Of a stretch of 64,000 bases of DNA, positions 1 to 64,000 are shown piece by piece. Within the stretch, counting starts at the first letter, position 1, and every line of letters begins with the position of its first letter. Under the pieces are notes generated by a model that made no database searches, was not told where the DNA came from, and worked only from the letters and a program-made list of their open reading frames with translations. The stretch comes from a virus. Lineage: Duplodnaviria > Caudoviricetes. The stretch covers positions 1 through 64,000 of the IMG/VR virus record IMGVR_UViG_3300037455_000467. The stretch is one strand, 5' to 3'. The translations under genes were made by a program, and so were the position numbers.

Positions 1-220
1 CTCTGAGCAGCTAAGAGCTGTAGAGAGTAGCATAGTGCATGATAGAGCTTAGTAAGCTAAATAGCAGCTATTAGAGGCTAATAGAGTCTTCTGAGAGAAT
101 ATGACCCTATAGTGCTCTGAGCAGCTAAGAGCTGTAGAGATACTGAACAGTAATGCAGAGCCTCTAGAAACCCTATAGTGAATCTCTAGAGGCTTCTACA
201 TTACGCGTTCAGATATGACC
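1..220. repeat. Non-coding repeat-rich region with a 26-bp direct repeat (1-26 and 115-140) and ACCCTATAGTG at 104-114 and 170-180
   Basis: CTCTGAGCAGCTAAGAGCTGTAGAGA occurs twice; no ORF; lies downstream of the last minus-strand gene. Confidence 0.7.
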
Positions 221-222
221 CA

Positions 223-540
223 TTAAACAGGAGCTGGCTTTGGGATCCAGTTATCGTAATCTGCTTTAGTTACTTTAACATAATTACCAGTAAGATTGAA
301 TTCGTCAACAATCTCATTAATTGCATCAAATATAGCCCGATTGTATTGAGCAGGACTATTTTCTTCAGATGTTTTAGCAATTCTAGCTAAGTATGATGCA
401 GTACAATAACCTAATCCAACACTTCCATCTGGATTTAAATGCCAGCCATTAGTAATGTCCCATGTATACCACTCTCTAAATTGAGTAAAAGGGCTCCATG
501 GATTATCGCTAGTAGTAAGCATATAATCTGCTTCATCCAT
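223..540 (-). CDS. Hypothetical phage protein
   Basis: 105-aa ORF co-directional with the RNAP gene (LTTSDNPWSPFTQF...YLARIA). Confidence 0.75.
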   Translation of the reverse strand: MDEADYMLTTSDNPWSPFTQFREWYTWDITNGWHLNPDGSVGLGYCTASYLARIAKTSEENSPAQYNRAIFDAINEIVDEFNLTGNYVKVTKADYDNWIPKPAPV

Positions 541-554
541 AAATATGACCCCCT

Positions 555-3362
555 TTACGCCGTTCTAGAAGAGTTAAGAATATTATTAACACTAGTCGTA
601 CTGATACCAAGTGCATCAGCAATCTCAGCTTGAGTAGCACCAGATGCTTGCATTGATTTAGCTCTAGATATGACCGAAGTAGTAATATTAGAATTAGTTT
701 TCGGCATTGCTAGTTCTCTAACTCTATCTGTATCAGCAACATTTAAAATATCTTCTAAACGAGTCTTATGTATTGCGCCAGCTTGAATGGCTTCCCATTC
801 ACTATCCTCAATGTATATATCGTTCTTTTTTGCACCAGTTCTTTCACGAGCTTCGCGAAGAGCTTGAGTACGCAATTTCTTTAAACTGTCTTCATCATCT
901 AAAATATCTGGATTAGCTTGTATTTTAGACTTTACAACAACATCTTGAATAAGCTGGGATTGACGCTCAAGCGGTTTATTTCTTTGTGAATTCTTAAATT
1001 TAGCATCCAAACTAGCTACTTCTTTAGAATATGTTTGTCGAGCAGATGCAGAATATGGCACGGATTCGGTATTAAGTGCCTCTTTTCTAGCAGTATTAGC
1101 CATAGCTTTTAATCTATTAGCATGATCTGCATAAATATTCTCCATTGTAGTTCCAGACGATAGAGAATATGCATCTTTGGCATATGCCATTTTAGTAGTC
1201 TTAGTTTGAGCTTTTATTTCCTTACCAGTTGGTTCTTTCTTACCAGTCTCAGGATTTTTCTTTCTTTCAGGATATGTCCGACCAGTTGGAATATATCTTC
1301 GTTCACCAGTACGCTTATCTGGCTTAATTTCTTTATACTCATCAACTCGAAGATCACTCTTGGCTTTAGATATAAGAGTAGATGCACCAGCATTTGGTCC
1401 ACCTTGATATCTTCGTTTAAGATCAGCAATACCATTTTCTCTTGCAGAACGTTTCCAATCCAAATTATGCTTCTCAGCATCAATAACTACCATTGAATGA
1501 CGAACTGCTCTAGCAATCTCATCATCGGGAGCACCCTTAATAGTCATGTCAGTAATAAGATTAGAAACTTTACCCATCTCTTGCTGTTTATCAAAGCCAT
1601 TTTTCTTAGAAGTTTCAGGCATTCCAGGATATGCCCGGTAAACTTCTTTAGGCTCGAAATTCTTAAGACCATCAAGAGGTGGTTGATTTTGAAGATTAGT
1701 TCCTTTTACAGGAATAACAAGAACAGTATCTCCATCAAAGTCTGCACCAGATAATATACCCGCAGTTTTAGAATTTATGCCCACAGCATCTGGAGAATTC
1801 TTACCAATTACTCGCTCAGCACTTTTAACATTATTGTTAACTGTTAATATAGGAATTTCAAAGCGACCAGCATGAGGATGACGAACTAATGCAACTTGTT
1901 CTCCATTTCGATAGTTGGGTGCAAATATCTCTGTCTCTTTAATACCCGGAACTGGTAATATAACGTGTGAAGATTGACGAGGAAGAGCAGCAGCTTTCAA
2001 ATGAACAGCAGCAGAATCGCATTCATCAGCAAACTCTTCCAATAATTTCTTTTTAACTGTTGGATTTGTAAGAGTAAGAATATCATCTAACTCTGCTTGA
2101 CGTGCATCAGCAGATATCTTTAGCTGTTGTTTAGCCATTGAAGGAAGTTGTTTAGATAAGAACTGAGAAGACAAAGTTGGAGCCCATGTTTCCCAGTCAC
2201 CTTCCTCATTAACAATATTTATGGCCGATAATTGCTTTTTACCATCTTTATCGGTAAAATATCTTTGTGCTAAACGAAGATCACTTTTAGCATCACCTTC
2301 ACGCTTAATAGTTGCGCCAAATGGATTATCCCAATCAATTTCTCCAGTTTCTTTATTAGTTTTAAGCTCTTTAAGAACACTATTATCTTTGTGACCAAAT
2401 ATAGGAGTGTCAGAATGCTTATTTGTATTAAATATGATGTCTACACCATCAGGCATGTCATCAGAATATACTGCCATACCTTTAAGATAGTGAGTATCAC
2501 CAACATTTATTCGAACTTGAGCATAATTAGCAGCACCTAATGAAATATCATCTACTCCACGACGAAGCTCGATAACACCATCTTTATCAATACCTCGTCC
2601 ACCATCAGGTCCAACTTCATCTGCAAAGCGAACTTTAACTCGACTAGGATCAACAGCTACTGGTTTCTCTAAACCGAGTTTAGACCTTGTAGTAGCGCTA
2701 TCAGTTTGATCATATGGAGCATTAATAAGACGAATATCGCCCCGATTAAAGTTTACATCAGCCCAAGTAGTATCTGGGGGACACAACACTTTAACAGTAG
2801 TATTCTTACCAGTACCTGCTTGAGTAACTTTAATCTTATGTACTGCATAACCTTCGCTCTCTAATTGAGCAACTGCATTATCTAGTACATAACGAGTAGT
2901 TCCTAAATATTCTTCTACTCCTGCTCCAACATCTAAATATCCTCCATTATTAAACAACTCAGTCTTAAGAAGCTCGGCAGTATCTCCAGAACGATTTGCT
3001 CTATCCTGAATATCTTCTTTAAGAAGATTACGAACTTGAGATTCGTTTATACCCATACGTCTAGCTGCTGCAGACTGAGAATATCCTTTGGCAATAAGTC
3101 TTTTTGCTTCTGCAACATCTTCTGCTCTATTTTCAGCACGAGCTCTAGACATCATAGCGATCATGTCATTTTTACTCATACCCATGCCACGAGCAATTTC
3201 TGCATCACTCATGCCTTTATGACGTAATTCAATAACATGAGCTCTAAAATTTGCATTACGCTGATATGGATTATCGCCAGATCCCCACGGATATCGCCCA
3301 GAATGCCGAGGAGTACCATAATGCATTAGAAACGCACTGTATTCTTCGTCCGTTACATCCAT
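555..3362 (-). CDS. Single-subunit two-barrel (YonO/cellular RdRP-like) RNA polymerase with HTH domains and an HxG leader
   Basis: Catalytic GADFDGD at 1728-1748, upstream VRHPHAGRFEI, second-barrel QVR...YLKGM; two N-terminal HTHs (GMSDAEIARGMG, GYSQSAAARRMG) and one C-terminal HTH (GATQAEIADALG). Confidence 0.85.
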   Translation of the reverse strand: MDVTDEEYSAFLMHYGTPRHSGRYPWGSGDNPYQRNANFRAHVIELRHKGMSDAEIARGMGMSKNDMIAMMSRARAENRAEDVAEAKRLIAKGYSQSAAARRMGINESQVRNLLKEDIQDRANRSGDTAELLKTELFNNGGYLDVGAGVEEYLGTTRYVLDNAVAQLESEGYAVHKIKVTQAGTGKNTTVKVLCPPDTTWADVNFNRGDIRLINAPYDQTDSATTRSKLGLEKPVAVDPSRVKVRFADEVGPDGGRGIDKDGVIELRRGVDDISLGAANYAQVRINVGDTHYLKGMAVYSDDMPDGVDIIFNTNKHSDTPIFGHKDNSVLKELKTNKETGEIDWDNPFGATIKREGDAKSDLRLAQRYFTDKDGKKQLSAINIVNEEGDWETWAPTLSSQFLSKQLPSMAKQQLKISADARQAELDDILTLTNPTVKKKLLEEFADECDSAAVHLKAAALPRQSSHVILPVPGIKETEIFAPNYRNGEQVALVRHPHAGRFEIPILTVNNNVKSAERVIGKNSPDAVGINSKTAGILSGADFDGDTVLVIPVKGTNLQNQPPLDGLKNFEPKEVYRAYPGMPETSKKNGFDKQQEMGKVSNLITDMTIKGAPDDEIARAVRHSMVVIDAEKHNLDWKRSARENGIADLKRRYQGGPNAGASTLISKAKSDLRVDEYKEIKPDKRTGERRYIPTGRTYPERKKNPETGKKEPTGKEIKAQTKTTKMAYAKDAYSLSSGTTMENIYADHANRLKAMANTARKEALNTESVPYSASARQTYSKEVASLDAKFKNSQRNKPLERQSQLIQDVVVKSKIQANPDILDDEDSLKKLRTQALREARERTGAKKNDIYIEDSEWEAIQAGAIHKTRLEDILNVADTDRVRELAMPKTNSNITTSVISRAKSMQASGATQAEIADALGISTTSVNNILNSSRTA

Positions 3363-3928
3363 GAGTCTTCCTCTTCCTTCTTTAAGTCAGTCATTAATAT
3401 ATCAAAATCATGAATTTTCTTCATAATCTGTAAAATATCTATGACTTCTGGAATGCATGACTGTACATCATCCAACTGATAGATACGCAATTCCATGTCT
3501 AATGAGTGTGGATCCATTCCATACTCAAGACAAAATAGTGCAGTATAAATATATAACTGTTTCATTGAAGCTATAGTTGTACCAGTTTTTAAATCATGAA
3601 TGCGTAACTTATGAGTTTTTTCATTATAGGATATAGCATCAGCAGTACCGAAACAATTATCTGAATAATATAGAATTTGTTCAGATGCCATACGATACCC
3701 TATTGCATCATTTACAAACATGTTTAATGTTTTATGAGTCGAAGGAAGTTTTTGTCTAAGCTTAATACATTGACTAGCAAATTCATGTAATTGTGTTCCA
3801 CGATACTTTGCTTGATTATTCCGATATACTTCACAAAGTTTATCGCCATCATAATTCAACCATGAATAATTACTAGCGCCTAAAAATGCATGCTTTCCAT
3901 CAAGATTGAAATGCTTGTTGAAGTTCAT
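3353..3928 (-). CDS. PD-(D/E)XK nuclease, DUF2800/Cas4-like exonuclease
   Basis: HAFLGAS...GTQLHEFA...FGTADAI...IHDLKTG motif series. Confidence 0.7.
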
Positions 3929-4193
3929 TTAACACCTCTTCTTTATTTTCTGGAAATATGAAATTAGCATATGACATGTTATTGAACTTGTCAACATAAT
4001 AATCTTGATTCGGTTGATGATGTGATTTAGAATATCTTTTGCATTCAAGCATTGCCCATTTGTCCTTATATAGGATTAATAAATCTGGAATACCTTGATA
4101 ATAGCTAGAATCATTCTTTAATACTACACATCCGGGAAATATCTTTTTAAGTTCACGTATTAAGGCCGATTGAAATTTACTTTCTTTATTCAC
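3900..4193 (-). CDS. VRR-NUC domain endonuclease
   Basis: [12 protein letters not shown]...GIPDLLIL...LECKR...QPNQDYY pattern; GTG start. Confidence 0.8.
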
Positions 4194-4244
4194 ATCAGCC
4201 CTTTCTATATAGAAAAAAGAAAACCATAGTTTTTAACAAAAAAT

Positions 4245-4309
4245 TATAGGAGAAATAAACTCTTATTCAGAGTCTTATCTCCCCTATAATAGTCATAGTT
4301 TTTTCTGCG
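4245..4309 (-). promoter_or_regulatory. CGCA-type promoter motif (4283-4309) overlapping a long hairpin (4245-4288) followed by a T-tract
   Basis: Sense CGCAGAAAAAACTATGACTATTATAGGGGAGATAAGACTCT-gaata-AGAGTTTATTTCTCCTATA-ATTTTTTG. Confidence 0.6.
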
Positions 4310-4315
4310 CGGACA

Positions 4316-5572
4316 TTATGTCCGCAGGAAAGCTTTTTCATTAAATATCTTTTTGTTTTTTAATGCATGTAATATAGCTTTGTCTATTGATGAACCAGAA
4401 ACTAATCTATAATAATACAAATCAGAATATGGTGTATTAATTCTATCTATTCTTCCACTAGCTTGTTCCATAATCTTATATGAATAATTTAGAGAATAGA
4501 ATATAACCGTATCAGTCTCTGTACAATTCCAACCTTCAGCACCTGCTGTATACTGAACTAAATATACCCACTTATCAGTCTTTGGTATCATTTCATGCTT
4601 ATGGCCATTCCATTCAGCAATGGAATAATCAGACACTTCAAAATATCTTTGTGGAATACTTCTAAGCAATTCTAATTCACTATCTAAATTGTAAAAGATT
4701 ATTGCCTTATTATGTTTCTTCAGTAATTCAATAATTTTATCAATTCTAGAAAAATCATTATTAACAATCTTTCTTAAAATATAGCACAACTGTCCAGCAT
4801 CTCGAATTGGTTCATCTTCATATGGATTCCATCTATTCTTAAATGCTACGTCATAAATATCTTTGTCATAACCAACTTTAACATCTAACACATGTCTTTT
4901 AGTATGTCTAGAATCATTCATTTTAACTAAAATTTGTTTTCTAAATCTTATCAATCTATCGGTATCGACATACTTAATAATTTTAGGATACTTAGCAAAA
5001 CGATCAAATATAGCATGTTGTCTTAAAAATGCTGTTCTATTCTTATAGAATCCATTAGCTATAAATACTGGAATATAATCTGACCATGTATCACCTGGGG
5101 TTGCACTCAATAAAATCCATTGATTATTCTTAACAATTTTTAAATATGACCTAACCCAAGAACCAGCTCCAACAACTCTTTGTTCATCGAATATAAAGAA
5201 TGCATTAGTAACTGTTTCATACTTTCGAATATTATTCCATGAATCTACTGTAACCAAAATATGACCTAAACTAGAATTCCTATCAGTCGCTAAACAAAAC
5301 TTAGCAAACTCATCATGCCATTCTAATGTATCTCTTTTACGAGCTGTTGTAATAATATACAAATCTCTTGGGCGTAATGGAGTAGAATTCGTTGTATAGT
5401 TTCCTTGACAAACTTTATCCACAAAATATACGAGTGCGGTAATAGATTTGCCAGATCCAACTCCACCAACAAGTATTGAGCCATTCTTTAATTGTTCAAC
5501 AGCTTTCTTCTGTTCAGGACGTAACGTTATCATAGTCTTTCTAGCCACTAAGAGCCATTCTAAGAGCCTCAA
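4316..5572 (-). CDS. Superfamily 2 (SNF2/DEAD-like) helicase
   Basis: Walker A GGVGSGKS, motif II IFDEQR, motif III LSATP, GAEGWN, motif VI QASGRIDR. Confidence 0.9.
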   Translation of the reverse strand: MRLLEWLLVARKTMITLRPEQKKAVEQLKNGSILVGGVGSGKSITALVYFVDKVCQGNYTTNSTPLRPRDLYIITTARKRDTLEWHDEFAKFCLATDRNSSLGHILVTVDSWNNIRKYETVTNAFFIFDEQRVVGAGSWVRSYLKIVKNNQWILLSATPGDTWSDYIPVFIANGFYKNRTAFLRQHAIFDRFAKYPKIIKYVDTDRLIRFRKQILVKMNDSRHTKRHVLDVKVGYDKDIYDVAFKNRWNPYEDEPIRDAGQLCYILRKIVNNDFSRIDKIIELLKKHNKAIIFYNLDSELELLRSIPQRYFEVSDYSIAEWNGHKHEMIPKTDKWVYLVQYTAGAEGWNCTETDTVIFYSLNYSYKIMEQASGRIDRINTPYSDLYYYRLVSGSSIDKAILHALKNKKIFNEKAFLRT

Positions 5573-5637
5573 ATATCTTTTACGATTAATGTATCGCTAC
5601 TAAATACAGAGACCCTTAGAATGGCTTAAAATATCTT

Positions 5638-6126
5638 TTAGATCATCGATTCACTATCATCCGAATCAGGAATGTCATAATACTTCGACACGAACGGATC
5701 CTCAACTACAGTAGCATAAATAGCCTGAAGATATGCATTTACGCCACTATCACCATTAGGACGACGCCAACGATTCGGACGAATAACAATATCAACGTTC
5801 GAATACTCATAATCATCCAGCACACCAATAGTCTGCTCAGTAAGCGAACGCTTCGCATGCGAATTAATCAGCATTGCAATTGGGGCACGATACTTATACC
5901 CGATATTAACCTTAATATAACTAACCGGCTCAAATCCTTCACGAGGCTTAGTAGTCTTAACATTCATACCAAGCTCTAGAGCCTGTCGCAATGCCTCGCC
6001 CTCAAGAATAACATTAAAATTGCGCTCACCCTCATTATTATATGGACCAGCTGCTCCCTTAAAATTGGTATAGAAAATAAACTGAGCGTTAGGGATGTTG
6101 ATGGCGGGGAAATTATCACGAGACAT
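5638..6126 (-). CDS. Probable single-stranded DNA-binding protein
   Basis: Between polymerase and helicase; acidic C-terminal tail (DIPDSDDSESMI); beta-rich aromatic pattern. Confidence 0.5.
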   Translation of the reverse strand: MSRDNFPAINIPNAQFIFYTNFKGAAGPYNNEGERNFNVILEGEALRQALELGMNVKTTKPREGFEPVSYIKVNIGYKYRAPIAMLINSHAKRSLTEQTIGVLDDYEYSNVDIVIRPNRWRRPNGDSGVNAYLQAIYATVVEDPFVSKYYDIPDSDDSESMI

Positions 6127-6129
6127 AAA

Positions 6130-9100
6130 TTAACTCCTTACATACTTCGTCAAAATATCTGAAATATCAAAACCAAGATCACAAAGATCATAGTTCTTCT
6201 TAAAATGCGGACAATCAAAACATGAATCCATGGTTGAATCACCACAAGGCATTACCCATGGAATATCTTTTTGATCATCTACAAACCAATAATAGTCACC
6301 AAACTTAGAAATAGCTTCAACTGCTTCATCAACTAATGCATCAAAATATCCAGTATCAACATACTTCTCTGTTTCAGTACCTCGAATAAGTTCAGATTCT
6401 AAGAACCTGTAACCCTTAGTGCCACTTGCATATGATAGACGGCCATCTGATTCTATTCGTTTTAACTCACCTCCTCCATGTCCTGATAATATCGGACAGA
6501 AGGATCCAGTACGACCGACAAATATCGGATTAGATTCGCCTTCAGGCAATCGTTCATTCATATCCAAATAAAATGCCGATTTTGTGGAAAGAATTATGCA
6601 CATATCGTCGAATAGTATCTTATCATGTGAGAATATCTTTTTAAACACATATGGTTCCTGGAATTGTTTACCAGTAGCAGTCCACTTTCCTGGGGCTTGA
6701 GGAGACTTGACTGTTTGCTTGCCAACAAATACAGCATTATTAACCAAACAAATTTTCTCCCATTCAGCTTCAACTTCGAAAATATAACCGTATTTCTTTC
6801 CAAAGTCACAAACAAACTGTTCAATCTCAGGAGTTGGATCAGCAATCTTAATAGAATCTGTCTTAATATGAACTACTTTGAATCCACGTTTCTCAACTTC
6901 ATCCTGAAGAGTGCGCATAAATAATGCTCCACGTAATGCAACAATATTATTCTTATTGCGCTTATCTCTAAATGGATTATCAAATGAGGCTGATGTCAAA
7001 CCATACACAGAATTAATAGCAGTCTTTAATGCATTCGACAAGTCTTTCGCTTCATCTTTGTTCTTCAAATATGGCTTAAGCTTACCATCAAACAATTTAC
7101 CAACAGCATCATAATCGCCATGCTTAATATGAAGACGAATGTTAACTAGATCTGCAAATCTATCTGTATAGTCACCCAAATATCTTAGCTCGATAATAGA
7201 AGTTGGATGCATGGATGCGACATCATAAGTCACACAATGTTTATACATCCCGGGATTTGCATAAACCCATCCACCGCGACCAACATCATCGCCACGATAC
7301 ATGTTTTTACCATTACGATACTTATAGCCAGGAAAATCTTCTGATAAATCATGCCAATTAAGTTTAGGCTTTTTCTCTTTTCCAAATATAATTCTAGTAG
7401 TTAATGCATTTGTGGAATCATTAACTGTCATTCCAGCAATATCTGCTAGAATCTCACGTGCTCTGAAATCGCCATGAAGATGATTGAATACAGCTTCTGT
7501 AGATATAACGTCATTATCGCAATACTCAGCAACCTGTTCCCAATCTTTCTCATCTACTGGTTGATCCCAAGGAAGATTCAACTCCTGGTGATGAAGACCA
7601 AGCTCAATCTCCCATCGCTTAAGACTCTTCTTATGAGCAGCAGATGCAAAATCATATACATCAGTATATGACAAATTATAAGCTTCGCCAAATGTACAGT
7701 TAGCATTTCTATCATTACTAATTATCTTTTGACTTAGTGTGTAAAGTTCTTCATTATTGTATCCAATATATCGAGCATACAAAATATGATTATCATATCG
7801 ACGATTATTGAATCCAACAAGCTTGTATCCAAATATCTTTCCTACTTCTTCTGGAGTTGGGTTAATCATCCTTATACAAGTCGGATCTCCCTCAAACTTC
7901 CAATTTACAAGAAATAGATTAGGAAATACCTCAACATCAAAGAAAACGAGTCGTGGATCAATATACTTTCCATTAACATTCATGCTAGGTTCTTCTGACT
8001 TATATGGCATCTCGCTAGCAAGTTTCATACAATATTCGCTCTGATTAGTACTATTCATAGCAAATATCATTATTGCTTGCTTCATATCAGAAATATCATA
8101 AGATAGTCCAGCATCTTTAGCTTCATGAAGAATATGATTAATAAAATCTACACTTGGTTTTGTAGCTCCGAATTCTTTTGAAAGACTTCGCTTAATTAAT
8201 TCACGAAGAGCTCTCTCGCTTTTTACAGCGGCATGGTTCAGCACCTTTCGCTCCTCTCTTAATGGCAAACCACTATTTATCATTCTTATCGGAATTTTAT
8301 TACATGCTGTCAATTGTCTTCTTAAACTGCTATTACCATTAAAGACTTTTATTTCGATATCGTCAGAATATAACGGTCTCAAAGTATTTACATCACCATC
8401 ATAAATATAATGAAGATGTAATCCTTTACCGCTTTTACTATACTCTGCATATGTAGATGGCCACTCTGATGCAGCTTTCAAATTTAACTCTGCAGACTTT
8501 TCTCCTGTTTCTGGATCTTTAATATCAAAATCAATTACAATATGATTAGATGGCATTTTAACATAATGAAGAAAATGAGTATTGAGCATCTTCAACGTTC
8601 CATTAATATTCTCCCACTTTCTAAATGGAACACCATCTTCATTCGCATACTGTGCAGGACAATCTTTTAGAGTTTCATCCAATATAGAATTTAATCCAGC
8701 ATCATTAGTCAATTGTAACCATGGTGGTACTTCAAATTCATTAGAATCTCCAGTAATCATTTGAATATCTTTCTTGCCATCAATCTTCCAATTTAAGAAA
8801 CCTCTATATAAATTTGTAACATGATTTCCATCTACTGTAGTGCTAGAGATAAATTCTTCAAAATATTCTCTCAACTCTTGTTTAAACTTATGTTTTGGCA
8901 TCAAATATCTTAAACCAGATTCTTCTGTATACTCTTTAAACATTTGCCATGCACGTTTAAGAGTTACACCATTCTCTTCTTTAAATGTAAAATATGATTC
9001 CTCAACAAAGTTAAAGAAAATATCGGTTCGTTCCATCATGTCAGTAGATCGATATGCATCATAATAATGTATTCCGAGTTTCTTATAAACATCTAAACAA

Positions 9101-10068
9101 TGCTTTGCGATGGCTCCAAGTTCAAAATCAATAGCATCAACCAACTTAACATATTGGTTACTTGGAATCTTGACACCAGTAGGATTAATATCAATAAGAC
9201 GTCGAATCATTCCAGACTTTGCATCAGTAATTTGCACTGGAGAATTTGTTGCCAAAAATATAACGGCATTAATCTTAACATTATATGCAGCTTTATATAA
9301 TTCTCTTACTGGAATAGTTTCATGAGAAATTATTGAATTCAATCGAGTATTATTCTCAATATGACTAAGATTACTATCATACTCTAATGCAACTAATGGA
9401 TTATCCTTAAATGATGCTGTACTGAATGTTGCTGATCTACTTCCTAATGCTTCAGACTCAATGATACAATAATATCCGTCAAACAATTTCGAAATAATAT
9501 CAAGTATTGTTCCTTTACCAGATCCAGGAGCACCGTACAAAACATAAAACTTACTAATCTTCTTTGAATCTCCAGCAATGATTGATCCAATAGCCCATTC
9601 AATCTTTGTTCGCTCTTCTTCAGAATATAACGTCCCGACAAGTTCATCCCATGCAGAGTAATCTCCATCCTTTAGAGGATATGGAAGACGTTTACTAACA
9701 TAATCAGACATCTTTCGACTTTGATCAGAAAATGTCAACTCGCTATCTAACTCATGATAGTTATCGTACATCTCTTTTATAAACTTACGATAATTCGACC
9801 AAGCATGCGAAGTAAAGTTTGACATGTACTGAGCAGTTACAACACATTCATTAGATTCTTTTTCTTTTTCTAAATATAACGACAATTCTTTATCAACTAA
9901 TCTTTGCACGGTACTTTCATCTGTAGACCATAAACCTTTTTCTTCATCATATATTGCATAGAAAGCATGGCCACGAATCATGAAGTCTTTATGACGTCCA
10001 ATTATGAAGTCTGGATAGATTTCGTACCCTTTATTAGTATTTTTTTTACGAATTTTGAAGAAATCCAA
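6130..10068 (-). CDS. Fused SF3 (D5-like) helicase - primase - family B DNA polymerase
   Basis: GAPGSGKGT Walker A; central SKSGKGLHLHY primase-like motif; exonuclease FFDVEVF and GFNNRRYD; PolB YDVASMHP, KTAINSVYG, IKTDS. Start placed at TTG 10068 behind a GGGGGTGAG RBS. Confidence 0.85.
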   Translation of the reverse strand: MDFFKIRKKNTNKGYEIYPDFIIGRHKDFMIRGHAFYAIYDEEKGLWSTDESTVQRLVDKELSLYLEKEKESNECVVTAQYMSNFTSHAWSNYRKFIKEMYDNYHELDSELTFSDQSRKMSDYVSKRLPYPLKDGDYSAWDELVGTLYSEEERTKIEWAIGSIIAGDSKKISKFYVLYGAPGSGKGTILDIISKLFDGYYCIIESEALGSRSATFSTASFKDNPLVALEYDSNLSHIENNTRLNSIISHETIPVRELYKAAYNVKINAVIFLATNSPVQITDAKSGMIRRLIDINPTGVKIPSNQYVKLVDAIDFELGAIAKHCLDVYKKLGIHYYDAYRSTDMMERTDIFFNFVEESYFTFKEENGVTLKRAWQMFKEYTEESGLRYLMPKHKFKQELREYFEEFISSTTVDGNHVTNLYRGFLNWKIDGKKDIQMITGDSNEFEVPPWLQLTNDAGLNSILDETLKDCPAQYANEDGVPFRKWENINGTLKMLNTHFLHYVKMPSNHIVIDFDIKDPETGEKSAELNLKAASEWPSTYAEYSKSGKGLHLHYIYDGDVNTLRPLYSDDIEIKVFNGNSSLRRQLTACNKIPIRMINSGLPLREERKVLNHAAVKSERALRELIKRSLSKEFGATKPSVDFINHILHEAKDAGLSYDISDMKQAIMIFAMNSTNQSEYCMKLASEMPYKSEEPSMNVNGKYIDPRLVFFDVEVFPNLFLVNWKFEGDPTCIRMINPTPEEVGKIFGYKLVGFNNRRYDNHILYARYIGYNNEELYTLSQKIISNDRNANCTFGEAYNLSYTDVYDFASAAHKKSLKRWEIELGLHHQELNLPWDQPVDEKDWEQVAEYCDNDVISTEAVFNHLHGDFRAREILADIAGMTVNDSTNALTTRIIFGKEKKPKLNWHDLSEDFPGYKYRNGKNMYRGDDVGRGGWVYANPGMYKHCVTYDVASMHPTSIIELRYLGDYTDRFADLVNIRLHIKHGDYDAVGKLFDGKLKPYLKNKDEAKDLSNALKTAINSVYGLTSASFDNPFRDKRNKNNIVALRGALFMRTLQDEVEKRGFKVVHIKTDSIKIADPTPEIEQFVCDFGKKYGYIFEVEAEWEKICLVNNAVFVGKQTVKSPQAPGKWTATGKQFQEPYVFKKIFSHDKILFDDMCIILSTKSAFYLDMNERLPEGESNPIFVGRTGSFCPILSGHGGGELKRIESDGRLSYASGTKGYRFLESELIRGTETEKYVDTGYFDALVDEAVEAISKFGDYYWFVDDQKDIPWVMPCGDSTMDSCFDCPHFKKNYDLCDLGFDISDILTKYVRS

Positions 10069-10102
10069 CGACTCACCCCCTTTCAATATAAGCATGAGAA
10101 AA

Positions 10103-10320
10103 AACACCAAAAATTTTTGGTGTTAAAAAGTAAAATGGTGTAAAAATGGTGTAAAAGAAACTGCAGGTAGATGTGTATTTTTTTCTTAAAAATACCAAAA
10201 AACCATTTTTTTTCTAAATTTTAAAAAGTAATTTATAGTTTATATATATATATAAAAGATAACAAGAATTTTTTGGTTTTTCGCATTATTTTTGGACTTT
10301 TGTTACATTTTTACCTCTAT
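10103..10320. other. AT-rich intergenic region, candidate replication origin
   Basis: Perfect 22-bp palindrome AACACCAAAAATTTTTGGTGTT (10103-10124), tandem TAAAA(A)TGGTG, a (TA)n run, directly upstream of the primase-polymerase. Confidence 0.4.
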
Positions 10321-10421
10321 AAGGTTCATTAATGCGGGTCTAATGTCCGCACCATCAAGGCCATACAAATAACCATTTGCGTAAAATAACTCACATATTC
10401 CTTCAAATTCGACATCAATCT

Positions 10422-11051
10422 TTAAAAATATCTTTGTAAATAGGCATGCATCTGATACCAAATCTCCATTCGCTGCCATCCAGGTACTCCAAACCACCCA
10501 CCATATATGAGAGCAGTTCCATCATCAAGGACTTCTCTATGATTCATTATGTCAGTACAAATATCACACACAAGACCAAATGAACCAAAAACTCCTTCAA
10601 CCCAGTTATCATCGTCAAGCGTATCGAAACCCATAATCCTCATGATAGTCCAGAACCACTTACTGACACTATTGTAAATATCAGTATACATCATGATATC
10701 ATACATACGCATCGACAATGCAACTAACATCTCAAGTACGCGGCATTCACCAAATATCTCATGAACATCCGGAGTAATGAAATCACCATCACCAGCTTTT
10801 TGAGACAAAATATAATTATACTTATTTCGAAGCTCCAAGCCTTCTTCGGCACGATCAATATCATTACCAAGATTGGCTCGGAAAGGAATCGTCCACAAAG
10901 CATCAATCAGTTCATGATAACTTCTTCTAGAAATATCACTAACTGTTTCATCAATTGTGAACGACTCCAACCATTCGACATAAGACTCGTTCTTAAAATA
11001 TGGCGTATTCACGCTATATGACTTATCAACTATCGACACTCCTACCACCAT
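10422..11051 (-). CDS. Hypothetical phage protein
   Basis: 209-aa ORF in the co-directional operon. Confidence 0.7.
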   Translation of the reverse strand: MVVGVSIVDKSYSVNTPYFKNESYVEWLESFTIDETVSDISRRSYHELIDALWTIPFRANLGNDIDRAEEGLELRNKYNYILSQKAGDGDFITPDVHEIFGECRVLEMLVALSMRMYDIMMYTDIYNSVSKWFWTIMRIMGFDTLDDDNWVEGVFGSFGLVCDICTDIMNHREVLDDGTALIYGGWFGVPGWQRMEIWYQMHAYLQRYF

Positions 11052-12015
11052 CCGAATTCAGACGGCGCTCGAATATACCTAAGACAGTCTCAGAATAAGC
11101 TCCTGCATCAAGTACTACCTCATAGTTGATAGAAGTCTTAAGATTCCTTACGAATATAACTCCATTTTCCGCACCAGGACCACCTTCTATCAATCTATTA
11201 AGAGCGACCATTCCTACAACTTCTTCAGGATATGGAATGATTTGTTCACCATCATCACAAAGTGTATGATCACCCTCGTAGAATATAACCGTCACGAAAT
11301 CCTGGGGATTATCCCCCAAGAAAATCTCGAAGTTCCCTTCGACTCGTTCAAGTGTATACTCATCATGGACATCTAGTTCAAACTCAGGTAAATCAACTTC
11401 ATCATCAGGCGAACTATCCACACCCATCATACTAGTATCTATTTCTTTTTCAAATATCATGTCAGACGAATTCTCTTGACGTTTATACATTTGGCTATAC
11501 GGCCTATCATTGTCTCGTGTTGTTCGTCTTTGTTCTTCATAATTTTTCCACGCAACTTCGTCCACAAACGAGTTCTTACCGAGCTGCTGCGGAATATCTT
11601 TTTCACGTTGTCCGTAGACGTTGACAAGGTGATTTTGATCGGTTCCGAATTCTTGTCCAGAGGAACCTCCACGTCCATGCTCACCTTCTCCGAGTCGTCC
11701 ACTGGCTCCGGCTGAATCGTCTCGACCTTTTTCTCCGTTCCCATGAACAAGCCCATTACTCGATGGACCAAATTCTTTATTGCTGCTCCGATTTTCTGTA
11801 TCAGTTGAAATATCATTACCATCTCCATGTAGAGGAACGTATTCTTCAATTTCTCCAATTGGCTTTCTCAGTTCATGTCCATAATATAACGACGAACCGA
11901 TCAGACCAATTCCAGTACCAACTAGCAAATATCCAATGTTGATTGCTCTAATCATCTGAGTATCCACCACCTTCAAAGGTGTAAAGCCATGGGTAGTCAA
12001 GAATATCTTGTTCAA
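11026..12015 (-). CDS. Hypothetical acidic phage protein with an N-terminal hydrophobic segment
   Basis: 329-aa ORF, one TM-like stretch, D/E-rich C-terminus. Confidence 0.7.
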   Translation of the reverse strand: MNKIFLTTHGFTPLKVVDTQMIRAINIGYLLVGTGIGLIGSSLYYGHELRKPIGEIEEYVPLHGDGNDISTDTENRSSNKEFGPSSNGLVHGNGEKGRDDSAGASGRLGEGEHGRGGSSGQEFGTDQNHLVNVYGQREKDIPQQLGKNSFVDEVAWKNYEEQRRTTRDNDRPYSQMYKRQENSSDMIFEKEIDTSMMGVDSSPDDEVDLPEFELDVHDEYTLERVEGNFEIFLGDNPQDFVTVIFYEGDHTLCDDGEQIIPYPEEVVGMVALNRLIEGGPGAENGVIFVRNLKTSINYEVVLDAGAYSETVLGIFERRLNSDGGRSVDS

Positions 12016-12052
12016 ATATCCCGCTACCCACAGCCTTTAAGCCATCACGTTC

Positions 12053-13000
12053 TCAAATTAGCTCATGCACAACACCATCAACATTGAAGTCAAGCCACAC
12101 ACAAGGCTCGTATCCATTCAAGAAATCAATCTTGGGAGAATGCTTGTAGAGAATATCATAGATTCCGAAGTCAACATAGTTGTCACCAATATGATCCTCA
12201 ATCTCCTTCTTAGGATCATAGACCCAACCAATAATCTGACCATCCGGAACACGAGGGAATCCAAGTGCACGATATACATCATTCAAGAACAGAATGCCCT
12301 CTGCCTTAAGCTTATCATTGCACCACTGCTGCTGGGACTTCAAGAATAGAAGATTTGCAGAAGGATTCTTTGACCAATTACGATTATCTGCATCAAATAT
12401 CCTTGCATATGGTGAATGACCAGTTCCATCATCATGTACTACTGCAGCATTCTCAACGGACTTATCCTCACCATTCTCATCGCGGATTGAAATATCTTTC
12501 CGCTCTGCACCACTTGCAAGGAACTTCTCCTCTTCATCGCCAAGCTTCTCAATAACACGATGACGATAGTTGTTGAAGCTATTAAGAAGATTAGTATAAG
12601 CAACTGTCATGGCAGTATTACGATTGTGAAGAAGCTTATGCGACCACAATATCATACCAAGACCTGCTGCTCCACCAATAATAGCAGGACCATAGCACTT
12701 AAGAAGAGAAACACCAGTACGAGCATAAACAATCATACGATCATTACGAACATCCTGAGGAGTATACTCTTCCTCATCACAATCCTCTGCAGTAGCAGTG
12801 ATAGCATCCAGATCCTCATTAGCCTTCTTCATGATCTGCTCAGCCTTAAGCGTTTGACGGCAAGCAACAATAGCAGAACCAACTACAAGGATAGTACCAG
12901 TTACAACAAGAATCTCAGGCGAATGCTTCTGGAGAATAACCTTGCTCTTAACCAAACTAGAAGGAAGCTTTACAGAATTAACCAATGCGGGCAAACCCAT
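12053..13000 (-). CDS. DUF6353-like phage protein
   Basis: KHSPEILVVTG...ACRQTLKA, YGPAII, FLNDVYRALG...GW signature; strong RBS. Confidence 0.7.
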   Translation of the reverse strand: MGLPALVNSVKLPSSLVKSKVILQKHSPEILVVTGTILVVGSAIVACRQTLKAEQIMKKANEDLDAITATAEDCDEEEYTPQDVRNDRMIVYARTGVSLLKCYGPAIIGGAAGLGMILWSHKLLHNRNTAMTVAYTNLLNSFNNYRHRVIEKLGDEEEKFLASGAERKDISIRDENGEDKSVENAAVVHDDGTGHSPYARIFDADNRNWSKNPSANLLFLKSQQQWCNDKLKAEGILFLNDVYRALGFPRVPDGQIIGWVYDPKKEIEDHIGDNYVDFGIYDILYKHSPKIDFLNGYEPCVWLDFNVDGVVHELI

Positions 13001-13032
13001 GATACATCTCCTTTAAAATATAACGATGTTTT

Positions 13033-13719
13033 CTAATTTTCCAAAATTTGTGTTGGGGGCATTACAATCATGAAACCTTCTCGAACTGGTCTAATTGTAG
13101 CACCACGTAGAGAAGTCCAACCATATCGATTATCCGTCCAATCACTAGTCATGCCAACACAGTCATACAAGTCAGCAATTGAGACTTGACCATAACGGAA
13201 AATATTATCGTCAAGCTCTCTCAAGACTGCATTAGCTGCCTGATGAGAGGGAACTATTACATCATCCGGGTCTTGAGGAATATCACGATAAGAGGCTCTA
13301 GAATCACTCTTAGTAGTTGTTCCTTTGTAATATGATGTGTAACTCGTTCTGTCCGGATAATAGGCTCTAGAACGGCTCTGAGGTCCTCTGAAGCCACTTT
13401 CTGCATTACCATATATCAATACTGCTAATAGTTCAATTCCAGTATCGAAGATTAGAGATTTTAAACCTGGTCGGATAATATCAGAGAGAGCTCTATCTCT
13501 GGCAGATTCAATTGTATCTTCAAGAATATAACGTGCAAATCGACCGACAAGACCCTGCTTACGAGTCTTTCCGACTGTGATTTGTTTCACTCTTTTAGAG
13601 TGCTGATCCGACTCAATAGTTGAAATATCTTTATTAGCTTTCTGCATGTCTCGTTGCGCATACGAGTTGCCAGCTAACTGTGATGATGGTTTCAACTTTG
13701 GTATCTCTGCTTTAGCCAA
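13033..13719 (-). CDS. Hypothetical phage protein
   Basis: 228-aa ORF; C-terminal YGQVSIADLYDCVG...YGWTSL resembles the DUF6353 C-terminus. Confidence 0.7.
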   Translation of the reverse strand: MAKAEIPKLKPSSQLAGNSYAQRDMQKANKDISTIESDQHSKRVKQITVGKTRKQGLVGRFARYILEDTIESARDRALSDIIRPGLKSLIFDTGIELLAVLIYGNAESGFRGPQSRSRAYYPDRTSYTSYYKGTTTKSDSRASYRDIPQDPDDVIVPSHQAANAVLRELDDNIFRYGQVSIADLYDCVGMTSDWTDNRYGWTSLRGATIRPVREGFMIVMPPTQILEN

Positions 13720-13744
13720 CTTGGATTCCTTTCTGCAAAATATC

Positions 13745-14017
13745 TTAGCGTACTTTCTTTAAGATACTTACCATGGATCGTTTCCACTCTGGGCTCATGT
13801 CAATGCCAAATAGGTCGTTAAAAGAGCAATCTAAATATGTGCATAGATCCAAGCCAACATTAAGTGTAACTTCTTTATCTTGTAGCATGCGACGGATTGT
13901 CTTCTCATTTGTAGCACATACAGCACCAAGTTGACGGATAGATACGTTTTTGCTTTTTATGAAATCTCGAAAAGTCTGAGGATCCACATGTCTCTTTACA
14001 ACTGCTTGACTAGACAT
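13745..14017 (-). CDS. XRE/Cro-like HTH transcription regulator
   Basis: SIRQLGAVCATNEKTIRRML...LCTYLDCSFNDLF. Confidence 0.7.
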   Translation of the reverse strand: MSSQAVVKRHVDPQTFRDFIKSKNVSIRQLGAVCATNEKTIRRMLQDKEVTLNVGLDLCTYLDCSFNDLFGIDMSPEWKRSMVSILKKVR

Positions 14018-14069
14018 ACATTTTCCTACCCATTCTAAATCTCCAATCTAAAATATAACAGAAAGAAAA

Positions 14070-14094
14070 AGAAAGGAACGGTTTTACCCGCTCC
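14070..14094 (-). terminator. Intrinsic terminator; identical 25-bp copy at 16121-16145
   Basis: Sense GGAGCGGGTAAAACCGTTCC hairpin followed by TTTCTTTTTCTTTC. Confidence 0.7.
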
Positions 14095-14115
14095 AATCTT
14101 TTAGTTGGACAATCT

Positions 14116-14433
14116 CTACTTACTAATCTGAGCAACAGCATCACTTGAGCTGTTATAGGCACTCAACACGTTGAGCGGAATAGTCATCATGCTATCCACT
14201 GATTCCGTAACAGCGTCTGATGTTAGCTTAGCTGCCGCAGTAGAAGCTCCATACAATGCTCCGTAGCGAACGACCTTTTCAAAAGTCGTTACCGCCTCGG
14301 GTAACATTCCATCGAGCATCCCCTTTGTAGCGACACCAACGCACAGACCAACTGCCAGTCCAGCAATATTAGCAATTGTGCTATGCTCTTGTGTAGGTGC
14401 TTGAATATAAACAACCTTCTGCTCTTCTGCCAT
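14116..14433 (-). CDS. Hypothetical membrane-associated protein (promoter-gene-terminator cassette)
   Basis: 105 aa, AAGGAG RBS, own promoter motif and terminator. Confidence 0.7.
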   Translation of the reverse strand: MAEEQKVVYIQAPTQEHSTIANIAGLAVGLCVGVATKGMLDGMLPEAVTTFEKVVRYGALYGASTAAAKLTSDAVTESVDSMMTIPLNVLSAYNSSSDAVAQISK

Positions 14434-14478
14434 TTTCTTGCTCCTTTACATAGTTACTTTGAGACTAATGTCTCCTGT

Positions 14479-14505
14479 CCTATATAGAAGTAGTTATTTT
14501 TGCGA
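14479..14505 (-). promoter_or_regulatory. CGCA-type phage promoter motif
   Basis: Sense TCGCAAAAATAACTACTTCTATATAGG. Confidence 0.65.
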
Positions 14506-14509
14506 GGTT

Positions 14510-15424
14510 TTAGACTGCTCCAAGCCACGCATTAGATGGCATCACTTCCATGTTGAGTGTTCCAACAGGCTGCTGCTTATCATCAAGTGCTGCGCCAATA
14601 GTCAATGTTACAGAATCGGTCTTCTCAAACTCCCAACCAATATCATCTCCAAGAGGGATTTCCTTAATCCCGAGAAGATTGTAAATATCATTAAGCGAGA
14701 CGAAGCCATTTTGATTTAACATTGATTGACCTTCAATCTCTGCTCTACGAATATAATCAGCATTACTATAAAAGTATCTATCGCTAATTACATCATACCA
14801 AAGACTCAGATCAACTGTGTTAGTGATTGTCGGAATAATTGTATTGGCAGCTGTTGCAGGATTTTTATCGATCTTATCTTGAATGAGTTCATCCTTAACT
14901 TCCTGTGCTTTCTTCTTACCAGCAACCTCAAGAACTTTATCCTTATACTCCTTGAGATTATTCTCACTAGCAATATAAGCACTTGCAAGAGCTGCCATAC
15001 GTACCTTTGATAGATGATTACTACCAAATATACAAAATATAGATGCGCCAGTCATCAATGCTGTAGGTGCATACGCCTTTGCATAAATTATAGCTTTGTC
15101 TGTTTGAGTAAGAGAGCTAGCTGCAAGATCCATAACCTGCTGTTCATCAGAAATATCAGGTTTAGTCTTGATAGCAAGAGCATTGCAAATATCATCGACA
15201 GACTTACCACTTTCAAGCATAGTCTTAGCTGCAACATGATCAGAATACTTATCGCCCTTCTTATCCATTTCAGCTTTAATAAGATCTGCTTTTACGGTGA
15301 TTGCCGCTTCGCTAGACATGACAACCGCTGCAATACAACCAACAGCTCCCATGACCGACAAGATGGTAGGTGCGTTCTTAATTATAAATTTTTGCGTATT
15401 TACTAAAAATCCTGTACTTGACAT
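14510..15424 (-). CDS. DUF6353-like phage protein (paralog of 12053-13000)
   Basis: KNAPTILSVMG, YAPTAL, LAALASAY-like segment, VSLNDIYNLLG...GW. Confidence 0.7.
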   Translation of the reverse strand: MSSTGFLVNTQKFIIKNAPTILSVMGAVGCIAAVVMSSEAAITVKADLIKAEMDKKGDKYSDHVAAKTMLESGKSVDDICNALAIKTKPDISDEQQVMDLAASSLTQTDKAIIYAKAYAPTALMTGASIFCIFGSNHLSKVRMAALASAYIASENNLKEYKDKVLEVAGKKKAQEVKDELIQDKIDKNPATAANTIIPTITNTVDLSLWYDVISDRYFYSNADYIRRAEIEGQSMLNQNGFVSLNDIYNLLGIKEIPLGDDIGWEFEKTDSVTLTIGAALDDKQQPVGTLNMEVMPSNAWLGAV

Positions 15425-15498
15425 AACAAATCCTTTCTTAGACTATTTGCAAAAAATATAACGCCAAGTTCTACCTTTCTACTCGTTGTCTTATACCG

Positions 15499-15525
15499 TC
15501 GTTTAAGGAGTGGAAATTTTTGCGA
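15499..15525 (-). promoter_or_regulatory. CGCA-type phage promoter motif (divergent -10)
   Basis: Sense TCGCAAAAATTTCCACTCCTTAAACGA. Confidence 0.5.
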
Positions 15526-15529
15526 GGTG

Positions 15530-16090
15530 TCACTGAGCATCGGCGTCATACTCACCTTCCTCAAGGGTAAAAATATCACTGTCATCAAGACCATCTTCAA
15601 TATCCTGAGAAAGGTCGTCTAGATAATCTGGCTCAAATCCAAGAGCATCCTCGACGTCATCGTCTTGCCCAAGCTCTTCTTTCTCGACAGCTTCGCTAAT
15701 AGCATTATTAATTTCACCATATGCATTAATATCATAAGTGTTATCAATTACATCATTATCTAAGCTACCAAGATCATAATCAATACTCATGTCTACATAA
15801 TATAAGTTGTATAATGCGCAGACCATATGTTCGATAACACATCCACGAGCTTCACGCCAGTTAGGATGGAATACACAAATATCAGCACTACTAAGGAAAT
15901 TAATAGACTTACCAAGATACCAAGTACCACAATCAACATCATCGGGTGGCATCTCTTCAATTACACTATCAATCAACTCAAATTTTTCATCAAACTCATC
16001 CTCGATAATATGCCAGATACGAAACATAGTATCTCGAATAGACTTAGTGTCTAGTCCTTTCATAGGTAGACTGATAAATAGCTTACGCAT
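15530..16090 (-). CDS. DUF4406 / nucleoside 2-deoxyribosyltransferase-like protein
   Basis: LFISLPMKG...LSSADICVF...WREARGCVIEH; acidic tail. Confidence 0.65.
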   Translation of the reverse strand: MRKLFISLPMKGLDTKSIRDTMFRIWHIIEDEFDEKFELIDSVIEEMPPDDVDCGTWYLGKSINFLSSADICVFHPNWREARGCVIEHMVCALYNLYYVDMSIDYDLGSLDNDVIDNTYDINAYGEINNAISEAVEKEELGQDDDVEDALGFEPDYLDDLSQDIEDGLDDSDIFTLEEGEYDADAQ

Positions 16091-16120
16091 TAGTGTACTC
16101 CTTAGAATATAACGAGAAAG

Positions 16121-16145
16121 AGAAAGGAACGGTTTTACCCGCTCC
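16121..16145 (-). terminator. Intrinsic terminator, copy of 14070-14094
   Basis: AGAAAGGAACGGTTTTACCCGCTCC identical on the plus strand. Confidence 0.7.
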
Positions 16146-16172
16146 CTTCTCTTTAAGCTTTAGTACTGTTTG

Positions 16173-16364
16173 TTACTCTTCTGTTACTACGTCTTCGACA
16201 GTTGCATCGGTGACAGTGAATGAGTTTTCATCAAGATTAATCTGAACACTATCGTCTTCCTTGAGACCAAATATAACGAGACCTCCAATAAAAATTAGTG
16301 CTCCTCCAAGAATCTCAACAATCTTCATTCCATCTAACTTACCAATAAACTTCCCGAGATCCAT
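16173..16364 (-). CDS. Small membrane protein (cassette gene)
   Basis: 63 aa, one TM helix, own promoter and terminator. Confidence 0.65.
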   Translation of the reverse strand: MDLGKFIGKLDGMKIVEILGGALIFIGGLVIFGLKEDDSVQINLDENSFTVTDATVEDVVTEE

Positions 16365-16407
16365 ACTGTACCCCTTTCAAGAGTATTTTAGCCAGTACTC
16401 TCTGGCT

Positions 16408-16434
16408 CCTATTTACTGGTAGGATTTTTTGCGA
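16408..16434 (-). promoter_or_regulatory. CGCA-type phage promoter motif
   Basis: Sense TCGCAAAAAATCCTACCAGTAAATAGG followed by hairpin AGCCAG-agagta-CTGGCT. Confidence 0.6.
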
Positions 16435-16801
16435 CATCCTTATCTATGTCATCTTTGATATCATCTAGAGCATTATTTAAAAGGTTTGCATACATATTAA
16501 TGCCTTCTAAATATCCAAAACGAAGACCAATATCAAGACCAGATAATAAACCTTCATAAAATCCGGCAAGTACTAATGAATTTTTATCATCGGAATTACT
16601 TGGAACTATAGAACTATCTGAACCGGCTCGCTCAATTAAATATAACATATCGAGGCTATTTAATCTAATATCAATACTTTTAGAATTTAGTATTTCTTCT
16701 AATTTAGAACTATCAGGATCATCTAACACTTGTTCCATGAATGTAGTTACTTCTTTTCGAACCATCTCTTTTAATTTTTCAGACGCCATATTAATCCTCA
16801 T
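16409..16801 (-). CDS. Hypothetical protein
   Basis: 130-aa ORF in the packed array. Confidence 0.6.
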   Translation of the reverse strand: MRINMASEKLKEMVRKEVTTFMEQVLDDPDSSKLEEILNSKSIDIRLNSLDMLYLIERAGSDSSIVPSNSDDKNSLVLAGFYEGLLSGLDIGLRFGYLEGINMYANLLNNALDDIKDDIDKDVAKNPTSK

Positions 16802-17063
16802 CCCGTGCTAGCAACATTGCATAAATATAAGCTAGACGAACACCTATACGAAGTCCTCGTAAAAAATCAACATTCTTATCCGATTCTCTATACTTTTTGT
16901 AATCTTCAATCATCTTAAGAATGTCATCGCGCATAAGGGTAGATAAATATAAGTCATCATCAAGAGTGATTTCGTAATGAAATTCTCTATGATTTATGTC
17001 AGTAATTGTGGACACACCAAAACTTTCAATAATATCTTCAAGTTCAGTCATCATCAACCACAA
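16791..17063 (-). CDS. Hypothetical protein
   Basis: 90-aa ORF overlapping neighbours. Confidence 0.6.
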   Translation of the reverse strand: MWLMMTELEDIIESFGVSTITDINHREFHYEITLDDDLYLSTLMRDDILKMIEDYKKYRESDKNVDFLRGLRIGVRLAYIYAMLLARDED

Positions 17064-17301
17064 ACTGAATCAGATCGGAACCTTCTTTACCTTTTAATTT
17101 TCCAAGTTCATAACGTAATGTAGCAATAGCTGTATCTTTTTCAAGATTATCTTGTATTAGACGAGCATTTTCATCTTCTAATTTCATATAAACATCCTTA
17201 ATTTCTTTAATAAGTTCATTATTCTTTTCGCATTGTCGTCCAATTATAATAGAAATCCCACAAAGCATCCCTATTGCAAAATATTCTGTAATACTAGACA
17301 T
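17044..17301 (-). CDS. Hypothetical protein (TM plus coiled coil)
   Basis: 85-aa ORF. Confidence 0.6.
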   Translation of the reverse strand: MSSITEYFAIGMLCGISIIIGRQCEKNNELIKEIKDVYMKLEDENARLIQDNLEKDTAIATLRYELGKLKGKEGSDLIQFVVDDD

Positions 17302-17304
17302 TAT

Positions 17305-17748
17305 TTATTCCACCTCGGTTCCTACAAGTTCATTCAGTCCATCAACAATAGCACTGATCTTATCAATTTGAACATTAGTGCGCTTGATAAAATCATCAAG
17401 CTCTGAAATGATCTTGAGACCAATTAAATATAATGCACGTTTCTCATCATCTGTATTAGACCATATAACATAAACTCCTTTTTCTAATTTATATAATACC
17501 TTGTCAGGGAATTCTGAGATTTCGATACGCTTACGATTTTTAAAATCATTAGCAAAGAAATGATCTTCTTCAATAGTTGTACCTTGATGGAATGTCTGAC
17601 GCTCAAATGTTAAATCACGACTTTTAGTAAGAACTTTCTCATCGATATCATAAATATAAAGAAACGGTATTTTCTTGATGCTCATCTTCGTCTCCTTGTC
17701 AATCTGAGCATTACTAATTACACCATTTGAAAATGTTACATCAATCAT
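17305..17748 (-). CDS. Hypothetical protein
   Basis: 147-aa ORF. Confidence 0.6.
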   Translation of the reverse strand: MIDVTFSNGVISNAQIDKETKMSIKKIPFLYIYDIDEKVLTKSRDLTFERQTFHQGTTIEEDHFFANDFKNRKRIEISEFPDKVLYKLEKGVYVIWSNTDDEKRALYLIGLKIISELDDFIKRTNVQIDKISAIVDGLNELVGTEVE

Positions 17749-17754
17749 AAAATA

Positions 17755-18117
17755 TCAGTCCATAGTTACAGTTTGTTTAATAATTTTAGCCCCACACTCA
17801 GAGCAATATTTCATATGAATCGAATACATACGTGTATTACAACAAGAACATATTACATGTCCAGTAACAGTATCATTATTAATGTGTATTTGAGCAGTTG
17901 CAGTTTTCTCTGGAATATAAATCCATTCTTTATTAGGTTTAGTATTGGCCTGTATCACATGGATTTCTTTTGGAAAAGTTCCATCTAATCGTCCATAAAT
18001 ATAAGTAGTTTCATAGTCATTAATTGGAACTTCCATCAACAAGCCTCCTAACAAAGAATATAACATATGAAAGTGCTTAGCCCCACCACACCACCTAAGC
18101 ACACTATTCACCAGCAT
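17755..18117 (-). CDS. Hypothetical protein with a C-terminal zinc ribbon
   Basis: CSCC...YCSECGAKI. Confidence 0.6.
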   Translation of the reverse strand: MLVNSVLRWCGGAKHFHMLYSLLGGLLMEVPINDYETTYIYGRLDGTFPKEIHVIQANTKPNKEWIYIPEKTATAQIHINNDTVTGHVICSCCNTRMYSIHMKYCSECGAKIIKQTVTMD

Positions 18118-18261
18118 TAAAAATATAAAGTTTTATGTGGATTGCACACCCTACGGACCTTAGGAAAGTAATGTAGAAAGGAACTTCATTACGAAGAGAA
18201 ATTCAATGGAGCAAGAATAGCTAAACTTTAATATTAATAATACTATGAATACCCAAACTTT

Positions 18262-18495
18262 TTACAAATGTATAATAAATATAATCATCAACAAAGCGCC
18301 TACGATTATTAGAAAAAGAAGTAATAATGTAAAGCTATAAATTAGAAACTTAGTTGTTGATGACGCTGAATTCAAACTTAGTCGAGTCTTAAGAGCTTCT
18401 GCTATATGCTGTGGAAAATATATGTTTTTAATATATAATCCATATAAAATAGTTAAAATTAAAATAATGAAATATACTTTTGCAAAAACACTCAT
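18262..18495 (-). CDS. Small two-TM membrane protein
   Basis: 77 aa, two hydrophobic segments. Confidence 0.5.
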   Translation of the reverse strand: MSVFAKVYFIILILTILYGLYIKNIYFPQHIAEALKTRLSLNSASSTTKFLIYSFTLLLLFLIIVGALLMIIFIIHL

Positions 18496-18505
18496 ATTAA
18501 GACTC

Positions 18506-18808
18506 CTAATTTAAAAAGTTAAGAAACTTAGATGGAATTCTAAGCTTGTCTTCAATAATTTCGCATACATTAGATATCATACTAGGATTATCAGAATACA
18601 TTTTTACTAATATATGAACTCGACCAGATTCTCTATCAACATACCATCCATACGATTCAAGTTGGCAACCATTCTGAAGTTTTACTGCTCTAGAAATATC
18701 ATTGAATAGACGATCTTCAAAATCTTGCATCTTTTTAGTAAATTCATCTTTAGTGTGATGTTTAGTACTGACATCTAGAATATGCATTAGTAGTCCTTTA
18801 CATCCCAT
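18506..18808 (-). CDS. Hypothetical protein
   Basis: 100-aa ORF. Confidence 0.6.
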   Translation of the reverse strand: MGCKGLLMHILDVSTKHHTKDEFTKKMQDFEDRLFNDISRAVKLQNGCQLESYGWYVDRESGRVHILVKMYSDNPSMISNVCEIIEDKLRIPSKFLNFLN

Positions 18809-18873
18809 TCATTAAATGCTTCTGTAAATGTATCACAATTTCTTATAGTAACTAAAATCGTTACTTTCATGCT

Positions 18874-19509
18874 TTACTGGTTATTAACCAACTTAGTATC
18901 AATAGTCCAATCATTTATGCATTGTTTATCAATTGTATCTTTTAAAAGATCCAAGAAATTTTCAACTTTTTTACGAGTATTAGTTGAAAATATAATGGCA
19001 TTACGATGCTCGTTATACCAATCAAAAATTTCATATAATCCAGCTATAGGGTCATTAGTATTTAAAGTATTTAATTCAAAATGACGTTGCCAACTGAATG
19101 CCCACCAATCACATATCATTTCCACAATAAAATCATCAGGAATATCAAGACCAATAGGCTTATATTCTTTTACTGTCTTATCGCCGTCATCAGTAATCAA
19201 ACACCAATACTGCCAATGATGTTTATTCTGATGAATATGATGTAGCCATGCTTTATTAAAATCATCAAGAATTTTCTTGGATTTACTATTTGATCCATAA
19301 AAATAATCATTATATGCTTTATATTCATCAGGTGAATATTTCGATTTATCATGATTTACAATATTAAATTCTAAATTAAAATAGTTTAAATCTGGAAAAA
19401 TTTTAGAAATTTTATCCTGAGGAACAAAAACCTTTATCCATTCATAACCGTGACGAACATTATTAATATGATTATATAAATATGAATCATAATCTGAATT
19501 TCGTATCAT
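18874..19509 (-). CDS. DUF5662-like HD-type phosphohydrolase
   Basis: H...V, HDKSKYSPDEY, WLHHIHQNKHHWQYW, EMICDW. Confidence 0.7.
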   Translation of the reverse strand: MIRNSDYDSYLYNHINNVRHGYEWIKVFVPQDKISKIFPDLNYFNLEFNIVNHDKSKYSPDEYKAYNDYFYGSNSKSKKILDDFNKAWLHHIHQNKHHWQYWCLITDDGDKTVKEYKPIGLDIPDDFIVEMICDWWAFSWQRHFELNTLNTNDPIAGLYEIFDWYNEHRNAIIFSTNTRKKVENFLDLLKDTIDKQCINDWTIDTKLVNNQ

Positions 19510-19576
19510 GGTGTATACTCCTATTTAATTTCATTATCCATTAATAGTCCTTTACATTCCACTCATTTCTTCATAA

Positions 19577-19783
19577 CTATTTAAATATAGGCTTTTTAGT
19601 AATAGAAGTTATGTATTCATTAACTTTTTTATTACATGATTCGCAGACTTCATACTTAAAATTAGAAGGATTAGAATTTTTCATACTTCTAATATCATTT
19701 AATTTTCGCGAGCTTAAATCAAACATCTGCCCTCTAACAGCATGTTGACAAATATCGCAAACTTGTATAGTAGCCATAATCAT
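19577..19783 (-). CDS. Small C4 zinc-finger protein (paralog of 23710-23913)
   Basis: CDIC...YEVCESC. Confidence 0.6.
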   Translation of the reverse strand: MIMATIQVCDICQHAVRGQMFDLSSRKLNDIRSMKNSNPSNFKYEVCESCNKKVNEYITSITKKPIFK

Positions 19784-19789
19784 CTCCTA

Positions 19790-19955
19790 AAAATATCAAT
19801 TAGCCCCACCCTCCGCTAATTGACTAAACTCACTACAATAGTAACTATGACGAAAGGGACGAACAACAAACGCATAAACACATGACCGGCCACTTATGCT
19901 GCTTTGTTCTAGAAAACTTATAATACGATTGGATGCGTCACTATTATACAAGTTT
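19790..19955 (-). ncRNA. Candidate structured non-coding RNA ending in a terminator with a G-rich loop
   Basis: ORF-free; stems GAACAA/TTGTTC and GCATAA/TTATGC; 9-bp stem TCAATTAGC/GCTAATTGA followed by TATTTTT. Confidence 0.35.
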
Positions 19956-19965
19956 CCCTAAAATA

Positions 19966-20226
19966 CTATTTACTACGCTTTTTCTTTTTACTATTAAAAT
20001 AGACAAATATAAATGAAGCTATACGATGACTAGCTTCGTAACCAAATGGAATATCATCGCATAAAGCACATGCAAAGTCATATAGATACTTTTTATTAAC
20101 TTTACCATCAGTATCTTTTAGTTCCTCCTGTTGAAATGTTATTAGCCATTGATGGAAATACTCATCTAAATTTTCCGGAATATCGATATGTTTTGGGAAA
20201 GTTTCAGAATAGCTTCTAATTTTCAT
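19966..20226 (-). CDS. Hypothetical protein
   Basis: 86-aa ORF. Confidence 0.6.
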   Translation of the reverse strand: MKIRSYSETFPKHIDIPENLDEYFHQWLITFQQEELKDTDGKVNKKYLYDFACALCDDIPFGYEASHRIASFIFVYFNSKKKKRSK

Positions 20227-20239
20227 AATAAATCACTCT

Positions 20240-20689
20240 CTAAAATATCATAATGTTGGGATTGAACACTAATAAAGAATCACAATCCCATCCGTAAAGA
20301 GCATAGTAAATATCATTTGTACTAATAATCACTTCCATTCCATCGTATCCATCATGTATCATACGCTCGAAATTAAGATTCCACCAAGTATGTCCAGGAC
20401 GTTTAGGCCAATGGTAACGAAGATCATTATCATAAATATCAAGTTGATACAAATCATCATTAGACCAAATTCGAAGAATTTTGGCATCTGGCTCTATATC
20501 AAATATAAATGATTCTTTTAACTTTTCTACTTTATAGTCATTGTTTAAACACCAATCTTTCCAGCAATAATGAGCTTCATCAATTGGAGAAGCCCATAAA
20601 CCACCGAGAGGCTTATTTGTTTCTTGATTAGTAATCATTCCAAACTTATTGATATCAAAATCACTAGAACCATAATGAATATAACTCAT
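20240..20689 (-). CDS. Hypothetical protein, possible ADP-ribosyltransferase-like fold
   Basis: HYG...KPLGGLWASP...GYDGMEV...YGWDCDSLLVFNP. Confidence 0.45.
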   Translation of the reverse strand: MSYIHYGSSDFDINKFGMITNQETNKPLGGLWASPIDEAHYCWKDWCLNNDYKVEKLKESFIFDIEPDAKILRIWSNDDLYQLDIYDNDLRYHWPKRPGHTWWNLNFERMIHDGYDGMEVIISTNDIYYALYGWDCDSLLVFNPNIMIF

Positions 20690-20704
20690 ATAATATTTTC
20701 TTTC

Positions 20705-21052
20705 CTATAATAATGTTAAAACAGTATCTTGATACCATATACGAATTTCATCAAATTCATAATCAACATATTTATCCGCACATTTTTTTATTTCTTTAAG
20801 TAAGAATTTAGTTATATCTGAATCGAACAATGCAATTTCACTTGGATGGCCTACAGTATAAATAGACATAAATTGATTAGTTTTTCTAGTAGGATTAGTT
20901 CTCAGATATCTAATAATTTTTTCATCAAAGAACCATGAAAAATTAGTTGAAAATAATGCTGTTATTACTGCTTCTTTATACTGTCTTTCATGTTCATATT
21001 TTGATTTAATTAAATCACTATCGATTGTATATAGAAATTCTATATGGTTCAT
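20705..21052 (-). CDS. Hypothetical protein
   Basis: 115-aa ORF. Confidence 0.55.
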   Translation of the reverse strand: MNHIEFLYTIDSDLIKSKYEHERQYKEAVITALFSTNFSWFFDEKIIRYLRTNPTRKTNQFMSIYTVGHPSEIALFDSDITKFLLKEIKKCADKYVDYEFDEIRIWYQDTVLTLL

Positions 21053-21065
21053 TTTATTACTTTCC

Positions 21066-21356
21066 TTAATAACAATCTAATCCAACAATATAATTTGATA
21101 ATACTGGTTCTCTACGTAAGCATGTTATGATATCTTGTCCAATATATATTGCTGTACTACTAAGTTTTATTTTCAATTCATATAAATTATAGTTTACATT
21201 TAATGTAAAATTTTCAAAACCAATATCATTATTCTTATAATGCCACTTAAAATTTTCTTTTACTTTTTCAACAATATAATAATGAACGAATGGTAATATA
21301 TGTTCATTCATCAATTCATCGTCTTTTCTTAGACGGATTAAAACGTTTTGTGCCAT
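21066..21356 (-). CDS. Hypothetical protein
   Basis: 96-aa ORF. Confidence 0.55.
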   Translation of the reverse strand: MAQNVLIRLRKDDELMNEHILPFVHYYIVEKVKENFKWHYKNNDIGFENFTLNVNYNLYELKIKLSSTAIYIGQDIITCLRREPVLSNYIVGLDCY

Positions 21357-21365
21357 TTTGTTATC

Positions 21366-21884
21366 CTAATCTAAATTTAAATCTCTTTCAAATATAACTT
21401 GCTCACAATGAGCAATTTCTGTTAAACCTGTTTGATTTATTAAACTAATACATAAAGTATTTGCTTGTTTTATCCAATTAGTAATAGTATCAGCAATAAC
21501 TCTATCGTTACCAAGATTAAGATTTCTAGCTGTTCTTAACTCATCAATAGCTTTCTGTAAATATGCTACTTGACGTAAAGATGTTAATGTTCCAAAATTA
21601 ACTTCCTTTACCCACCAACCATAATCTTCATCAATATTATCACCCATATATTGTCGCATTATTTCTAATGCTTCAAACATTGTTTTCTTACCAATAATGA
21701 TACAATAATCTGGATCTTGACCCTTAGTATATCCAATGTATTCTTTTACAATAGTTTTAGATATAGCTATACTACAATCGCGTAGATATCCAATTAATTC
21801 TTGACAAAGAAACATACTTTCTGTATAATCAGTTGAATTATTAAATTCTTCAATTTTCTTTATAATGTCTTTATCAATTTTCAT
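21366..21884 (-). CDS. Hypothetical protein
   Basis: 172-aa ORF. Confidence 0.6.
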   Translation of the reverse strand: MKIDKDIIKKIEEFNNSTDYTESMFLCQELIGYLRDCSIAISKTIVKEYIGYTKGQDPDYCIIIGKKTMFEALEIMRQYMGDNIDEDYGWWVKEVNFGTLTSLRQVAYLQKAIDELRTARNLNLGNDRVIADTITNWIKQANTLCISLINQTGLTEIAHCEQVIFERDLNLD

Positions 21885-21897
21885 AAAATATCACATC

Positions 21898-22155
21898 CTA
21901 TGAATACCATTTATATGTGTTATTAAATGCACTTACGAGATATGGATAACCTAATCCTATAAGTAATTTACATAAATATTCATCCATATAAATATGCTTA
22001 AATTCAGTATTATCGCCAGTTATTTTATCAATAGTTTTAAGATCAATATATGCTTCGGAATCTGTAGGCATTTCTTCATTGAAATCTATTTGTATATGAT
22101 AGTCATCGACATATTTAATAGTAACCGCCATAATTATAAACCTTACTAATACCAT
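21898..22155 (-). CDS. Hypothetical protein
   Basis: 85-aa ORF. Confidence 0.55.
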   Translation of the reverse strand: MVLVRFIIMAVTIKYVDDYHIQIDFNEEMPTDSEAYIDLKTIDKITGDNTEFKHIYMDEYLCKLLIGLGYPYLVSAFNNTYKWYS

Positions 22156-22321
22156 TTTGGAATTTTACGGTAATTCTTAATACCCTTAGAATATCCAAGC
22201 GTTACACATAAATAGTCATCTAAAAGAAAATGCTGCATTTCTTGATCATTATTCCAATCATCAATAATAGCTTTAATCTGCTGATTAAACTCTTTTGGAG
22301 TCGGTGCATTATTCTTTTTAC

Positions 22322-22588
22322 TCATATTGAATCCAATACTGGTAATCCATGTAACCTAACAACTTCTCTAGCCCATAACATACCTTCATGTAAACTTCGC
22401 ATAGCATTTTCTTTTTCCTTACAATCTGGAAAATGATCATTTATTAATAACATTGCTCCAAACATATTAGTCTCTAATTCCTTAAATACAGCCTGCTCAT
22501 CATCAGATAATTTTCTATCTTTAGAATATACATAAGATCTTTTTAATACATCATCTACAGTCATAACTACTCCAATGTTTTTAAACAT
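22322..22588 (-). CDS. Acb2/Tad1-like helical-hairpin protein (possible nucleotide-signal sponge)
   Basis: C-terminal LINDHFPDCKEKENAMRSLHEGMLWAREVVRLH resembles the P-x-x-R/K-E-K-x-x-A-x-x-x-L-x-E-x-x-x-W-A pattern as I recall it for this family. Confidence 0.45.
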   Translation of the reverse strand: MFKNIGVVMTVDDVLKRSYVYSKDRKLSDDEQAVFKELETNMFGAMLLINDHFPDCKEKENAMRSLHEGMLWAREVVRLHGLPVLDSI

Positions 22589-22604
22589 CTAACACTAATA
22601 CATA

Positions 22605-22910
22605 TTAGCTAGATTCTTCATCCCAATATCCTTCATTATTTAATAATTCTAAATATTTGGATAACATGTTAGCAATAGCATCTGGACTTTTAAGTCTATA
22701 AGTATTGGATTTTACTCGAAGTCTAGGCTCTTCTCGTTTGTCACATAATATAAGTTTACCATGAATTCTGCACTCAATATAATAATTATCTGCTAAAAGT
22801 TGTCGTCTTTCACCAATAGCTGCTCGATCATTTACTTTATAAGAATATAACAATCTATAGCAACAATCAATAAAATCATGAGATATAGTTTTAGGATCAT
22901 AATGCGACAT
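22605..22910 (-). CDS. Hypothetical protein
   Basis: 101-aa ORF. Confidence 0.55.
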   Translation of the reverse strand: MSHYDPKTISHDFIDCCYRLLYSYKVNDRAAIGERRQLLADNYYIECRIHGKLILCDKREEPRLRVKSNTYRLKSPDAIANMLSKYLELLNNEGYWDEESS

Positions 22911-23248
22911 TATTTACATCCTTTACAATGTTTAAAAACGTTAAGTCTATTTTCTGTTTCTTTAATACTTGCATAATTTGATAAATATAACAAGCATTGT
23001 CCTGCAATAGCTGCTGCGTCAGACCAGTTTAGGCCGTCCATGTGTTTTCTTAATTCTGGAATTTCTTCTGGATTTACCAATAATGCTGGATCAATAAATT
23101 TATCTTCATCAACAGTTTGGTTGTATAAATATGTAGAATATAATAGAATCCCAAGATATGCTTGATATTCAGTAATATTTTCACAAGGCATTATTTCTCC
23201 AATAATCTCTTTCTTTTTTCCACTTTTCTTCGTATGTAATTTTAGCAT
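22910..23248 (-). CDS. Hypothetical protein
   Basis: 112-aa ORF abutting its neighbour. Confidence 0.55.
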   Translation of the reverse strand: MLKLHTKKSGKKKEIIGEIMPCENITEYQAYLGILLYSTYLYNQTVDEDKFIDPALLVNPEEIPELRKHMDGLNWSDAAAIAGQCLLYLSNYASIKETENRLNVFKHCKGCK

Positions 23249-23408
23249 CTAATAACCATAATATTATACTAATAGCCAATAATATACAAACCCAATCAAT
23301 ATCTCCGTAATTAGATACTCTATATAGTATCATATATAAATCTATTCCACTTATAAAACCAAGTAGATATGGTTTGAACCAAAGTTTCATAATGTTTATA
23401 CCAATCAT
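23181..23408 (-). CDS. Small membrane protein
   Basis: 75 aa, two hydrophobic segments. Confidence 0.5.
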   Translation of the reverse strand: MIGINIMKLWFKPYLLGFISGIDLYMILYRVSNYGDIDWVCILLAISIILWLLDAKITYEEKWKKERDYWRNNAL

Positions 23409-23441
23409 ATTATAATAATATAGACAATAAATATTATTTAT

Positions 23442-23720
23442 CTAATATGGATAAAATTCACTAGTAGAGGAATCTACGTGCGCATCTGTTATTTTTATAA
23501 TAGATCCATCTTCAACGTTAAACTTTACTACTCTTGATTCGTATTGTTCAGCCACACCATTAGCCATAAAATCTACAAATTCTGGATATGGAAGCTGCCT
23601 ATAATTTGTACATGCACTAATATAATTGTCTTTATGCGACTCATCGATTTCCATATAGAAAATATCATAATCTTCTAATTTAGATTCTTTGATAAGTTTT
23701 ATAAGATCTTTACCTTTCAT
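23442..23720 (-). CDS. Hypothetical protein
   Basis: 92-aa ORF. Confidence 0.55.
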   Translation of the reverse strand: MKGKDLIKLIKESKLEDYDIFYMEIDESHKDNYISACTNYRQLPYPEFVDFMANGVAEQYESRVVKFNVEDGSIIKITDAHVDSSTSEFYPY

Positions 23721-23913
23721 AATTTAACCATCTTCTAGCATAATCAAGTTCATTATAAAGTCTCTCGGCACAAGAATGACAAATATCATAGTTAAATGCA
23801 GGTTTCTTACCTTTATTATAGACCGCAGTTTCGATCTTGCACGTTAGTGAATATAAACTATTCTCATTTGGAATTATCTGCTTACACAAATCGCACGCTA
23901 TTAATCTAGCCAT
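23710..23913 (-). CDS. Small C4 zinc-finger protein
   Basis: CDLC...YDICHSC. Confidence 0.6.
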   Translation of the reverse strand: MARLIACDLCKQIIPNENSLYSLTCKIETAVYNKGKKPAFNYDICHSCAERLYNELDYARRWLNYER

Positions 23914-23941
23914 GTCAATCCTTTTTTCATGTTACTCTCTT

Positions 23942-24154
23942 TTAAAAATGAATATTTCTTAATTTATCATAAATTTCAGCTTCAACTCTAGCACAATCTT
24001 CAAAAGTTCTAACCTCATCAATCGAGTTTTCTTGTTTTCGATTATTTACATGATTTATAAGATCTAAAATATCTGAAGCTTTTTCATTTCCTTCTTCTTT
24101 AGCTTTTTGTAATGCATACAGCATCATGTAGAAACAGTCTATATTAATACTCAT
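23942..24154 (-). CDS. Hypothetical protein
   Basis: 70-aa ORF. Confidence 0.5.
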   Translation of the reverse strand: MSINIDCFYMMLYALQKAKEEGNEKASDILDLINHVNNRKQENSIDEVRTFEDCARVEAEIYDKLRNIHF

Positions 24155-24185
24155 TATTTATGCACCATTTCTAAAAATATAAAGG

Positions 24186-24266
<81 letters not shown>

Positions 24267-24284
24267 TAAACATGTCAACATTAA

Positions 24285-24803
24285 TTATTCTTTTTCATTA
24301 TCAGTATCTATGACAGTATAACTCATCGGAAAACGTTTATAGTTATTAATAATTTCTTTTAAATCATAATTAGTAGTTGCAAGAGCAATATGTCTAATAG
24401 CAGAATTATAAAATGATTTTATTTCATTTTCGTAATTATTTTTAGCACCTATATAAGCATACCAATTTTTATCAATCGGATCGATTGCCAATCTGCTAGA
24501 AAGTCGTTTTAACCATTCTTCTTTTAATTCTAATATAGGATGAATTGTTACAATATCAAAATCTTTACTTGGTAAATACATTTCAAATTCATTTCTAACA
24601 TCTTTGTGAGAACTTACGCATACAATATATCCTTGTTTAGCTAAATCTATTGCTATTTTGCAATATATTATATGCCAATATATCACTCTTTCATTATTAA
24701 TTTTAAAATTACTACTTTCTAAGTCAATAATTTTATCATTATTTTTACTGATTGATGACTTACCGATTCCTTGATATCCAATCACTATAAGACCTTTAGT
24801 CAT
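24285..24803 (-). CDS. P-loop NTPase / nucleotide-kinase-like protein
   Basis: N-terminal IVIGYQGIGKSS Walker A, then IIDLESS. Confidence 0.7.
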   Translation of the reverse strand: MTKGLIVIGYQGIGKSSISKNNDKIIDLESSNFKINNERVIYWHIIYCKIAIDLAKQGYIVCVSSHKDVRNEFEMYLPSKDFDIVTIHPILELKEEWLKRLSSRLAIDPIDKNWYAYIGAKNNYENEIKSFYNSAIRHIALATTNYDLKEIINNYKRFPMSYTVIDTDNEKE

Positions 24804-24871
24804 TATATTCTCCTTTTAAGGCAATTAATCAATTTCTTCAATTTTTCACCATAAAAGCTTTAAAATATCAA

Positions 24872-25063
24872 TTAAATTTTTATTGTACCACGTTGTTGAT
24901 AATATAATGTATCAATATTAAGTACAAATATTGAAGTATCATCATATTCTGTTTTATCTTCGTCATTTCTAAATATAAGACTATTAGTATCCGGATCAAA
25001 AGATACTGTATAATCTTCTAAATCTTTATGTCTAATAATATAATCAAGTTGATAACCAGTCAT
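24872..25063 (-). CDS. Hypothetical protein
   Basis: 63-aa ORF. Confidence 0.5.
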   Translation of the reverse strand: MTGYQLDYIIRHKDLEDYTVSFDPDTNSLIFRNDEDKTEYDDTSIFVLNIDTLYYQQRGTIKI

Positions 25064-25102
25064 ACGTATTCCTTATTAAAAATCATGCTTTCTAAAATAT
25101 AA

Positions 25103-25438
25103 TTACAAATTATTTATTAAAGCCTGCTTTATAAAGTGCTTATTTCTAGTAACAAAACAACTTGTATACCCAGAAAAGTAATGTGATATTAACAAATTAG
25201 CATTCGATTCAGATAGTTTATTTGAATATATTAAAATATGTACTATATATAAATCCTTTTCTTCATTACTATTTTTATCAATAATGCTCCATACATGTTC
25301 CGGATCAATGTTAATAAATTTTGATAGATCAATTCTAAATTTACCAAGTTGATTTATCATATAGTTCATTGCAGATAAGAAATTATTATATATAAATGAA
25401 ATCAAAATCCGATCAGTATAATCCATATTAATCCTCAA
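25103..25438 (-). CDS. Hypothetical protein
   Basis: 111-aa ORF. Confidence 0.55.
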   Translation of the reverse strand: MRINMDYTDRILISFIYNNFLSAMNYMINQLGKFRIDLSKFINIDPEHVWSIIDKNSNEEKDLYIVHILIYSNKLSESNANLLISHYFSGYTSCFVTRNKHFIKQALINNL

Positions 25439-25760
25439 AATCTTTTACATGATCTTTTTCGATTTCCTTACACATTTCTAACATTTTTATACATCCATGA
25501 ACCGCTCCTAAATCAAACTCATGTTGTATTTTCTTCGACATACTATTAATTCCATTAGAATAATGATAAAAAGCATATAACGTCTGCCATAATGCTGTAC
25601 ATTCCGGACCAATTGAAGTGTTAGATTTAATCATATAAGTTAATGACTTTATAAAATTTTCTAAAGTTTCTTTAGGAATTTTAACCTTAGATTTAATACA
25701 TTTATTAATTTCTTTGGCGCAATGTTCATTAATAATTTTATCTATTTCATTAGATAACAT
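25428..25760 (-). CDS. Hypothetical protein
   Basis: 110-aa ORF. Confidence 0.55.
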   Translation of the reverse strand: MLSNEIDKIINEHCAKEINKCIKSKVKIPKETLENFIKSLTYMIKSNTSIGPECTALWQTLYAFYHYSNGINSMSKKIQHEFDLGAVHGCIKMLEMCKEIEKDHVKDFED

Positions 25761-25774
25761 ATTTATATACTCGA

Positions 25775-26056
25775 TTAATCAAACGGAACTTCACTTATAG
25801 CAATAAACATATCAGCATCCATGTCACGATAATCAGTATAATCTACTTTATGATTATCATACTTATTATCCCATGTATCTTTAAAAGACTCTCTATATTG
25901 TTTTTTAATCCATTCTTTTGTATATTTATGATCTGTTAATTCATATACCTTATCAGTAGCAAAATCTATAGCAGTTTCTAAAGAAGTAAATATATGATCA
26001 AATCCAATTATAGATGCATGATAATCACTTCTATAAACAATGTATGCTTTTGACAT
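25775..26056 (-). CDS. Hypothetical protein
   Basis: 93-aa ORF. Confidence 0.55.
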   Translation of the reverse strand: MSKAYIVYRSDYHASIIGFDHIFTSLETAIDFATDKVYELTDHKYTKEWIKKQYRESFKDTWDNKYDNHKVDYTDYRDMDADMFIAISEVPFD

Positions 26057-26241
26057 TATAAATTCTCCATATTATTTGCTGCTTCATAAATTTTGTTAAT
26101 TATTTTAACGCAAGGTTCAATTTCTTCAAAAAGCGTAGAATAAAAGTCCCATCCTTTATTCCAAGCATAATCATCTAATAAATCTTCAGTTTTACTTAAT
26201 GCTTTTAATTCTTCTTCAGAAATATCAATAGTTACTTTCAT
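26056..26241 (-). CDS. Hypothetical protein
   Basis: 61-aa ORF abutting neighbours. Confidence 0.55.
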   Translation of the reverse strand: MKVTIDISEEELKALSKTEDLLDDYAWNKGWDFYSTLFEEIEPCVKIINKIYEAANNMENL

Positions 26242-26243
26242 TA

Positions 26244-26576
26244 TTATGCCATCATTTCTAATTTATTTGCTATATCAATTTCAACATCATACGGTACTCT
26301 TAGAATATTAACTTTCCCTTTACAATGAGACGATTCTATTAATCGAATAACTGTAGATAAATCGCTTTCCATAAATCCATGCGAATTTTCTATTTGTATA
26401 AAATATATCATTCCATATGTTTTTTCATTATCATCTACTTGTATTTTACTTCTTAAAAGTTTAACTTCAAATAATTCTTCAAGTTCATGCATGAATTTAC
26501 CGTTATATGATGTTATGTATTCTTCTAATTCGTTGAATGAATCGAAAACTATTTTCAATAAATATGCAATTGTCAT
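26244..26576 (-). CDS. Hypothetical protein
   Basis: 110-aa ORF. Confidence 0.55.
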   Translation of the reverse strand: MTIAYLLKIVFDSFNELEEYITSYNGKFMHELEELFEVKLLRSKIQVDDNEKTYGMIYFIQIENSHGFMESDLSTVIRLIESSHCKGKVNILRVPYDVEIDIANKLEMMA

Positions 26577-26603
26577 TATTACTCCAAAACATCTAACTCT
26601 AAT

Positions 26604-27053
26604 TTAAGCATTTCTTACCGCCATTGAAATATCTTTAATTTCTATAATCATTTCAGTATACTTATGATCATATGTATCACGACAAATAGTTCTAACCGGA
26701 AATATATAATTGTTATGAACTTCATGCCAATAACCATTATAATAAAATTTTGTAATATTATCACAATTAAAATCATGTGGAATGTAATATAATTCTGTAG
26801 CACTACCAGCTATGTTAATACCTAATGCATTTCCTAATAATTTATGTCCTTGTTTTATAATCTTTAAATTCATGCATGTAGCAATAAAACTCATTGGTGG
26901 AGCATAAATATAAGTAGCACCTCCATAAATGGATACTAAAATATACTCATCACCCATCCACTCATATTGAAGCATCCATATAACTTCGTCATCTAAATCT
27001 TCTCTTATATTAACTGCAAATAACTCACCCATTGCATTTTTAACAGTAAGCAT
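26604..27053 (-). CDS. Hypothetical protein
   Basis: 149-aa ORF. Confidence 0.55.
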   Translation of the reverse strand: MLTVKNAMGELFAVNIREDLDDEVIWMLQYEWMGDEYILVSIYGGATYIYAPPMSFIATCMNLKIIKQGHKLLGNALGINIAGSATELYYIPHDFNCDNITKFYYNGYWHEVHNNYIFPVRTICRDTYDHKYTEMIIEIKDISMAVRNA

Positions 27054-27066
27054 GCGTTAGCTCTTT

Positions 27067-27276
27067 CTAAAATTTATAAATGTCATCACTTTTGGACTGT
27101 TCTTCCCATTCTATAGCATCAATCTCGCCGTGATCTATAATTTCGTTCAAATTCACCAAACCACAATAATATTTTATATAATATGGATTTGTAAGACAAT
27201 CATTTACTTCAACACACATAGCACATTTCCTGCCCATACATTTTCGTCTAATAAGAGGACAAAATTTCTTCGCCAT
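27067..27276 (-). CDS. Cys-rich small protein
   Basis: FCPLIRRKCMGRKCAMC...YCGL. Confidence 0.6.
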   Translation of the reverse strand: MAKKFCPLIRRKCMGRKCAMCVEVNDCLTNPYYIKYYCGLVNLNEIIDHGEIDAIEWEEQSKSDDIYKF

Positions 27277-27288
27277 AAAATATAAACC

Positions 27289-27528
27289 TCATACTTTTTG
27301 CGTGAGTTCACGTTCAATCATGTCGCCATTTGAATCGAACTTTATTTTAAGTGTCTTATTCTTATCATTAATATATAAATTCATTTGAAAAGCAGTAGAA
27401 CTATTATAATAATGTTCATAATCAGGAGCACATGCTTCAAATTCTAAATTAATTGTAGAATTTTCTGATAATTCAAATTCTTTAACAAGTTCATCAATTT
27501 GCTTGACTGTTATAGGGTTTCTCTTCAT
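27289..27528 (-). CDS. Hypothetical protein
   Basis: 79-aa ORF. Confidence 0.55.
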   Translation of the reverse strand: MKRNPITVKQIDELVKEFELSENSTINLEFEACAPDYEHYYNSSTAFQMNLYINDKNKTLKIKFDSNGDMIERELTQKV

Positions 27529-27709
27529 TTAAATACCTTCTCATAGTTCTAACATTCGTATGCTGATCTGGAAATTTATAAATAGGACAATTTAGACAAG
27601 TATTGTCTTTCATTTGACCAACTTTACACTTAGGCTTAAAATATAAACCATGCTCTCTACAAATCTCTTCCTCATACCATGGACAATTATAATCTAAATA
27701 TTTACTCAT
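27494..27709 (-). CDS. Cys-rich small protein
   Basis: 71 aa with five Cys. Confidence 0.5.
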   Translation of the reverse strand: MSKYLDYNCPWYEEEICREHGLYFKPKCKVGQMKDNTCLNCPIYKFPDQHTNVRTMRRYLNEEKPYNSQAN

Positions 27710-28122
27710 TCTACGTTCCCGTTAAAATATAATGGATTACTATGATCTATCAAATATATGTACTTAGCTAATAATCTATTAGCAAATGTATCGAAAGAAA
27801 TATCCTGATATGCAACATAAGTTAACCAAGTAGAACTCTCATGCGCACAATCGCGAATTTCAATTCTATACTTAGTTTTCTTTAGATAAAACTTATCATC
27901 TTCTGGAATTTTAGCAATGTCAGCATCTTTGTAACTAATTAAGTACCGTAATGCAGAATATAAATTGTCTTTTAATTTACCAATATTAAAATATTGTTTA
28001 GTATGAATATCATACTTCCTTGTAATTACATCCATGATAAAATCTTGAAGTTCTATAACAGATGTATATGAATCTACGCTGCCAGTTTCATCTCGCATTT
28101 TAAAATCCTTTCTAAACTCCAA
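27706..28122 (-). CDS. Hypothetical protein
   Basis: 138-aa ORF. Confidence 0.55.
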   Translation of the reverse strand: MEFRKDFKMRDETGSVDSYTSVIELQDFIMDVITRKYDIHTKQYFNIGKLKDNLYSALRYLISYKDADIAKIPEDDKFYLKKTKYRIEIRDCAHESSTWLTYVAYQDISFDTFANRLLAKYIYLIDHSNPLYFNGNVE

Positions 28123-28396
28123 ATATCATTCTAAAAAATCTAAATATAAATGGATGTCGTTTAATGTTATATAACATTTGATGATTAAGCTCTAAATTAA
28201 CAGTTTCAAAATTTCCAGTATCAATAATCCAATCAGAAACAATAAATAAATCTTGCCAAAATAAACTAAATTTACAATATTCTTCTAATTGAGTACCATT
28301 ATGATATCTGTCATATAATGCTTCGTCAAGCATTTCTAATCGATCAATATCAAACTTTGCCATATAAATCTCCAAAAATATAAAACATTCTTTCAC
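28112..28396 (-). CDS. Hypothetical protein
   Basis: 94-aa ORF. Confidence 0.5.
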   Translation of the reverse strand: MKECFIFLEIYMAKFDIDRLEMLDEALYDRYHNGTQLEEYCKFSLFWQDLFIVSDWIIDTGNFETVNLELNHQMLYNIKRHPFIFRFFRMIFGV

Positions 28397-28629
28397 ATTG
28401 TTAAAAAGTTCTTTATTTGTTAACGACTTCGTTTACTTTTTAACATCTTCATTTTCTACCCTTTAAATCGAACAATATTAAATCTTCTTTTGATGGTTTG
28501 TATTTTTTCATTTCTTTTAGAAAATCAGATAATTTTTGTTTAGTATTATTTAAATGAATTATTTCATAGTTATTCAAATTAAATTTTTCAATTTTATCAT
28601 TCATAAAAACCTTTTTCAAAATATAAATG

Positions 28630-28702
28630 TGGGCCCTATGGGAATCGAACCCATGACCTTGAGATTAAAAGTCTCCTGCTCTACCAACTGAGCTAAGGGC
28701 CC
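28630..28702 (-). tRNA. tRNA-Lys(TTT)
   Basis: GGGCCCT/AGGGCCC acceptor, TAGCTCAGTTGGTAGAGC D arm, GGAGA-CT-TTT-AA-TCTC anticodon arm, GGGTTCGATTCCC T arm; 73 nt. Confidence 0.95.
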
Positions 28703-28896
28703 AATACAAACAAATATCAGCTATTTATAGTCTGACACTTGTCTTGTATACTATTATCCACAGATGTTAATACTGTTGGAATATCAAACAAAATAGCTAA
28801 TCCTCTCGCAAAAGTATCCATGTCTTCTTGTTGTATAGGACCAGAGGAATTTTCATCCAACCTAATGTGAGAAATATAACGCGTATCGCTCATCAT

Positions 28897-29133
28897 TTAA
28901 ATCGCCCTAGCAAAAGTTGCACCATCACAAGCTTTAACAATCTGATCAACTAAATCATAAACTTCAACAAAATCAGTATGAATGTAAAAACAATAAATTC
29001 CATGTCCATACTCTTCAACTTCAGGAAGAATTTTTATATAACTTTTAGAAATCTTTTTAAGATTAGAGAATATCGACTTAATTTCAAGTGCTTTATCTTT
29101 ATTACCAAAAATAGCTCTAATTTCATACATCAT
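28897..29133 (-). CDS. Hypothetical protein
   Basis: 78-aa ORF with AAGGAG RBS. Confidence 0.6.
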   Translation of the reverse strand: MMYEIRAIFGNKDKALEIKSIFSNLKKISKSYIKILPEVEEYGHGIYCFYIHTDFVEVYDLVDQIVKACDGATFARAI

Positions 29134-29164
29134 GTTAATACTCCTTATAAACTTTTTGATAACT

Positions 29165-29350
29165 TTAAAAAGTGATACTAAGCCCCTCCCTCCACTTAGT
29201 ATCGTTATTCAATCGACCATTAAATATCATACAGCAGGTGAAAAGCCGTATCATGCGCCTAGTTGATAAACTTTTATTCGTGTATAGGTTTGACATTAAA
29301 GTCAGAGAAGCAAACCGCATGATAAATAATAGTCATGAATACCCAAAATA
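29165..29350 (-). ncRNA. Candidate structured non-coding RNA ending in a terminator with a G-rich loop
   Basis: TATCATGCG/CGCATGATA long-range stem; 9-bp stem GATACTAAG/CTTAGTATC (29174-29203) followed by TTTTT. Confidence 0.35.
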
Positions 29351-29355
29351 TAAAC

Positions 29356-29583
29356 TTACATCATCTTAAGAAGATGATTGACTGTGCGCATATTCCCTTC
29401 ATATACGCCTTGAGAAATCATTTGTATTGGCACGGCTACACTAATGACAACTAAGGCTCCACAGAATAATGCAGTAGTAATGATAGGATGATCTTCTATT
29501 ACTTTAGAAACTTTGTCTTTCATAATGCAATCCTTTCCGAAAAAATATAAGAGGAGCCAAATCGTCAGTTCCTCTTCCGTCAT
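29356..29583 (-). CDS. Small membrane protein
   Basis: 75 aa, TM segment. Confidence 0.55.
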   Translation of the reverse strand: MTEEELTIWLLLYFFGKDCIMKDKVSKVIEDHPIITTALFCGALVVISVAVPIQMISQGVYEGNMRTVNHLLKMM

Positions 29584-29597
29584 TATAGTAATGGTAA

Positions 29598-29891
29598 TTA
29601 TTGCGAATTTCTAACCTCTACCCATTTAAAATATTCTTCATTAGTTAGTCCTTCGCTCTCTATTGACCGAGCCCTAGCATTAGCATATGCTTGCGTAATA
29701 GTAGCCTCAGCATAAATATCAGCTTCAAGTTTTTTAGTATAAGTATTAAGTACGTTATGCCCCCATGTAAAGTATAGAAGCACAAATATCAATCCGATTA
29801 CAATAATTCGAACGAGTCGAACTATCTGCTTATTATCATCTGCATCTATTTTAAGCTTAGCAAGTTCAGCAGAATCAATATCAACTTTCAT
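29598..29891 (-). CDS. Membrane protein with an SPFH-tail-like C-terminus
   Basis: TM helix, then AEATITQAYANARARSIESEGLTNEEYFKW. Confidence 0.5.
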   Translation of the reverse strand: MKVDIDSAELAKLKIDADDNKQIVRLVRIIVIGLIFVLLYFTWGHNVLNTYTKKLEADIYAEATITQAYANARARSIESEGLTNEEYFKWVEVRNSQ

Positions 29892-30129
29892 TAAGCGCCC
29901 TTTCTATCTCATCATAGTCAATGTTAGTTTTATTATATATAATAATTTTAGACTCTGTTGACCAAGGAGTACTATCAATAGTTGATAATAGATAATCATT
30001 TAGGATACTATTTTTATCCATCCAATTATCAGCATACTCACTAGCTTCTTCATAAGTTAAAGATACAAGTTTGACTATTTTACCATATTGACTATAATGA
30101 AACAAATATAAATCATAAAGTGTAGGCAA
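29881..30129 (-). CDS. Hypothetical protein
   Basis: 82-aa ORF. Confidence 0.55.
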   Translation of the reverse strand: MPTLYDLYLFHYSQYGKIVKLVSLTYEEASEYADNWMDKNSILNDYLLSTIDSTPWSTESKIIIYNKTNIDYDEIERALNES

Positions 30130-30135
30130 TTGTCA

Positions 30136-30342
30136 TCACCCTTTTATAGTTCGACTCATGTATTTCTTACGTTCTTTTTTCCAATCTTTAAGTTTCTTTA
30201 CACGAGTTTGATGTCTATTATAGACTTTATTACCGTCTTCATAACCTCTAGCATAAGCAGTTTTAGCTACAAATATACATGCAATAGTAGTAATTATAGT
30301 AAACGGAATGAACATGATTGCAAACATGAAAATATCCGACAT
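30136..30342 (-). CDS. Small membrane protein
   Basis: TM helix plus basic tail; AAGGAG RBS. Confidence 0.6.
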   Translation of the reverse strand: MSDIFMFAIMFIPFTIITTIACIFVAKTAYARGYEDGNKVYNRHQTRVKKLKDWKKERKKYMSRTIKG

Positions 30343-30363
30343 ATTATAGCTCCTTAATAAACT

Positions 30364-31047
30364 TTACTCTTCAACTGGATGAAGAAACTCATTGTTAAAA
30401 TTATTAATCCAACCAATAGGAATGTCCTCAATACCAAAATATAAACCAGCTAAAGCACCAGTAACTGCTAGAATACTAATCGGGCAATTGTCAAAGCTCA
30501 TAGCTCTATTTAATGCATCCATGTATGTCTCAGAGAATATAAATGACCACATGCTAGCAAAGAATACATTTTTAGCGTTATAGTCAATAACTACTTCACT
30601 TTGATTTACATCAAGCTCTGGAAGAATCTCTAAAATATCATTATCATCTTTAATCTGGTTGTACACAATATCATGTAGCAAATGAACGTACTCGATAGCT
30701 ACTCCATGAGCGATTCTATCTTCAGTAAATATAGAACAAATATTACTTATAACGTCACTCATCTTACCATCATATGAATATGAACTAATAAACCCTAATG
30801 GAGAAATATAAATCAACACATCTCCGTCATTGAACGAATTCCTTAGCTGATCAGCAGTAAGAATAGATTCGAGTCCATTGCGAATATCAGTAGGATTAAC
30901 TTTATTGGTATCAATAATAGTTCGAGTTATTGAAATTAGCAATTCAGTAGGAATCTTATACTCGGGAACTTGACTCATAGCATAACAAGCACCAGCTAAA
31001 ATATCAGTGATGTATTTAACTCGCGTAGATTTCATAGCAAACTCCAA
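30364..31047 (-). CDS. ADP-ribosylglycohydrolase (DraG/ARH)-like protein with degenerate catalytic motifs
   Basis: C-terminal ALNRAMS...LAVTGALAGLYFGIEDIPIGWI. Confidence 0.6.
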   Translation of the reverse strand: MEFAMKSTRVKYITDILAGACYAMSQVPEYKIPTELLISITRTIIDTNKVNPTDIRNGLESILTADQLRNSFNDGDVLIYISPLGFISSYSYDGKMSDVISNICSIFTEDRIAHGVAIEYVHLLHDIVYNQIKDDNDILEILPELDVNQSEVVIDYNAKNVFFASMWSFIFSETYMDALNRAMSFDNCPISILAVTGALAGLYFGIEDIPIGWINNFNNEFLHPVEE

Positions 31048-31057
31048 TCAGAAAAAT

Positions 31058-31090
31058 ATGAGGATTAGTAAACTTTCTACTAACCCTCAT
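31058..31090 (-). terminator. Intrinsic terminator
   Basis: ATGAGGGTTAGTAG-aaagt-TTACTAATCCTCAT followed by ATTTTT. Confidence 0.7.
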
Positions 31091-31095
31091 GTTTA

Positions 31096-31284
31096 TTAAG
31101 ACCTATTCCTGCGCATTCTATGATTTCTTACTCGAATATCAATCTTTCCTTCTTCGACATCCTCAATGCATCTATCATAACCATTCCAGTCACCCAATTT
31201 ATAACCTGCTATAAAGGTTATAATAATGACTACCATCGTTAGAATAAATGCTAAGTCAAACCCCGTAAAGAAATGATTAAACAT
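31096..31284 (-). CDS. Small membrane protein (cassette gene)
   Basis: 62 aa TM, own promoter and terminator. Confidence 0.65.
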   Translation of the reverse strand: MFNHFFTGFDLAFILTMVVIIITFIAGYKLGDWNGYDRCIEDVEEGKIDIRVRNHRMRRNRS

Positions 31285-31313
31285 TTTTGCTCCAATCTTC
31301 CTACGTTTACAGT

Positions 31314-31341
31314 CCTATATAAGTACTGGTAAATTGTGCGA
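31314..31341 (-). promoter_or_regulatory. CGCA-type phage promoter motif
   Basis: Sense TCGCACAATTTACCAGTACTTATATAGG. Confidence 0.65.
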
Positions 31342-31367
31342 AAATATGGAGATTTTGTGTTTAAGTA

Positions 31368-32030
31368 TCAATATTCGATGTCATCAAAGCACCAAGGAGC
31401 CAAAGTTTTAATCTCTTCAAATAAAGGAATCATTACTTCTCGCATCTGATAATGTGCATGCGAATCGCATCGAAGATTGAATATATTACGCCACTCTCGA
31501 TAGTTAGTTGTTACATAAAGCTCAGTCTTAGTATCAGTTGGTAAACATCCACGAGCTTCTTCTGGAGTTTGTCCAGCTTCAAGACGTTTAAAATATTCTT
31601 CTTCTGCTCGCTCAAGTCCATCAATCCAAATATTCTCAACAGCAGATTCAAATGATGCTGAGTCTTTAATAAAAGTTATCTGTTTGCCGAAACGTCCACC
31701 ACTATAATTACAATATCGACTACTTTCTTGAGCATATGCAGTATGTCGATGTCGTACTATTTCATGAGAAATGCCTCGATTGATTATAAATAGAACACTA
31801 AGGCTAGAATGCTCAAGTGGACTATGATGAGGATGCTTAGGATCTCGATCACGAATCCTACGGATGAGTGCACATTGCTCTTCATATGTTTGTAGCTCTG
31901 GAAACTTATAGCAGATTCTTGCAGCTTTGGCTATACGACGAGCATCTTCTCGTGGCTCGAAATGATCAATTTCATATTTTGCATCAATTATTTGCATTAT
32001 TACCGCCCTCAATAATTTTATTATGAGCAT
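31368..32030 (-). CDS. thyX: FAD-dependent thymidylate synthase
   Basis: HSPLEH, RGISHEIVRHRHTAYAQESSRY, EEARGCLP, NYREWR, HAHYQMR. Confidence 0.95.
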   Translation of the reverse strand: MLIIKLLRAVIMQIIDAKYEIDHFEPREDARRIAKAARICYKFPELQTYEEQCALIRRIRDRDPKHPHHSPLEHSSLSVLFIINRGISHEIVRHRHTAYAQESSRYCNYSGGRFGKQITFIKDSASFESAVENIWIDGLERAEEEYFKRLEAGQTPEEARGCLPTDTKTELYVTTNYREWRNIFNLRCDSHAHYQMREVMIPLFEEIKTLAPWCFDDIEY

Positions 32031-32322
32031 CTACTCCACAAACTCTAATATGCCATCTATCAATTTTTGCTTCTTTAGCAATATCATCAACCGATAGTCC
32101 AAGAGTTTCTACACAAATCATAACGTCAGTAAGTTCTTCAGAAATATTATCATCAATCTCGAACATCTTACGAGGAGTATAATTTTCATTACGAATCTTA
32201 CGAGCCTTTTTTAAACATGCATGTGCGAGTTCGATGCATTCTTCAGCCATCTGTTCGAACTTTGCTGCATCAGAAAGCTGATTACGAATATCATTTAGCA
32301 TAGCTTCATATTCAAAACTCAT
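31984..32322 (-). CDS. MazG-like nucleotide pyrophosphohydrolase
   Basis: AEECIELAHACLK...EELTDVMIC. Confidence 0.75.
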   Translation of the reverse strand: MSFEYEAMLNDIRNQLSDAAKFEQMAEECIELAHACLKKARKIRNENYTPRKMFEIDDNISEELTDVMICVETLGLSVDDIAKEAKIDRWHIRVCGVDAHNKIIEGGNNANN

Positions 32323-32705
32323 AGAAATCCTTTCGGCTGTTTTACTTGTAAAATTAATCTAGTGGCATAACATTGTTCGTTGTTATATGTTTTATTAGAA
32401 TATCGCTTAAGGGCTAATTCTTTGATTGTTACTAAATCAATTGGAATATAACGTAATTTCTCATCACTCAGGTTAGTTACTCGAATTCCATTAAGTTGAA
32501 TACGAGTATTATTATTGAGTCTAACTTTAAGGGAAAAGAAACTATCCTTATCATGATGTGGTACAATATCATGCTCCATTAGACGAACTACGTCTTTTCG
32601 AGCTATATTAACTATTACATAGTATCCTCTATCAGAATAGTTGAATAACTCGATTGGAGATACTGATAAATATAAATTAGAGTCTTCGAAGTAGCAGTTC
32701 TTCAT
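32319..32705 (-). CDS. Hypothetical protein
   Basis: 128-aa ORF. Confidence 0.55.
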   Translation of the reverse strand: MKNCYFEDSNLYLSVSPIELFNYSDRGYYVIVNIARKDVVRLMEHDIVPHHDKDSFFSLKVRLNNNTRIQLNGIRVTNLSDEKLRYIPIDLVTIKELALKRYSNKTYNNEQCYATRLILQVKQPKGFL

Positions 32706-32790
32706 TCATAGAATCCAGTCTCCATTCAGCTCATAGTGAAGTAAATATAAGTCCCAACAAATCGAGGCACGAATACTTGTGAGACATGAC

Positions 32791-33093
32791 TTACTTCAAT
32801 ACATTCATTTGACGCAAAATATCATAAACATCTTCACCATTGAGCTTACGGTATCTAATCATTTGTTTTTCATTATTTGAGAGTTTACGTTTTAAATCCC
32901 AGTGAATCATAGATGATGGATCATAGTATGTTTGCTCGGAAGAAATATAACGACGATTTACTGACATTGTTTGAGTTAGTCTAACAATAGTTGATAAACA
33001 TGTAATAGCTGCCACAATAATAGCAGTTGCTTCTCTTGGATTATTTGCTGCATAGTTAATAATTTCTTTTACAGTATTCTTATCAACATTCAT
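32791..33093 (-). CDS. Hypothetical protein with a TM segment
   Basis: 100-aa ORF. Confidence 0.6.
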   Translation of the reverse strand: MNVDKNTVKEIINYAANNPREATAIIVAAITCLSTIVRLTQTMSVNRRYISSEQTYYDPSSMIHWDLKRKLSNNEKQMIRYRKLNGEDVYDILRQMNVLK

Positions 33094-33125
33094 AATTTTT
33101 CCAATCTTTTGTAAAAATATAAAAG

Positions 33126-33423
33126 TAGGGTAGAGTGTAAAATTTGTTTTATAACTTTATGCTTTCTTATACATTATACCATCGATTGTAATATAATCAT
33201 TCTGGTTGTCATCTTTTAGTTTTTCTTGAATGCTGTCAAGAATACTTGCTGGATTATCTTGGTCATCAGAATCCACTTCTTGACCACGACGATAACCAGC
33301 CTCGTATGCAGCAGACAACATAAAATATAAACCAATTCCTGCCCCAACAATACTACAAATATTATAAAATTTTCTTAACATAATTTCTTAAATCCTTTCT
33401 AAATTTTTATACACTCTACCCTA
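33126..33423. repeat. 14-bp perfect inverted repeat flanking gene 33157-33381
   Basis: TAGGGTAGAGTGTA at 33126-33139 and its reverse complement at 33410-33423. Confidence 0.85.
33157..33381 (-). CDS. Small membrane protein (cassette gene)
   Basis: 74 aa, N-terminal TM. Confidence 0.65.
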   Translation of the reverse strand: MLRKFYNICSIVGAGIGLYFMLSAAYEAGYRRGQEVDSDDQDNPASILDSIQEKLKDDNQNDYITIDGIMYKKA

Positions 33424-33447
33424 TAAAGTAGATAGTAATTTTTGCGA
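33420..33447 (-). promoter_or_regulatory. CGCA-type phage promoter motif
   Basis: Sense TCGCAAAAATTACTATCTACTTTATAGG. Confidence 0.65.
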
Positions 33448-33456
33448 CTACTCTTA

Positions 33457-33639
33457 TTAAGAATATAATTGTATATATGCTTTTAGTTCTGAGATTCGTT
33501 TATTAAGTTTTTTAAGTTTTTTCTGAATGCTATCTTTCTGCAGTTCTATTTCAGAAAGACTTGATAGTATGTTATGTTTAGAATCTATCAAGAAGTCTAA
33601 AGTCTTTTTAGCTTCATCGACAAACTGCAAATATAACAC
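33457..33639 (-). CDS. Small coiled-coil protein
   Basis: 60 aa, heptad pattern. Confidence 0.45.
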   Translation of the reverse strand: MLYLQFVDEAKKTLDFLIDSKHNILSSLSEIELQKDSIQKKLKKLNKRISELKAYIQLYS

Positions 33640-33642
33640 CTC

Positions 33643-33891
33643 CTAAAATACAGCATCTATTATTAATGGTAGACCAAGTACCTGAGTATCATAAATTACA
33701 TACTCATCAAAATGCTCGTAATAATTTTGCCAATATTGTACTTTAGATGAAATGGTATTACCAAATGGATCAATCTCTGTAAAAATATCAACTCGTTTCC
33801 TAGTATCTGCTATAGCATGATCAAATACTTGAACTTTATTCAAGTCCATTTCGAAATATTTAGCTATAAATATAATTTCACTAAGTTTCAT
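33643..33891 (-). CDS. Hypothetical protein
   Basis: 82-aa ORF. Confidence 0.55.
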   Translation of the reverse strand: MKLSEIIFIAKYFEMDLNKVQVFDHAIADTRKRVDIFTEIDPFGNTISSKVQYWQNYYEHFDEYVIYDTQVLGLPLIIDAVF

Positions 33892-33957
33892 TGGTAATGC
33901 ATCCTATTTTCAATGGGTAATTAGTCATATAGATTTAAAAGTACCCTTTAAATGGCT

Positions 33958-34362
33958 TTACAGCGCCTCATTTACCTGCGATTTTGATAGGGTTCTATTT
34001 TGGTCAATTTGATAAAGTTTTTGGGCTAAAAATATAACTTCAGCAGTCTTTTTACCTACTCCTGGTATATTAAATACTTCTTTACTTGATAAATACGCCC
34101 ATTGCTTAACATCTTTGTATCCTTCAAGATGAAGACTGTTTGTAGCTCGAACACCAACATCGGATTTTAGAACTTTACATGCTCTCCAAATATAATAGTC
34201 GACATCGTCTGGAACTTTCTTTTGCTTCTGTATCATTCTTATGTTAATTTCTCGAACGCGTGCTGGGGTAATTCCATAAAATCTAGCAACTTCATTATAT
34301 GATTTACCACTTTTGATAGCTATGCGAATGTCTCGATTTCTATTGATTTTTTCTTCAGCCAT
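33958..34362 (-). CDS. Sigma region 4-like HTH fused to an RNA polymerase alpha-CTD-like domain
   Basis: RNRDIRIAIKSGKSYNEVARFYGITPARVREI plus VRATNSLHLEGYKDVKQW...VFNIPGVGKKTAEVI. Confidence 0.65.
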   Translation of the reverse strand: MAEEKINRNRDIRIAIKSGKSYNEVARFYGITPARVREINIRMIQKQKKVPDDVDYYIWRACKVLKSDVGVRATNSLHLEGYKDVKQWAYLSSKEVFNIPGVGKKTAEVIFLAQKLYQIDQNRTLSKSQVNEAL

Positions 34363-34377
34363 AATAAAATATAACTC

Positions 34378-34665
34378 CTAGGAGAATGCCCATATATGTT
34401 TCTTGCCATTCATAACACTAAGTTGACCACCATTAATCGAAATAGTTTTTTCAACCTCTGTATCATCAGAGCCAGTATGAATATAACATTTAAATTCGTA
34501 AACAGGAGCACCAGTTCTAGTTAAGTCTTTCTCTTTAGAAACTCGTACCGGATCAATTACAATGATATCATCAAGTAGTTTTGTTCCTCTGAAATCTTCT
34601 ATGAGATTTGCTCGTGCATTATAAGCGTCTTTCTGCTCAATAAATCTAACTACAATCTCAACCAT
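34378..34665 (-). CDS. Hypothetical protein
   Basis: 95-aa ORF. Confidence 0.55.
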   Translation of the reverse strand: MVEIVVRFIEQKDAYNARANLIEDFRGTKLLDDIIVIDPVRVSKEKDLTRTGAPVYEFKCYIHTGSDDTEVEKTISINGGQLSVMNGKKHIWAFS

Positions 34666-34681
34666 AAATATTCCTTTCTAC

Positions 34682-34951
34682 TTAATCATTTGGTCTATTA
34701 GCGAGAACTTGATTTCTAAAATTTATATAAGCTAATCGATCTTTTTCAACATCTTGAATTTCATTAATCAAGTCTTCACTCTTAATATACTCTGAACCAC
34801 TTGATTGACGATACCATTGCTGAATTCTGTAATATAATCTTTCTTTATGAAGATTATACGTTCGTTCTAGTTGATTCAGCATTCGAAAAATATAATCTCG
34901 ATCTTCTATACCATTCTCTTCTAGTCGTCTATTTATGTAATGTTCTAGCAT
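34682..34951 (-). CDS. Hypothetical protein
   Basis: 89-aa ORF. Confidence 0.55.
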   Translation of the reverse strand: MLEHYINRRLEENGIEDRDYIFRMLNQLERTYNLHKERLYYRIQQWYRQSSGSEYIKSEDLINEIQDVEKDRLAYINFRNQVLANRPND

Positions 34952-35088
34952 GATGAAACTCCCGAGAAAAATATAAATAGTTATTTTATTTACCTACCAT
35001 CCCTACCGTACATGAGTGCTTTGGCTCCACTCCATCTGAAGTACGCCCTCCTCTCCTAAGCCTCGTCGTACTCTACAAACACTCTACT

Positions 35089-35115
35089 CTATTATACAAG
35101 TGGGAATTTTTGCGA
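35089..35115 (-). promoter_or_regulatory. CGCA-type phage promoter motif
   Basis: Sense TCGCAAAAATTCCCACTTGTATAATAG. Confidence 0.65.
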
Positions 35116-35116
35116 A

Positions 35117-35153
35117 AAAATATAAATCCCCGGAAATTCAACGATCTCCGGGG
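35117..35153 (-). terminator. Intrinsic terminator with a TTTATATTTTT tail
   Basis: CCCCGGA/TCCGGGG stem at 35128-35153. Confidence 0.75.
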
Positions 35154-35164
35154 AAATATAAATA

Positions 35165-36061
35165 CTATGAAGCGGCCTGTAAATATCTAATAGATTGTCT
35201 ATTCTTACTATTTGTACTAGATTTACGATTAGTAGAAGATTTTGGAGTTGATGTAGTCTTACGCTGAGTAGTTGCTGAGGTATTAGATTTCTTAGTTGTA
35301 GTTGAAGAATTTTGTTTAGGTTGTTCATCAGTATTAAATTGTTCATAAACAGCTTGAGCAGCTTTACGAGCCTCACGTGCTTTACGTACTTCATTCATAG
35401 TCTCTACAGTACGTCCACCATTACGCTCTTCTTCTGCCATCTTCTTTTTAAGGTCATCGATACGTTTCTTAGCAGCATCAAGATCTTGCTTAGCTACGTC
35501 ACGTGCTTTAGTTTTTCCATACTTATTAATAAGATTATCATAAACTTTCTTACCAGTAGACTCGTAATGTTGTTTAGATTTTACAGAACCAGCATCAGCT
35601 GCTTGTTTAGCTTGACGTTGTCTTTGATATTGTTCTTCGCGCTGCCTATCGCCACGAGATTCATATTCTTGTTTTGCTTTACTTCCAGCATCAGTTTCTC
35701 TTTTAAAATTATTAGCATAGTCTTTAACACGATCTTTATATTCTTTAGCAGACTCTGCTTGTTTCTTCCATGAATCAACATAGCTATCCATCATTTTATT
35801 TTGAGCATATAAAGCTGCTCCGCCTAAAGCTACACTTCCTGCTACTAATCCAGCAGTTTTAAGAGCTGCTTTTTGTGACTTAGTAAGACCTCTACGCTTC
35901 TTACTAGTCTGTCGATCATGGACTTTACCTTTAGCAGTTCGAGTACCATCAGGATTCTGATATCTACGAACTCCCCATTTCATACCTTTTATGCCGTGAT
36001 GAGAAATATAATCTACATCAAGTTGATCAACAAATGTTGGAGTATAATACACTACATACAC
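35165..36061 (-). CDS. HHG-leader protein with a basic coiled-coil body
   Basis: YISHHGIKGMKWGVRRYQNPDG. Confidence 0.8.
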   Translation of the reverse strand: MYVVYYTPTFVDQLDVDYISHHGIKGMKWGVRRYQNPDGTRTAKGKVHDRQTSKKRRGLTKSQKAALKTAGLVAGSVALGGAALYAQNKMMDSYVDSWKKQAESAKEYKDRVKDYANNFKRETDAGSKAKQEYESRGDRQREEQYQRQRQAKQAADAGSVKSKQHYESTGKKVYDNLINKYGKTKARDVAKQDLDAAKKRIDDLKKKMAEEERNGGRTVETMNEVRKAREARKAAQAVYEQFNTDEQPKQNSSTTTKKSNTSATTQRKTTSTPKSSTNRKSSTNSKNRQSIRYLQAAS

Positions 36062-36064
36062 CTC

Positions 36065-36550
36065 CTAAATATCAATAGTTCCAAGAGATTCTTTACTATA
36101 GGCTTTACGACCACCAGCCCATACGCCATTCTTAACTTTATTCATATTATAGTCAGGCGATGCTAATGCTGAATATACTCCAAGTTCTCCACGCTTAGCT
36201 ACAAATCTAACTACTCGTCCAGATGGTGCTGGAATATCCTCAACTCGTTCATTCATTAGTCGAGCCATCTCACGATTATATTGATTGATAGCATTTTTGC
36301 TCATGAGTCCACGACTAGTATAATATCCACCTTGACGCTGAAGTTGTTTATCATACTGCTTCATGTCTTTAGCAACAAGTTTTTCAGTTTTCTTTTGAAT
36401 CTTATTAGCATTTCTTTTTGCCCATTTAGCATCTTGCTTTTGCAAATGCTTAACACCAGCAGGAGTTAAAGATCCGTCTTCATTTTGATATCGTCTAACG
36501 CCCCACCGTTGTCCTTTAATTCCGTGATGCATTAAATATAAGTCATTCAT
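36065..36550 (-). CDS. HHG-leader protein
   Basis: MNDLYLMHHGIKGQRWGVRRYQNEDGSLT. Confidence 0.8.
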   Translation of the reverse strand: MNDLYLMHHGIKGQRWGVRRYQNEDGSLTPAGVKHLQKQDAKWAKRNANKIQKKTEKLVAKDMKQYDKQLQRQGGYYTSRGLMSKNAINQYNREMARLMNERVEDIPAPSGRVVRFVAKRGELGVYSALASPDYNMNKVKNGVWAGGRKAYSKESLGTIDI

Positions 36551-36552
36551 AG

Positions 36553-37450
36553 CTATAGCATACCAACCATTCTTCTTCCAGCAGTATATGCTTTACTTTT
36601 ATATACTTCACCCATAGTAGTACGATATGATCCTTCAGATATAATAGAATCCATATTAAATACTATAACAGGACTTTGCGCTTGAACTGAATTATATAAT
36701 GCATCATTCGTGTCTAATACCGCATCGTATCCATTTTTTTTTTAATTCATTAAAAAACTTAGCTCTTTGCGTAGCAACATCTTTTGCATATTTTTTATTA
36801 CCTCCAGCATCAGATGGAATGGCATGATTAAATATTGGATAAATATCATTTAAATCTTTATCTGTCGGAATATAATTTGGATCTTTTAAACGATCCATTG
36901 CTGCTCTTCCACGAGCATATCCTGGACTAATTTTATGAACGCCATCTTCAAAACGAGCTCTAAGCCTATTTTCATCAGTTACAAAATTATAAAAGTCTCT
37001 ATCATTTTCATATAATTTTCTAAAAGCTTTTGCTCCACTATCTTCTGATGCAACTTTAATTTCTTTATTCGCTTTATTTTGAATAGAATATTTATAAAAA
37101 TTACCAGTTCCTATATTATTTCCATTATCATCATAAATTGGCATAGGTGCTGGTTTATCAAAAAATTCTTTGTAATGATCAATATCTGCTTTTGTATGCG
37201 ATGCAAAAAACATGTCAGTATTTGATGTACGATTTTTATCATAAGATAATGTTTTAAAAACAGTACCTTCTTGTAATACATTATCATAATGTTTTTTATT
37301 ATATCTACTATATTTTTTCTTGCGTTCTGCTTTTATAGCTTTTTGTTCTGTTTTACTATATGATCCACCTTTTAATGGATATGGTGGTCCATTACGTGTC
37401 CCCCATTTTTGACCAAGAATTCCATGATGCATTAAATATAAGTCATTCAT
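36553..37450 (-). CDS. HHG-leader protein frameshifted at an A10 tract (36734-36743); possible ART-like cargo
   Basis: MNDLYLMHHGILGQKWGTRNGPPYPL from ATG 37450 (AGGTGAG RBS). As sequenced it stops at 36704; with A9 it continues KKNGYDAVLDTND...IVFN to a stop at 36553. Confidence 0.7.
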
Positions 37451-37454
37451 ACAC

Positions 37455-37859
37455 TCACCTATTTTCTTCAATGCCATAAACATTATTAATAGGATCGTAT
37501 GTTAAATGTTTATCTTTTAAATTCATTTTAGACATTAATTTTTTAACACGTTCAATATCTTTTTGATTTGTTTTAGCCCACTTTATAGCAGCATCTTCTG
37601 TTTGTTTCATTTGTTTTTTCATGTATGATTTTTTATATAATTGTGGATATCGTTTAGCTTGAGCTTCCATTCTACCACGAGCAGATGCATTATCTAGCAT
37701 TTGTGCATTAGAATACGCTTCTCGTCTAGCAGCTTTATTAAGTTTTTTTAAATATCTTTTTTCACCAGCAGGAGTAAGAGTCCCATCATAGTTTTCATAG
37801 CGACGTACACCCCAATGCATGCCTTTAATCCCATGATGCATTAAATATAAATCATTCAT
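37455..37859 (-). CDS. HHG-leader protein
   Basis: MNDLYLMHHGIKGMHWGVRRYENYDGTLT. Confidence 0.8.
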   Translation of the reverse strand: MNDLYLMHHGIKGMHWGVRRYENYDGTLTPAGEKRYLKKLNKAARREAYSNAQMLDNASARGRMEAQAKRYPQLYKKSYMKKQMKQTEDAAIKWAKTNQKDIERVKKLMSKMNLKDKHLTYDPINNVYGIEENR

Positions 37860-37886
37860 TGCACCTCAATTCAAACTTCGAAAAAA

Positions 37887-37913
37887 CATAGAGCTAGTAA
37901 ATTTAGCTCTATG
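37887..37913 (-). terminator. Intrinsic terminator
   Basis: CATAGAGCTA/TAGCTCTATG stem followed by TTTTTT. Confidence 0.75.
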
Positions 37914-37922
37914 CTATAGGAT

Positions 37923-38240
37923 TTAATCCAACTTAATGTATGGATACTCACGAGTTATAAAATCTTTAACAATGACTCGCAGGCAGTCACAATCAGTTTT
38001 ATCCTCAAGAATTTGATCTAAATCTTTCTTAAGAAACAGCTTTTTAGTTTCAAGCTCCATTATTTTATTCCGTCGACAAGTGATCTCATCTTTAATATCA
38101 CTAATTTGCTGATCGTAATTATCAATCATAGCTTGAACTTCATCGGCTTTCTTTGAATAATAGTCAAATTCCTTACTGAATTCACCATAATATTCAACTG
38201 CAACATCACGTGTTGATTTTACTCCACTCATAAATATCAC
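37923..38240 (-). CDS. Coiled-coil protein (cassette gene)
   Basis: Own promoter, AGGAGG RBS and terminator. Confidence 0.65.
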   Translation of the reverse strand: MIFMSGVKSTRDVAVEYYGEFSKEFDYYSKKADEVQAMIDNYDQQISDIKDEITCRRNKIMELETKKLFLKKDLDQILEDKTDCDCLRVIVKDFITREYPYIKLD

Positions 38241-38261
38241 CTCCTTTTAACGGATGTCAAT

Positions 38262-38289
38262 CCTATAAAAGAGGCAGTATTTATTGCGA
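38262..38289 (-). promoter_or_regulatory. CGCA-type phage promoter motif
   Basis: Sense TCGCAATAAATACTGCCTCTTTTATAGG. Confidence 0.7.
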
Positions 38290-38538
38290 AAAATATCAAC
38301 TATTTAGTTTTATCTTGAAGATCAGAAAGCTTATGGAACAGCATTTTTCTTTTGAATACTAAATCACAAATTGCCTTGTCGAGATTCGAAATATCTTCTT
38401 TAACGTTTCGAATCTCATCAAATATAATAGATTTGTCATCAGACTCATTATAAGCCATGATTACCACTGCTCCTTAAAATTGTAAAAAGAAAGTAATGGT
38501 AATTTCTACCACAACTCTCTTTTTTGGTTAAATCATTG

Positions 38539-38751
38539 TTACATCCATAACGGATATCTCATAATTATATTGTATTCTTCTCTAGAAAGCAAGCTCAATA
38601 GATAAGATGCTTGCTTATCATTGATCACACTCCAACATCCCATAAAATATCCTTCGCTGTAAGTCTTTGCAGCTTTGATATCAATTTTGTTGTTGAATGA
38701 TCGCCAATTAGCAATCATTCTTTGAACTGCTTTCTTTTCTCTTCTTTTCAT
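38539..38751 (-). CDS. Hypothetical protein (cassette gene)
   Basis: 70 aa, AGGAGG RBS. Confidence 0.65.
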   Translation of the reverse strand: MKRREKKAVQRMIANWRSFNNKIDIKAAKTYSEGYFMGCWSVINDKQASYLLSLLSREEYNIIMRYPLWM

Positions 38752-38790
38752 ACTTCCTCCTAAATATCCGTGAGATCCACATTGATCTCT

Positions 38791-38817
38791 CCTATAAAGA
38801 GGTAGTATTTATTGCGA
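38791..38817 (-). promoter_or_regulatory. CGCA-type phage promoter motif
   Basis: Sense TCGCAATAAATACTACCTCTTTATAGG, nearly identical to 38262-38289. Confidence 0.7.
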
Positions 38818-38823
38818 AAAATA

Positions 38824-39096
38824 TCACACAACATTTCTAGAAACAATTTTCCAATCAAGATAACGATAACAATTATCGTATACTTCTTTATAACAAATAG
38901 ACACTTGCATTTCATCTGGATTTATTATTACATCTCTAATATGCATTAGGCCTTTATTATGTATGTAAAAAAAGCCATCTAAATCTTTTTCTATATGAAG
39001 CCAAGCATCTTCTATTTTAAAATATAAATTGGGATAACAAACTGAATCCATGTCAAATCTTAATACAGATCGTTTTTTAATTTCGAAAACTCTCAT
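38824..39096 (-). CDS. Hypothetical protein, tandem paralog A
   Basis: Shares LYFKIEDAW and IINP..MQV with 39102-39374. Confidence 0.65.
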   Translation of the reverse strand: MRVFEIKKRSVLRFDMDSVCYPNLYFKIEDAWLHIEKDLDGFFYIHNKGLMHIRDVIINPDEMQVSICYKEVYDNCYRYLDWKIVSRNVV

Positions 39097-39101
39097 AACT
39101 A

Positions 39102-39374
39102 TTATCTAACCTCTCTATGAATAATATCAAAACAGGTATATTGATAATAATCATAATAAGTTTCTTTATATATAATACATACTTGCATTTTAGTTGGATT
39201 AATTATAATATTATGAATATGAATGGCGCCCATATCATGACTTCGAAATTCCATCTCTAAATGCTTACCAATTTCAGTCCAAGCATCTTCTATTTTAAAA
39301 TATAAATACAAATCACGGTCACTAACCTCGTATGATTGCATTACTTTACGTCTCTTAATTTCCCAAACATCCAT
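39102..39374 (-). CDS. Hypothetical protein, tandem paralog B
   Basis: Shares LYFKIEDAW; 29-bp identical DNA at 39001-39029 and 39279-39307. Confidence 0.65.
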   Translation of the reverse strand: MDVWEIKRRKVMQSYEVSDRDLYLYFKIEDAWTEIGKHLEMEFRSHDMGAIHIHNIIINPTKMQVCIIYKETYYDYYQYTCFDIIHREVR

Positions 39375-39403
39375 GATTTCTCCAGAATTATTTAATCATA
39401 ATT

Positions 39404-39967
39404 TTATTGATTCTTTCTAGAATATCCATATACCGACCATTCATCATTGCTTTTATCAGCTTCATATTCAAAACCAACTTTTTCAGCAATATGAGTAGAG
39501 CCAGTATTCTCTTTATAAGCTCCCCAGCCAAGATAAGTAGCACCATATTTGTCTGCATTTTTATCAAACCAGTTGACGCCTTGCTGAGCTAATTTTAATG
39601 CTCGTCCCTGACCTCTATAATTAGGATCAGTACCGACAGCTACAGTTAAATGACCTTCACGAGTTGTTGTCATAATATCAAGAAAAGCTACTGGAATATC
39701 ACCATCTTTTTCTAAAAATCGTTTAACAACATACTCGCCTTCTTGAAGTGTTAAGAATTCGTTAGATCCTTCATCATCACCAAGAAGATATTTATCTTTT
39801 TTGGACATAGAATTATAGATACGATCTACATCATTTTTAGTCTTAGCAGCACGCTGCATTCGTCTATGATAAATACCTTCTTCAGTCAAAGATCCATCAG
39901 CATTCTGATAACGTCTAACACCCCATTTCATGCCTTTTACGCCATGATGAGCTAAATATATATTCAT
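39404..39967 (-). CDS. HHG-leader protein with a C-terminal GNAT acetyltransferase domain
   Basis: YLAHHGVKGMKWGVRR; VGTDPNYRGQGRALKL; ENTGSTHIAEKVGF. Confidence 0.8.
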   Translation of the reverse strand: MNIYLAHHGVKGMKWGVRRYQNADGSLTEEGIYHRRMQRAAKTKNDVDRIYNSMSKKDKYLLGDDEGSNEFLTLQEGEYVVKRFLEKDGDIPVAFLDIMTTTREGHLTVAVGTDPNYRGQGRALKLAQQGVNWFDKNADKYGATYLGWGAYKENTGSTHIAEKVGFEYEADKSNDEWSVYGYSRKNQ

Positions 39968-40039
39968 GAGTAAAAGTCCTTACTAAAAATATAAAGCTAG
40001 CCGTAAATTTCTTCACAGCTAGCCTTATAGAAACTAACT

Positions 40040-40336
40040 TTAATCCTCTTGAGAGAATTTTTCTTTATACTTCATTACAGCAGTTCGCTCCATGAACATC
40101 TTAGCACCTTCATGGGTGAGCCTATCTATTTCAGATTTAACGACACAACGATCTCTTTTTAAAGTATCAAGCTCGTTCTCTAAGGTCTCAATAGCATCCT
40201 CAAGCTGATCGAACTTAATTTTGAGTTCGTGTTTCTCATCATCTTTAGCATTGACTCGTTCATGAATATCATCTAAGATCTCTTCACAAAGTCCAACTAT
40301 GTGATAATTTATACTCATAACTAACCTCCTCTCCAC
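40040..40336 (-). CDS. Coiled-coil protein (cassette gene)
   Basis: Own promoter and terminator; resembles 37923-38240. Confidence 0.65.
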   Translation of the reverse strand: MERRLVMSINYHIVGLCEEILDDIHERVNAKDDEKHELKIKFDQLEDAIETLENELDTLKRDRCVVKSEIDRLTHEGAKMFMERTAVMKYKEKFSQED

Positions 40337-40355
40337 AATAGTCTTTCTGTCAGTT

Positions 40356-40383
40356 CCTATTATAGAAGAAGTTAGTTTTGCGA
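40356..40383 (-). promoter_or_regulatory. CGCA-type phage promoter motif
   Basis: Sense TCGCAAAACTAACTTCTTCTATAATAGG. Confidence 0.7.
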
Positions 40384-40384
40384 G

Positions 40385-40423
40385 AAAAAAGAAAAGGTGG
40401 TTAATGATTCAACTAACCACCTT
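40385..40423 (-). terminator. Intrinsic terminator directly upstream of the next promoter
   Basis: AAGGTGGTTA...TAACCACCTT stem followed by TTCTTTTTT. Confidence 0.75.
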
Positions 40424-40441
40424 AAATCTTAGAATATAATT

Positions 40442-40921
40442 TTAGATTGACGGTCGAACCAACTGGCTCATTCCATTAACAAGTCTTTGAGGAACTGTAC
40501 TATTCCTTTCAAGACCAATCCAGAAAGCTAGAATAATACCATATGTTACAATGCCACCCATTTTTAACATGGTTTGCGAATATCCATCTTGTCTCTTGTT
40601 TTGCGCTTCTATTATCTGAAGCTTTATTTTGTCTTTTTCAGAACTTCCTTTCTCAAGGGAATTCAGAATATCACTTAAAACTTTCAGATTATTTGCTGCC
40701 ATTTGATACTCAGGTGTATCAGCATGCAATGTTGACATTGTACTGATGGCATTAACCATCTCTTCCTTTATTAGTTCTTTGATTTTTTCATAATCTAATT
40801 CACTCTCATCTTCGTTAATAGATACAGCAACTTTGGTTACCGATCCATTATTGTATCCCAAAAGATTTAATAATGTTGGTGAATTTACCATACCTTTTCC
40901 TTTCGTCCTAGGAAGAATCAT
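40442..40921 (-). CDS. Membrane-anchored hypothetical protein (cassette gene)
   Basis: 159 aa, C-terminal TM. Confidence 0.65.
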   Translation of the reverse strand: MILPRTKGKGMVNSPTLLNLLGYNNGSVTKVAVSINEDESELDYEKIKELIKEEMVNAISTMSTLHADTPEYQMAANNLKVLSDILNSLEKGSSEKDKIKLQIIEAQNKRQDGYSQTMLKMGGIVTYGIILAFWIGLERNSTVPQRLVNGMSQLVRPSI

Positions 40922-40939
40922 TCTCTTCGATTCTTCTCT

Positions 40940-40966
40940 CCTTTATAGAAAAAGTATTTTTTGCGG
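40940..40966 (-). promoter_or_regulatory. CGCA-type phage promoter motif
   Basis: Sense CCGCAAAAAATACTTTTTCTATAAAGG. Confidence 0.65.
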
Positions 40967-40972
40967 AACTTA

Positions 40973-41902
40973 TTATAACAAATTATTATACTTCTGATCA
41001 TTACCAGTTGTACGTAATCTCTCCCAATCAGGCTCTCCATACTTTTCAACATATGACTTGTAACCAACAAAGTCCTTACCATACCGTCTTAAATTACTTT
41101 CAAGAACAGCCTTGGTAGCTTTATCATAAGTCTTTTGGAATTCTGAAGCACGCTTCTTTTCGCGTTCAACTTCAGCCGCTCTACGCTTATTCTCTGCAGC
41201 AGCTTCTTTACGAGCCTTATTACGCTTCATGCCCCAATAATCAGCTTGCTCTCGTGCTGAATCTCTGTTTCGATTAATATCACGTGCACTAAATGTTGTG
41301 TCTTTATTTACAACCTTAGCTTCTGGACCATTATATCGTCCTTCGCGCATATTATTAACGAATTCTTTACGAGCATCTGAATCTCGAACTGATTTCATAG
41401 CATCAGATATCTTAGTTTTTGTTGCTGCTTTCTGCTGATTCTTAGCAGTCTTCATATTGTTATAATTAGCTCGTGTAAATTGATCTGCTATAGCTTCTCG
41501 TTCTTTATCAGTATAACTATAGAAACCAGGATTTTCTTTAATTGCTTCATTTGCATACTTCTTAGCAAGATTATACTGGTGAGTATCGCTTACTTTATTA
41601 GCGGCCATATTAGCAATATAAGCAGTAGCAAGAACCCCACCAGCAATTGCAGCACCTTTAGCAATTTTCTTATAAGTCTCTTTAGCTTCATCTGATGTCA
41701 ACTTTTCTTTAAGAGCATCTCGCTTTTCTTGTTTAGCAGCTTTACGATCTTGACGATTCTGCCAATATTTAGCATAGCGTTTCTTACCAGCATCTGTGAG
41801 TTTTCCTGCAGCAGTTTCATATCTACGGACACCCCACTTCATGCCTTTTACGCCATGATGAGCTAAATATAAATCATCAGTATAACTTGGTAAATACTCC
41901 AA
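40973..41902 (-). CDS. HHG-leader protein with a basic helical body
   Basis: DDLYLAHHGVKGMKWGVRRYET. Confidence 0.8.
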   Translation of the reverse strand: MEYLPSYTDDLYLAHHGVKGMKWGVRRYETAAGKLTDAGKKRYAKYWQNRQDRKAAKQEKRDALKEKLTSDEAKETYKKIAKGAAIAGGVLATAYIANMAANKVSDTHQYNLAKKYANEAIKENPGFYSYTDKEREAIADQFTRANYNNMKTAKNQQKAATKTKISDAMKSVRDSDARKEFVNNMREGRYNGPEAKVVNKDTTFSARDINRNRDSAREQADYWGMKRNKARKEAAAENKRRAAEVEREKKRASEFQKTYDKATKAVLESNLRRYGKDFVGYKSYVEKYGEPDWERLRTTGNDQKYNNLL

Positions 41903-41917
41903 AATATAAACACCTCC

Positions 41918-42991
41918 TTATCTATTAATTCCGAATTGATTCAACAAGTTATTAGTTGCTTCTATTGTTGATTGATTAAGATTACCAATCATCTCAGAAA
42001 TATCACCGGATTTAACAGATTTAGCAGCATTGTAAACTGTTTTAGCATCTTGAATAGTCTTTGGAGCATTCTTTATTTTAGATACTGTAGTCTTAGCTTT
42101 TTCAAATTGCTCAGCAGTATCATCAGTATTACGTTCTCTAGTTCTACGTTGTTCATACCGAGCTTGTTCTTTTGCTTTTTTAGAAGCTTCGTTCTTTTCT
42201 TTAACAACTGTAGCAATACTTTTTGCGGCATTACCAGCAGTATTCTTAACGGTGTTGACAGCTTTTTTAGCATTATCGCTATTTAAATACTTGCTAGTGC
42301 CGTCTTTAATCGTAGAAATTTGCTGTGCAAAAATATCACTAGCAGCTTGTTGCTTAGTAGCTGCTGCTCTAGCTTTAGAAGCCTTAGCATTAGCTTCTTT
42401 AATAGCATCAGAAGCTCGATGAGATGCGGGTTCGACATTCTTTGTTGACTTCTTAGCAATATCAGCAACTTTACTATTCTTAAGCTTACTAGTAGCTGCC
42501 TCAATAAGTTGTTTATCCTTACCAGTTTTGTGAAGAGCATAAGCAGTTCCACCAACTAAAGCAGCTCCTGCAGCAGCTTTAAGTCCCTTTGAAACAATTC
42601 CAGATTTAGGAGATCTATTTGAAGCAACTGCTTTCATGTATTTATTGTGCTTAGCTTTTCTACGAGCACTATTAGCTAAAGATGCTCCAGCACTAGCAGC
42701 TGTAGCTCCTGCAACATATGGAGTAGCTTTATATAAATATGGATTCTTTCTAACAGCAAGTGTAGCAGCTGTTCCAACTACACCTTTAACAGCTGCTTTC
42801 TTTAAAGACTTGGATGACTTTTTATCATACTTGCTAGCTAGTTTAGCATACTTCTTTCTACCAGCAGGAGTAAGAGTCCCATCATAGTTTTCATAGCGAC
42901 GTACACCCCATCGCATACCTTTGATACCGTGATGAGCTAAATATAAATCATCTACGTATGAAGATGAGTACTCCACATTTAGTACCTCCAA
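41918..42991 (-). CDS. HHG-leader protein, K/A-rich helical body with hydrophobic patches
   Basis: DDLYLAHHGIKGMRWGVRRYENYDGTLT; starts 6 nt after the holin stop. Confidence 0.8.
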   Translation of the reverse strand: MEVLNVEYSSSYVDDLYLAHHGIKGMRWGVRRYENYDGTLTPAGRKKYAKLASKYDKKSSKSLKKAAVKGVVGTAATLAVRKNPYLYKATPYVAGATAASAGASLANSARRKAKHNKYMKAVASNRSPKSGIVSKGLKAAAGAALVGGTAYALHKTGKDKQLIEAATSKLKNSKVADIAKKSTKNVEPASHRASDAIKEANAKASKARAAATKQQAASDIFAQQISTIKDGTSKYLNSDNAKKAVNTVKNTAGNAAKSIATVVKEKNEASKKAKEQARYEQRRTRERNTDDTAEQFEKAKTTVSKIKNAPKTIQDAKTVYNAAKSVKSGDISEMIGNLNQSTIEATNNLLNQFGINR

Positions 42992-42996
42992 ACTTC

Positions 42997-43197
42997 TTAC
43001 TTATTATTGTAAGCTTTAGTACTAATCCCAAGCAATGCACCCATAAAAGTGTCGATTGCAGTAATAGTACCAACAACTTCATTACTATTAGGAAGTCCCC
43101 AAATAGCTGCCAAAGTGAAATATAAAGTTCCTAATGCAGGGAGAACAATCATAGCTATAAATTTTAAAATATCATACGTTTTATTGTCCATTAGCAT
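42997..43197 (-). CDS. Holin, Dp-1-like
   Basis: NKTYDILKFIAMIVLPALGTLYFTLAAIWGLP...ITAIDTFMGALLGIST. Confidence 0.85.
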   Translation of the reverse strand: MLMDNKTYDILKFIAMIVLPALGTLYFTLAAIWGLPNSNEVVGTITAIDTFMGALLGISTKAYNNK

Positions 43198-43255
43198 GAC
43201 ATTCCTCCTTTTGTTTTTATAAAAAATCCAATCGGGAAAATTTTGGCATTTTGTT

Positions 43256-43444
43256 TTATCTAATTGAAAGACTTATTATGAATATAATTATGATAATAAT
43301 TGAAAATAAATCGAATAAACATTTAGAAAAGTAATTATTATTGAAATTGTAATAAAAATCTTCTAAAAATCCACCAGCAAAAATATACAAAGCAATCAGA
43401 CTGAACGTCATCAAAGTACTTTCTCTATAAAAATACGAATCCAA
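43256..43444 (-). CDS. Small hydrophobic protein
   Basis: 62 aa, two hydrophobic segments, in the lysis region. Confidence 0.4.
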   Translation of the reverse strand: MDSYFYRESTLMTFSLIALYIFAGGFLEDFYYNFNNNYFSKCLFDLFSIIIIIIFIISLSIR

Positions 43445-43589
43445 CTATATACATAGTGCCTAATGCTATAAGCACTAAGGTTCCAAAAAATAATACAATA
43501 TCATACTCTCTAAATCTAGCAACAAGACATAATACTAATGCTATTGCTAAAAATATAAGCAATAGAAACCAAAATTTTAGAAGTATCAT
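43425..43589 (-). CDS. 54-aa two-TM protein (holin/antiholin candidate; not in the ORF track)
   Basis: ATGA overlap with the endolysin stop; MILLKFWFLLLIFLAIALVLCLVARFREYDIVLFFGTLVLIALGTMYIVGFVFL. Confidence 0.55.
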   Translation of the reverse strand: MILLKFWFLLLIFLAIALVLCLVARFREYDIVLFFGTLVLIALGTMYIVGFVFL

Positions 43590-45232
43590 GCAGGTTGAAC
43601 ACCAGCTCCGGCATCAAGAACTAGACCAGATTTAATGCTAGCAATCCTAATATTACCATCAGAAGACTCAATGAGTGCCCAGCGCTGAGCATCAGTACTA
43701 TTGCTCGGATGAATCCAAATACCAGTCTTATTCTCAGTGCCGCCATTAATAACGTCAAGTCTCATGCCAGGTGCGCATTTAGGCTCAAGCTCGCAGTACG
43801 TACCGAAAGCTTTAGGAACCCAAATAAGTTTCCAAAGCTGTCCGTCAGAGTTGAGTTTCTTCCATACTCGAACTGGCGTATGATCATCAGATAAAGCATC
43901 TCGAACATCAAGATACATGTCTCGACCAATATTACGAATTCTGAAATATCCATCATTATTGTTGATGAATTCGAAGTGTTGCATCGGAGTATTATTAGTC
44001 TGATAGATCTTAGTAGAATATCCATCCGGAATTACTGGAGTAGGTTCTGGCGTTGGCTCAGGTTCAGGAGTAGGATCTGGTTTTGGAGCAGGCTTAGTAC
44101 CATACTTAGGACGAATAACATATCGAATAGTACTCAATGCACGAGTTTTATTTTGAACCGAGTTAGAGACATTACCTTCAATTGTCTCGACATATCCGCC
44201 AACAAGTGAACCCTTAGCAAAGCCAATATGATCAGTTGTGGCAGTACCCCAGTTCCAGTCAAATATCAGAATGTCACCACGTTTAATACTAGTACGCTCA
44301 ACAAGAAGCTTATTAGCGCCTCCATTAAGAGCAAGGTCAGTATTCTGAGACGGGAATCCTGCAACTTCAACACCAGCCTTATTCAAGACCCAACTGACAA
44401 ACATGCAGCACCACCAAATCTCAACTGATGGTCCTGCCATCCAATCTTCACCAGTTATTTGAGCCATCCAACGACCATACTTAGATCCGCGCTCAGGATC
44501 ATTAGGAGCATAATATCCAAGCTCGCCTTCAGCAATGCTAATAACATCATCAGCTGTTCCACCAGAGCTAGGCACAGTCTCATCCTCCTCATATGATGTA
44601 TCGCCATTGTTAATACGACTTGGATAGTCAACAACACACCAGTCAACATCATGGAAACCAGAAACATCATCATATACGATCATACCATCAGAGTAGCGCA
44701 TACCACCCTGCTGCCACATACCAATATCGCCAGCTTCATAAGGCCACTTGGCACGCCACCAAGCAATCCAGTTAGCATACTTATCGAGTTCGTTTCGATA
44801 CATGTTATTAAGCCACGCTGAGCCACCCGTGTATAGACCGGCATAATATCCAAGCTGAATCAACTTATCGCAGAAAGCTTTAATAACATCTGTAAGATTA
44901 CGAGCAGGAAGAGCAAACTGACGATTGTCCTCTACATCCATGTAACACGGGAGATCGTATTTACGACCCTTGAGAATATTGGCAAAGTGCTCAGCATCTT
45001 TTATAGCATCAGTAGTATTAGTAGAGACAGTATAATAATAAAAGCCGATATGAAGGCCCGCAGCCTTAGCGTTTGCATAATGACGCTCAAACCATGAGTC
45101 TGTGTATCGATTAAGACCAGTTTCATGTCCACCAGCTTTAATTATAACTCCCCATAAATTATGCTTCTGCTTCCATGCAGCAAGGTCAATATCAGAATCG
45201 TATTTGGAAATATCAAGTACTAATTCGTTCAT
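43586..45232 (-). CDS. Modular endolysin: GH25 muramidase, CHAP, Pro-rich linker, ricin-B-like domain
   Basis: LDISKY...IIKA...GFYYY...YMDVE (GH25); WWCCMFVSW...DHIGF...IEGN (CHAP); PKPDPTPEPEPTPEP; YLDV...QLWKL, LDV...QRW. Confidence 0.9.
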   Translation of the reverse strand: MNELVLDISKYDSDIDLAAWKQKHNLWGVIIKAGGHETGLNRYTDSWFERHYANAKAAGLHIGFYYYTVSTNTTDAIKDAEHFANILKGRKYDLPCYMDVEDNRQFALPARNLTDVIKAFCDKLIQLGYYAGLYTGGSAWLNNMYRNELDKYANWIAWWRAKWPYEAGDIGMWQQGGMRYSDGMIVYDDVSGFHDVDWCVVDYPSRINNGDTSYEEDETVPSSGGTADDVISIAEGELGYYAPNDPERGSKYGRWMAQITGEDWMAGPSVEIWWCCMFVSWVLNKAGVEVAGFPSQNTDLALNGGANKLLVERTSIKRGDILIFDWNWGTATTDHIGFAKGSLVGGYVETIEGNVSNSVQNKTRALSTIRYVIRPKYGTKPAPKPDPTPEPEPTPEPTPVIPDGYSTKIYQTNNTPMQHFEFINNNDGYFRIRNIGRDMYLDVRDALSDDHTPVRVWKKLNSDGQLWKLIWVPKAFGTYCELEPKCAPGMRLDVINGGTENKTGIWIHPSNSTDAQRWALIESSDGNIRIASIKSGLVLDAGAGVQPA

Positions 45233-45420
45233 AGAGAGACCCCTCTTTTCTTTTTATTAATATCAGAATTCAAAATTTCTTCTACTTTAGCTTTTGCTTC
45301 TTCGATACTAGTTCTTCGATTTGTAATCTCGTCAATTTGCTTTTTCTTACGAGTAACTATACCTCGACCCTTGCGCTGTGCTTTGATCAACTCTGTGAAA
45401 TCAATCATTGGGCTCTCCAA
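45229..45420 (-). CDS. Small basic hypothetical protein
   Basis: 63 aa overlapping the endolysin start. Confidence 0.5.
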   Translation of the reverse strand: MESPMIDFTELIKAQRKGRGIVTRKKKQIDEITNRRTSIEEAKAKVEEILNSDINKKKRGVSL

Positions 45421-45427
45421 ATATCAA

Positions 45428-45859
45428 TTAAATTTTTTCAATCCAAACAGCATCAATAGGTGATCCAAGTCCACCAAGAACCTCACCCTCAACATTAGAA
45501 GTGTTCTTAGAGGCTAGCCATGAACCACCCTTGCAATGAACAGAGAATATAAATCCCTCGCCAACAAGCTCAATACCAGTAATATCAGTGCCATCGCCGA
45601 GAGATACAAAGTTCTTTTTATAAGGAAGCCACTTACCTCTACGATTGCGTACACGAGCCTTCCTAATACCTTCACATTCAATCTTAAAATCAGTCATATT
45701 AAGACCAATAATACCGGCATGATCTAGGTCACTACCATCAACAGCCTCAGTTCCAATCATCTCAATGCCCCAACCATTCTGAGATGCAGCAACATAATGT
45801 GGCTCAGTATAAGTTACAGGTGCATTAGTGGTATCAGCCATGACTAATCTCCTTCTCAA
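45428..45859 (-). CDS. Hypothetical protein, ChW-repeat-like
   Basis: RVRNRRGKWLP and SVHCKGGSWL...GSPIDAVWI. Confidence 0.45.
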   Translation of the reverse strand: MRRRLVMADTTNAPVTYTEPHYVAASQNGWGIEMIGTEAVDGSDLDHAGIIGLNMTDFKIECEGIRKARVRNRRGKWLPYKKNFVSLGDGTDITGIELVGEGFIFSVHCKGGSWLASKNTSNVEGEVLGGLGSPIDAVWIEKI

Positions 45860-46215
45860 ATAGTCTTAACGTCTAAATCGTTTATTCTATCAATATAACT
45901 TGATACAAAGTGATTGTGTCCAACTAAATCATCATATCTCTCGTGTAAATTAAGAATAGAAGAAAGTTCTTCAGCTGTTATCCAGCCTCGTTTAAGACAC
46001 TTCTCACAACTATATACAATATTAACTCGCATATCAGCTTTTGTAGCATCAGATAGTCGATCAAGCTTCTCATCTAGCTTATCTCGCCATTCTTTGCTTT
46101 CTTCACGATACTCTTTAATTCTATCAAGTGCAATCTTAACTATCCATCCTACTATGCCTGTGACAATAGTATTCAAGATAAGTTCGATAGGTATTTCAAA
46201 TTCCAATATATTCAC
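45856..46215 (-). CDS. Membrane-anchored coiled-coil protein of the lysis region
   Basis: N-terminal TM, coiled coil, RGWITAEE...Y..L..N. Confidence 0.65.
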   Translation of the reverse strand: MNILEFEIPIELILNTIVTGIVGWIVKIALDRIKEYREESKEWRDKLDEKLDRLSDATKADMRVNIVYSCEKCLKRGWITAEELSSILNLHERYDDLVGHNHFVSSYIDRINDLDVKTI

Positions 46216-46224
46216 CTCGCCTCT

Positions 46225-46635
46225 CTAAGCGACTCGCTTTATACGGAGACAAGGATTGCTACCGATATTCACAGTAGTAGTGCCAGTATTAATCACCGTA
46301 ACAGACTCGCATCCAATGCAGCAACATGTCTTAAGTAATGTGCCAGATGAAACATTATTAAGATCCCCTGCTGCAGAAGTAGTACTAATCATAGTAGTCT
46401 CAAGCAAAGCTGAGTTATCTATAGCTATAGCAAGTTGTGCTTGCTCTGCTTCAGTAGTAGAGCCAATATTAGCATTAAATATAAGTTCATAAATAGCATT
46501 CTTAGCTGTTAGATTTACTACTCCGGAATTTGGTCTGTGACATTCAGCACGCCCAGTATTAAGGACAATCGTATCGAAAGTTATTGACTGACCCGGAAGA
46601 ACAGTCTGATCAATCGAATTCGAAAGAACTAACAT
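46225..46635 (-). CDS. BclA C-terminal-like (jelly-roll) Cys-rich protein
   Basis: QTVLPGQSITFDT...YELIFNANI...LAIAID...TCCCIGC. Confidence 0.5.
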   Translation of the reverse strand: MLVLSNSIDQTVLPGQSITFDTIVLNTGRAECHRPNSGVVNLTAKNAIYELIFNANIGSTTEAEQAQLAIAIDNSALLETTMISTTSAAGDLNNVSSGTLLKTCCCIGCESVTVINTGTTTVNIGSNPCLRIKRVA

Positions 46636-46799
46636 AGTATACCTCCTTGTTTTTACTAAAAATTCAACTGGGGTAAATTTTTAGTTTTGAAAAATATAAA
46701 CTCTGGCCCGCCGAGTAGCCACAACACTCCAGAACACTTGCGAGATGTTCTATCTTTATGGGCATCCGCGATTTACGCATTTACCAGAGTTTTTAATAC

Positions 46800-47129
46800 T
46801 TAACTATTTATAATTTCTTCATAATATCGAATAGTTTCTTCAAGTGATCGAATAAGTTCCCCATGAGTAGCTTTATTAATATAAGCTATATCAATGGTTA
46901 TAGTATTCCCAGAACTATCAAAAACATCGATATTATTACTATCTCGCAAACTTGTTGATTCTAAGCTTTCCTTATTACCAACAATAATAGAACCATTAGA
47001 AGCATGAGCTATATATCCGGATAATAAAGTTTCTGAAGTTACTGTATCCGCAGTTAGATCTATTATAGTTCTATTATTTACAACAACTTTATTATAATTT
47101 TTGATTGACATATAGCTCATCTCCTTCAT
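46800..47129 (-). CDS. Hypothetical tail-associated protein (partial paralog of 47140-47745)
   Basis: NKVVVNNRTIIDLTADTVT versus NKIIVNGQTKIDLTADTVT. Confidence 0.65.
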   Translation of the reverse strand: MKEMSYMSIKNYNKVVVNNRTIIDLTADTVTSETLLSGYIAHASNGSIIVGNKESLESTSLRDSNNIDVFDSSGNTITIDIAYINKATHGELIRSLEETIRYYEEIINS

Positions 47130-47139
47130 TTAAAAATTT

Positions 47140-47745
47140 TTATCCAATTGTAAGAGTGATACCACCAGCCTGATTATCAGTCTCGGAAACAGGAATGGCA
47201 TTAACAGTGACCTGAGAGAGATAATTCTGAGCAGGAGAAGTGGTAGAATCAGGAACAATCGTCTGCTGGGAGAAAGTCGGGGTAACAGTCGGAGAACCAG
47301 CGACAACATCCTCCGTACCAGTCATGCTACCCTCAACGCCAAGGATCGTCACACCCTCGCGAATGTTAGTGGCAACAATCTTAGCCTGCTCAGTAGAATC
47401 GATAGCAACAGAACCAGAACCGTCATGATAACCATTCTGAATCGTATAAGTACCAGCAACAGTCGAAATCGTGCCAGTAACACCACCACGATTCGGCATA
47501 GTACCAGTTACCTTGGACTTATTAATATAAGCAGTCTTAGTAGCAAGAATTTCGCCCTCAACTGCAGTAGCATCAGTAGTATCAGAATCAAAAGTACAAG
47601 TACCCGTGATAGGAGCACCAGACTTATCATGAGCAGTATAATCCTTAAGGATTTTTGATGCTGTAACAGTATCTGCAGTAAGGTCGATCTTAGTCTGACC
47701 GTTAACGATAATCTTATTGTAATAAGTATTGGCCATGAATATCAT
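47140..47745 (-). CDS. Probable tail fibre/structural protein
   Basis: Thr-rich beta pattern, ILATKTAY...GTMPN...GYHDGSG, NIREGVTILGVEG. Confidence 0.6.
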   Translation of the reverse strand: MIFMANTYYNKIIVNGQTKIDLTADTVTASKILKDYTAHDKSGAPITGTCTFDSDTTDATAVEGEILATKTAYINKSKVTGTMPNRGGVTGTISTVAGTYTIQNGYHDGSGSVAIDSTEQAKIVATNIREGVTILGVEGSMTGTEDVVAGSPTVTPTFSQQTIVPDSTTSPAQNYLSQVTVNAIPVSETDNQAGGITLTIG

Positions 47746-47999
47746 CCTCCAATATTCAGTGTGTAACCGCCGGAATCATTACCAACAGTTGAAACAGGAA
47801 CTTTCTTAATAGTAATGTCATTTCTTAAATATTTACCTTTTGTAGATATAATTTGATCTTCAAAGGAAGTTTCTATTTCATAGTCTTCGCTGTATTCCTC
47901 AGATGGTTTAACATTACCATGTATGTAATAGTTTTGAGATTCTTCGATTACTGCTGAAATACTATATGGAGTTGATAACTTAGCAGAAATACCATCCAT
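47742..47999 (-). CDS. Hypothetical structural protein
   Basis: C-terminal ITIKKVP...NDSGGYTLNIG parallels the neighbour's C-terminus. Confidence 0.6.
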   Translation of the reverse strand: MDGISAKLSTPYSISAVIEESQNYYIHGNVKPSEEYSEDYEIETSFEDQIISTKGKYLRNDITIKKVPVSTVGNDSGGYTLNIGG

Positions 48000-48328
48000 T
48001 AATCTACCTCTTCTTCAAGTTTAAGAATAGATTTGGATATAAATGTATCTACGGTACCATCTGCAAAAGTAATTTGTAAGTCATAAACATATGTACCAAA
48101 GTCAAGATTTTTTGTATCTTCAGGCTTAATTTCAAGAATTAAAGTATCATTTGGAACTATAATAAAAATAGATGCTTCGGAATCTGAATATTTTTTCTTA
48201 GCAGCAAACCGAATAACATCACCTTCATTAGGAACAAATTCATTTCCATCACTATCAGTTAATACCAATTTAATTCTGCAAGTATCGCCTCTAGTCATTA
48301 TTATGGTATTGTTTGTCACCTTCTTCAT
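47999..48328 (-). CDS. BppU N-terminal-like / Ig-like structural protein
   Basis: MTRGDT...LEIKPEDTKNLDFGTYVYDLQITFADGTVDTFI. Confidence 0.55.
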   Translation of the reverse strand: MKKVTNNTIIMTRGDTCRIKLVLTDSDGNEFVPNEGDVIRFAAKKKYSDSEASIFIIVPNDTLILEIKPEDTKNLDFGTYVYDLQITFADGTVDTFISKSILKLEEEVD

Positions 48329-48485
48329 GAAATATCACCTACTTTTTTCTTAGGAAATGTATTGATTCCTATAACAATTGGTAGTAATATAATAGTGACA
48401 AGCATTGCAACTAAACGAGCTATAGTGTTATCATGCAAATATAGAAAAAGTGCTATGCAATACCTAATAGCCAATGCAAAGTACA

Positions 48486-49313
48486 TTACATACAGCACCC
48501 ATTACCACAATTGCAGAAAGGATTATACCCTGCATTATAAGCAGTGCTCATCGGATAGCGAACAACACCAGCTACTGCATTCTGAAGCTCAAGACCCTGG
48601 ACCTTCTGCTGAAGCTCCTCAATCTTATTCTCCTGCATCATCTGTCTAGTAGCGGCGCCATCCTGCTGAATAGCCTGAACAATGGCAGATGTGTTCATAG
48701 CTGCATCATAACGATTCTGAGCCAAAGCAGAATTCAAATTAGCATTGCTGAGAGCAGCCTCATAACGATTCTGCGAAATACCAGCATTGAGATTAGCGGT
48801 ATTCAGCGCTGCATCATAGCGATTCTGAGCAAGTCCTGCATTGATCGCTGCCGTATTATCCTGAATCAGCATCTTAGTCGAGCAGCAACAATCATTCTGG
48901 TTATTCATAGACTGCTGCTGAAGAACTGCAATACCAGCAATATCACGCTGAAGCTCATTATACTTATCATTCAGCATACCACTCATATACTGAGTATTCA
49001 TATTGGCGTTTTGCATACCCTGCATAGAGTTGGAATTAATCGCAGCAAGGATCTCACGCTCATTTGCCATACTGTTCTGATTATCGAAGCCACGCTGAAC
49101 CTCATTCGAAGTGGCGAGGTTCTCATAGCCAATAGCATTCTGGAAACCATTATTTCCCCAGCCATTATTTCCCCACATAGCCCAGAAGAGAATAAGGATC
49201 CACCACCAATTTCCATCACCAAAGTTATTGTTGTTGCCCATAACAGCAGCCATATCAGCAGGAGTCATTCCGCCACCAGTAAGAGCAGTCTCGCCCATGA
49301 TATGTCCTTTCAT
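48486..49313 (-). CDS. Asn/Gln/Cys-rich hypothetical protein with three 18-aa tandem repeats
   Basis: WWWILILF TM, NDCCC, QNRY(D/E)AA every 54 nt (48707, 48761, 48815), C-terminal CNCGNGCCM. Confidence 0.75.
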   Translation of the reverse strand: MKGHIMGETALTGGGMTPADMAAVMGNNNNFGDGNWWWILILFWAMWGNNGWGNNGFQNAIGYENLATSNEVQRGFDNQNSMANEREILAAINSNSMQGMQNANMNTQYMSGMLNDKYNELQRDIAGIAVLQQQSMNNQNDCCCSTKMLIQDNTAAINAGLAQNRYDAALNTANLNAGISQNRYEAALSNANLNSALAQNRYDAAMNTSAIVQAIQQDGAATRQMMQENKIEELQQKVQGLELQNAVAGVVRYPMSTAYNAGYNPFCNCGNGCCM

Positions 49314-49549
49314 TCAATAGACACATGCTCCCATGGTCTATTTGGATATACAGTTTTGTAAGCATAAATATAACGCATGTATTTATTTATCTGCTTTTCA
49401 ATTTCATCTATATGCCCTTGTATGATTCGTTGTGTCCACTCTAATTTATACAATTTGAACTTTAAATCATCTATTCCAGTACTATAATGTACATACTCCA
49501 TAGCATCATACAGTTCTTCTTCAGTTTTGCATTTACTTGTATCGATCAT
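49310..49549 (-). CDS. Hypothetical protein
   Basis: 79-aa AT-rich ORF. Confidence 0.5.
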   Translation of the reverse strand: MIDTSKCKTEEELYDAMEYVHYSTGIDDLKFKLYKLEWTQRIIQGHIDEIEKQINKYMRYIYAYKTVYPNRPWEHVSIE

Positions 49550-49561
49550 TTTAATAACCTT

Positions 49562-49822
49562 TTAAAATCCGAAAGTATTCATTATCTGTCTTGGATCTAC
49601 ATTTTTAAACTGATTATAGTCAAGTCCAACTTCTTGAAATGCTTGTTCTGGAGTTTTATTTCGTACATGATCAGCCAACATCCTAAAATTCGGATTAGTA
49701 TTATATAATTTATTAAACATCATTTGCTGCATTAAATTAGCTGGTCCGCCCATTCCTTGTTGTGGCATTTGATTGGGCATTTGGTTGACCATTGGATTTT
49801 GACGAGGACGTAGAGGGTTCAC
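49562..49822 (-). CDS. Gln/Met/Pro-rich small protein
   Basis: MNPLRPRQNPM...KTPEQAFQEVGLDYNQFK. Confidence 0.7.
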   Translation of the reverse strand: MNPLRPRQNPMVNQMPNQMPQQGMGGPANLMQQMMFNKLYNTNPNFRMLADHVRNKTPEQAFQEVGLDYNQFKNVDPRQIMNTFGF

Positions 49823-50831
49823 TACCGATCATCTCCTCAATAATCTGAATAACATCTTCTCTTGTTAAACCTATTTGTTGCTGTGGCATAGAATTATTAA
49901 AACCGGTATGCATCAATGGCGATAAATGTTGAGGCATCTCTTCAGAGCATTCCTCAAATTTATAAACATTAATACCATTACACTGTCCATTTTGATCATA
50001 ACTACAAATATACATGAGCGGCTGATCCTCATCAAATCTAGCCATTCGTGAATTTGGAGTCCCTGTAGTATTTTTTGCTCCTTCAATACCAATTACAAAT
50101 GACAAATCATTAGACGGCATTTGACCTTGTGGATATCCTTGCTGCCAACCTTGATTCATTGGTTGATTATATGGCATTCTCATGTTAGCATTAGCTTGAG
50201 AATATCCATTCATCTGACCAAGATTGCCTTGCGGATATCCAGTATTCATCGGAGCTGTTGTCTGAGGCCAAGGGCCCGTATTCGAACCAAATTGAGGATA
50301 TGCATTATTCATTGGCATAGTATCACCTTCTTCGGCGCCATTAATATCGGTCTCATCTTCATCAGGTGGTCTTAAAATATAATCCCATCCCTTATCGAAG
50401 GTGATTACTGGATGTTTACTAATTTCTTGGTCTGTTTGATCTCCACTTTCTCCAACAAAGCCACCATTTTCAGAAGCATTTGCGCTGATCGATTCGCCAT
50501 CACCAACATATACTTCTGCATGCAATGCTAGGTTAAGGAGAATATCACCTATTTTGAGATCACTTATACCAACATTAGCAAACGGTAAAATTTGAAACCC
50601 TGCTTTTTCAAAATCTTTTAGCATAGTTCCCGTAAACCTTACCTTATCTCCTCCAGAACCGACAGGGAATCCAGCTTGATTTGCAGCATAATATATCAAT
50701 GAAGCACAATCAAAATCTGGTCCCCATCGGCCTGAAGGTGGTTTTTGAGAATATCCATAAGTATTATCGTCTGCTATTCTCTGTATCTCATTTACAAATT
50801 TGTCTTTACGTGTCGGCGGTGATCGTGTCAT
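49737..50831 (-). CDS. NlpC/P60-type peptidoglycan amidase fused to a Gln/Pro-rich domain
   Basis: YGYSQ..RWGPDFDCASLI...GDILLN...HAEVY...WDYILRP, then a QP-rich linker and FDEDQPLMYI...YKFEE. Confidence 0.75.
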   Translation of the reverse strand: MTRSPPTRKDKFVNEIQRIADDNTYGYSQKPPSGRWGPDFDCASLIYYAANQAGFPVGSGGDKVRFTGTMLKDFEKAGFQILPFANVGISDLKIGDILLNLALHAEVYVGDGESISANASENGGFVGESGDQTDQEISKHPVITFDKGWDYILRPPDEDETDINGAEEGDTMPMNNAYPQFGSNTGPWPQTTAPMNTGYPQGNLGQMNGYSQANANMRMPYNQPMNQGWQQGYPQGQMPSNDLSFVIGIEGAKNTTGTPNSRMARFDEDQPLMYICSYDQNGQCNGINVYKFEECSEEMPQHLSPLMHTGFNNSMPQQQIGLTREDVIQIIEEMIGSEPSTSSSKSNGQPNAQSNATTRNGRTS

Positions 50832-50853
50832 TTGTTGGGCTCCTTTCTATTAA

Positions 50854-51066
50854 CTATTCCTCAACAGCCTCTTGAGGCGTTGGGCAAGGAATATTAGTAC
50901 GTATAGTATTAAGTGATTTAATTGCACTATTGTAATTAATTTCAAGTATTGTTTTCGATATCATTTCCATAACTATTCCGGCATCCAATTTAAATTTTGA
51001 TACTTCTGATGAAATAAAATCAACAGTATCATTTGATAATTGATAAATAATTTCTTGATAAGTCAT
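50854..51066 (-). CDS. Hypothetical protein
   Basis: 70-aa ORF. Confidence 0.5.
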   Translation of the reverse strand: MTYQEIIYQLSNDTVDFISSEVSKFKLDAGIVMEMISKTILEINYNSAIKSLNTIRTNIPCPTPQEAVEE

Positions 51067-51080
51067 TTAAAATCTCCTTT

Positions 51081-54000
51081 TTAATTTACTTCAACATTGA
51101 CAAGCCATCCATTCCAAAAAGTTAACTCAAACCAGACATCATCTTTAGACACCCAACTTACAGTAGCCGATAATGCCCAATCTGTTTGCCTTGTTTGTCC
51201 GTTATATACTTTAACTGATCCAAACTTTAATCCATCAAGAACATCATAAGTTATTTCACCAGCCGTTATGGTATGAGCTTCTATTCTATCGCCATTAATA
51301 TATCCACTAGTAATATTATTAGCATCAAGATGTGTTACATCAATATATCTAGCATCGATTTCTCCGCCTCGAATGCGATCAGCATTAATATAACCACTAG
51401 TAATATTATCAGCATTAATATTAGTAACATATACTCTAGATGCATCAATAGTACCAGTAGTAATATGTCCACCATCAATAACTGTAGTAGTTTCATCTTT
51501 ACTTGGATATGAAGTAGTAACGGATCCATCAGACATCTTCATTTGAGTAGCCATAAATATTACTGGATAACTACTACTATATTGTGGTCTAGAAATAGTC
51601 CAAGTATAGCTTGATGGAGTAGTTGAATCATTTGTAACCCAACTAGATGGCATATAATTATTATTAATATATGATGCACTGGTTCCACTACCAGCTCTTA
51701 AATATATAGTTTGAACTGCTGATAATGAATCAATATTTTTAATAGCATTATTAATCTTATCTAATCCTAATAATGTAGTTCTAACATCTCCATCATCATA
51801 TAATGTTTGAACTGCTTGATAAAGATAATAACTACTAGATAATTGAAAAACATACGTAGTCCAAGTATCATTATTAGCACTTGTATTTGATACCCAATAA
51901 CTAGGTAAACTTGGAGTAGAACTATAATAACTTCTATAATAAACATATTGAACATCGGTTATAGCATCTTCTTTTTTAGTATAATTATTTATTCCTTGGA
52001 AATTGGTAACACTAATATGCTCAGTATCAAGTTGTGTTGATGTAATAGAATGTGTTAAAATATGTCCACCGTCAATAACAGTTGTAGTTTCATCACGTTT
52101 TGGATTAGTAGTAGTTAATGATCCATCATTATATAATGTTTGAGTAGCTACATATAAATAGGGGTATGAAGAACTATATTGAGGTCTATAAGTAGTCCAT
52201 CTATTTTGATAACCAGTTTCATCAGTTATCCAATAAGTTGGAATTTGGCTAGAACTAGTAATTATATTACCTTGATTACTAGAAAAACTTTTATAAATTA
52301 TTTGAGTTTTATTAGCATTTTCAGATTTTTTAGAATAATTTGATCCATCTTTAAGTGATCCAACTGTTATTTGATTAACTGCAACTCGTGCTGCATCAAT
52401 CGTACCAGTAGTAATATGTCCGCCATCGATTACTGTAGTAGTTTGATCTTTTTTAGGAGTAGTACAATTTATAGTACCATTTGCAAACTTAGTCTGCTTA
52501 GCAACAAATAATACAGGATAATTACTATTATACTCAGGTCTTGTGCTAGTCCAAATGTTCTGATTACCAGTAGTATTAGTGACCCAACTAGTAGGGGCAG
52601 CCATAGAATTAGTACCGGACACTGCAGATTTGTAAATATATTGATAATCATTAACCGTAGACATAATATCGGCTTTATTATCATCGATATCATCTACTCT
52701 ATTATTTAAACTAGTAAATGCTGTATTACCAATAAGATTAATTCTATTAGCGTTAATTGTTACATTTTCTGGCGATTGGTTAATCATGGAAATGATTTCA
52801 CCTTTATCAGTTTTTGCAGAAACGACTGACATAATATTATCACTAGTAAGCTTAACATAAGCTTCTGTAGATTCAACTATTGCATCGCCAATTTTACGCA
52901 TATAATTTTCAGTATAATCATCACCATCTTCTGGAGCAGCAGTCCAGTCTGTAGCTTTACTTCCTATCTCAAACTTCATACCACACACATAGGCTTTATT
53001 ACTACCATAAAGTCTAAGAAGAATATAACGATTAACTTCGGAATAACTCTCAGTACAGAACCATCTAACCCAATACTTTGTCCACTCTCCATTTAACTGA
53101 ATATTAGCTTGTCCATTATAATTATTATCGATCTCAACATCTTGACAAGTTAAAATATTAAATTTAGCTGAATTAGAATTTGAACCAAATATAACTTGTA
53201 GTGAGCCAACTCCCTTAGCATAGAATCCAAGACAATAATATTCGCCAACTTTTGGAATTATTACATTGTTAAATTTAGCAAAATCTTTATATGTTGAACT
53301 AGAAGCAGAAGTATTATCCAAATATCTAATAGCAAGATCCCTATACTTAAGTGTATCAAGAATAGAATATCCGCCAGAATAACTTCTATCATCAGATGAT
53401 CCTATAATATTGATGTTACTATCAATAAGATCCTTTCCATTACTATCTAAATATCCTTTTCCAGTAAAAGCTTGTGTATTCAGAAGGTAATTTCTACCAC
53501 CTATCTGCATATTATTAAATTCGCCTTTACTAGTATAATCTTCACTAACTCTTGCTAAAATATCACTACTTGTTTGACTAATTTCACTACTTCTATTAAC
53601 AATTTCAGTAGCAATTAATTCATCAACATATCTTTGGTTAATAGTTACAGTTTCACTAATTCTAGAAATAAAAGTCTTTTCAGTTGCTTCAATAAGATGT
53701 TGATTTTGTTCAACTCGTTCATATAAATCAGAAAGAGTTAACATATATGTATCATAATCTTCTGGAGCAGCCGTCCAATCACTCATATTATTATTTTGTT
53801 CAAATTTTAATCCATAAATAGAAGCTTTATTACCACCATATAATCTCAGCAATACATTTCTCTTTTGCTGAGATTCAATACTATCATTAGTAAGATTCCA
53901 TTTTATCCAATATCTAATCCAAGTATTAGATAAAGTAATCTCAATCATTCCATCAGAAGAAGTTCTTGTAATATTTTGAGAAGTAAGCGCCGTAATAGTT

Positions 54001-57000
54001 TCATTGTTTTGAGCTGGATAAAAATATGCTGTAATATTTCCAGAACCTTTAGCCCAAAAACTAAAATAATATGTTTTATCTATTGCTGGTTCTATAACAT
54101 TTGCATACCTTGCAAATTCGCTATACATTAAACTAGATAATAAAGTATTATCCAACTCTCTAACATAGTATCCCGAATCATTTGGAGTATTAGATACATT
54201 AGATTCTGCAAAATCTAATGCTCCATCCATATATCTTCCGATAGAAATATTATTGCTATCAAGAATTGGACTACCTTTGCTATCCGTTAAATCAATACCA
54301 GTAAACACTTTAGTATACTTTAACAAATTTCGACCATCAATATAAATATTATTAAATTCAGTTTTAGTAATATAAGTTGCGTCAATATTTGCATAAATAC
54401 CATCAGTAGCAACTGCTATAGCAGAATTACGATTAGATGCTTCTATCGATACAAGATTTTCTGTCTCTTGTTTCGTATATACACTTGACGTATCAGCTTT
54501 AAGATTAATTGCATTTGCATTCTGAGTAATATTAGTTTCGGCAGAATTAAGTCTTTCTGAAATAGTTGCAGCTTCAGTTTTAGTATAATAAGTATTACCG
54601 ACTGTTGTTTTATAAGTGTCAAGGTCTTGGTATAATTCTGAATATTTGGTCACAATATCTTGCTGACTAGCTGTACCATCATCGTTAGTTCCCATACGAG
54701 TAGTAAGATTTCTAATAGTAGCACTATTAGTATCAGCAGTTTGTTTAACTTCATTAACTGTATTCGATGTTGTAACAGTTGTGATATTAGTTTGTTGGAA
54801 TGAATCTCCAACATACGCCATAAGTTGATTTGTAGATGAGAAACTGCCATTGGTAGCAGAGCTCATAACACCGAGTGGAATATAATAATAATTATCAACT
54901 GCTACTGGAATGGTTGTTGTAAGATAATTGTTATCAGCTATAGTAAATGTATTGCCAACAACAGTACCCTTAAGATAAATTACTTTATCTTTACTTCCAT
55001 TTTGAATGATTCCATTGGAACTATAATTAATATTAGAAGCCATTAAATCATTATTATTACCTGTACTACCTTGTACAATAGAATCCCGTGAATAAAGAAG
55101 TGGATGAGATAAATTAAATGATACTCCAGCTCCAATATTCTTATAACCAGAATTTGTACCACAAATTATTCGTCCACTATTAATTGCACTTGCAGCAGTA
55201 ATATCAGATTCATATCGAGTTCTATTATAAGTATCTTCAGTCCAGTAACCAGTAGCTCTCCAATTAGTTCCATCATATGTTAAATTAATAACTGAATTAG
55301 CTTCAAACTGTGTTGTTACTCTACTATCATTAATATAAATTGGAATAGCTTCACTAAGAGTTCCGTCGCTTAAAGTAAGTCTTAAAGTAGCATTTCCACT
55401 TCCCGCATATGGAAGTTTATATGCAATACTTTTACCAACTTTAATTTCAGAATCTCTAGTTATACCAGTCCATGCTCCTGTTGAACTAGTTTGAGTTCCA
55501 ATAATATACTCAACACTTTGATCAAGAGCTGTTTCGGTAATTTCAGTAATTGTAGTAATTGTTGCACTATTTTCAGCTACATCATGAACAAGTTCATTAA
55601 AGACATTACTTGTAATCCTAGTTTCAAGTTCAGTCATTACTAAATCTGTTTTACTTTGAAGTTCACTAGTAGCTGTATCTAAAATTGGTTCAGACCACCC
55701 ATAAGTACCATCACTAAATTGATACTCATAGCAATAAAAATAATAAGGAGTACCAGGATTATAAACTGGAATAAATACATCCCATTTAGTTTGAGTTGCT
55801 ATTGGTTTGTTAGAGCTATCTAAAATATTATACTCAGAATCGTCATCTAAATATTCATAATAAGTACCAGCACCAGTTCTAGAAATATCAGTTGGTGCAG
55901 ATGGAATTGTATCATTATTACGAACAGTCCAAAGTTGAATAGTAGCTTCTATACCAACAAAATTATTTCTATATGTGTCAGATAATCCTCGATCATAAAC
56001 AACATCTGACCATCCATAAGTGCCATCAAGATACTGATATTCATAGCAATAATAGTAATATGGTTTAGACTCATCATAAGGTGGTATAGTAGCATACCAA
56101 TATTGACAAAGTATAGGATTACCATCGCTATCAAGAATATCAAAAGCAAGATTATCGGTTAAGAATTGACCATTAAGTACTGGCTGTTCGGGCTTCCCAG
56201 GAGGTGTTTCACTATCGGTGTTAATCCAAACCTGTGTTGAACTTACAAGAGATTTATTAGTAGCAGTGACTAAATTGTTATAACTTTGAATAAGACTACC
56301 TAATGAAGACTCGGTATTAGTACTCCACATCTGAATATTGCTGTCAAATTGCTGAATAGCTACAATATTATTCTCGGCAGTAGTAATTCGAGCAAGAGCA
56401 TCAGATATAGCAGTATCGCGAATTAGCTGCCATGAATAGACTCCATTAATCTTCGAAAATCGATAGTTATAACCATCATACTCGGAACCAGAATCCATGA
56501 CATAATACACATCGCCAACATGAGCATCTTTAAGAGCATCAGTAGTCCAGTCACTTGCAGGATAATTTACAAGTGTAGGAACTGCCGTACCAGTATATGT
56601 ATCAATAGCACCATCAATGCGAGAATTTAGTGTAGCTACAATAGCTTCAATTTCTTCAGCTGTATAAACTTGTTCATTGAGTGAATTAAGAGAAAGAGTA
56701 CCTTCACCAACAAGCTGACCATTAATTGTACCAACTGTAATATTAGATGCATTAAGATTATAAACCCTAATGACACCAGCATTAATTTCGCCAGCTGTTA
56801 ATTTATTAGCACTAACATCATTAATCATAGCATCTGATATAGATGCATCTCTAATTACACCACGATTAATCCATGAATTTTGTACATTTGAAATATCAAC
56901 AAGTGCATAATGTACATCCAAGTCATTAACATCTGCATAACTAATAGTCGCATTATCGATTACACCACGATAAATATGAGCATAATTGGCTTCGAGATCT

Positions 57001-58589
57001 ATAACATCAGCATAGCCAATTTGTGCATTGTCAATTACGCCATCAACAATATGAGCATAATTAGCAGCAAGATTATTAACATTAGCTTGATCAATAGTCG
57101 CATTATCGATTATACCATTCTGCAAATGTGCATAATGAGCACTCAAATCTTGAACTCTTGCATAATTAATATAAGCATTATCGATTAAACCAGCAGTAAT
57201 ATGTGCATAATTAGTCGATAAATCATTAACGTCCGCATGGTCAATCTTAGCATTATCAATTATACCGTCAACAATATGAGCATAATTAGCTTCAAGGTCA
57301 TTAACATCAGCATGATTAATAGTTGCATTATCGATAACTCCATTTGAAATATGAGCATAATCAGCCAGCATAACTTCAGTTTGAAGAACTGCGCTTTTCT
57401 CGGCTGCTGATATAGCTTGTGATACTCCAGATATAGTTGCAGAACTCTTACCCGTCATGCTACTAGAGCTATCATCACGATAACCAAGATAGTAAACAGT
57501 ATTATCAGGAGCATCTAATGAAATATCAATCTTATTAATCGGGAACCAACCATCAAGACCATGAGGAGTCGATATACAATGAACAAGTTCAAGCAATTCA
57601 AATGACGGCTCGTCATTGATGAGATAATGCATATCAATTGCTTTAATCTCCAAATTCATGCTTGCAAATTGGAGTTCACTTAAATATTCATAAGCAAGAT
57701 CTAAAAGATCACTAGGTTCTTCGACATCGGAGAATTGAATAACTTTTTCAACTCGACCATAAATATCAATAGTATCTTGATCTATTACATAAATACTTCC
57801 ATCATTAACTGATGCAACTGTAACATACTCACGTCGAGTTTCAGTAGTCGTAGTGATTAAAGACTCATCCTCACTATCAGAATCACTTTCCTCAGTCTCT
57901 ATTTCAATCTGCTTACCAAATGGAATAACTACTGTAACTACGTCAGTTATGTTAAAATCTCTCGTAAAATCAAGAAGATTATTGCCAAAGTTAATTTCCT
58001 GACTATCTTGATTATAAGTATAGTCATATAAATAATCAAGATACATTCGATTATCAGAACTACGATATCGAATTCGCATATGGCCATTTGGAATACGATC
58101 AAGCAGGTTGGTTTTTATTGCATTCCAAGTACTTATATAATTAGTTTGATAAATATAAGCACTATCTGAATCATGAACCGTAATATTTCCTGGATAAATT
58201 CGCCTATTAGCATCAACTTTAGCGTTATGAACAGTAAGACAACTTATAAGAAATAGTGCTGGATCAAAATGAATTGGATCACGCGGCTCTTGTGTACTAT
58301 CATTAAGAAACGCTAAAGAACCCTCACAAGTATAATTTATGTTATTATAAAAATCTAATTTTTTAGAAATTGGACGACCAATCCAAATTTTATCATCATC
58401 TTTTTCTACAATAATAGTTGATACAAACAGTTCAACAATATCATACGCTACATTACTTGTAGGCAAAGTAAAAGAAAATGAACCAGCTACACTATCAGCT
58501 ATTTGTAACTTTGGTGATCCAACATGAATGGATTTATCAGGAGAAGATCCATCATGAATTAGAATACTATCACAATAAATACGATACAT
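51081..58589 (-). CDS. Large Tal/tail-fibre (host-specificity) protein, 2502 aa
   Basis: N-terminal prophage-tail-endopeptidase-like baseplate domain; 25-aa repeats; two GRN(L/Y)L...KFE..DWTAAPED CBM-like modules; repeated TTVIDGGHI units. Confidence 0.85.
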   Translation of the reverse strand: MYRIYCDSILIHDGSSPDKSIHVGSPKLQIADSVAGSFSFTLPTSNVAYDIVELFVSTIIVEKDDDKIWIGRPISKKLDFYNNINYTCEGSLAFLNDSTQEPRDPIHFDPALFLISCLTVHNAKVDANRRIYPGNITVHDSDSAYIYQTNYISTWNAIKTNLLDRIPNGHMRIRYRSSDNRMYLDYLYDYTYNQDSQEINFGNNLLDFTRDFNITDVVTVVIPFGKQIEIETEESDSDSEDESLITTTTETRREYVTVASVNDGSIYVIDQDTIDIYGRVEKVIQFSDVEEPSDLLDLAYEYLSELQFASMNLEIKAIDMHYLINDEPSFELLELVHCISTPHGLDGWFPINKIDISLDAPDNTVYYLGYRDDSSSSMTGKSSATISGVSQAISAAEKSAVLQTEVMLADYAHISNGVIDNATINHADVNDLEANYAHIVDGIIDNAKIDHADVNDLSTNYAHITAGLIDNAYINYARVQDLSAHYAHLQNGIIDNATIDQANVNNLAANYAHIVDGVIDNAQIGYADVIDLEANYAHIYRGVIDNATISYADVNDLDVHYALVDISNVQNSWINRGVIRDASISDAMINDVSANKLTAGEINAGVIRVYNLNASNITVGTINGQLVGEGTLSLNSLNEQVYTAEEIEAIVATLNSRIDGAIDTYTGTAVPTLVNYPASDWTTDALKDAHVGDVYYVMDSGSEYDGYNYRFSKINGVYSWQLIRDTAISDALARITTAENNIVAIQQFDSNIQMWSTNTESSLGSLIQSYNNLVTATNKSLVSSTQVWINTDSETPPGKPEQPVLNGQFLTDNLAFDILDSDGNPILCQYWYATIPPYDESKPYYYYCYEYQYLDGTYGWSDVVYDRGLSDTYRNNFVGIEATIQLWTVRNNDTIPSAPTDISRTGAGTYYEYLDDDSEYNILDSSNKPIATQTKWDVFIPVYNPGTPYYFYCYEYQFSDGTYGWSEPILDTATSELQSKTDLVMTELETRITSNVFNELVHDVAENSATITTITEITETALDQSVEYIIGTQTSSTGAWTGITRDSEIKVGKSIAYKLPYAGSGNATLRLTLSDGTLSEAIPIYINDSRVTTQFEANSVINLTYDGTNWRATGYWTEDTYNRTRYESDITAASAINSGRIICGTNSGYKNIGAGVSFNLSHPLLYSRDSIVQGSTGNNNDLMASNINYSSNGIIQNGSKDKVIYLKGTVVGNTFTIADNNYLTTTIPVAVDNYYYIPLGVMSSATNGSFSSTNQLMAYVGDSFQQTNITTVTTSNTVNEVKQTADTNSATIRNLTTRMGTNDDGTASQQDIVTKYSELYQDLDTYKTTVGNTYYTKTEAATISERLNSAETNITQNANAINLKADTSSVYTKQETENLVSIEASNRNSAIAVATDGIYANIDATYITKTEFNNIYIDGRNLLKYTKVFTGIDLTDSKGSPILDSNNISIGRYMDGALDFAESNVSNTPNDSGYYVRELDNTLLSSLMYSEFARYANVIEPAIDKTYYFSFWAKGSGNITAYFYPAQNNETITALTSQNITRTSSDGMIEITLSNTWIRYWIKWNLTNDSIESQQKRNVLLRLYGGNKASIYGLKFEQNNNMSDWTAAPEDYDTYMLTLSDLYERVEQNQHLIEATEKTFISRISETVTINQRYVDELIATEIVNRSSEISQTSSDILARVSEDYTSKGEFNNMQIGGRNYLLNTQAFTGKGYLDSNGKDLIDSNINIIGSSDDRSYSGGYSILDTLKYRDLAIRYLDNTSASSSTYKDFAKFNNVIIPKVGEYYCLGFYAKGVGSLQVIFGSNSNSAKFNILTCQDVEIDNNYNGQANIQLNGEWTKYWVRWFCTESYSEVNRYILLRLYGSNKAYVCGMKFEIGSKATDWTAAPEDGDDYTENYMRKIGDAIVESTEAYVKLTSDNIMSVVSAKTDKGEIISMINQSPENVTINANRINLIGNTAFTSLNNRVDDIDDNKADIMSTVNDYQYIYKSAVSGTNSMAAPTSWVTNTTGNQNIWTSTRPEYNSNYPVLFVAKQTKFANGTINCTTPKKDQTTTVIDGGHITTGTIDAARVAVNQITVGSLKDGSNYSKKSENANKTQIIYKSFSSNQGNIITSSSQIPTYWITDETGYQNRWTTYRPQYSSSYPYLYVATQTLYNDGSLTTTNPKRDETTTVIDGGHILTHSITSTQLDTEHISVTNFQGINNYTKKEDAITDVQYVYYRSYYSSTPSLPSYWVSNTSANNDTWTTYVFQLSSSYYLYQAVQTLYDDGDVRTTLLGLDKINNAIKNIDSLSAVQTIYLRAGSGTSASYINNNYMPSSWVTNDSTTPSSYTWTISRPQYSSSYPVIFMATQMKMSDGSVTTSYPSKDETTTVIDGGHITTGTIDASRVYVTNINADNITSGYINADRIRGGEIDARYIDVTHLDANNITSGYINGDRIEAHTITAGEITYDVLDGLKFGSVKVYNGQTRQTDWALSATVSWVSKDDVWFELTFWNGWLVNVEVN

Positions 58590-59789
58590 TTACTCGGATC
58601 CCTCCTCAGTAATTACCATTTTATTATCTATTATTTCTATATGTTTATTAAACAATGACGAATATAACTTTAACAATCCTTCTCGTTGATCTTTAGACAT
58701 TAACTTATGAAAACCACCCATCCATGAACGAAACATATTTTCTACGTTCATGTATTCTATTTCTCCAGAATCTATTTTAGCTTTAAGCTTTCTCAGTCTC
58801 TTTCTCATAGTAGTAACCCGTTTAGGATTTATTCGTTTTATGATTTTTCCTGTATTTGTCATTGAATATTTGACTTGTAAATACTTATAAGTTGAAGATA
58901 GTTTAGTAATATAAGTCTTTTTACAATTAATATGTAATCCTAAAGGCTTACCTATTTCAACTATATTATGAAGTAAATCTAATAATTCTTTTCTAGAATC
59001 AGATATAATGTACCAATCATCCATATAGCGGCCATAGTACTTTTGTCCTCGTACTATTTTCACATAATCATCAATTCTATGCGGATAATAAATACCTATC
59101 TGTTGAGAAAGTTGATCTCCAATAGATATTGATTTCGGCATCATTCGTTTTTTAGATCTAGATTTATGTTCTTCTTCATATAGTATCTTATCAAATACTC
59201 CGTTATAAATATCATTGTATTCTTCATCAGTTAAATCGCTAACATCAACTTTAAAACTGTCAAAAATTATATCAAATATCCATGATAAATATGTATCTTG
59301 ATCTACTAAATCTAATAGTTGTTTTTTAGCTACTTCATGAAGAATATTATCATAAAATTTACTAAAATCACCAAATAATATCCATCCTTCATTACTACCA
59401 TGATGCATGTAATATTTTCTCAAATGAACTTCAAAACGTTTTCTAGCATGAGAAATACCTCGACCTTTTACAGAAGCTCCATTATCGTAAATAATCTTCT
59501 GCTGTATTAAAGGTGCTAAAATATCATCGCATAATACATGACGAACTGATCTATCCACTATATTAAAACCATCAACTCGTCTTATTCTGCCTCGTTCAGA
59601 TAAAAGGAATTGTGATTCCGGCTTACTTGTATAAGTTTGATTATCTAAAGAATCAGAAATATCGAATGCTAATGACAAAATGTTATTCCGTGCTCGTTGA
59701 CTGCTAGGCTTCCAATTACTATTAGCCGTTGATTTAAGAATGCCATCATAGATAGCATTCGGATCAGTCATGATGTCTTTGTAATTCAT
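58590..59789 (-). CDS. DGR reverse transcriptase
   Basis: GDFSKFYDNI, SIGDQLSQ, YGRYMDDW; basic C-terminus; adjacent to TR and avd. Confidence 0.95.
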   Translation of the reverse strand: MNYKDIMTDPNAIYDGILKSTANSNWKPSSQRARNNILSLAFDISDSLDNQTYTSKPESQFLLSERGRIRRVDGFNIVDRSVRHVLCDDILAPLIQQKIIYDNGASVKGRGISHARKRFEVHLRKYYMHHGSNEGWILFGDFSKFYDNILHEVAKKQLLDLVDQDTYLSWIFDIIFDSFKVDVSDLTDEEYNDIYNGVFDKILYEEEHKSRSKKRMMPKSISIGDQLSQQIGIYYPHRIDDYVKIVRGQKYYGRYMDDWYIISDSRKELLDLLHNIVEIGKPLGLHINCKKTYITKLSSTYKYLQVKYSMTNTGKIIKRINPKRVTTMRKRLRKLKAKIDSGEIEYMNVENMFRSWMGGFHKLMSKDQREGLLKLYSSLFNKHIEIIDNKMVITEEGSE

Positions 59790-59952
59790 TTATTCACCGT
59801 TCTAGTAGTATCTATCGTAATAGACCACATCGGCTTTGTCATTGATTTCGCAGTGACTACGAAAACGGACGCCCTCTCCTTCCTTGGAGCTCCAAATTGT
59901 ATCTATAGTCCCCCCTTGCGGGGAATATAAGACACAGAAAGCTCTAAGTAAT

Positions 59953-60040
59953 CAGGACGAACCCCATTAGAATTCGAAGCGTTGTTGTTGTTCGCATTGC
60001 CATTGTTGTTCACATTAGCGAAATTCGTGCCGGAAACAAC
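59953..60040 (-). repeat. DGR template repeat (TR), 88 bp
   Basis: Reads VVSGTNFANVNNNGNANNNNASNSNGVRP; 12 AAY codons; matches VR at 72 of 88 positions. Confidence 0.95.
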
Positions 60041-60046
60041 GCAAAA

Positions 60047-60532
60047 TCATAGAAGACGCCCTTTAAACAATTTCCTATCAGATTTTCTCCATGCTTTTAT
60101 TAAATGGATTTCTTTATCGAGATGCTCGATAGAATTACGAAAATAGGAAATATCAACATCAAAGACTCTTGCTACAGATTCTAACTCTGTTTTAATTGCT
60201 TGACACTTAGCCAATGCTGTATTCTGATAAGACAGACGAACATCATATTCACTTTTAAACCTTGGATAAATAATTTTAGCTCCATTAAGATCATCGATCA
60301 TTTCATTTGCTAAACGATCGATTGTTTCAGTTTTCTTAAATATAATGTTATCTATTCTATCAGAATTGCCCTCTAAATGAGCGGCATTCTCATACTTTCG
60401 TCTTAATGGAGAATGCTTAGACCTTATACCAAAATCTCTAAGGCATAAGTCAGTAAGTACTTCATGAGTTTTAATAGCATGGGACAGTACTTCCATCTTA
60501 GATGGTTTCCTGTCCCCTACATTTACCGCCAT
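60047..60532 (-). CDS. avd: DGR accessory variability determinant
   Basis: 161-aa helical protein directly upstream of TR; R...Q..AL..C...L; LIKAWRKSD. Confidence 0.85.
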   Translation of the reverse strand: MAVNVGDRKPSKMEVLSHAIKTHEVLTDLCLRDFGIRSKHSPLRRKYENAAHLEGNSDRIDNIIFKKTETIDRLANEMIDDLNGAKIIYPRFKSEYDVRLSYQNTALAKCQAIKTELESVARVFDVDISYFRNSIEHLDKEIHLIKAWRKSDRKLFKGRLL

Positions 60533-60549
60533 TTTAGAATATCAATGAC

Positions 60550-60684
60550 TTAATACTCTTCACCTGTAATGAGTGTAAACTCCTCAGCCGTAATCCACTC
60601 GTGAACAACTGCATCACGAACCTGAGAAATAGTCCACTTACCTGTACGATAATACTTACGAATCTTTTCAAACTTACTAGACAT
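60550..60684 (-). CDS. XkdX-family small phage protein (44 aa; not in the ORF track)
   Basis: MSSKFEKIRKYYRTGKWTISQVRDAVVHEWITAEEFTLITGEEY; AAGGAG RBS. Confidence 0.8.
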   Translation of the reverse strand: MSSKFEKIRKYYRTGKWTISQVRDAVVHEWITAEEFTLITGEEY

Positions 60685-60699
60685 TTTTATCTCCTTTTA

Positions 60700-61077
60700 T
60701 TACATATCAATGTCGATATCGGCCATCATAGCAATATAATCAAGCTTGGCCTGAATATCAAGTTCCATCTGCTCAAGAGGAGTAACCTGAGAGAAGCAAA
60801 TCCAATACTCACCTTCAAGCGTATGAATCACATTAGCAAATTTCCAATCAGTATGCTCCTCACGACTACCCTGACTATCGATAACAATTATAAGAGAATC
60901 ATTATCATCCTCGAAAATCTCAGTATTAACTGGAGTTGTCGAGACGAATACATCACCATTAGCTATAAGATTAGTAATAGACTGACCATCTGCAAAAGTC
61001 AATGTTATCATCTTTACACCTTTACTTCCATTTTGAATTATAGGGGAATAAAACTGTGAATTTGTTATCTCAGACAT
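60700..61077 (-). CDS. Phage tail-associated protein (XkdW-like position)
   Basis: C-terminal LEQMELDIQAKLDYIAMMADIDI, upstream of XkdX. Confidence 0.65.
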   Translation of the reverse strand: MSEITNSQFYSPIIQNGSKGVKMITLTFADGQSITNLIANGDVFVSTTPVNTEIFEDDNDSLIIVIDSQGSREEHTDWKFANVIHTLEGEYWICFSQVTPLEQMELDIQAKLDYIAMMADIDIDM

Positions 61078-61079
61078 AA

Positions 61080-61093
61080 ACGCCTAAAGGCGT
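61080..61093 (-). other. GC-rich hairpin downstream of VR (DGR target-recognition element)
   Basis: ACGCC-TTTA-GGCGT, 4 nt after the target stop codon. Confidence 0.7.
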
Positions 61094-61097
61094 CAGA

Positions 61098-61976
61098 TTA
61101 GCTGGTCGTACCCTTAACAGCGAAGACAGGACGAACCCCATAAGAAACCGAAGCGTTGTTGGTGTGCGCAACGCCAGCGGTGCCCACCGTAGCGAAATCC
61201 GCGCCGGAAACAACATCTCGCAACCAATAAGTATACCGCATATTAACCATCGCAGAATTCAATCTAAAGAGTGCAAGTTGAGATTTCTCTGTAGTATAGT
61301 TTGTAGAATGACAAGACTTAATACGACATCCATAAACTTCAATTTCACTCATTAAATCCACAGTAGATGAAGTCCATGCTCCTCCGGTCTCAGCTCCATT
61401 AGATACTGTAGTAGGAAGATACTTCTTAATAGTAGCAAGATAATTGCCAAATGCTGTAGAAATTGCAGTTCTAGCAGTATTAAGAACACTAGAAGCATTA
61501 GTATACATCTTTGAGCCAACATAAGCTCCAGTAGTATCATTTGAATCATTCATCTTATCATTACCGAAAGATGCATCGGGAACGAGAACAATATGGTTAA
61601 CATTAAAGTCCGTATCGCCAGTTCTCTTCCAATAATTAAAGTCTGCAATCCTATAAACTTTGTTATTAATGGTCCAATAATCACCAATGAATAAACCGGT
61701 AAATGAACCATCTGCAATAGCAGCTCGCTGAGCAGCCGTCGATGCACCCTCAAAAGTAGTACCTGAACCGAGACTAGCACCTCGATACATACCAGACTTA
61801 CCATAAGGCTTAGCAGCACCAGCGGCAGAAAGCTTATCGCCCATTGCCTCAGCAAGAGAAAGTGCAGAAATTTTTCTAGAACCATTAGTACCATCAAGAA
61901 TAAACACATCAGCATCAGCCAATGATGGAGTACCCTGCGAAGATGTAGAAGCATTATACTCTGTAATTCGTGGCAT
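61098..61976 (-). CDS. DGR target protein (DUF6273/CLec-like C-terminal domain), probable receptor-binding or adhesion protein
   Basis: C-terminal YWLRDVVSG...YGVRPVFAV contains VR; follows Dit. Confidence 0.85.
   Translation of the reverse strand: MPRITEYNASTSSQGTPSLADADVFILDGTNGSRKISALSLAEAMGDKLSAAGAAKPYGKSGMYRGASLGSGTTFEGASTAAQRAAIADGSFTGLFIGDYWTINNKVYRIADFNYWKRTGDTDFNVNHIVLVPDASFGNDKMNDSNDTTGAYVGSKMYTNASSVLNTARTAISTAFGNYLATIKKYLPTTVSNGAETGGAWTSSTVDLMSEIEVYGCRIKSCHSTNYTTEKSQLALFRLNSAMVNMRYTYWLRDVVSGADFATVGTAGVAHTNNASVSYGVRPVFAVKGTTS
61127..61214 (-). repeat. DGR variable repeat (VR)
   Basis: 16 mismatches to TR, 15 at TR adenines. Confidence 0.95.
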
Positions 61977-62728
61977 TATAACTCTCCTTTTCTAAAACTT
62001 ACTGTTACTTGTCCTGATCCAAATAAGTTTAATACACATGTATTATTATCGCTCATCATAGACAGGATTAGATCATAAAATTTATAATTACCATTACTAG
62101 TTATTTGTTTTGTCAAATCAATTATTCCAAGTTCTGTATTAGTTAATGATACTGTTATACCAGTACTATCAGTATTTGATACAGATATCAATGGAACAAC
62201 TGGCATTGCACCAAGATCATTAGTATTAAATGATAATACAGTCGATCCCTGAGAACTAGTTTTAGTAAAAGTTTTATCGGTTTTGTAATACTTATAAGGA
62301 TCTACGTCATATTCGATAGTAACTTCAGACCAGGTTCGATTGTTATTAGATTTCCAATTTCTAATTAACCAATGGCCTTCATAGTAATAATCAGGATCAT
62401 CCTCTAAGTATGCTCGAACTCTTTTCCCATTAATACTCCTTGTTATCATTTCCAAAATATCCATCCAGCTATAGCCTTGATGATCATTAAGAACAGCAAA
62501 ATCTAATGAACCAGATCGATTTTCATAAACTGGATACTTTGTTAAAATATAAGTCAGATCAAGTTTTCCACTAGCACCAGGAATCTCAGCATAATTAGTT
62601 TTTTGAGCAGGAAGTTCTATTACTGGTCTAGAAGTTGGTACTAAAAACCAATCTTCATAAGTATTATAAGTACCAATAATAGTATCACTTACAGCATTCA
62701 TTACATCAAATTTTACACTGTAGTACAT
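61976..62728 (-). CDS. Distal tail protein (Dit)
   Basis: Follows the tape measure; EIPGASGKLDLT...YENRSGSL...LEDDPDYYYEG...YDVDPYKY. Confidence 0.8.
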   Translation of the reverse strand: MYYSVKFDVMNAVSDTIIGTYNTYEDWFLVPTSRPVIELPAQKTNYAEIPGASGKLDLTYILTKYPVYENRSGSLDFAVLNDHQGYSWMDILEMITRSINGKRVRAYLEDDPDYYYEGHWLIRNWKSNNNRTWSEVTIEYDVDPYKYYKTDKTFTKTSSQGSTVLSFNTNDLGAMPVVPLISVSNTDSTGITVSLTNTELGIIDLTKQITSNGNYKFYDLILSMMSDNNTCVLNLFGSGQVTVSFRKGEL

Positions 62729-62729
62729 A

Positions 62730-64000
62730 TTATCTTACTCCTCTTTCAGCCATAGCATACTCAGTACCAAGTGCTTGATTTATTTGAGGAGTTATCTCTC
62801 CAACCAATGTGCCAGTATCAAGAACTAACTGAAGTTGACTAATAACATTAATTCCTTGATTTATAAGCTCTTGTATTGATGCATTTGCATGTTGATTTTG
62901 CTCAATAATCTCTTCGTAACCAGCTCTTACAGTTTCAGTTAATGATTGTATGGCCATATGTTGCTGATTATTAAATTCTTCAAAATTAACATTAATACTT
63001 CTTGTAATAACAGCATCCAATTCTTCTGTGTGCATTCCATTTTGAACTTCGCTAAGATCAAGTACTGGAGTAACCGTTGGTGCAAATTCAGCTTCATCAA
63101 CTCCAGACATAGCATCAAGCGCTGCAGTAGCAACACCTCCAGCAGATTCTGCAACATCACTTTTAAGAGAATCAATACCATCAATATATCCTTGAGCCGT
63201 ATTCAAACCCTGCTCAAATGTCTTTTTAGATGGCGAATGCTGATCCGTTGTTTGAGTAATAGCATCGAGTGCATCCTGTGCAATACCACAAGCAGCTTCC
63301 CAAAGACTTGCACCCAATGAACCAACACCATTTATAAATCCTTGAACAAGATTTGCACCAGCATCAAAAATACCATCAATAAATTCTTGTGCACTAAAGT
63401 TGTCAATGAAATCATTAAGAAGATTTGAGCCTGCTTCAACAACTCTACCAATACCATCAATAATAGCATCAACTATTGCTGTAATAAGATGACCTATTGC
63501 ATCAAATAATGCATCATGATTATCTTCGATAGCCTGAGCAAGTCCTTCGATCCAAGAAATGATCAATTTGAATGCTGAATCAACTAATTCAGGCATTTTT
63601 TCAGCAAGACCATCCATAAATGCAACTGCAATATTAATAGCAGATTTAGTAATTTCGCCAATATTATCAGCCACTGCTTGTAAGAAGCCTTGAATAATTT
63701 TAAGAGCTGCATCGGCCATTTGAGGGATAAATTCAGCAAGACTCTTTAAACACTCAGTAATAAGCGATAACAACGTGGTAACAATATTTGGAATAGCTGT
63801 ATTAATAGTTTCTAATACAGTATTAAGAAGTGTTATTAATGTTTCTCCAATTAATGGAGCATTAGTATTTATAGCTTCAAGAATTGCTTGTAAGCATGTA
63901 GATATAGTTTGAACTATTTGCGGGAAATTGTCTGATACAAAGCTGCAAATTTCTTGCAATAAAGTAGATAAGATACTAAATATTTCTGGTATCTGCTCAC
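62730..64000 (-). CDS. Tape measure protein, C-terminal part (runs off the window)
   Basis: Amphipathic helical repeats, GANLVQGFINGV, HSPSKK, LDTGTLVGEITP; frame open to the window edge. Confidence 0.85.
   Translation of the reverse strand, partial: EQIPEIFSILSTLLQEICSFVSDNFPQIVQTISTCLQAILEAINTNAPLIGETLITLLNTVLETINTAIPNIVTTLLSLITECLKSLAEFIPQMADAALKIIQGFLQAVADNIGEITKSAINIAVAFMDGLAEKMPELVDSAFKLIISWIEGLAQAIEDNHDALFDAIGHLITAIVDAIIDGIGRVVEAGSNLLNDFIDNFSAQEFIDGIFDAGANLVQGFINGVGSLGASLWEAACGIAQDALDAITQTTDQHSPSKKTFEQGLNTAQGYIDGIDSLKSDVAESAGGVATAALDAMSGVDEAEFAPTVTPVLDLSEVQNGMHTEELDAVITRSINVNFEEFNNQQHMAIQSLTETVRAGYEEIIEQNQHANASIQELINQGINVISQLQLVLDTGTLVGEITPQINQALGTEYAMAERGVR

Follow-up and report, generated by a model that had tools for sequence, protein, structure and literature searches.

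Does the long gene beside one end of this phage sequence encode a DNA-binding protein, as databases suggest, or an enzyme? The gene lies in the window analyzed here, a 64,000-nucleotide stretch from an uncultured bovine-gut (rumen) phage with a genome of ~80 kb or more:

555..3362, minus strand: polymerase gene (P0001), 935 aa, stop-free translation, member of PHROG 4291

Pfam and NCBIfam see only helix-turn-helix (HTH) domains in its product, and most of its homologues in GenBank carry the name 'helix-turn-helix DNA-binding domain protein', just as the first-pass annotation had anticipated when it read the gene as a two-barrel RNA polymerase in a single chain, liable to be labeled by pipelines as an HTH protein. 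We propose that the product is most likely a DNA-dependent RNA polymerase of the PHROG 4291 family, one that may read a ~30-nt promoter through its HTHs and would dock through its N-terminal leader.

By sequence, the protein is a new member of the 1706-ORF75 / PHROG 4291 family, which papers and a phage protein catalogue had recognized earlier. It matches phrog_4291 ('RNA-dependent RNA polymerase') over residues 6–931 of 935 and profile positions 6–907 of 909 (E=0, 1160 bits), and the closest relative in the databases shares 90% identity with it. Matches to the polymerase occur in 250 phage records at 38–50% identity and 98–100% coverage, while at E≤1e-30 the family comprises at least 870 representative clusters, as obtained by clustering at 50% identity. 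Its hosts are siphophages of Actinobacteria and Firmicutes, including hundreds of isolated actinophages as well as dairy Lactococcus phages. Lactococcus phage 1706 ORF75, the 'putative RNA polymerase' of Faecalibacterium phage FP_oengus, and the HTH proteins of actinobacteriophages share the architecture found here: a leader, two HTHs, a two-barrel core, and a C-terminal HTH. The family was described, with the same two-barrel polymerase reading, by Ruprich-Robert & Thuriaux in 2010 (PMC2919709) and by Koert et al. in 2021 (bioRxiv 10.1101/842583), and the window enlarges it by a single member without establishing a new principle. Papers on Arthrobacter, Rhodococcus, and cluster DJ phages are silent on the polymerase; our literature search found no bench test of any family member, and we infer the template, product, and promoter of these enzymes. 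If active, these proteins would rank with the most widespread RNA polymerases that phages encode, yet the family is mostly recorded as a DNA-binding protein. The culturable systems L. lactis/phage 1706 and Arthrobacter/Circum make it directly testable.

The two N-terminal HTHs and the single C-terminal HTH of the first reading are all found by Pfam, with HTH_23 matching in three stretches (E 1.2e-13) and Sigma70_r4_2 at E 3e-8:

3165..3245, minus strand: first N-terminal HTH, residues ~40–66 (Pfam HTH_23, HTH_68, Terminase_5; model helices 37–48 and 53–59)
3018..3128, minus strand: second N-terminal HTH, residues ~79–115 (Pfam HTH_23, best stretch 79–115; HTH_28, HTH_29)
564..650, minus strand: C-terminal sigma-region-4-like HTH, residues ~905–933 (Pfam Sigma70_r4_2 at 908–928, Sigma70_r4, HTH_3)

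In our proposed mechanism, the two N-terminal HTHs and the C-terminal sigma-4-like HTH would anchor the enzyme on a promoter of ~30 nt, so that a separate sigma factor would be unneeded. If active, a two-barrel enzyme of 100 kDa that carries its own modules for promoter recognition would serve as a compact model for a cellular-type RNA polymerase working without sigma or accessory subunits. That HTH families alone pass the Pfam and NCBIfam thresholds, and supply the usual GenBank name, would also suit a transcription regulator that keeps a catalytically dead polymerase-like core as a scaffold. The residues between the HTHs bear directly on this alternative, and they include three motifs:

1728..1748, minus strand: metal-binding loop G-A-D541-F-D543-G-D545 (GADFDGD, G539–D545), from sequence, alignment, and model
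1875..1883, minus strand: R494-H495-P496 strand in the second (beta-prime-like) barrel, from sequence, with R494 and P496 invariant
2475..2519, minus strand: basic motif Q282-V-R284...Y-L-K294-G295-M296 in the first (beta-like) barrel, from sequence, in invariant columns

Translation places these motifs, the open reading frame, and its 935-aa length exactly where they had first been reported. Across an alignment of 115 diverse homologues (44–80% identity), Q282, R284, K294, G295, R494, P496, D541, D543, G544, and D545 are invariant, and the whole stretch from S538 to D545 is invariant or nearly so; conservation this strict indicates that none of the motifs is a chance occurrence. Three further acidic residues, D261, D272, and D308, reach at least 90% conservation in the same alignment and are candidates for the fourth catalytic Asp, equivalent to Rpb2 D837. 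Judged by the RdRP-type pattern, the basic motif Q-x-R...K-G would be the equivalent of Rpb2 K979/K987. Strictly invariant catalytic-site residues in 115 sequences of 44–80% identity are not expected of a dead domain, and no other portion of the protein is conserved as well or modeled with as much confidence as the core, making the scaffold-type regulator a highly improbable account.

The AlphaFold2 (AF2) model of the polymerase (pLDDT 88.6, pTM 0.82) supports the single-chain two-barrel reading, as its significant structural matches are to two-barrel polymerases only. Foldseek searches of the PDB at E≤1e-3 returned these enzymes exclusively, namely QDE-1 (E 7e-10), P74-26 gp62 and P23-45 gp64 (1e-7 to 1e-6), and RDR2, with a probability of 1.00, and matches in BFVD were to viral RdRP-like proteins and P23-45 gp64 (E 7e-7). 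Alignment to solved polymerases delimits the core:

1068..2666, minus strand: two-barrel catalytic core, residues ~233–765 (VIA-align to solved polymerases)

The best VIA-align match to the model is QDE-1 (7y7p_A; Z 14.0, rmsd 4.5 Å, 373 residues aligned, model residues 233–762), followed by RDR2 (7w82; Z 13.7), P74-26 gp62 (Z 12.0), and P23-45 gp64 (Z 11.9), and Rpb1-type subunits align with residues 454–661 at Z ~10.7. Double-psi beta-barrels, whose absence would have told against the first-pass annotation, are present in the model, and three features that define the superfamily occur together: two DPBB domains with fold similarity, a D-x-D-G-D loop preceded by an R-x-P strand, and a basic loop. 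The GADFDGD loop is positioned between helix 531–536 and strand 546–551, and the basic motif falls on strands 280–287 and 291–300. Sequence searches do not reach this relationship: a single-sequence search of the PDB gave no match, a PDB profile search gave only HTH look-alikes and a marginal match to P23-45 gp96 (E 0.32), and Pfam hmmscan of residues 230–770 found no family at E≤10, including the RdRP family PF05183. The gene product is most likely a DNA-dependent RNA polymerase in a single chain, belonging to the two-barrel (double-psi beta-barrel) superfamily and probably acting as a phage transcriptase. The barrels at residues ~233–765 would hold D541-x-D543-G-D545, R494-x-P496, and Q282-x-R284...K294-G295 at their interface, where, as the fold and the invariant residues suggest, these motifs would jointly catalyze NTP polymerization.

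The closest structural relatives raise the question of template. Both of the best core matches, QDE-1 of Neurospora and RDR2 of plants (Z 14.0 and 13.7, ~360–370 residues aligned), are cellular RNA-dependent enzymes that share with the phage protein a single chain, the same order of barrels, and the Q-x-R...K-G and D-x-D-G-D motifs. In addition, Q-x-R...K-G is the RdRP-like variant of the basic motif (PMC2919709), and Koert et al. (10.1101/842583) obtained, using a family alignment, an HHpred match to Pfam RdRP PF05183 with a probability of 95.7%, a relationship that we would call remote on sequence grounds. These observations are consistent with a true RNA-dependent RNA polymerase, the name used by RefSeq and PHROG, that would copy transcripts of the phage or its host to give dsRNA or antisense RNA, with a role in regulation or counter-defense. 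However, QDE-1 and RDR2 are only 12–15% identical to the phage protein, lack its HTH modules and leader, and act in eukaryotic RNA silencing, whereas the polymerase here belongs to a dsDNA phage. DNA is accepted as a template by QDE-1 as well (PMC9508822). Moreover, the characterized single-chain two-barrel enzymes of phages are all DNA-dependent, among them YonO (PMC5467207), P23-45 gp64 and gp96 (PMC10770324), and phi14:2 gp66, and the polymerase here has three DNA-binding HTH modules fused to it and is accompanied by a promoter-like DNA motif (see below). We thus regard an RNA-templated activity as improbable, and the 'RNA-dependent' of the databases is probably a wrong name inherited from the eukaryotic relatives of the fold. 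A DNA-directed role is favored because the phage is a dsDNA siphophage, the HTHs fused to the enzyme bind DNA, the gene sits in a replication operon, and the promoter-like motif is confined to the sense strand.

Among phage enzymes, the first-pass annotation had singled out YonO of the Bacillus prophage SPbeta, which belongs to the same superfamily, is likewise a single-peptide phage RNA polymerase of ~100 kDa with a D-x-D-G-D loop, and has been demonstrated to use a DNA template and to carry out late-gene transcription (PMC5467207). No sequence kinship with YonO could be detected: the best BLASTP match (E 0.07) was not significant and fell outside the active site, and hhalign against the 115-sequence profile gave a probability of 1%. 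YonO also differs in having no recognized HTH fusions or leader. Among the nearest solved folds, along with QDE-1 and RDR2, is the non-virion RNA polymerase of Thermus phages (P23-45 gp64 and P74-26 gp62; PMC10770324), a phage single-chain two-barrel enzyme with Z of 11.9–12.0 to our model. Its P23-45 gene lies among early or replication genes, and the enzyme reads its own promoter motif (PMC10770324); unlike the polymerase here, it has ~600 aa and carries neither fused HTHs nor a conserved leader. The PDB profile search found no similarity to gp64 or gp62 at the sequence level, the gp96 match being the only marginal one.

The polymerase gene closes a replication module that comprises a 1326-aa primase-polymerase, a helicase, an annealing protein, and nucleases. 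Its immediate neighbors and the nearest copy of the promoter-like motif are as follows:

3900–4193, minus strand: endonuclease (PHROG)
3353–3928, minus strand: exonuclease (PHROG), overlapping the polymerase start
223..540, minus strand: small conserved protein, 105 aa, phrog_4303, always following the polymerase gene
4279..4311, minus strand: promoter-like motif copy (nhmmer E 1.7e-5), in the intergenic gap 4194–4315 before the endonuclease-exonuclease-polymerase-small protein operon

This gene order is kept in Circum, CHPC971, 1706, and ReqiPepy6, and the PHROG 4291 relatives occupy the same place, between the exonuclease and the small conserved gene, at the end of the genome. Here, a terminal repeat region (1–222) adjoins the polymerase end of the operon. 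Such a setting would also be compatible with a replication enzyme, which would either polymerize DNA in the manner of PolD or produce primers or R-loops at a replication origin, its HTHs recognizing origin repeats close to the end of the genome; PolD provides a precedent for the fold making DNA (PMC7708050). Nevertheless, the phage already encodes the primase-polymerase, no PolD chain is among the top structural matches listed, and copies of the motif are scattered in front of many genes instead of gathering at one origin. Taken together, these points leave a replicative role unlikely.

The promoter-like motif is ~30 nt long and was found by nhmmer in 11–12 copies, on the sense strand only, before early genes, DUF7211 genes, replication genes, and the polymerase operon. 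One copy lies at 14475–14506, besides that before the polymerase operon. The three blocks of the motif read TCGC, TTAC, and TATAGG, with purines after the last. The blocks lie 5–8 nt apart, a geometry that does not fit sigma-70, and sigma-70-type sites were not enriched near the polymerase gene. Arthrobacter phage Circum carries a related motif in 8 copies, none of them on the opposite strand, as does Lactococcus phage CHPC971 in ~10 copies, as judged by k-mer counting and inspection by eye, so that the likeness across phyla is qualitative. The HMM derived from the window had no match in CHPC971 or Circum, and neither fixed-spacing nor short-core pattern searches rose above chance; the spacer varies by 1–2 nt and is 2–3 nt longer here than in the PHROG 4291 relatives.

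Beyond the core and the HTHs, the protein begins with a short leader:

3255..3362, minus strand: N-terminal leader, residues 1–36, L-x-H-Y-G...S-G-R-Y-P-W-G-S-G (pLDDT ~50)

The leader is predicted to be disordered yet is nearly invariant (G16, S21, G22, G27, and G29 are strictly so among the 115 homologues), and it would most likely dock the polymerase to a conserved partner. The 'HxG leader' from which the first-pass annotation had suggested a virion RNA polymerase corresponds to L12-M-H-Y-G16. This segment resembles the start of DUF7211 (PF23847), although the match (E 0.055, 13.3 bits) covers profile positions 2–12 only and is below the gathering score of 27; against the DUF7211 leaders of the window, hhalign gave E 0.011, the shared half being L-x-H-[HY]-G. 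In a scan of the 80-kb record that took in sense-strand ORFs with a length of 60 aa or more, [LIVMFA]-x-H-[HY]-G occurred only nine times, always near the N-terminus, in eight DUF7211 proteins and the polymerase. We found no paper mentioning DUF7211. Phage 1706 has the leader and, in contrast to the eight DUF7211-tagged proteins here, has no DUF7211 proteins; likewise, in CHPC971 and the part of Circum covered, the leader motif is on the polymerase only.

Virion RNA polymerases are packed in the capsid, injected, and transcribe early genes. A place in the replication module and co-transcription with nucleases are typical of non-virion polymerases, and the polymerase gene ends the replication operon rather than lying in a structural or late module. 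This location speaks against the virion idea, in whose favor there are, as indirect support, the leader motif and the depositor annotations of two homologues, the 1706 orf75 product being labeled 'structural protein' (GenBank EU081845.1) and the note to ReqiPepy6 gp106 repeating that label. If the virion reading is right, the enzyme would work much like phi14:2 gp66 (crAss-like), N4 gp50, and P23-45 gp96, which are encoded by much larger genes in structural modules; phi14:2 gp66 and P23-45 gp96 share the two-barrel fold with the polymerase here. Structural similarity to them is weak, however: phi14:2 was represented by a fragment at E 0.11 (BFVD), and gp96 gave E 1e-2 (Foldseek). The leading idea for the leader, on which we consider the case evenly balanced, is that it serves in capsid loading, with the enzyme entering with the DNA and starting early transcription. 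More tentatively, and somewhat doubtfully, the enzyme could be a minimal transcription machine sufficient in itself, its leader a diverged address tag of the DUF7211 type by which the polymerase and changeable tagged effectors would be loaded into the capsid, after which the three HTHs would read the three blocks of the ~30-nt promoter following injection, free of sigma.

Contigs from a bovine-gut RNA-seq library of another study cover 223–4209 with uneven depth, as opposed to flat depth in the DNA run; they are a weak hint at expression and are not of a kind to show starts, ends, or strand. TTATATTTT was considered as a terminator, but a strong upstream hairpin is present at only 7 of its 33 sites. 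The phrog_4303 protein encoded after the polymerase, for which no structural match was found (best Z 2.9), is modeled with a pLDDT of 85.6 and is 43–54% identical to the product of the last gene of Circum, CHPC971, 1706, and ReqiPepy6; it may be an accessory factor.

The open reading frame at 555..3362 translates to a 935-residue protein, hereafter the polymerase, in which the three motifs reported by the first-pass annotation occur exactly as described:

555..3362, minus strand: polymerase gene, 935 aa
1728-1748, minus strand: GADFDGD, residues 539-545
1875-1883, minus strand: R-H-P, residues 494-496
2475-2519, minus strand: QVR...YLKGM, residues 282-296

Pfam recognizes only helix-turn-helix (HTH) families in this protein, at residues ~40-66, ~79-115, and ~905-933 (best E values, 1.2e-13 for HTH_23 and 3e-8 for Sigma70_r4_2), which agrees with the two N-terminal HTHs and one C-terminal HTH noted previously. 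NCBIfam likewise returned only weak HTH matches, and the central 541 residues searched alone matched no Pfam family at E<=10. Standard annotation would therefore yield "HTH protein," as had been anticipated, and most GenBank records of homologues are indeed so named.

The family profile PHROG 4291 ("RNA-dependent RNA polymerase") matches the protein over its full length (E=0, 1160 bits), and among 1.84 billion cluster representatives searched, at least 870 are homologues at E<=1e-30. In an alignment of 115 homologues (44-80% identity), residues Q282, R284, K294, G295, R494, P496, D541, D543, G544, and D545 are invariant. The AlphaFold2 model derived from this alignment (pLDDT 88.6, pTM 0.82) is confident except for residues 1-40. 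At E<=1e-3, its Foldseek matches in the PDB are exclusively two-barrel polymerases: QDE-1 (E 7e-10), P74-26 gp62 and P23-45 gp64 (E ~1e-7 to 1e-6), and plant RDR2, with bacterial beta-prime chains next at E ~1e-2. VIA-align also placed QDE-1 first (7y7p_A; Z 14.0, rmsd 4.5 A, 373 aligned, model residues 233-762), followed by RDR2 (Z 13.7), P74-26 gp62 (Z 12.0), P23-45 gp64 (Z 11.9), and Rpb1-type subunits (Z ~10.7, model residues 454-661). A BFVD search returned viral RdRP-like proteins and P23-45 gp64; phi14:2 gp66, also suggested for comparison, was seen as a fragment, but weakly (E 0.11). The outcome that would have refuted the first-pass annotation, a model lacking double-psi barrels, thus did not arise, and together with the invariant motif residues these matches support the prediction of a single-chain two-barrel RNA polymerase.

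The suggested likeness to YonO did not extend to detectable sequence similarity: with YonO taken from the SPbeta record, the best BLASTP alignment was not significant (E 0.07) and did not cover the active site, and the hhalign probability was 1%. The polymerase family is separate from YonO within the same superfamily, and its nearest neighbors in fold, as judged from the predicted model, are the RdRP/QDE-1 branch and P23-45 gp64. The Lactococcus phage 1706 member was previously listed among five YonO-like families (Ruprich-Robert & Thuriaux 2010, PMC2919709). Exactly such a protein, with HTHs at both ends, an HHpred match to RdRP, and DxDGD, has been described as a signature gene of an actinophage supercluster and of Lactococcus and Faecalibacterium phages (Koert et al., bioRxiv 10.1101/842583), and RefSeq names the homologues RdRP. 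The window's polymerase is confirmed as an additional member of a family already recognized computationally; we found no biochemical data in the literature on any member.

The window comprises bases 1-64000 of an 80,424-nt IMG/VR virus record, and the public sequencing runs that contain this record are bovine-gut metagenomes. All window genes lie on the minus strand. In the sense direction they run from the tape measure, Dit, a reverse transcriptase, and a 2502-aa tail protein, through the endolysin, seven genes carrying the N-terminal tag DUF7211 (Pfam PF23847), and many small genes with two tRNAs, to the primase-polymerase, annealing protein, helicase, endonuclease, and exonuclease, and finally the polymerase, a 105-aa gene, and the record end. 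Arthrobacter phage Circum, Lactococcus phages CHPC971 and 1706, and Rhodococcus phage ReqiPepy6 all have the same block from endonuclease to genome end; in ReqiPepy6 it is followed by a cos overhang. Further features of this layout are:

223-540, minus strand: 105-aa protein (phrog_4303), follows the polymerase and is always the final gene
24184-24266, sense strand: tRNA-Leu(TAA), early region, followed directly by a TTTATATTTT signal
28629-28702, sense strand: tRNA-Lys(TTT), early region, followed directly by a TTTATATTTT signal

The 105-aa protein shares 43-54% identity between phages of Firmicutes and Actinobacteria, and its confident model (pLDDT 85.6) resembles no solved structure (best Z 2.9). 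Beyond it, positions 1-222 form a non-coding repeat region with a 26-nt repeat at 1-26 and 116-141, two CACTATAGGG boxes, DNA contig depth of ~97-fold versus 18 elsewhere, and an RNA-library contig (run X3) that loops back by 114 nt. Because of these signs, and because the opposite end (80424) cuts into a terminase-like ORF, the record ends are assembly breaks rather than proven physical termini.

An intergenic motif of ~30-32 nt, confined to the sense strand, consists of a TCGCAA block followed by TTAC/TACT and then TATAGG and purines. It occurs in 11-12 copies (40967, 40384, 38818, 38290, 35116, 33447, 31342, 29607, 16435, 14506, and 4311, with a partial copy at 15526), and the copy at 4311 lies upstream of the polymerase operon. 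Circum carries eight copies of a TCGCG-TAAATTACA-N5-TATAAT version, with none on the opposite strand, and CHPC971 ~10 copies of a CACA-TTTTACA-N5-TATAGT version. That phages whose hosts belong to two phyla carry a similar compact signal points to a reader encoded by the phages themselves, for which the polymerase is the obvious candidate. The authors describing Gordonia cluster DJ instead took a comparable motif to be the -10 box of a sigma-70 promoter; here the blocks are spaced 5-8 nt apart, as against 17 nt in sigma-70 promoters, and the surroundings of the polymerase gene show no enrichment of sigma-70-type sites. Given that Gordonia interpretation, and since a motif model derived from the window did not detect the relatives' sites, we infer rather than conclude that the polymerase reads the motif. 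Most likely, the polymerase would carry out DNA-dependent transcription of phage genes starting from the ~30-nt motif, with its fused HTHs making promoter contact, possibly independently of sigma factors. A separate study's RNA-seq library of the bovine gut contains contigs over 223-2522, 2471-3126, and 3214-4209 at uneven depth (~2 to 45), as against an even 18 in the DNA run. As contigs cannot prove transcription, they offer only a hint of expression.

Separately, TTATATTTT occurs at 33 sites (6779-62552), all on the sense (minus) strand, compared with an expectation of 5.7 for the two strands combined. It is often found 7-40 nt upstream of a start codon and also directly follows both tRNAs and some hairpins, with a strong hairpin upstream at only 7 of the 33 sites. 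Its possible roles are as a second class of promoter, as a terminator, or as a signal for processing.

We consider the chances of virion delivery of the polymerase to be about even. Against it counts the position of the gene in the replication operon, as for non-virion polymerases. In its favor, the homologue, orf75, is labeled "structural protein" in the original GenBank entry for phage 1706, and the note for ReqiPepy6 gp106 repeats the label. The 1706 proteins orf62 and orf71 are labeled identically, and all three lie outside the morphogenesis module, a pattern suggesting that the labels reflect detection in virions and not gene position. Also in favor, 1706 ORF75 has the same leader (the predicted disordered residues 1-36) as the window's polymerase, and the leader shares a pattern with the DUF7211 proteins. 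A scan of the record's sense-strand ORFs (minimum length, 60 aa) gave just nine instances of [LIVMFA]-x-H-[HY]-G, each within ~30 residues of the N-terminus: one in the polymerase and the others in eight DUF7211 proteins, of which one adjoins the terminase gene. Formally, the leader's similarity to DUF7211 is weak (Pfam E 0.055; hhalign E 0.011), and we found no DUF7211 proteins in phage 1706.

The tag itself, D-L-Y-L-x-H-H-G-x-K-G-M-x-W-G, opens eight proteins with unrelated C-terminal parts:

35165-42991, minus strand: seven DUF7211-tagged proteins in a row after the endolysin
record ~79461 (L004 17015-17539): the DUF7211-tagged protein adjoining the terminase gene

The group, which includes several lysine-rich proteins and a GNAT acetyltransferase (39404-39967), consists of candidate tagged cargo or effector proteins.

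Among the tail genes, the 2502-aa protein (51081-58589) contains five tandem repeat copies at 75-nt spacing (56903-57427), with additional families of repeats at 51283-52554. Next to it, 58590-61976 is a diversity-generating retroelement:

58590-59789, minus strand: reverse transcriptase (phrog_1423)
59953-60040: template repeat, 88 nt
61127-61214: variable repeat, near the C-terminus of a 292-aa ORF (61098-61976) adjoining Dit

Fifteen of the 16 mismatches between the template and variable repeats fall on sense-strand template adenines.

Follow-up and report, generated by a model that had tools for sequence, protein, structure and literature searches.

A repeated three-box element as a candidate promoter class for a phage-encoded single-chain two-barrel RNA polymerase

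The locus and its repeated element

The DNA analysed here, a stretch of 64,000 nucleotides (the window) from IMG/VR record IMGVR_UViG_3300037455_000467, belongs to a Caudoviricetes genome of 80,424 bp in which the minus strand is the coding strand of all 127 called genes. The structural arm occupies 41–80 kb, and past it lie short cassettes of small non-structural genes, replication genes and, as the second-to-last gene of its arm, a gene for a 935-residue single-chain two-barrel RNA polymerase (Table 1). Megablast of the window against GenBank phages gave no match. Twelve copies of a 27-base element punctuate the non-structural arm, covering fractional positions 0.49–0.95 of the genome in transcription order. 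The element comprises three boxes—TCGCA, TAC(T/A) (also TAC(T/C)) and a TATA-like box followed by GG—and its consensus in this phage is TCGCAAaAAttaCta-N3/4-.tttAtAGga. An earlier, sequence-only reading had listed eleven copies of a CGCA/TATA motif; their sequences were confirmed at the coordinates given, on the minus (coding) strand, and both the copies and the motif are real, but the total is twelve and the conserved middle TAC box had been overlooked.

A two-block PWM scan of both strands of the full 80,424-bp genome recovered the 12 sites at 21–34.5 bits, on the minus strand only, with best non-site scores of 8.4 bits (minus) and 11.2 bits (plus). The newly recognized site at 29580–29606 scored 21.0 bits from outside the PWM training set. 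When each training site was left out in turn, ten sites retained 16–33 bits and the site at 4283–4310 fell to 6.4 bits, a value that is partly an artefact of a downstream box set one base off. Markov-1 random genomes (n = 100) contained on average 0.25 matches above 15 bits, with a maximum of 22.1 bits. Two members are weak: 15499–15525 has a poor downstream box (TTAAACGA), and 4283–4310 starts with GCGCAG instead of TCGCAA, yet is kept at the orthologous position in relatives. The scan found no copy across the structural arm (41–80 kb), in agreement with the original description, which had none at 43–64 kb.

Table 1 Candidate promoter sites and associated features of the window
Feature	Position	Strand	Description
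Site 1	40940..40966	-	CCGCAAAAAATACTTT-ttc-TATAAAGG; 6 nt past stop of DUF7211 gene 41902->40973; 48 nt to gene 40891->40442
Site 2	40356..40383	-	TCGCAAAACTAACTTC-ttct-ATAATAGG; adjoins hairpin terminator 40394-40423; 37 nt to gene 40318->40040
Site 3	38791..38817	-	TCGCAATAAATACTAC-ctc-TTTATAGG; 39 nt to gene 38751->38539
Site 4	38262..38289	-	TCGCAATAAATACTGC-ctct-TTTATAGG; 30 nt to gene 38231->37923
Site 5	35088..35115	-	TCGCAAAAATTCCCAC-ttgt-ATAATAGA; adjoins hairpin terminator 35127-35154; 136-nt leader, then gene 34951->34682
Site 6	33420..33447	-	TCGCAAAAATTACTAT-ctac-TTTATAGG; 38 nt to gene 33381->33157
Site 7	31314..31341	-	TCGCACAATTTACCAG-tact-TATATAGG; after thyX (32030->31368); 29 nt to 62-aa gene 31284->31096
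Site 8 (new)	29580..29606	-	TCGCAATAATTACCAT-tac-TATAATGA; overlaps final 9 nt of gene 29891->29598; 56 nt to gene 29523->29356
Site 9	16408..16434	-	TCGCAAAAAATCCTAC-cag-TAAATAGG; within 3' end of gene 16789->16409; 43 nt to gene 16364->16173
Site 10 (weak downstream box)	15499..15525	-	TCGCAAAAATTTCCAC-tcc-TTAAACGA; 74 nt to DUF6353 gene 15424->14510
Site 11	14479..14505	-	TCGCAAAAATAACTAC-ttc-TATATAGG; 4 nt past DUF6353 gene; 45 nt to gene 14433->14116
Site 12	4283..4310	-	GCGCAGAAAAAACTAT-gact-ATTATAGG; 5 nt past helicase gene; heads VRR-Nuc / exonuclease / RNA polymerase / 105-aa operon
Intrinsic-terminator-like hairpin, 11 bp	35127..35154	-	tail TTTATATTTT; abuts site 5
Intrinsic-terminator-like hairpin, 12 bp	40394..40423	-	T-rich tail; abuts site 2
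935-aa single-chain two-barrel RNA polymerase (PHROG 4291), proposed reader	555..3362	-	GADFDGD, three HTH motifs
105-aa protein, function unassigned (PHROG 4303)	223..540	-	directly after polymerase gene in ten of ten genomes

Placement of the sites relative to genes

The sites occupy a narrow range of positions between genes. At ten of the 12 the 5' edge lies 4–58 nt past the preceding stop codon, and at the other two (29606 and 16434) it falls within the final 9–26 nt of the preceding gene. From the end of the box, the next start codon is reached after 29–56 nt at nine sites; of the remaining three, two lie 74 and 136 nt away from it, and the third is 89 nt from the VRR-Nuc gene, which starts with GTG. 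These measurements, made at all 12 sites, bear out the claim that the copies are co-oriented, intergenic or at gene ends, and close to the next start. That some directly follow terminators also holds, in two cases, with predicted hairpins adjoining sites 2 and 5. The 62-residue gene behind site 7 is followed by a terminator (31058–31090). The long leader behind site 5 was considered as a small RNA and the candidate discarded: the leader has no Rfam match and its fold is not unusual (folding z-score of 0.02).

Conservation of the element with the polymerase gene

The three-box architecture recurs in nine other genomes that encode the polymerase, with the consensus shifted in some lineages, and the genome-specific consensus sequences of the ten genomes align position by position. 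The relatives infect rumen and gut Firmicutes, Lactococcus, Arthrobacter, Microbacterium, Streptomyces and Gordonia, spanning two phyla. The strand bias is nearly absolute, with 152 sites on coding strands versus 1 opposite in the ten genomes, and an independent sample of 27 loci from bacterial assemblies gives 54 sites on the polymerase strand versus 1 on the other. All sites of the relatives lie past the structural module, with the exception of extra copies at the left end of one genome (G002). The exact 17-base family pattern occurs in at least 104 viral contigs, against roughly 8 expected by chance on a rough estimate.

The suggested check of motif and polymerase co-occurrence among relatives came out in favour of a link. 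Among 79 motif-bearing viral records tested, the 22 with a completeness of 90% or more all encode the polymerase (E ≤ 1e-141), the motif-bearing records that lack it are all 69% complete or less, and the element is present in ten of the ten polymerase-bearing genomes studied; these co-occurrence and conservation figures are confounded by the common descent of one phage lineage. Site 12 stands about 950 nt (0.9–1.0 kb) before the start of the polymerase gene, a position that is conserved more widely than any other in the family: orthologues of this site extend to viral contigs whose polymerases are only about 50% identical, and most of the 27 bacterial-assembly loci have a copy there. In actinophages about 25 nt separate the element from the start codon. 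The genes found between sites vary widely from one relative to another.

A separate strand-specific motif, TTCAAAATGG, is common in the rumen clade and rare in actinophages. It was weighed as a further promoter class, one serving the structural arm, and it overlaps ribosome-binding sites and start codons.

Drift of the downstream box away from the sigma-A consensus

In seven of the ten genomes the downstream box is TATAAT or near it, and it is a perfect TATAAT in the actinophages and in P092, where the TAnnnT hexamer stands in register at 47 of 49 sites. In this phage and in its relative G001 the box has become T.TATAGG, in G005 it is TCTTnATGGAG, and at the polymerase-operon site of many Clostridia-phage lineages the sequence is CTTTTATGA. 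The in-register hexamer is correspondingly retained at 4/12 sites here, 11/23 in G001 and 0/18 in G005. The upstream box varies as well, to CCGCA (G002), CGCG (Mudcat and G005) or TTTTA (P092).

The element had been described as distinct from sigma-70 promoters, and this stands: besides the low TAnnnT count, there is neither a TTGACA 16–18 nt from the box nor a TGn extension at any of the 12 sites, the −35 position is T-rich or within the TCGCA box, and TCGCA lies 13–15 nt from the box. A sigma-70 scan of the DNA picked up none of the 12 sites and found no strong host-type promoter; its sigma-70-like matches number 34 on the coding strand versus 37 on the other, none both strong and well placed. 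Within lineages, then, the box drifts in concert, in ways that sigma-A, to judge from the aligned sites, could not read. Such concerted, lineage-specific drift of the consensus indicates a phage-encoded reader and makes host sigma-A unlikely in that role, since sigma-A would not permit it.

The polymerase and its neighbours

The 935-residue protein matches PHROG 4291 over its full length (E = 0). Its GADFDGD motif (residues 538–547), which corresponds to the Mg-binding DxDGD loop of a beta-prime-like barrel, is invariant from S538 to D545 in 27 homologues, and three HTH motifs are present, two N-terminal and one C-terminal that resembles sigma region 4. An AF2 model (mean pLDDT of 77.5) has QDE-1 as its top Foldseek match (probability 1.0, E 4.5e-8), followed, also at probability 1.0, by P74-26 gp62 and P23-45 gp64 (8f5m, 8f72; E 1e-6 to 5e-6), RDR2 and P23-45 gp96, with global TM-scores of these fold matches low at about 0.3. 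Phmmer found no match of the polymerase among PDB sequences. Of the non-structural proteins conserved in the ten genomes, it is the sole one with recognizable DNA-binding domains. The 105-residue protein encoded directly behind it could be its cofactor.

A sigma4/alpha-CTD protein (33958–34362) had been put forward as another possible reader. We reject it: its Pfam alpha-CTD match reaches 18.6 bits against a cutoff of 23.8 bits, and of the nine other genomes with the motif, eight lack it and only the closest relative has it.

Two further features of the polymerase were examined. Its residues 1–37 form a disordered peptide with many invariant residues, and six window proteins carry Pfam DUF7211; hhalign of the polymerase N terminus with the DUF7211 leader was not significant (E 0.098, probability 0.6%), and packaging of the polymerase is thus not supported by this profile comparison. 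The HTH motifs also change alongside the boxes in places. In P092 the CGC core and the HTH2 arginine are missing together, as are TACA and the HTH1 arginine in the G000 clade; among 80 loci each change traces to a single evolutionary event, with locus L017 as an exception, and the apparent covariation is only a lead.

Proposed mechanism and alternative explanations

We propose, as a reading with a somewhat better than even chance of being right, that the 12 sites are candidate promoters read by the phage's own two-barrel polymerase, acting alone or with a small conserved partner, and that they most likely represent a promoter class common to the whole 1706 / FP_oengus / actinophage supercluster. 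The case is that the signal travels with the polymerase gene across phyla and has left the bacterial consensus. The original proposal of a cognate promoter for the phage RNA polymerase is upheld insofar as the element is non-sigma70, lineage-wide, linked to that gene and drifting in consensus; its sigma4/alpha-CTD variant is not. What we infer beyond these observations is the initiating enzyme, the pairing of domains with boxes, the start site and the timing. The fused HTH modules would dock on the two duplex boxes upstream, TCGCA and TAC(A/T), which are separated by about one helical turn; melting would occur at the A/T-rich TATA-like box; and the first nucleotide of the RNA would fall among the conserved purines that immediately follow this box on its 3' side (GGAGAG here, GAGAC in actinophages), so that leaders of about 25–55 nt would include the ribosome-binding site. 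Transcription from the sites would thereby cover short cassettes of small non-structural genes together with replication genes and the polymerase operon. The site ahead of the polymerase's own operon would set up positive feedback; with the gene itself placed behind such a site, the first copies of the enzyme must be made or delivered in some other way. A more ambitious version, which we hold to be doubtful, takes the 935-residue protein for a self-sufficient single-chain machine that uses its three HTH modules as a sigma substitute, needs no host or phage partner and enters the cell with the DNA by way of its invariant N-terminal peptide, so that the sites would be true early promoters.

The need for a phage-encoded reader would also be satisfied if the host core or holoenzyme transcribed from these sites under a phage specificity factor, the TATA-like box serving as the −10 element and the TCGCA/TACA boxes (about −31 to −18) binding a phage protein, be it the HTH-bearing polymerase-like protein as an activator or the conserved 105-residue protein. 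The prevalence of TATAAT or near-TATAAT boxes (seven of ten genomes) and the MotA-box-like placement of TCGCA relative to the −10 fit this explanation, as do the hairpin-plus-T terminators that flank the cassettes, which are typical for a host polymerase and a counterpoint to transcription by the phage enzyme; the latter would be dispensable at the start of infection only if the factor were injected or made early. We nevertheless regard host polymerase under redirection as unlikely. The A(−11)/T(−7) pair needed by every sigma-A is found at none of the 18 G005 sites and only four of the 12 here, no small sigma-like, MotA-like or AsiA-like protein is conserved across the ten genomes, and an intact DFDGD polymerase would be left without a promoter in the actinophages, in which no other repeated motif class is evident.

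That the sites are ordinary early promoters of host sigma-A, with a −10 only or a weak −35 and conserved flanks that are incidental or operators, is the published reading for the Gordonia phages Vardy and Conley (PMC9671010, PMC10868162); the perfect TATAAT of actinophages and P092 agrees with it, and so does the location of the sites before small, presumably early genes right after the structural module. We judge it very unlikely. Besides lacking a −35 element and a TGn extension and being missed by the sigma-70 scan, the sites conserve nine box positions and about ten upstream ones far beyond what sigma-A needs, across hosts in two phyla, and concerted loss of TAnnnT is seen here, in G005 and, for many Clostridia phages, at the site of the polymerase operon. 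We also judge it very unlikely that the element is no promoter at all and serves instead as a protein-binding or recombination signal, either a 'boundary sequence' for gene shuffling, as the 32-bp repeat of Arthrobacter cluster AU has been read amid mosaic gene content (10.1101/2020.01.10.891226), or a stoperator-like block or pause imposed by an HTH protein. The very different inter-site gene content of relatives is what such a signal would lead one to expect, but the spacing to the ribosome-binding site and start codon is tight (29–56 nt here, about 25 nt in actinophages), an easily melted A/T-rich box precedes a conserved purine run, the element directly follows terminators or stop codons, and the copy heading the VRR-Nuc/exonuclease/polymerase operon is conserved, that operon itself not being mosaic.

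Promoter recognition by YonO-type single-chain two-barrel RNA polymerases has been an open question since 2017, and the family described here provides a defined 27-bp candidate. It offers natural specificity variants in the upstream box (TCGCA, CCGCA, CGCG and TTTTA) and the downstream box (TATAAT, TATAGG and TCTTnATGG), and among its members are phages of Lactococcus, Gordonia, Microbacterium, Arthrobacter and Streptomyces that can be cultivated. Should the enzyme work alone, it would make a compact orthogonal polymerase–promoter pair spanning two phyla; if it is self-sufficient in the full sense outlined above, it would serve as a living model of a two-barrel polymerase from before sigma factors, and the pair as a portable orthogonal system already at work in both Actinobacteria and Firmicutes.

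Comparison with known systems

Promoters of T7-type polymerases (T7, T3, SP6 and K11) are many, near-identical, contiguous and strand-specific elements of about 23–27 bp, the consensus of which shifts between lineages together with the enzyme. In T7 an A/T-rich melting segment (TATA) stands directly before a purine-rich start, TATAGGGAGA, and here, likewise, a TATA segment is followed by a purine start, TATAGGAGAG. The T7-type enzyme is a right-hand, Pol I-like polymerase that reads its promoter through a specificity loop and an AT-rich recognition loop; the enzyme here has a double-psi beta-barrel, an unrelated fold, and its HTH modules would read the upstream boxes. The middle promoters of T4 resemble the present sites in combining a −10-like box with a phage-specific box near −30 in place of a −35 element. 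T4, however, uses the host polymerase with MotA and AsiA, whereas no such proteins are conserved here and the drifted boxes lack TAnnnT.

Closer in enzyme type is the Thermus phage P23-45, whose two-barrel RNA polymerases use repeated conserved motifs, AT-rich for the virion polymerase gp96 and GC-rich for the non-virion polymerase gp64, to transcribe pre-early and early genes, and in which the co-occurrence of motif and enzyme formed part of the published argument (PMC10770324). Both systems pair a phage two-barrel polymerase with a repeated strand-specific motif before non-structural genes, in both the two co-occur among relatives, and the polymerase here has the gp64 and gp62 structures among its top fold matches. 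The P23-45 promoters were mapped by cappable-seq and ChIP-seq, whereas the sites here are known from sequence alone, and the motifs of the two systems are unrelated in sequence. Fused HTH modules are missing from the Thermus enzymes, one of which forms a fusion with the tape measure protein; the 1927-residue tape measure protein here, unlike that fusion, matches tape-measure PHROG families only.

YonO of the Bacillus prophage SPbeta, the only characterized bacterial-virus homologue with a known role in vivo, transcribes late structural genes, with a single promoter, P_yonO, and one start site for one late structural and lysis operon (PMC5467207). It and the enzyme here are both single-chain two-barrel polymerases of Firmicutes phages, likened by type and not by sequence, and its single late promoter contrasts with the 12 sites here, all of them outside the structural arm. 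Since the promoter sequence of YonO is still undefined, a candidate for a related enzyme is useful.

The nearest counterparts of the element itself are the 50-bp / 43-bp intergenic motif of the Gordonia cluster DJ phages Vardy and Conley, read as sigma-70 −10 elements (PMC9671010, PMC10868162), and the AU repeat, reported in phage Giantsbane (10.1101/2020.01.10.891226). The DJ phage Untouchable has 11 copies of tCGCA...aTTACAC-N3-CTATAATGAGA at its genome centre. The DJ and AU motifs share with the sites here the order of boxes, their spacing, the strand and the position past the structural module, and the layout (T)CGC(A/G), 4–5 nt, TAC(A), 4–5 nt, a 9-nt TATA-type box and purines is found here too; all three are the same family. 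The DJ and AU reports treated the motif within one cluster and without a link to the polymerase gene. The labels 'RNA-dependent RNA polymerase' and 'helix-turn-helix DNA-binding protein' for that gene, and 'sigma70 −10' for the motif, are probably misleading. Unlike the DJ and AU elements, that of this 34% GC phage of rumen-type Firmicutes has a box drifted to T.TATAGG, and because only the sigma-A signature of the box has gone, with all other features intact, this phage is among the most informative members of the family.

A strand-specific element in the non-structural arm

The genome (80,424 bp, GC 34%, of which the window is the first 64 kb) is 92% coding, with all 127 called genes on the minus strand. 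Scanning it in full with a two-block weight matrix (3–4-nt spacer) yielded 12 sites of 21–34.5 bits, every one on the minus strand, against a background that peaks at 8.4 bits on that strand and at 11.2 bits on the plus one. These include 11 of the 11 copies reported by the sequence-only reading, read on the minus strand, and an additional site that was detected though outside the matrix training set. Ten sites keep 16–33 bits in a leave-one-out analysis, and 0.25 matches above 15 bits are expected by chance per Markov-1 random genome. The element reads TCGCAAaAAttaCta, a 3–4-nt gap, T.TATAGG and then purines, with an information content of around 18 + 8.5 bits.

The placement that had been described also stands: the 5′ edge follows the stop codon of the gene before it by 4–58 nt or overlaps the end of that gene, the box end is 29–56 nt short of the next start codon at nine of the 12 sites, and the structural region, said to lack the motif, holds zero sites (41–80 kb, weight-matrix scan). 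Two sites adjoin strong hairpin terminators, an adjacency claimed for several copies.

Coordinates of genome regions, promoter-type sites and other features
Feature	Position	Strand	Description
Packaging, head, tail and lysis genes	80.4 to 43 kb (transcription order)	minus	Includes short TerL-type protein, portal, protease–capsid fusion, 1927-aa tape measure, endolysin
Small genes	43 to 16 kb	minus	About 75 genes
Replication core	15 to 0.2 kb	minus	Two DUF6353 genes, 1312-aa primase-polymerase, SSAP, helicase, VRR-Nuc nuclease, exonuclease, 935-aa polymerase-like protein, last 105-aa gene
Additional site	29580-29606	minus	Outside training set
Operon-heading site	4283-4310	minus	Heads VRR-Nuc, exonuclease, polymerase and 105-aa genes
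Leader of polymerase operon	4200-4283	minus	Short imperfect hairpin AGACTCT / AGAGTTT, then T-rich run; could be an attenuator between promoter and VRR-Nuc gene
Extended −10-like TGTTATAAT	40980-40988	minus	6-14 nt upstream of first promoter element, head of non-structural arm
Reverse transcriptase	58590-59678	minus	PHROG 1423, E 4.5e-46; directly upstream of 2502-aa tail protein gene
tRNA genes	28630-28702, 24186-24266	minus	Among small non-structural genes
DUF7211-leader proteins	35165-42991, 79015-79503		Six otherwise unrelated proteins
Seventh DUF7211 leader	36304-36704		Apparently interrupted
Region past last gene	1-222	minus	Repeats of (TATA)GGGTCATATT(T/C)
(A)ATTCAAAATGG(A/G)AG examples	80413-80421, 73677-73685, 71248-71256 (plus-strand positions)	minus	

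Conservation with the polymerase gene

In relatives, the window-derived matrix finds the operon-heading site kept about 950 nt upstream of the polymerase start, and this conservation extends to viral contigs with as little as about 50% polymerase identity and with 51% GC. The three-box layout recurs in whole-genome scans of four complete relatives (82–95 kb and 71 kb) and of five named phages (Lactococcus P092, Arthrobacter Mudcat, Microbacterium Count, Streptomyces LibertyBell and Gordonia Untouchable). After genome-specific refinement, 152 coding-strand sites were counted versus 1 on the opposite strand, nearly all family sites lying downstream of the structural module, and 27 loci from bacterial assemblies contributed a further 54 versus 1. 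In actinophages the element reads tCGCA...aTTACAC-N3-CTATAATGAGA, and a conserved leader and a ribosome-binding site come after it. We hold with high confidence that this is a real, conserved promoter-type element.

The exact 17-base family pattern matched at least 104 viral contigs, and 46 of the 79 records tested, among the matches listed, encode the polymerase. Finding the motif in relatives lacking the enzyme had been named as a refutation of the cognate-promoter inference, a test that the inference survives; the gene is present in all 22 tested records that are at least 90% complete, and the records without it are all at most 69% complete. Conversely, each of the ten polymerase-bearing genomes studied carries the element. 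Since motif and gene are passed on together in one lineage, this co-occurrence does not count as independent evidence of function.

Polymerase homologues of 38–50% identity occur in 250 GenBank phages of Arthrobacter, Gordonia, Streptomyces, Microbacterium, Lactococcus and Faecalibacterium, a supercluster described by Koert et al. (bioRxiv 10.1101/842583). The closest relatives of this phage are rumen and gut contigs, among them one of 90 kb that bins with a rumen Bacillota MAG. Polymerase homologues flanked by promoter elements also lie within a 253-kb and a 286-kb isolate contig of cultured Lachnospiraceae (Lachnospiraceae bacterium 29-84 and Lachnospira hominis NSJ-43); given their position inside such large contigs, some family members may be prophages or stably carried, which would provide cultivable Firmicutes hosts.

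Candidate readers of the element

The match of the 935-aa protein to PHROG 4291 spans the entire protein (E = 0), which carries the polymerase motif GADFDGD (NADFDGD in its cellular beta-prime counterpart) together with the strands RHPH and QVR...YLKGM, all invariant or near-invariant in 27 homologues. Its AlphaFold model (mean pLDDT 77.5) is structurally closest to QDE-1 (E 4.5e-8). It also matches the non-virion RNAPs encoded by Thermus phages P74-26 and P23-45 (E ~1e-6), as well as RDR2 of plants and, from P23-45, the virion RNAP; matches to crAss gp66 and cellular beta-prime subunits are weak. Helix–turn–helix (HTH) motifs are found at the N terminus (two) and the C terminus (one, resembling sigma region 4). 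In P092 the upstream box lacks its CGC core and the HTH2 recognition helix its conserved arginine; in the clade of relative G000, TACA and the HTH1 arginine are both missing. These pairings are leads only, as each is a single evolutionary event and there is one exception.

Three results of the sequence comparison argue against host sigma-A as the reader. As had been claimed, the sites have no −35 element. All nine box positions and around ten upstream positions are conserved far beyond what sigma-A needs, in phages with hosts of two phyla, and the consensus changes in concert within lineages in a manner that sigma-A could not follow: the sigma-A −10 signature TAnnnT is in register at 4 of 12 sites in this phage (T.TATAGG) and 11 of 23 in its relative G001 (T.TATAGG type), at 0 of 18 in G005 (TCTTnATGGAG), and at none apparent by inspection in the polymerase-operon site of many Clostridia phages (CTTTTATGA); the special value of the window is a downstream box that has lost this signature. 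The upstream box varies as well: most genomes have TCGCA, whereas it is CCGCA in G002, TTTTA in P092 and CGCG in both Mudcat and G005. Sigma-70-like matches are not enriched (34 on the coding strand versus 37 on the other), and their scan of this genome gave none both strong and well placed, nor a good host promoter for producing the first polymerase. The extended −10-like sequence TGTTATAAT is a possible host-type entry promoter but is not significant, as TGnTATAAT is found 5 times on one strand, the coding one, and 2 times on the other.

Because the consensus changes with the phage lineage, the reader would have to be phage-encoded, which we consider probable. An alpha-CTD-like protein, proposed earlier as an alternative reader, was rejected, as it scores under the Pfam cutoff and is present in the closest relative only. 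The non-structural proteins shared by all ten genomes are DUF6353, primase-polymerase, SSAP, helicase, VRR-Nuc, exonuclease, polymerase and the 105-aa protein, of which the polymerase alone has recognisable DNA-binding domains. That the sites are the polymerase's own promoters is the best-supported reading, and we lean modestly towards the two-barrel polymerase as the transcribing enzyme. The sequence-only observation is confirmed and extended, its interpretation only partly supported.

Proposed mechanism

We propose that the HTH modules of the polymerase would contact TCGCA and TAC(A/T), two boxes separated by about one helical turn, that the TATA-like box would melt and that RNA would start in the purine run 3′ of it; the copy ahead of the polymerase operon would create positive feedback. 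Gene 1 starts only 17 nt from the contig end, leaving no space for a promoter upstream of the structural arm in the linear map; its transcription must either come from the polymerase side, passing over joined ends, or begin at internal signals. Profile comparison of the polymerase N terminus with the Pfam DUF7211 leader gave no support for a packaged polymerase. That leader, LYLAHHGIKGMKWGVRRYxNxDGTLT, precedes a GNAT acetyltransferase body in one protein, and relatives carry it on other cargo proteins.

Other strand-specific words and repeats

The polar word T(G/T)ATATT(T/C) recurs on the minus strand throughout the genome. Coding-strand occurrences of [GTC]ATATT[TC] number 328, versus 33 on the other strand, in all three codon frames; relative to synonymous-codon shuffles, the polar word is enriched in sense (279 versus 137 ± 6) and depleted in antisense (28 versus 93 ± 6), with a density 3–5 times higher in the non-structural arm. 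No other 7-mer is more strand-asymmetric in G001–G003, Count (ATATTC, 106 versus 3), Untouchable and LibertyBell (47 versus 0), which is not the case in P092 or Mudcat. The word often adjoins the 5′ edge of the promoter element and makes up terminator tails; it could make a polymerase pause or terminate, provide primase sites on the lagging-strand template or orient a translocase.

Past the last gene, (TATA)GGGTCATATT(T/C) joins the promoter downstream box to the polar word, with two copies here, of which one occupies the loop of a 9-bp inverted repeat, about 11 in the last 900 nt of G001 and about 7 in the locus L228 (12790-14123). The 25-nt direct repeat CTCTACAGCTCTTAGCTGCTCAGAG has terminal copies about 105 nt apart. 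The repeats may form an array that acts as a late promoter or origin, or one that binds terminase.

A second minus-strand word, (A)ATTCAAAATGG(A/G)AG, lies 0–45 nt upstream of structural-gene starts (43–64 kb and 64–80 kb). Raw regex matches number 19 versus 3 here, 40 versus 0 in G002 and 38 versus 1 in G003, counts that include overlapping variants, distinct sites being about half; it is rare in actinophages. Its ATG is sometimes the start codon and its GGAG sometimes the ribosome-binding site; the word may function as a late promoter, in RNA processing or as a translation signal. The reverse transcriptase locus, with the 2502-aa tail protein gene directly downstream, includes a preceding 224-nt non-coding stretch, an arrangement that fits a diversity-generating retroelement.

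Comparison with known systems

Papers up to 2026 still treat the polymerase gene as an odd RNA-dependent RNA polymerase. The motif has been published as a recombination boundary in Arthrobacter AU phages (10.1101/2020.01.10.891226) and, for Vardy and Conley of the Gordonia DJ phages, as a motif of 50/43 bp that contains a sigma-70 −10 sequence (PMC9671010, PMC10868162). Both belong to the element family seen here; its pairing with the polymerase is a link for which we found no paper. The promoter of YonO is undefined (PMC5467207). Phage P23-45 offers a mapped precedent, in which two-barrel RNAPs use repeated motifs ahead of early genes (PMC10770324).

Follow-up and report, generated by a model that had tools for sequence, protein, structure and literature searches.

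Temperate phages reportedly encode MuF polymorphic toxins, described by Zhang and colleagues in 2012 and by Jamet and colleagues in 2017. In phage T4, the internal proteins are basic, undergo processing at the N-terminus and are ejected, and one packaged protein, Alt, is an ART (PMC9026906). The capsid-targeting sequence (CTS) carried by IPI-III and Alt is removed by the prohead protease gp21 (PMC9026906; Mullaney & Black 1996, cited there). The RNA polymerases (RNAPs) of N4-like and crAss-like phages are particle-borne and delivered to start transcription, and the crAss-type virion enzyme is of the same two-barrel DxDxD catalytic type as the RNAP of the phage described here (10.1101/2020.03.07.982082; PMC13492108), which belongs to the YonO/RdRP-like family described in a preprint (10.1101/842583).

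Here we describe an array of seven tagged ORFs (35165-42991, minus strand) in a viral sequence of 64,000 nucleotides (IMGVR_UViG_3300037455_000467:1-64000), which was analysed as a whole and is referred to as the window. The array is hosted by an 80-kb cattle-gut phage. All seven ORFs share an N-terminus that opens with D or E and runs through L-x-H-H-G-(I/V)-K-G-(M/Q)-x-W-G-(V/T)-R, and in six of them this core is extended by Y-(Q/E)-N-x-D-G-(S/T)-L-T, ORF3 being the exception. The preliminary description had guessed that this leader might be DUF7211, and this proved right: six of the seven ORFs score 30.5-44.6 bits against PF23847 (DUF7211; 25 positions, function not given by Pfam), above the curated cut-off of 27 bits. 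ORF3 falls under it at 17.9 bits, yet aligns column for column with the other tags. Beyond the window, between TerL and portal, there is an eighth tagged gene (genome 79015-79539; 42.7 bits). Past the extended leader the C-terminal parts of the eight tagged proteins are mutually unrelated (BLASTP, all pairs, best E 0.10), which bears out the earlier view of one short leader shared by unrelated proteins.

The tag is very widespread (33,239 clusters of proteins at 50% identity), and the searchable literature yielded no description of it. It is not strictly N-terminal, since approximately 10% of copies are internal and some proteins carry 2-5 copies, every one of which is preceded by the same acidic-L-x-H context. 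The core tag was poorly modelled in both structure models: residues 1-29 of the ORF3 family have pLDDT <50, and residues 1-20 of the ORF5 model have pLDDT 47-61 against 90+ for the fold. In these models, the disordered core tag behaves like a linear motif recognised by a partner, and the leader, low in confidence or disordered in both, does not form an integral part of each fold, an arrangement that had been named beforehand as evidence against a tag.

While the seven minus-strand ORFs are all present, with the leader as first described, two of the gene models required correction. ORF7 (41918..42991, minus strand; PF23847 41.2 bits), a tag followed by a 300-aa Ala/Lys-rich protein of basic pI (10.1), has its probable start at GTG 42976, with GGAGG ahead of it, rather than at 42991, giving the N-terminus M-E-Y-S-S-S-Y-V-D-D-L-Y-L-A-H-H-G. 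ORF3 (36553..37450, minus strand), with its degenerate tag and ART-like domain, is not open across its length: a frameshift in an A10 run (36734-36743) leads to a stop at 36704, whereas its homologs have approximately 297 aa and the rest of the homologous C-terminus is found in the +1 frame, which ends with the stop at 36553.

Two of the cargo domains resemble enzymes, and both had been anticipated. ORF5 (39404..39967, minus strand) joins the tag to a RimJ/RimL-like GNAT acetyltransferase, which is borne out by Pfam (Acetyltransf_1 26.6 bits, cut-off 20.7; Acetyltransf_3 26.0 bits, cut-off 25.4), by 604 homologs and by a model with pLDDT 90. PF23847 and PF13302 occur together in most clusters among the matches listed, and by this sequence evidence the tag-GNAT combination is a conserved family. 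For the ORF3 family, nine of the ten best VIA matches to solved structures are NAD+-using toxins of the ART superfamily, the tenth being a cyanophage ejectosome chain. The Z values are under the level that the structure-search tool calls safe, at 7.0 for MbcT, 6.8/6.2 for diphtheria toxin, 6.2 for Rhs1-CT, 5.8/5.7 for ParT, 5.8/4.8 for Tse6 and 5.4 for Tne2, with the next matches falling to 4.3. Foldseek returned nothing for the family at E <= 0.001, and its alignment has invariant H, Y, S-E-D-S and R-D-F columns. These matches (Z 5.4-7.0) support the ART-like cargo proposed previously, and we regard an ART-superfamily fold as a candidate assignment for the family.

The non-GNAT, non-ART cargo consists of basic, K/A-rich proteins (pI 9.5-10.1), two of which have Gly/Ala-rich hydrophobic helices; seven of the eight cargo proteins fall within this pI range. 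ORF6 (40973..41902, minus strand; 44.6 bits) is a tag with a basic protein (pI 9.8) containing one such helix at residues 83-101. ORF4 (37455..37859, minus strand; 38.5 bits) has a 95-aa basic helical tail (pI 9.9), and ORF2 (36065..36550, minus strand; 30.5 bits) a 120-aa basic protein (pI 10.1) that belongs to no known family. ORF1 (35165..36061, minus strand; 39.8 bits), the last gene of the array, combines the tag with the second hydrophobic Gly/Ala helix (66-84), a K/E/Q-rich coil and an S/T/K-rich tail (pI 10.0), and matches phrog_35934, the ReqiPepy6 gp19-type 'virion structural protein' family, at E 1e-5. That the cargo is swappable, as had been suggested, is supported by close relatives, among which the content of the array changes and the number of tagged genes that follow the holin is 3, 5 or 7.

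The array lies directly behind the holin gene (Phage_holin_Dp1, E 1.3e-28; 42997..43197, minus strand), with the endolysin of the late lysis cassette (GH25, CHAP and ricin-type lectin repeats; 43586..45232, minus strand) upstream, and is followed directly after ORF1 by a terminator-like hairpin of 11 bp and a T-run (35127..35154, minus strand). The preliminary description considered the array late-expressed and noted that no member has the CGCA-type promoter-like motif directly upstream. The latter observation stands, but minus-strand copies lie between the tagged genes (at 40965, 38816 and 38288), namely between ORF6 and the untagged gene 40442-40921 (40945..40975), upstream of the untagged gene 38539-38751 (38796..38826) and upstream of the untagged gene 37923-38240 (38253..38298). 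Late expression is secure only for the two leading genes, directly adjacent to the holin, whereas the GNAT gene and ORF4 to ORF1 are downstream of such motifs, with no predicted terminator between the 38253..38298 motif and 35154. Because these promoter-like motifs, which belong to the small-gene region, alternate with genes of the array, part of the array may be expressed early, before procapsids. The ART-like tagged gene of close relatives has the endolysin on one side and the holin on the other, which places it in a late cassette.

To place the tags in their wider genomic setting, we used 80 related IMG/VR contigs that were found via the tag and inspected over loci of +/-10 kb, a choice that favours tags near each other. 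The gene order in these contigs is RNAP, HNH, connector, tags, TerL, tags, portal and protease-MCP, and 235 of the 245 tags (96%) lie in the TerL-portal interval or no more than 6 kb upstream of TerL. The same placement beside TerL and portal occurs in FP_oengus, and ReqiPepy6 has seven tagged genes between TerL and portal. The phage studied here departs from this arrangement, in that seven of its eight tagged genes follow the lysis genes, away from the head module, and one is kept between TerL and portal. A behind-lysis layout was present in only one of the 80 related loci, and the post-holin position is therefore unusual for the lineage.

The head protease of this phage is a Peptidase_S78 domain fused via an acidic scaffold-like spacer to an HK97-type capsid protein. 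In 46 such protease-MCP fusions, D+E make up 28% of the spacer, and 248 (89%) of the 278 His residues in these spacers have L/M/I/V/F two residues before them, compared with a hydrophobic background of 24%. These sites are acidic at P6/P5 and have S/A/G/N/D at P1' in 91%, and some are invariant, e.g., the site where the capsid fold begins, here F-L-A-H|G-I-E-D-I-D. This pattern suggests His-specific cleavage by the S78 protease. Among 210 unique tags, the equivalent position is L/I in 98% and the His is present in 209, with D/N/E ahead, such that P6-P1 agree between the 210 tags and the 248 spacer sites. The P1' residue differs, being H/Y/W in tags and small (S/A/G/N/D) in the spacer, so cleavage of the tag may be inefficient, occur at another place or not happen. 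The internal and multi-copy tags behind an acidic-L-x-H context would make sense if the site is cut.

The phage also encodes a single-chain YonO/RdRP-like RNAP (555..3362, minus strand) with HTH / sigma-70 region-4-like domains at both ends, which matches phrog_4291 at E 0 over residues 6-931 and carries the DxDGD loop as DFDGD at residue 541. It had been described as bearing a variant of the leader. The N-terminal variant is real and lineage-conserved, reading F-L-M-H-Y-G-T-P-R-H-S-G-R-Y-P-W-G at residues 11-27 (3282..3332, minus strand), but it corresponds only to the first half of the tag: L-x-H-(H/Y)-G alone aligns, weakly in statistical terms (hhalign, 9 columns, P 0.015), and at 12.5 bits the protein is not a member of PF23847. 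Further evidence for head loading comes from the record of Lactococcus phage 1706 (EU081845), in which the depositors labelled ORF7, with two DUF7211 copies, 'structural protein'. The RNAP homolog of that phage, ORF75 (38.6% identity), received the same label, while similarity-based calls in the record read 'putative'. The 'structural protein' labels presumably go back to mass spectrometry.

Taken together, head-module synteny, the protease-type site shared with the capsid precursor and the 1706 labels favour virion loading, and we consider that DUF7211 is probably a two-part linear signal marking proteins for the phage head. The first part, (D/E)-(D/N)-x-L-x-His, would be a site of the phage's own prohead protease, of the type that recurs 4-10 times in the spacer. 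The second, (H/Y)-G-(I/V)-K-G-(M/Q)-K-W-G-V-R-R-Y, usually followed by Q-N-x-D-G-(S/T)-L-T, is basic and predicted to be unstructured, would remain on the cargo and may hold it in the assembling procapsid, e.g., against the acidic spacer. Trimming by the protease would then remove what lies upstream of the His, i.e., a 7-29-residue leader here and whole domains or earlier cargo units in relatives, and the cargo would remain alongside the DNA in the head and exit with it at infection. The basic character of seven of the eight cargo proteins, which recalls the T4 internal proteins, and the acidity of the spacer speak for this reading, as does the late-cassette position of the ART-like tagged gene in close relatives. 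The load would comprise mostly basic proteins, some with membrane-type helices, together with the GNAT and the ART-like enzyme, and perhaps also the RNAP, which has the site half and its own conserved G-R-Y-P-W-G segment. Of the route into the capsid and co-ejection proposed at the outset, the loading step is thus favoured, but encapsidation and co-ejection themselves are inferred.

The same observations can be read in other ways. The tag could be a virion docking peptide and no protease substrate, binding the portal, terminase, connector or tail lumen so that the cargo exits first, with the L-x-His likeness being coincidental or a shared binding determinant. The 96% of tags that flank TerL ahead of the portal would fit, as would the P1' residues (H/Y/W) unlike those of spacer sites and the structural labels of ORF7 and ORF75 in 1706. 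However, the neighbourhood alone is silent on which virion part is bound, tags and spacer sites match at the six positions leading up to the His, and internal or multiple tags would be hard to use for docking without release. Docking is an unlikely account overall.

It is less probable again that the tag acts inside the cell as a hub motif, bringing diverse effectors (GNAT, ART-like and basic proteins) and the RNAP to a host or phage polymerase, the ribosome, a membrane site or a chaperone. A disordered linear motif, part of which recurs in the RNAP, would suit such a role, and most tagged genes here adjoin the small-gene region, downstream of its promoter-like motifs; yet neither the near-universal head-gene position in relatives nor the 1706 labels and the match to the capsid-precursor site would be expected from it. 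The position of the array a few bases after the holin gene brings to mind control of lysis or superinfection, with the tagged proteins as membrane-active holin accessories and the tag as a membrane or cell-wall targeting element. This is very improbable. The Gly/Ala-rich hydrophobic helices of ORF1 and ORF6 and the relatives with a tagged gene between endolysin and holin are in its favour, but most tagged proteins have no hydrophobic helix, cytoplasmic enzyme folds are among the cargo, and in 79 of the 80 related loci the tags are beside TerL/portal, away from the lysis genes. Furthermore, the weak match of ORF1 to the Rz-like spanin family phrog_739 (E 5.5e-4) is limited to a charged coiled-coil stretch. 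Loading of a changeable set of proteins into the head by the tag is the most likely explanation.

Compared with the described systems, the array resembles MuF toxins in pairing a constant head-associated N-terminal module with exchangeable enzyme or toxin domains encoded beside the portal, but their module is a folded domain of ~300 aa, whereas the carrier here is a 20-residue peptide. No Phage_Mu_F match was found at E <= 0.1 in the tagged proteins, nor any in the scanned head-module proteins, and membership was rejected for want of a MuF domain. No immunity-like partner was recognised in the window, where the small genes after the GNAT gene (two 90-aa paralogs) and elsewhere in the array match no family. 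With the N4-like and crAss-like enzymes, the RNAP would share delivery in the particle. Those enzymes, however, are podovirus giants of 2,000-3,500 aa without a known shared loading tag, while the RNAP here has 935 aa and belongs to a long-tailed phage, its packaging being indicated by one record label.

The T4 CTS is alike in being a short N-terminal peptide on unrelated, mostly basic proteins that include an ART, with cargo sets varying among related phages. The T4 peptide ends in a head protease site also present in the scaffold or capsid precursor; here, tags and spacer sites agree at P6-P1 and differ at P1'. Membership of the CTS family was nevertheless rejected: there is no sequence similarity or homology, the putative P1 is His rather than the Glu of T4, and the protease is a Peptidase_S78 domain fused to the capsid protein, unlike gp21. 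In addition, most of the DUF7211 tag lies C-terminal to the putative cut and would be retained by the cargo, and internal and tandem copies also occur. The tagged proteins themselves are direct members of PF23847 by N-terminal HMM matches, although that model covers 25 core residues without the Q-N-x-D-G-S-L-T extension and the upstream acidic positions. Also close are phage 1706 (ORF7, ORF75) and Rhodococcus phage ReqiPepy6 (gp13, gp15-gp21), where the tagged genes lie beside TerL rather than behind a lysis cassette, as seven do here, and where actinophage tags read H-Y-G instead of H-H-G. Both are of the same lineage, sharing the RNAP, TerL, portal and protease-MCP fusion, and just as 1706 ORF7 bears DUF7211, gp15-gp21 of ReqiPepy6 form a seven-gene tagged array.

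All seven genes credited with a common N-terminal leader in the preliminary description are present on the minus strand, with starts as described (ORF1 35165-36061, ORF2 36065-36550, ORF3 36553-37450, ORF4 37455-37859, ORF5 39404-39967, ORF6 40973-41902 and ORF7 41918-42991). The leader, a tag of about 20 residues reading (D/E)-(D/N)-x-L-x-H-(H/Y)-G-(I/V)-K-G-(M/Q)-K-W-G-V-R, is the suspected DUF7211: six of the ORFs pass the PF23847 cut-off, and ORF3 gives a match that falls short of it. A search of the phage's own genome added an eighth copy, which lies at 79015-79539 with TerL on one side and portal on the other. The most likely start of ORF7 is the GTG at 42976, behind GGAGG, which gives the leader M-E-Y-S-S-S-Y-V-D-D-L-Y-L-A-H-H-G, close to that of ORF6 (M-E-Y-L-P-S-Y-T-D-D-L-Y-L-A-H-H-G). 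A literature search found 'DUF7211', 'PF23847' or the tag motif in no searchable paper, and the tag profile had no match among PDB sequences.

Pairwise comparison of the eight proteins past the extended leader found no similarity (best E 0.10). In tblastn, the whole tagged proteins gave matches limited to the tag, and the array as a megablast query gave none among 50,697 phage records. The GNAT assignment of ORF5 is borne out (structure model pLDDT 90), and the ART-like domain proposed among the cargo holds at fold level only. It belongs to the ORF3 family (855 homologs), for which NAD+-using toxins of the ART superfamily (MbcT, diphtheria toxin, Rhs1-CT, ParT, Tse6 and Tne2; Z 4.8-7.0) make up nine of the top ten structural matches, with scores dropping afterwards. 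Homology of the ORF3 model to an ejection protein was rejected, the top Foldseek match, a cyanophage A4 pre-ejectosome chain, being too weak (E 0.011, Z 6.0). The other tagged proteins are basic (pI 9.5-10.1), two of them with Gly/Ala-rich hydrophobic helices. Both structure models show the core tag unstructured, so in these two models the leader does not form an integral part of the fold, the outcome named beforehand as a refutation.

The frame of ORF3 is broken by an A10 run at 36734-36743, and homologs in other contigs are intact at about 297 aa; the break may have arisen in assembly, or be a frameshift that is real or prone to slippage. The sole full DNA match among public sequencing runs is probably the source sample and not an independent check of this frameshift. 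Directly downstream of the tag-GNAT gene, at 38824-39374, lie two adjoining 90-aa paralogs for which a family search returned no match, and which could, speculatively, be partners or inhibitors of the GNAT enzyme.

The 80,424-bp virus record, of which the window is the first 64 kb, comes from a bovine gut metagenome, and all genes lie on its minus strand. In the sense of transcription the genome starts with TerL (nuclease half only), the eighth tagged gene and portal, followed by a 1262-aa coiled-coil protein, a protease-spacer-capsid fusion, the tail genes, a diversity-generating retroelement (DGR), the lysis cassette (endolysin 43586-45232, Dp-1-type holin 42997-43197) and the tagged array, running from 42991 down to 35165, and ends with about 60 small genes, the replication module and a 935-aa YonO/RdRP-like RNA polymerase (RNAP, 555-3362). 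The TerL nuclease half stands alone (genome 79523-80416), and the record, though rated 'complete', stops just past it; the ATPase half is either absent or encoded apart. The 1262-aa protein (genome 73786-77574), encoded between portal and the protease-capsid gene, has four K/E/Q-rich coiled-coil repeats of about 250 aa, homologs in 5 of 80 related loci and no match in a family search, and is possibly an internal or scaffold-like head protein. The DGR (58590-61976) comprises a reverse transcriptase (58590-59789), a template repeat (59953-60040) and a variable repeat (61127-61214) forming the C-terminal end of the gene at 61098-61976; 15 of the 16 differences between the repeats fall at template adenines on the coding strand. 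Directly downstream of the reverse-transcriptase gene, 51081-58589 encodes a protein of 2502 aa that holds several families of internal repeats, among them 75-nt tandem units at 56903-57427, and that probably serves as a giant tail fibre or in host recognition.

The tag is abundant. Searched against 1.84 billion proteins, a profile of the eight leaders matched the representatives of 33,239 clusters (50% identity) at E ≤ 0.001, and of 19,194 at E ≤ 1e-10. The top-scoring proteins bear two to five tags apiece, with GNAT domains between tags or a terminal papain-type glutamine-deamidase toxin domain. The RNAP assigns the phage to a lineage across Actinobacteria and Firmicutes phages (250 records), and a lineage with the YonO/RdRP-like RNAP has already been described (preprint 10.1101/842583); members include Arthrobacter, Gordonia and Streptomyces phages, Rhodococcus phage ReqiPepy6, Lactococcus phage 1706 and Faecalibacterium phage FP_oengus. 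Between TerL and portal, FP_oengus has a single tagged gene and ReqiPepy6 seven consecutive ones. A further ReqiPepy6 protein, gp13 (L004:10681-12276), has a 2H-phosphoesterase (LigT-like) domain first and the tag internally at residue 340; 1706 ORF7 (L003:2501-3889) carries two tags about 140 residues apart.

Among 80 IMG/VR contigs, which were recovered via the tag itself, the order RNAP, HNH, connector, tags, TerL, tags, portal, protease-capsid is near-invariant, and 235 of 245 tags lie either in the 6 kb upstream of TerL or in the TerL-portal interval. Tags next to endolysin and holin, as in the window, occur in a single one of these loci (L009). Two relatives of 80-88 kb, found via ORF3 homologs, share this lysis-side layout, with an ART-like tagged gene between endolysin and holin, and have two or four tagged genes behind the holin as against seven in the window. 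Since the array thus differs in number and content at one locus, the earlier proposal of swappable cargo is supported. At the DNA level, the tag-coding stretch forms a repeat of 51-104 nt, 60-100% identical among array members (repeat families D2 and D4), which is a plausible recombination substrate. In a bovine-gut RNA-library contig from another study, the ORF5 tag is fused to the ORF6 body at a 34-nt tag-coding repeat (39927 / 41837), an arrangement produced either by natural recombination or by k-mer misassembly.

Late expression of the array, as previously proposed, is upheld for part of it. ORF7 and ORF6 adjoin their upstream neighbours (gaps of 5-20 and 15 nt) and, because they abut the holin, should be on the late transcript. 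A promoter-like motif, TCGCAAWAAWT, about 15 nt, TATAGG, has nine copies at 14504-40975, the small-gene region, all on the coding strand (e.g., 33411-33447, 35079-35115, 38253-38298, 38796-38826 and 40945-40975). Within the array it stands at 40965, 38816 and 38288, each time upstream of an untagged gene, so the remark that no array member has this CGCA promoter directly upstream was literally right; however, the copy at 38288 could drive ORF4 to ORF1, so that expression of the array need not be late only. Terminator-like hairpins lie at 40423-40394, 40029-39990 and 35154-35127. As the RNAP has sigma-70 region-4-like HTH domains at both ends, it may itself read the promoter-like motif. A scan of the array for sigma-70-type promoters was uninformative (67 sites vs 55 ± 7 in shuffles). 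An RNA library matching the phage DNA exists among public runs, with DNA carry-over possible, and contig depth in such runs cannot rank genes by expression.

In the capsid gene product, an S78 protease domain (residues 26-132) is followed by a very acidic spacer and then by a capsid domain of HK97 type (368-662). All eight His residues of the spacer sit in the pattern hydrophobic-x-His-small, the last site, F-L-A-H|G-I-E-D-I-D, just ahead of the capsid fold, and 1706, ReqiPepy6 and FP_oengus have capsid precursors with the same pattern. Across 46 fusions, with His taken as the putative cut residue P1, P3 is L/M/I/V/F at 248 of 278 spacer His (89%, vs a 24% hydrophobic background), P1' is S/A/G/N/D at 91% of sites, and P6 and P5 are mostly D/E/N; several sites are invariant alignment columns. 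The protease-MCP profile had no match among PDB sequences. In T4 gp21 (L/I-x-Glu) and phiKZ-type proteases, a repeated, position-conserved tripeptide marks a spacer removed on maturation (PMC9026906), and by this resemblance we read the L-x-His-type pattern as the putative site of the phage's own S78 protease.

The equivalent positions of 210 unique tags are L/I in 98% and His in 209, with D/N/E upstream. They differ at P1', where H/Y/W stands ahead of an invariant Gly, so that the tag has the non-prime side of the putative site and not its prime side. About one tag in ten is internal, every one behind an acidic-L-x-H context, and some ORFs are strings of tag-plus-cargo units, which would be easily understood if cleavage frees each unit.

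The RNAP begins, after a variable acidic leader, with (D/E)-x-L-x-H-Y-G-x-x-R-x-S-G-R-Y-P-W-G-S-G, a motif kept in nearly all related loci containing that end and in 1706 and FP_oengus. The suggestion that it carries a leader variant stands for L-x-H-(H/Y)-G, which aligns, but the remainder of the tag is absent. Despite a partial match to DUF7211 in the search of the own genome (12.5 bits), we rejected the RNAP as a DUF7211 protein, since profile-profile alignment of tag and RNAP N-terminus extends over only nine columns; it appears to have the putative protease site and not the rest of the tag. The 'structural protein' labels of phage 1706 reportedly derive from mass spectrometry of virions. 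In its GenBank record (EU081845), whose depositors use 'putative' for similarity-based calls, the plain label is given to ORFs 6, 7, 11, 12, 17, 20, 21, 71 and 75, with ORF13 the 'major structural protein'; it thus covers ORF7, with its two DUF7211 copies, and ORF75, the RNAP homolog. ORF71, which lies outside the module, was considered as a tag carrier and has no tag. The Arthrobacter phage paper is without mass spectrometry. Together, the putative site and the 1706 label make a packaged RNAP plausible.

On comparative evidence and one database label, the best available reading is the earlier one, in which the leader routes cargo into the capsid for co-ejection, sharpened to a two-part signal: a putative protease site and a retained basic anchor, by which cargo would be loaded, cut and ejected. 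The site half would represent a His specificity not known before for a prohead protease of the HK97 type. An exchangeable kit of enzymes that modify the host, membrane-active proteins and the phage's own RNAP would be packed in the head and enter the cell together with the DNA, so that the phage would not depend on host transcription even in the first minute. That DUF7211 is a general, transplantable load-cut-release signal for such a kit and the RNAP, throughout a very large lineage whose long-tailed members infect Firmicutes and Actinobacteria, and in more than 33,000 protein clusters, we offer tentatively, our own judgement leaning slightly against it.

The tag family is large and so far unstudied, and cultured phages make it testable. 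If the proposal is true, a 20-residue peptide explains how a whole lineage, often met in the guts of humans and animals, in dairy starter cultures and in actinobacteria of soil, selects its particle contents, and a function can be assigned to a DUF that occurs in tens of thousands of protein clusters. The widespread HK97-type head protease would gain a new cleavage specificity, after His, and the tagged proteins would constitute a pool of injected host-takeover proteins, including acetyltransferases and ART-like and papain-type toxin domains. Siphovirus virion delivery of a YonO-type RNAP would be directly testable in culture (1706, FP_oengus, ReqiPepy6 and many SEA-PHAGES isolates), and the leader would be a naturally occurring tag with which to load foreign proteins into the capsids of Gram-positive phages, comparable to the T4 capsid-targeting sequence in T4. 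The DUF7211 system would work similarly to that sequence and the T4 internal proteins but is not a member of their system, and it shares a similar logic with the MuF polymorphic toxins, although DUF7211 proteins are without MuF.
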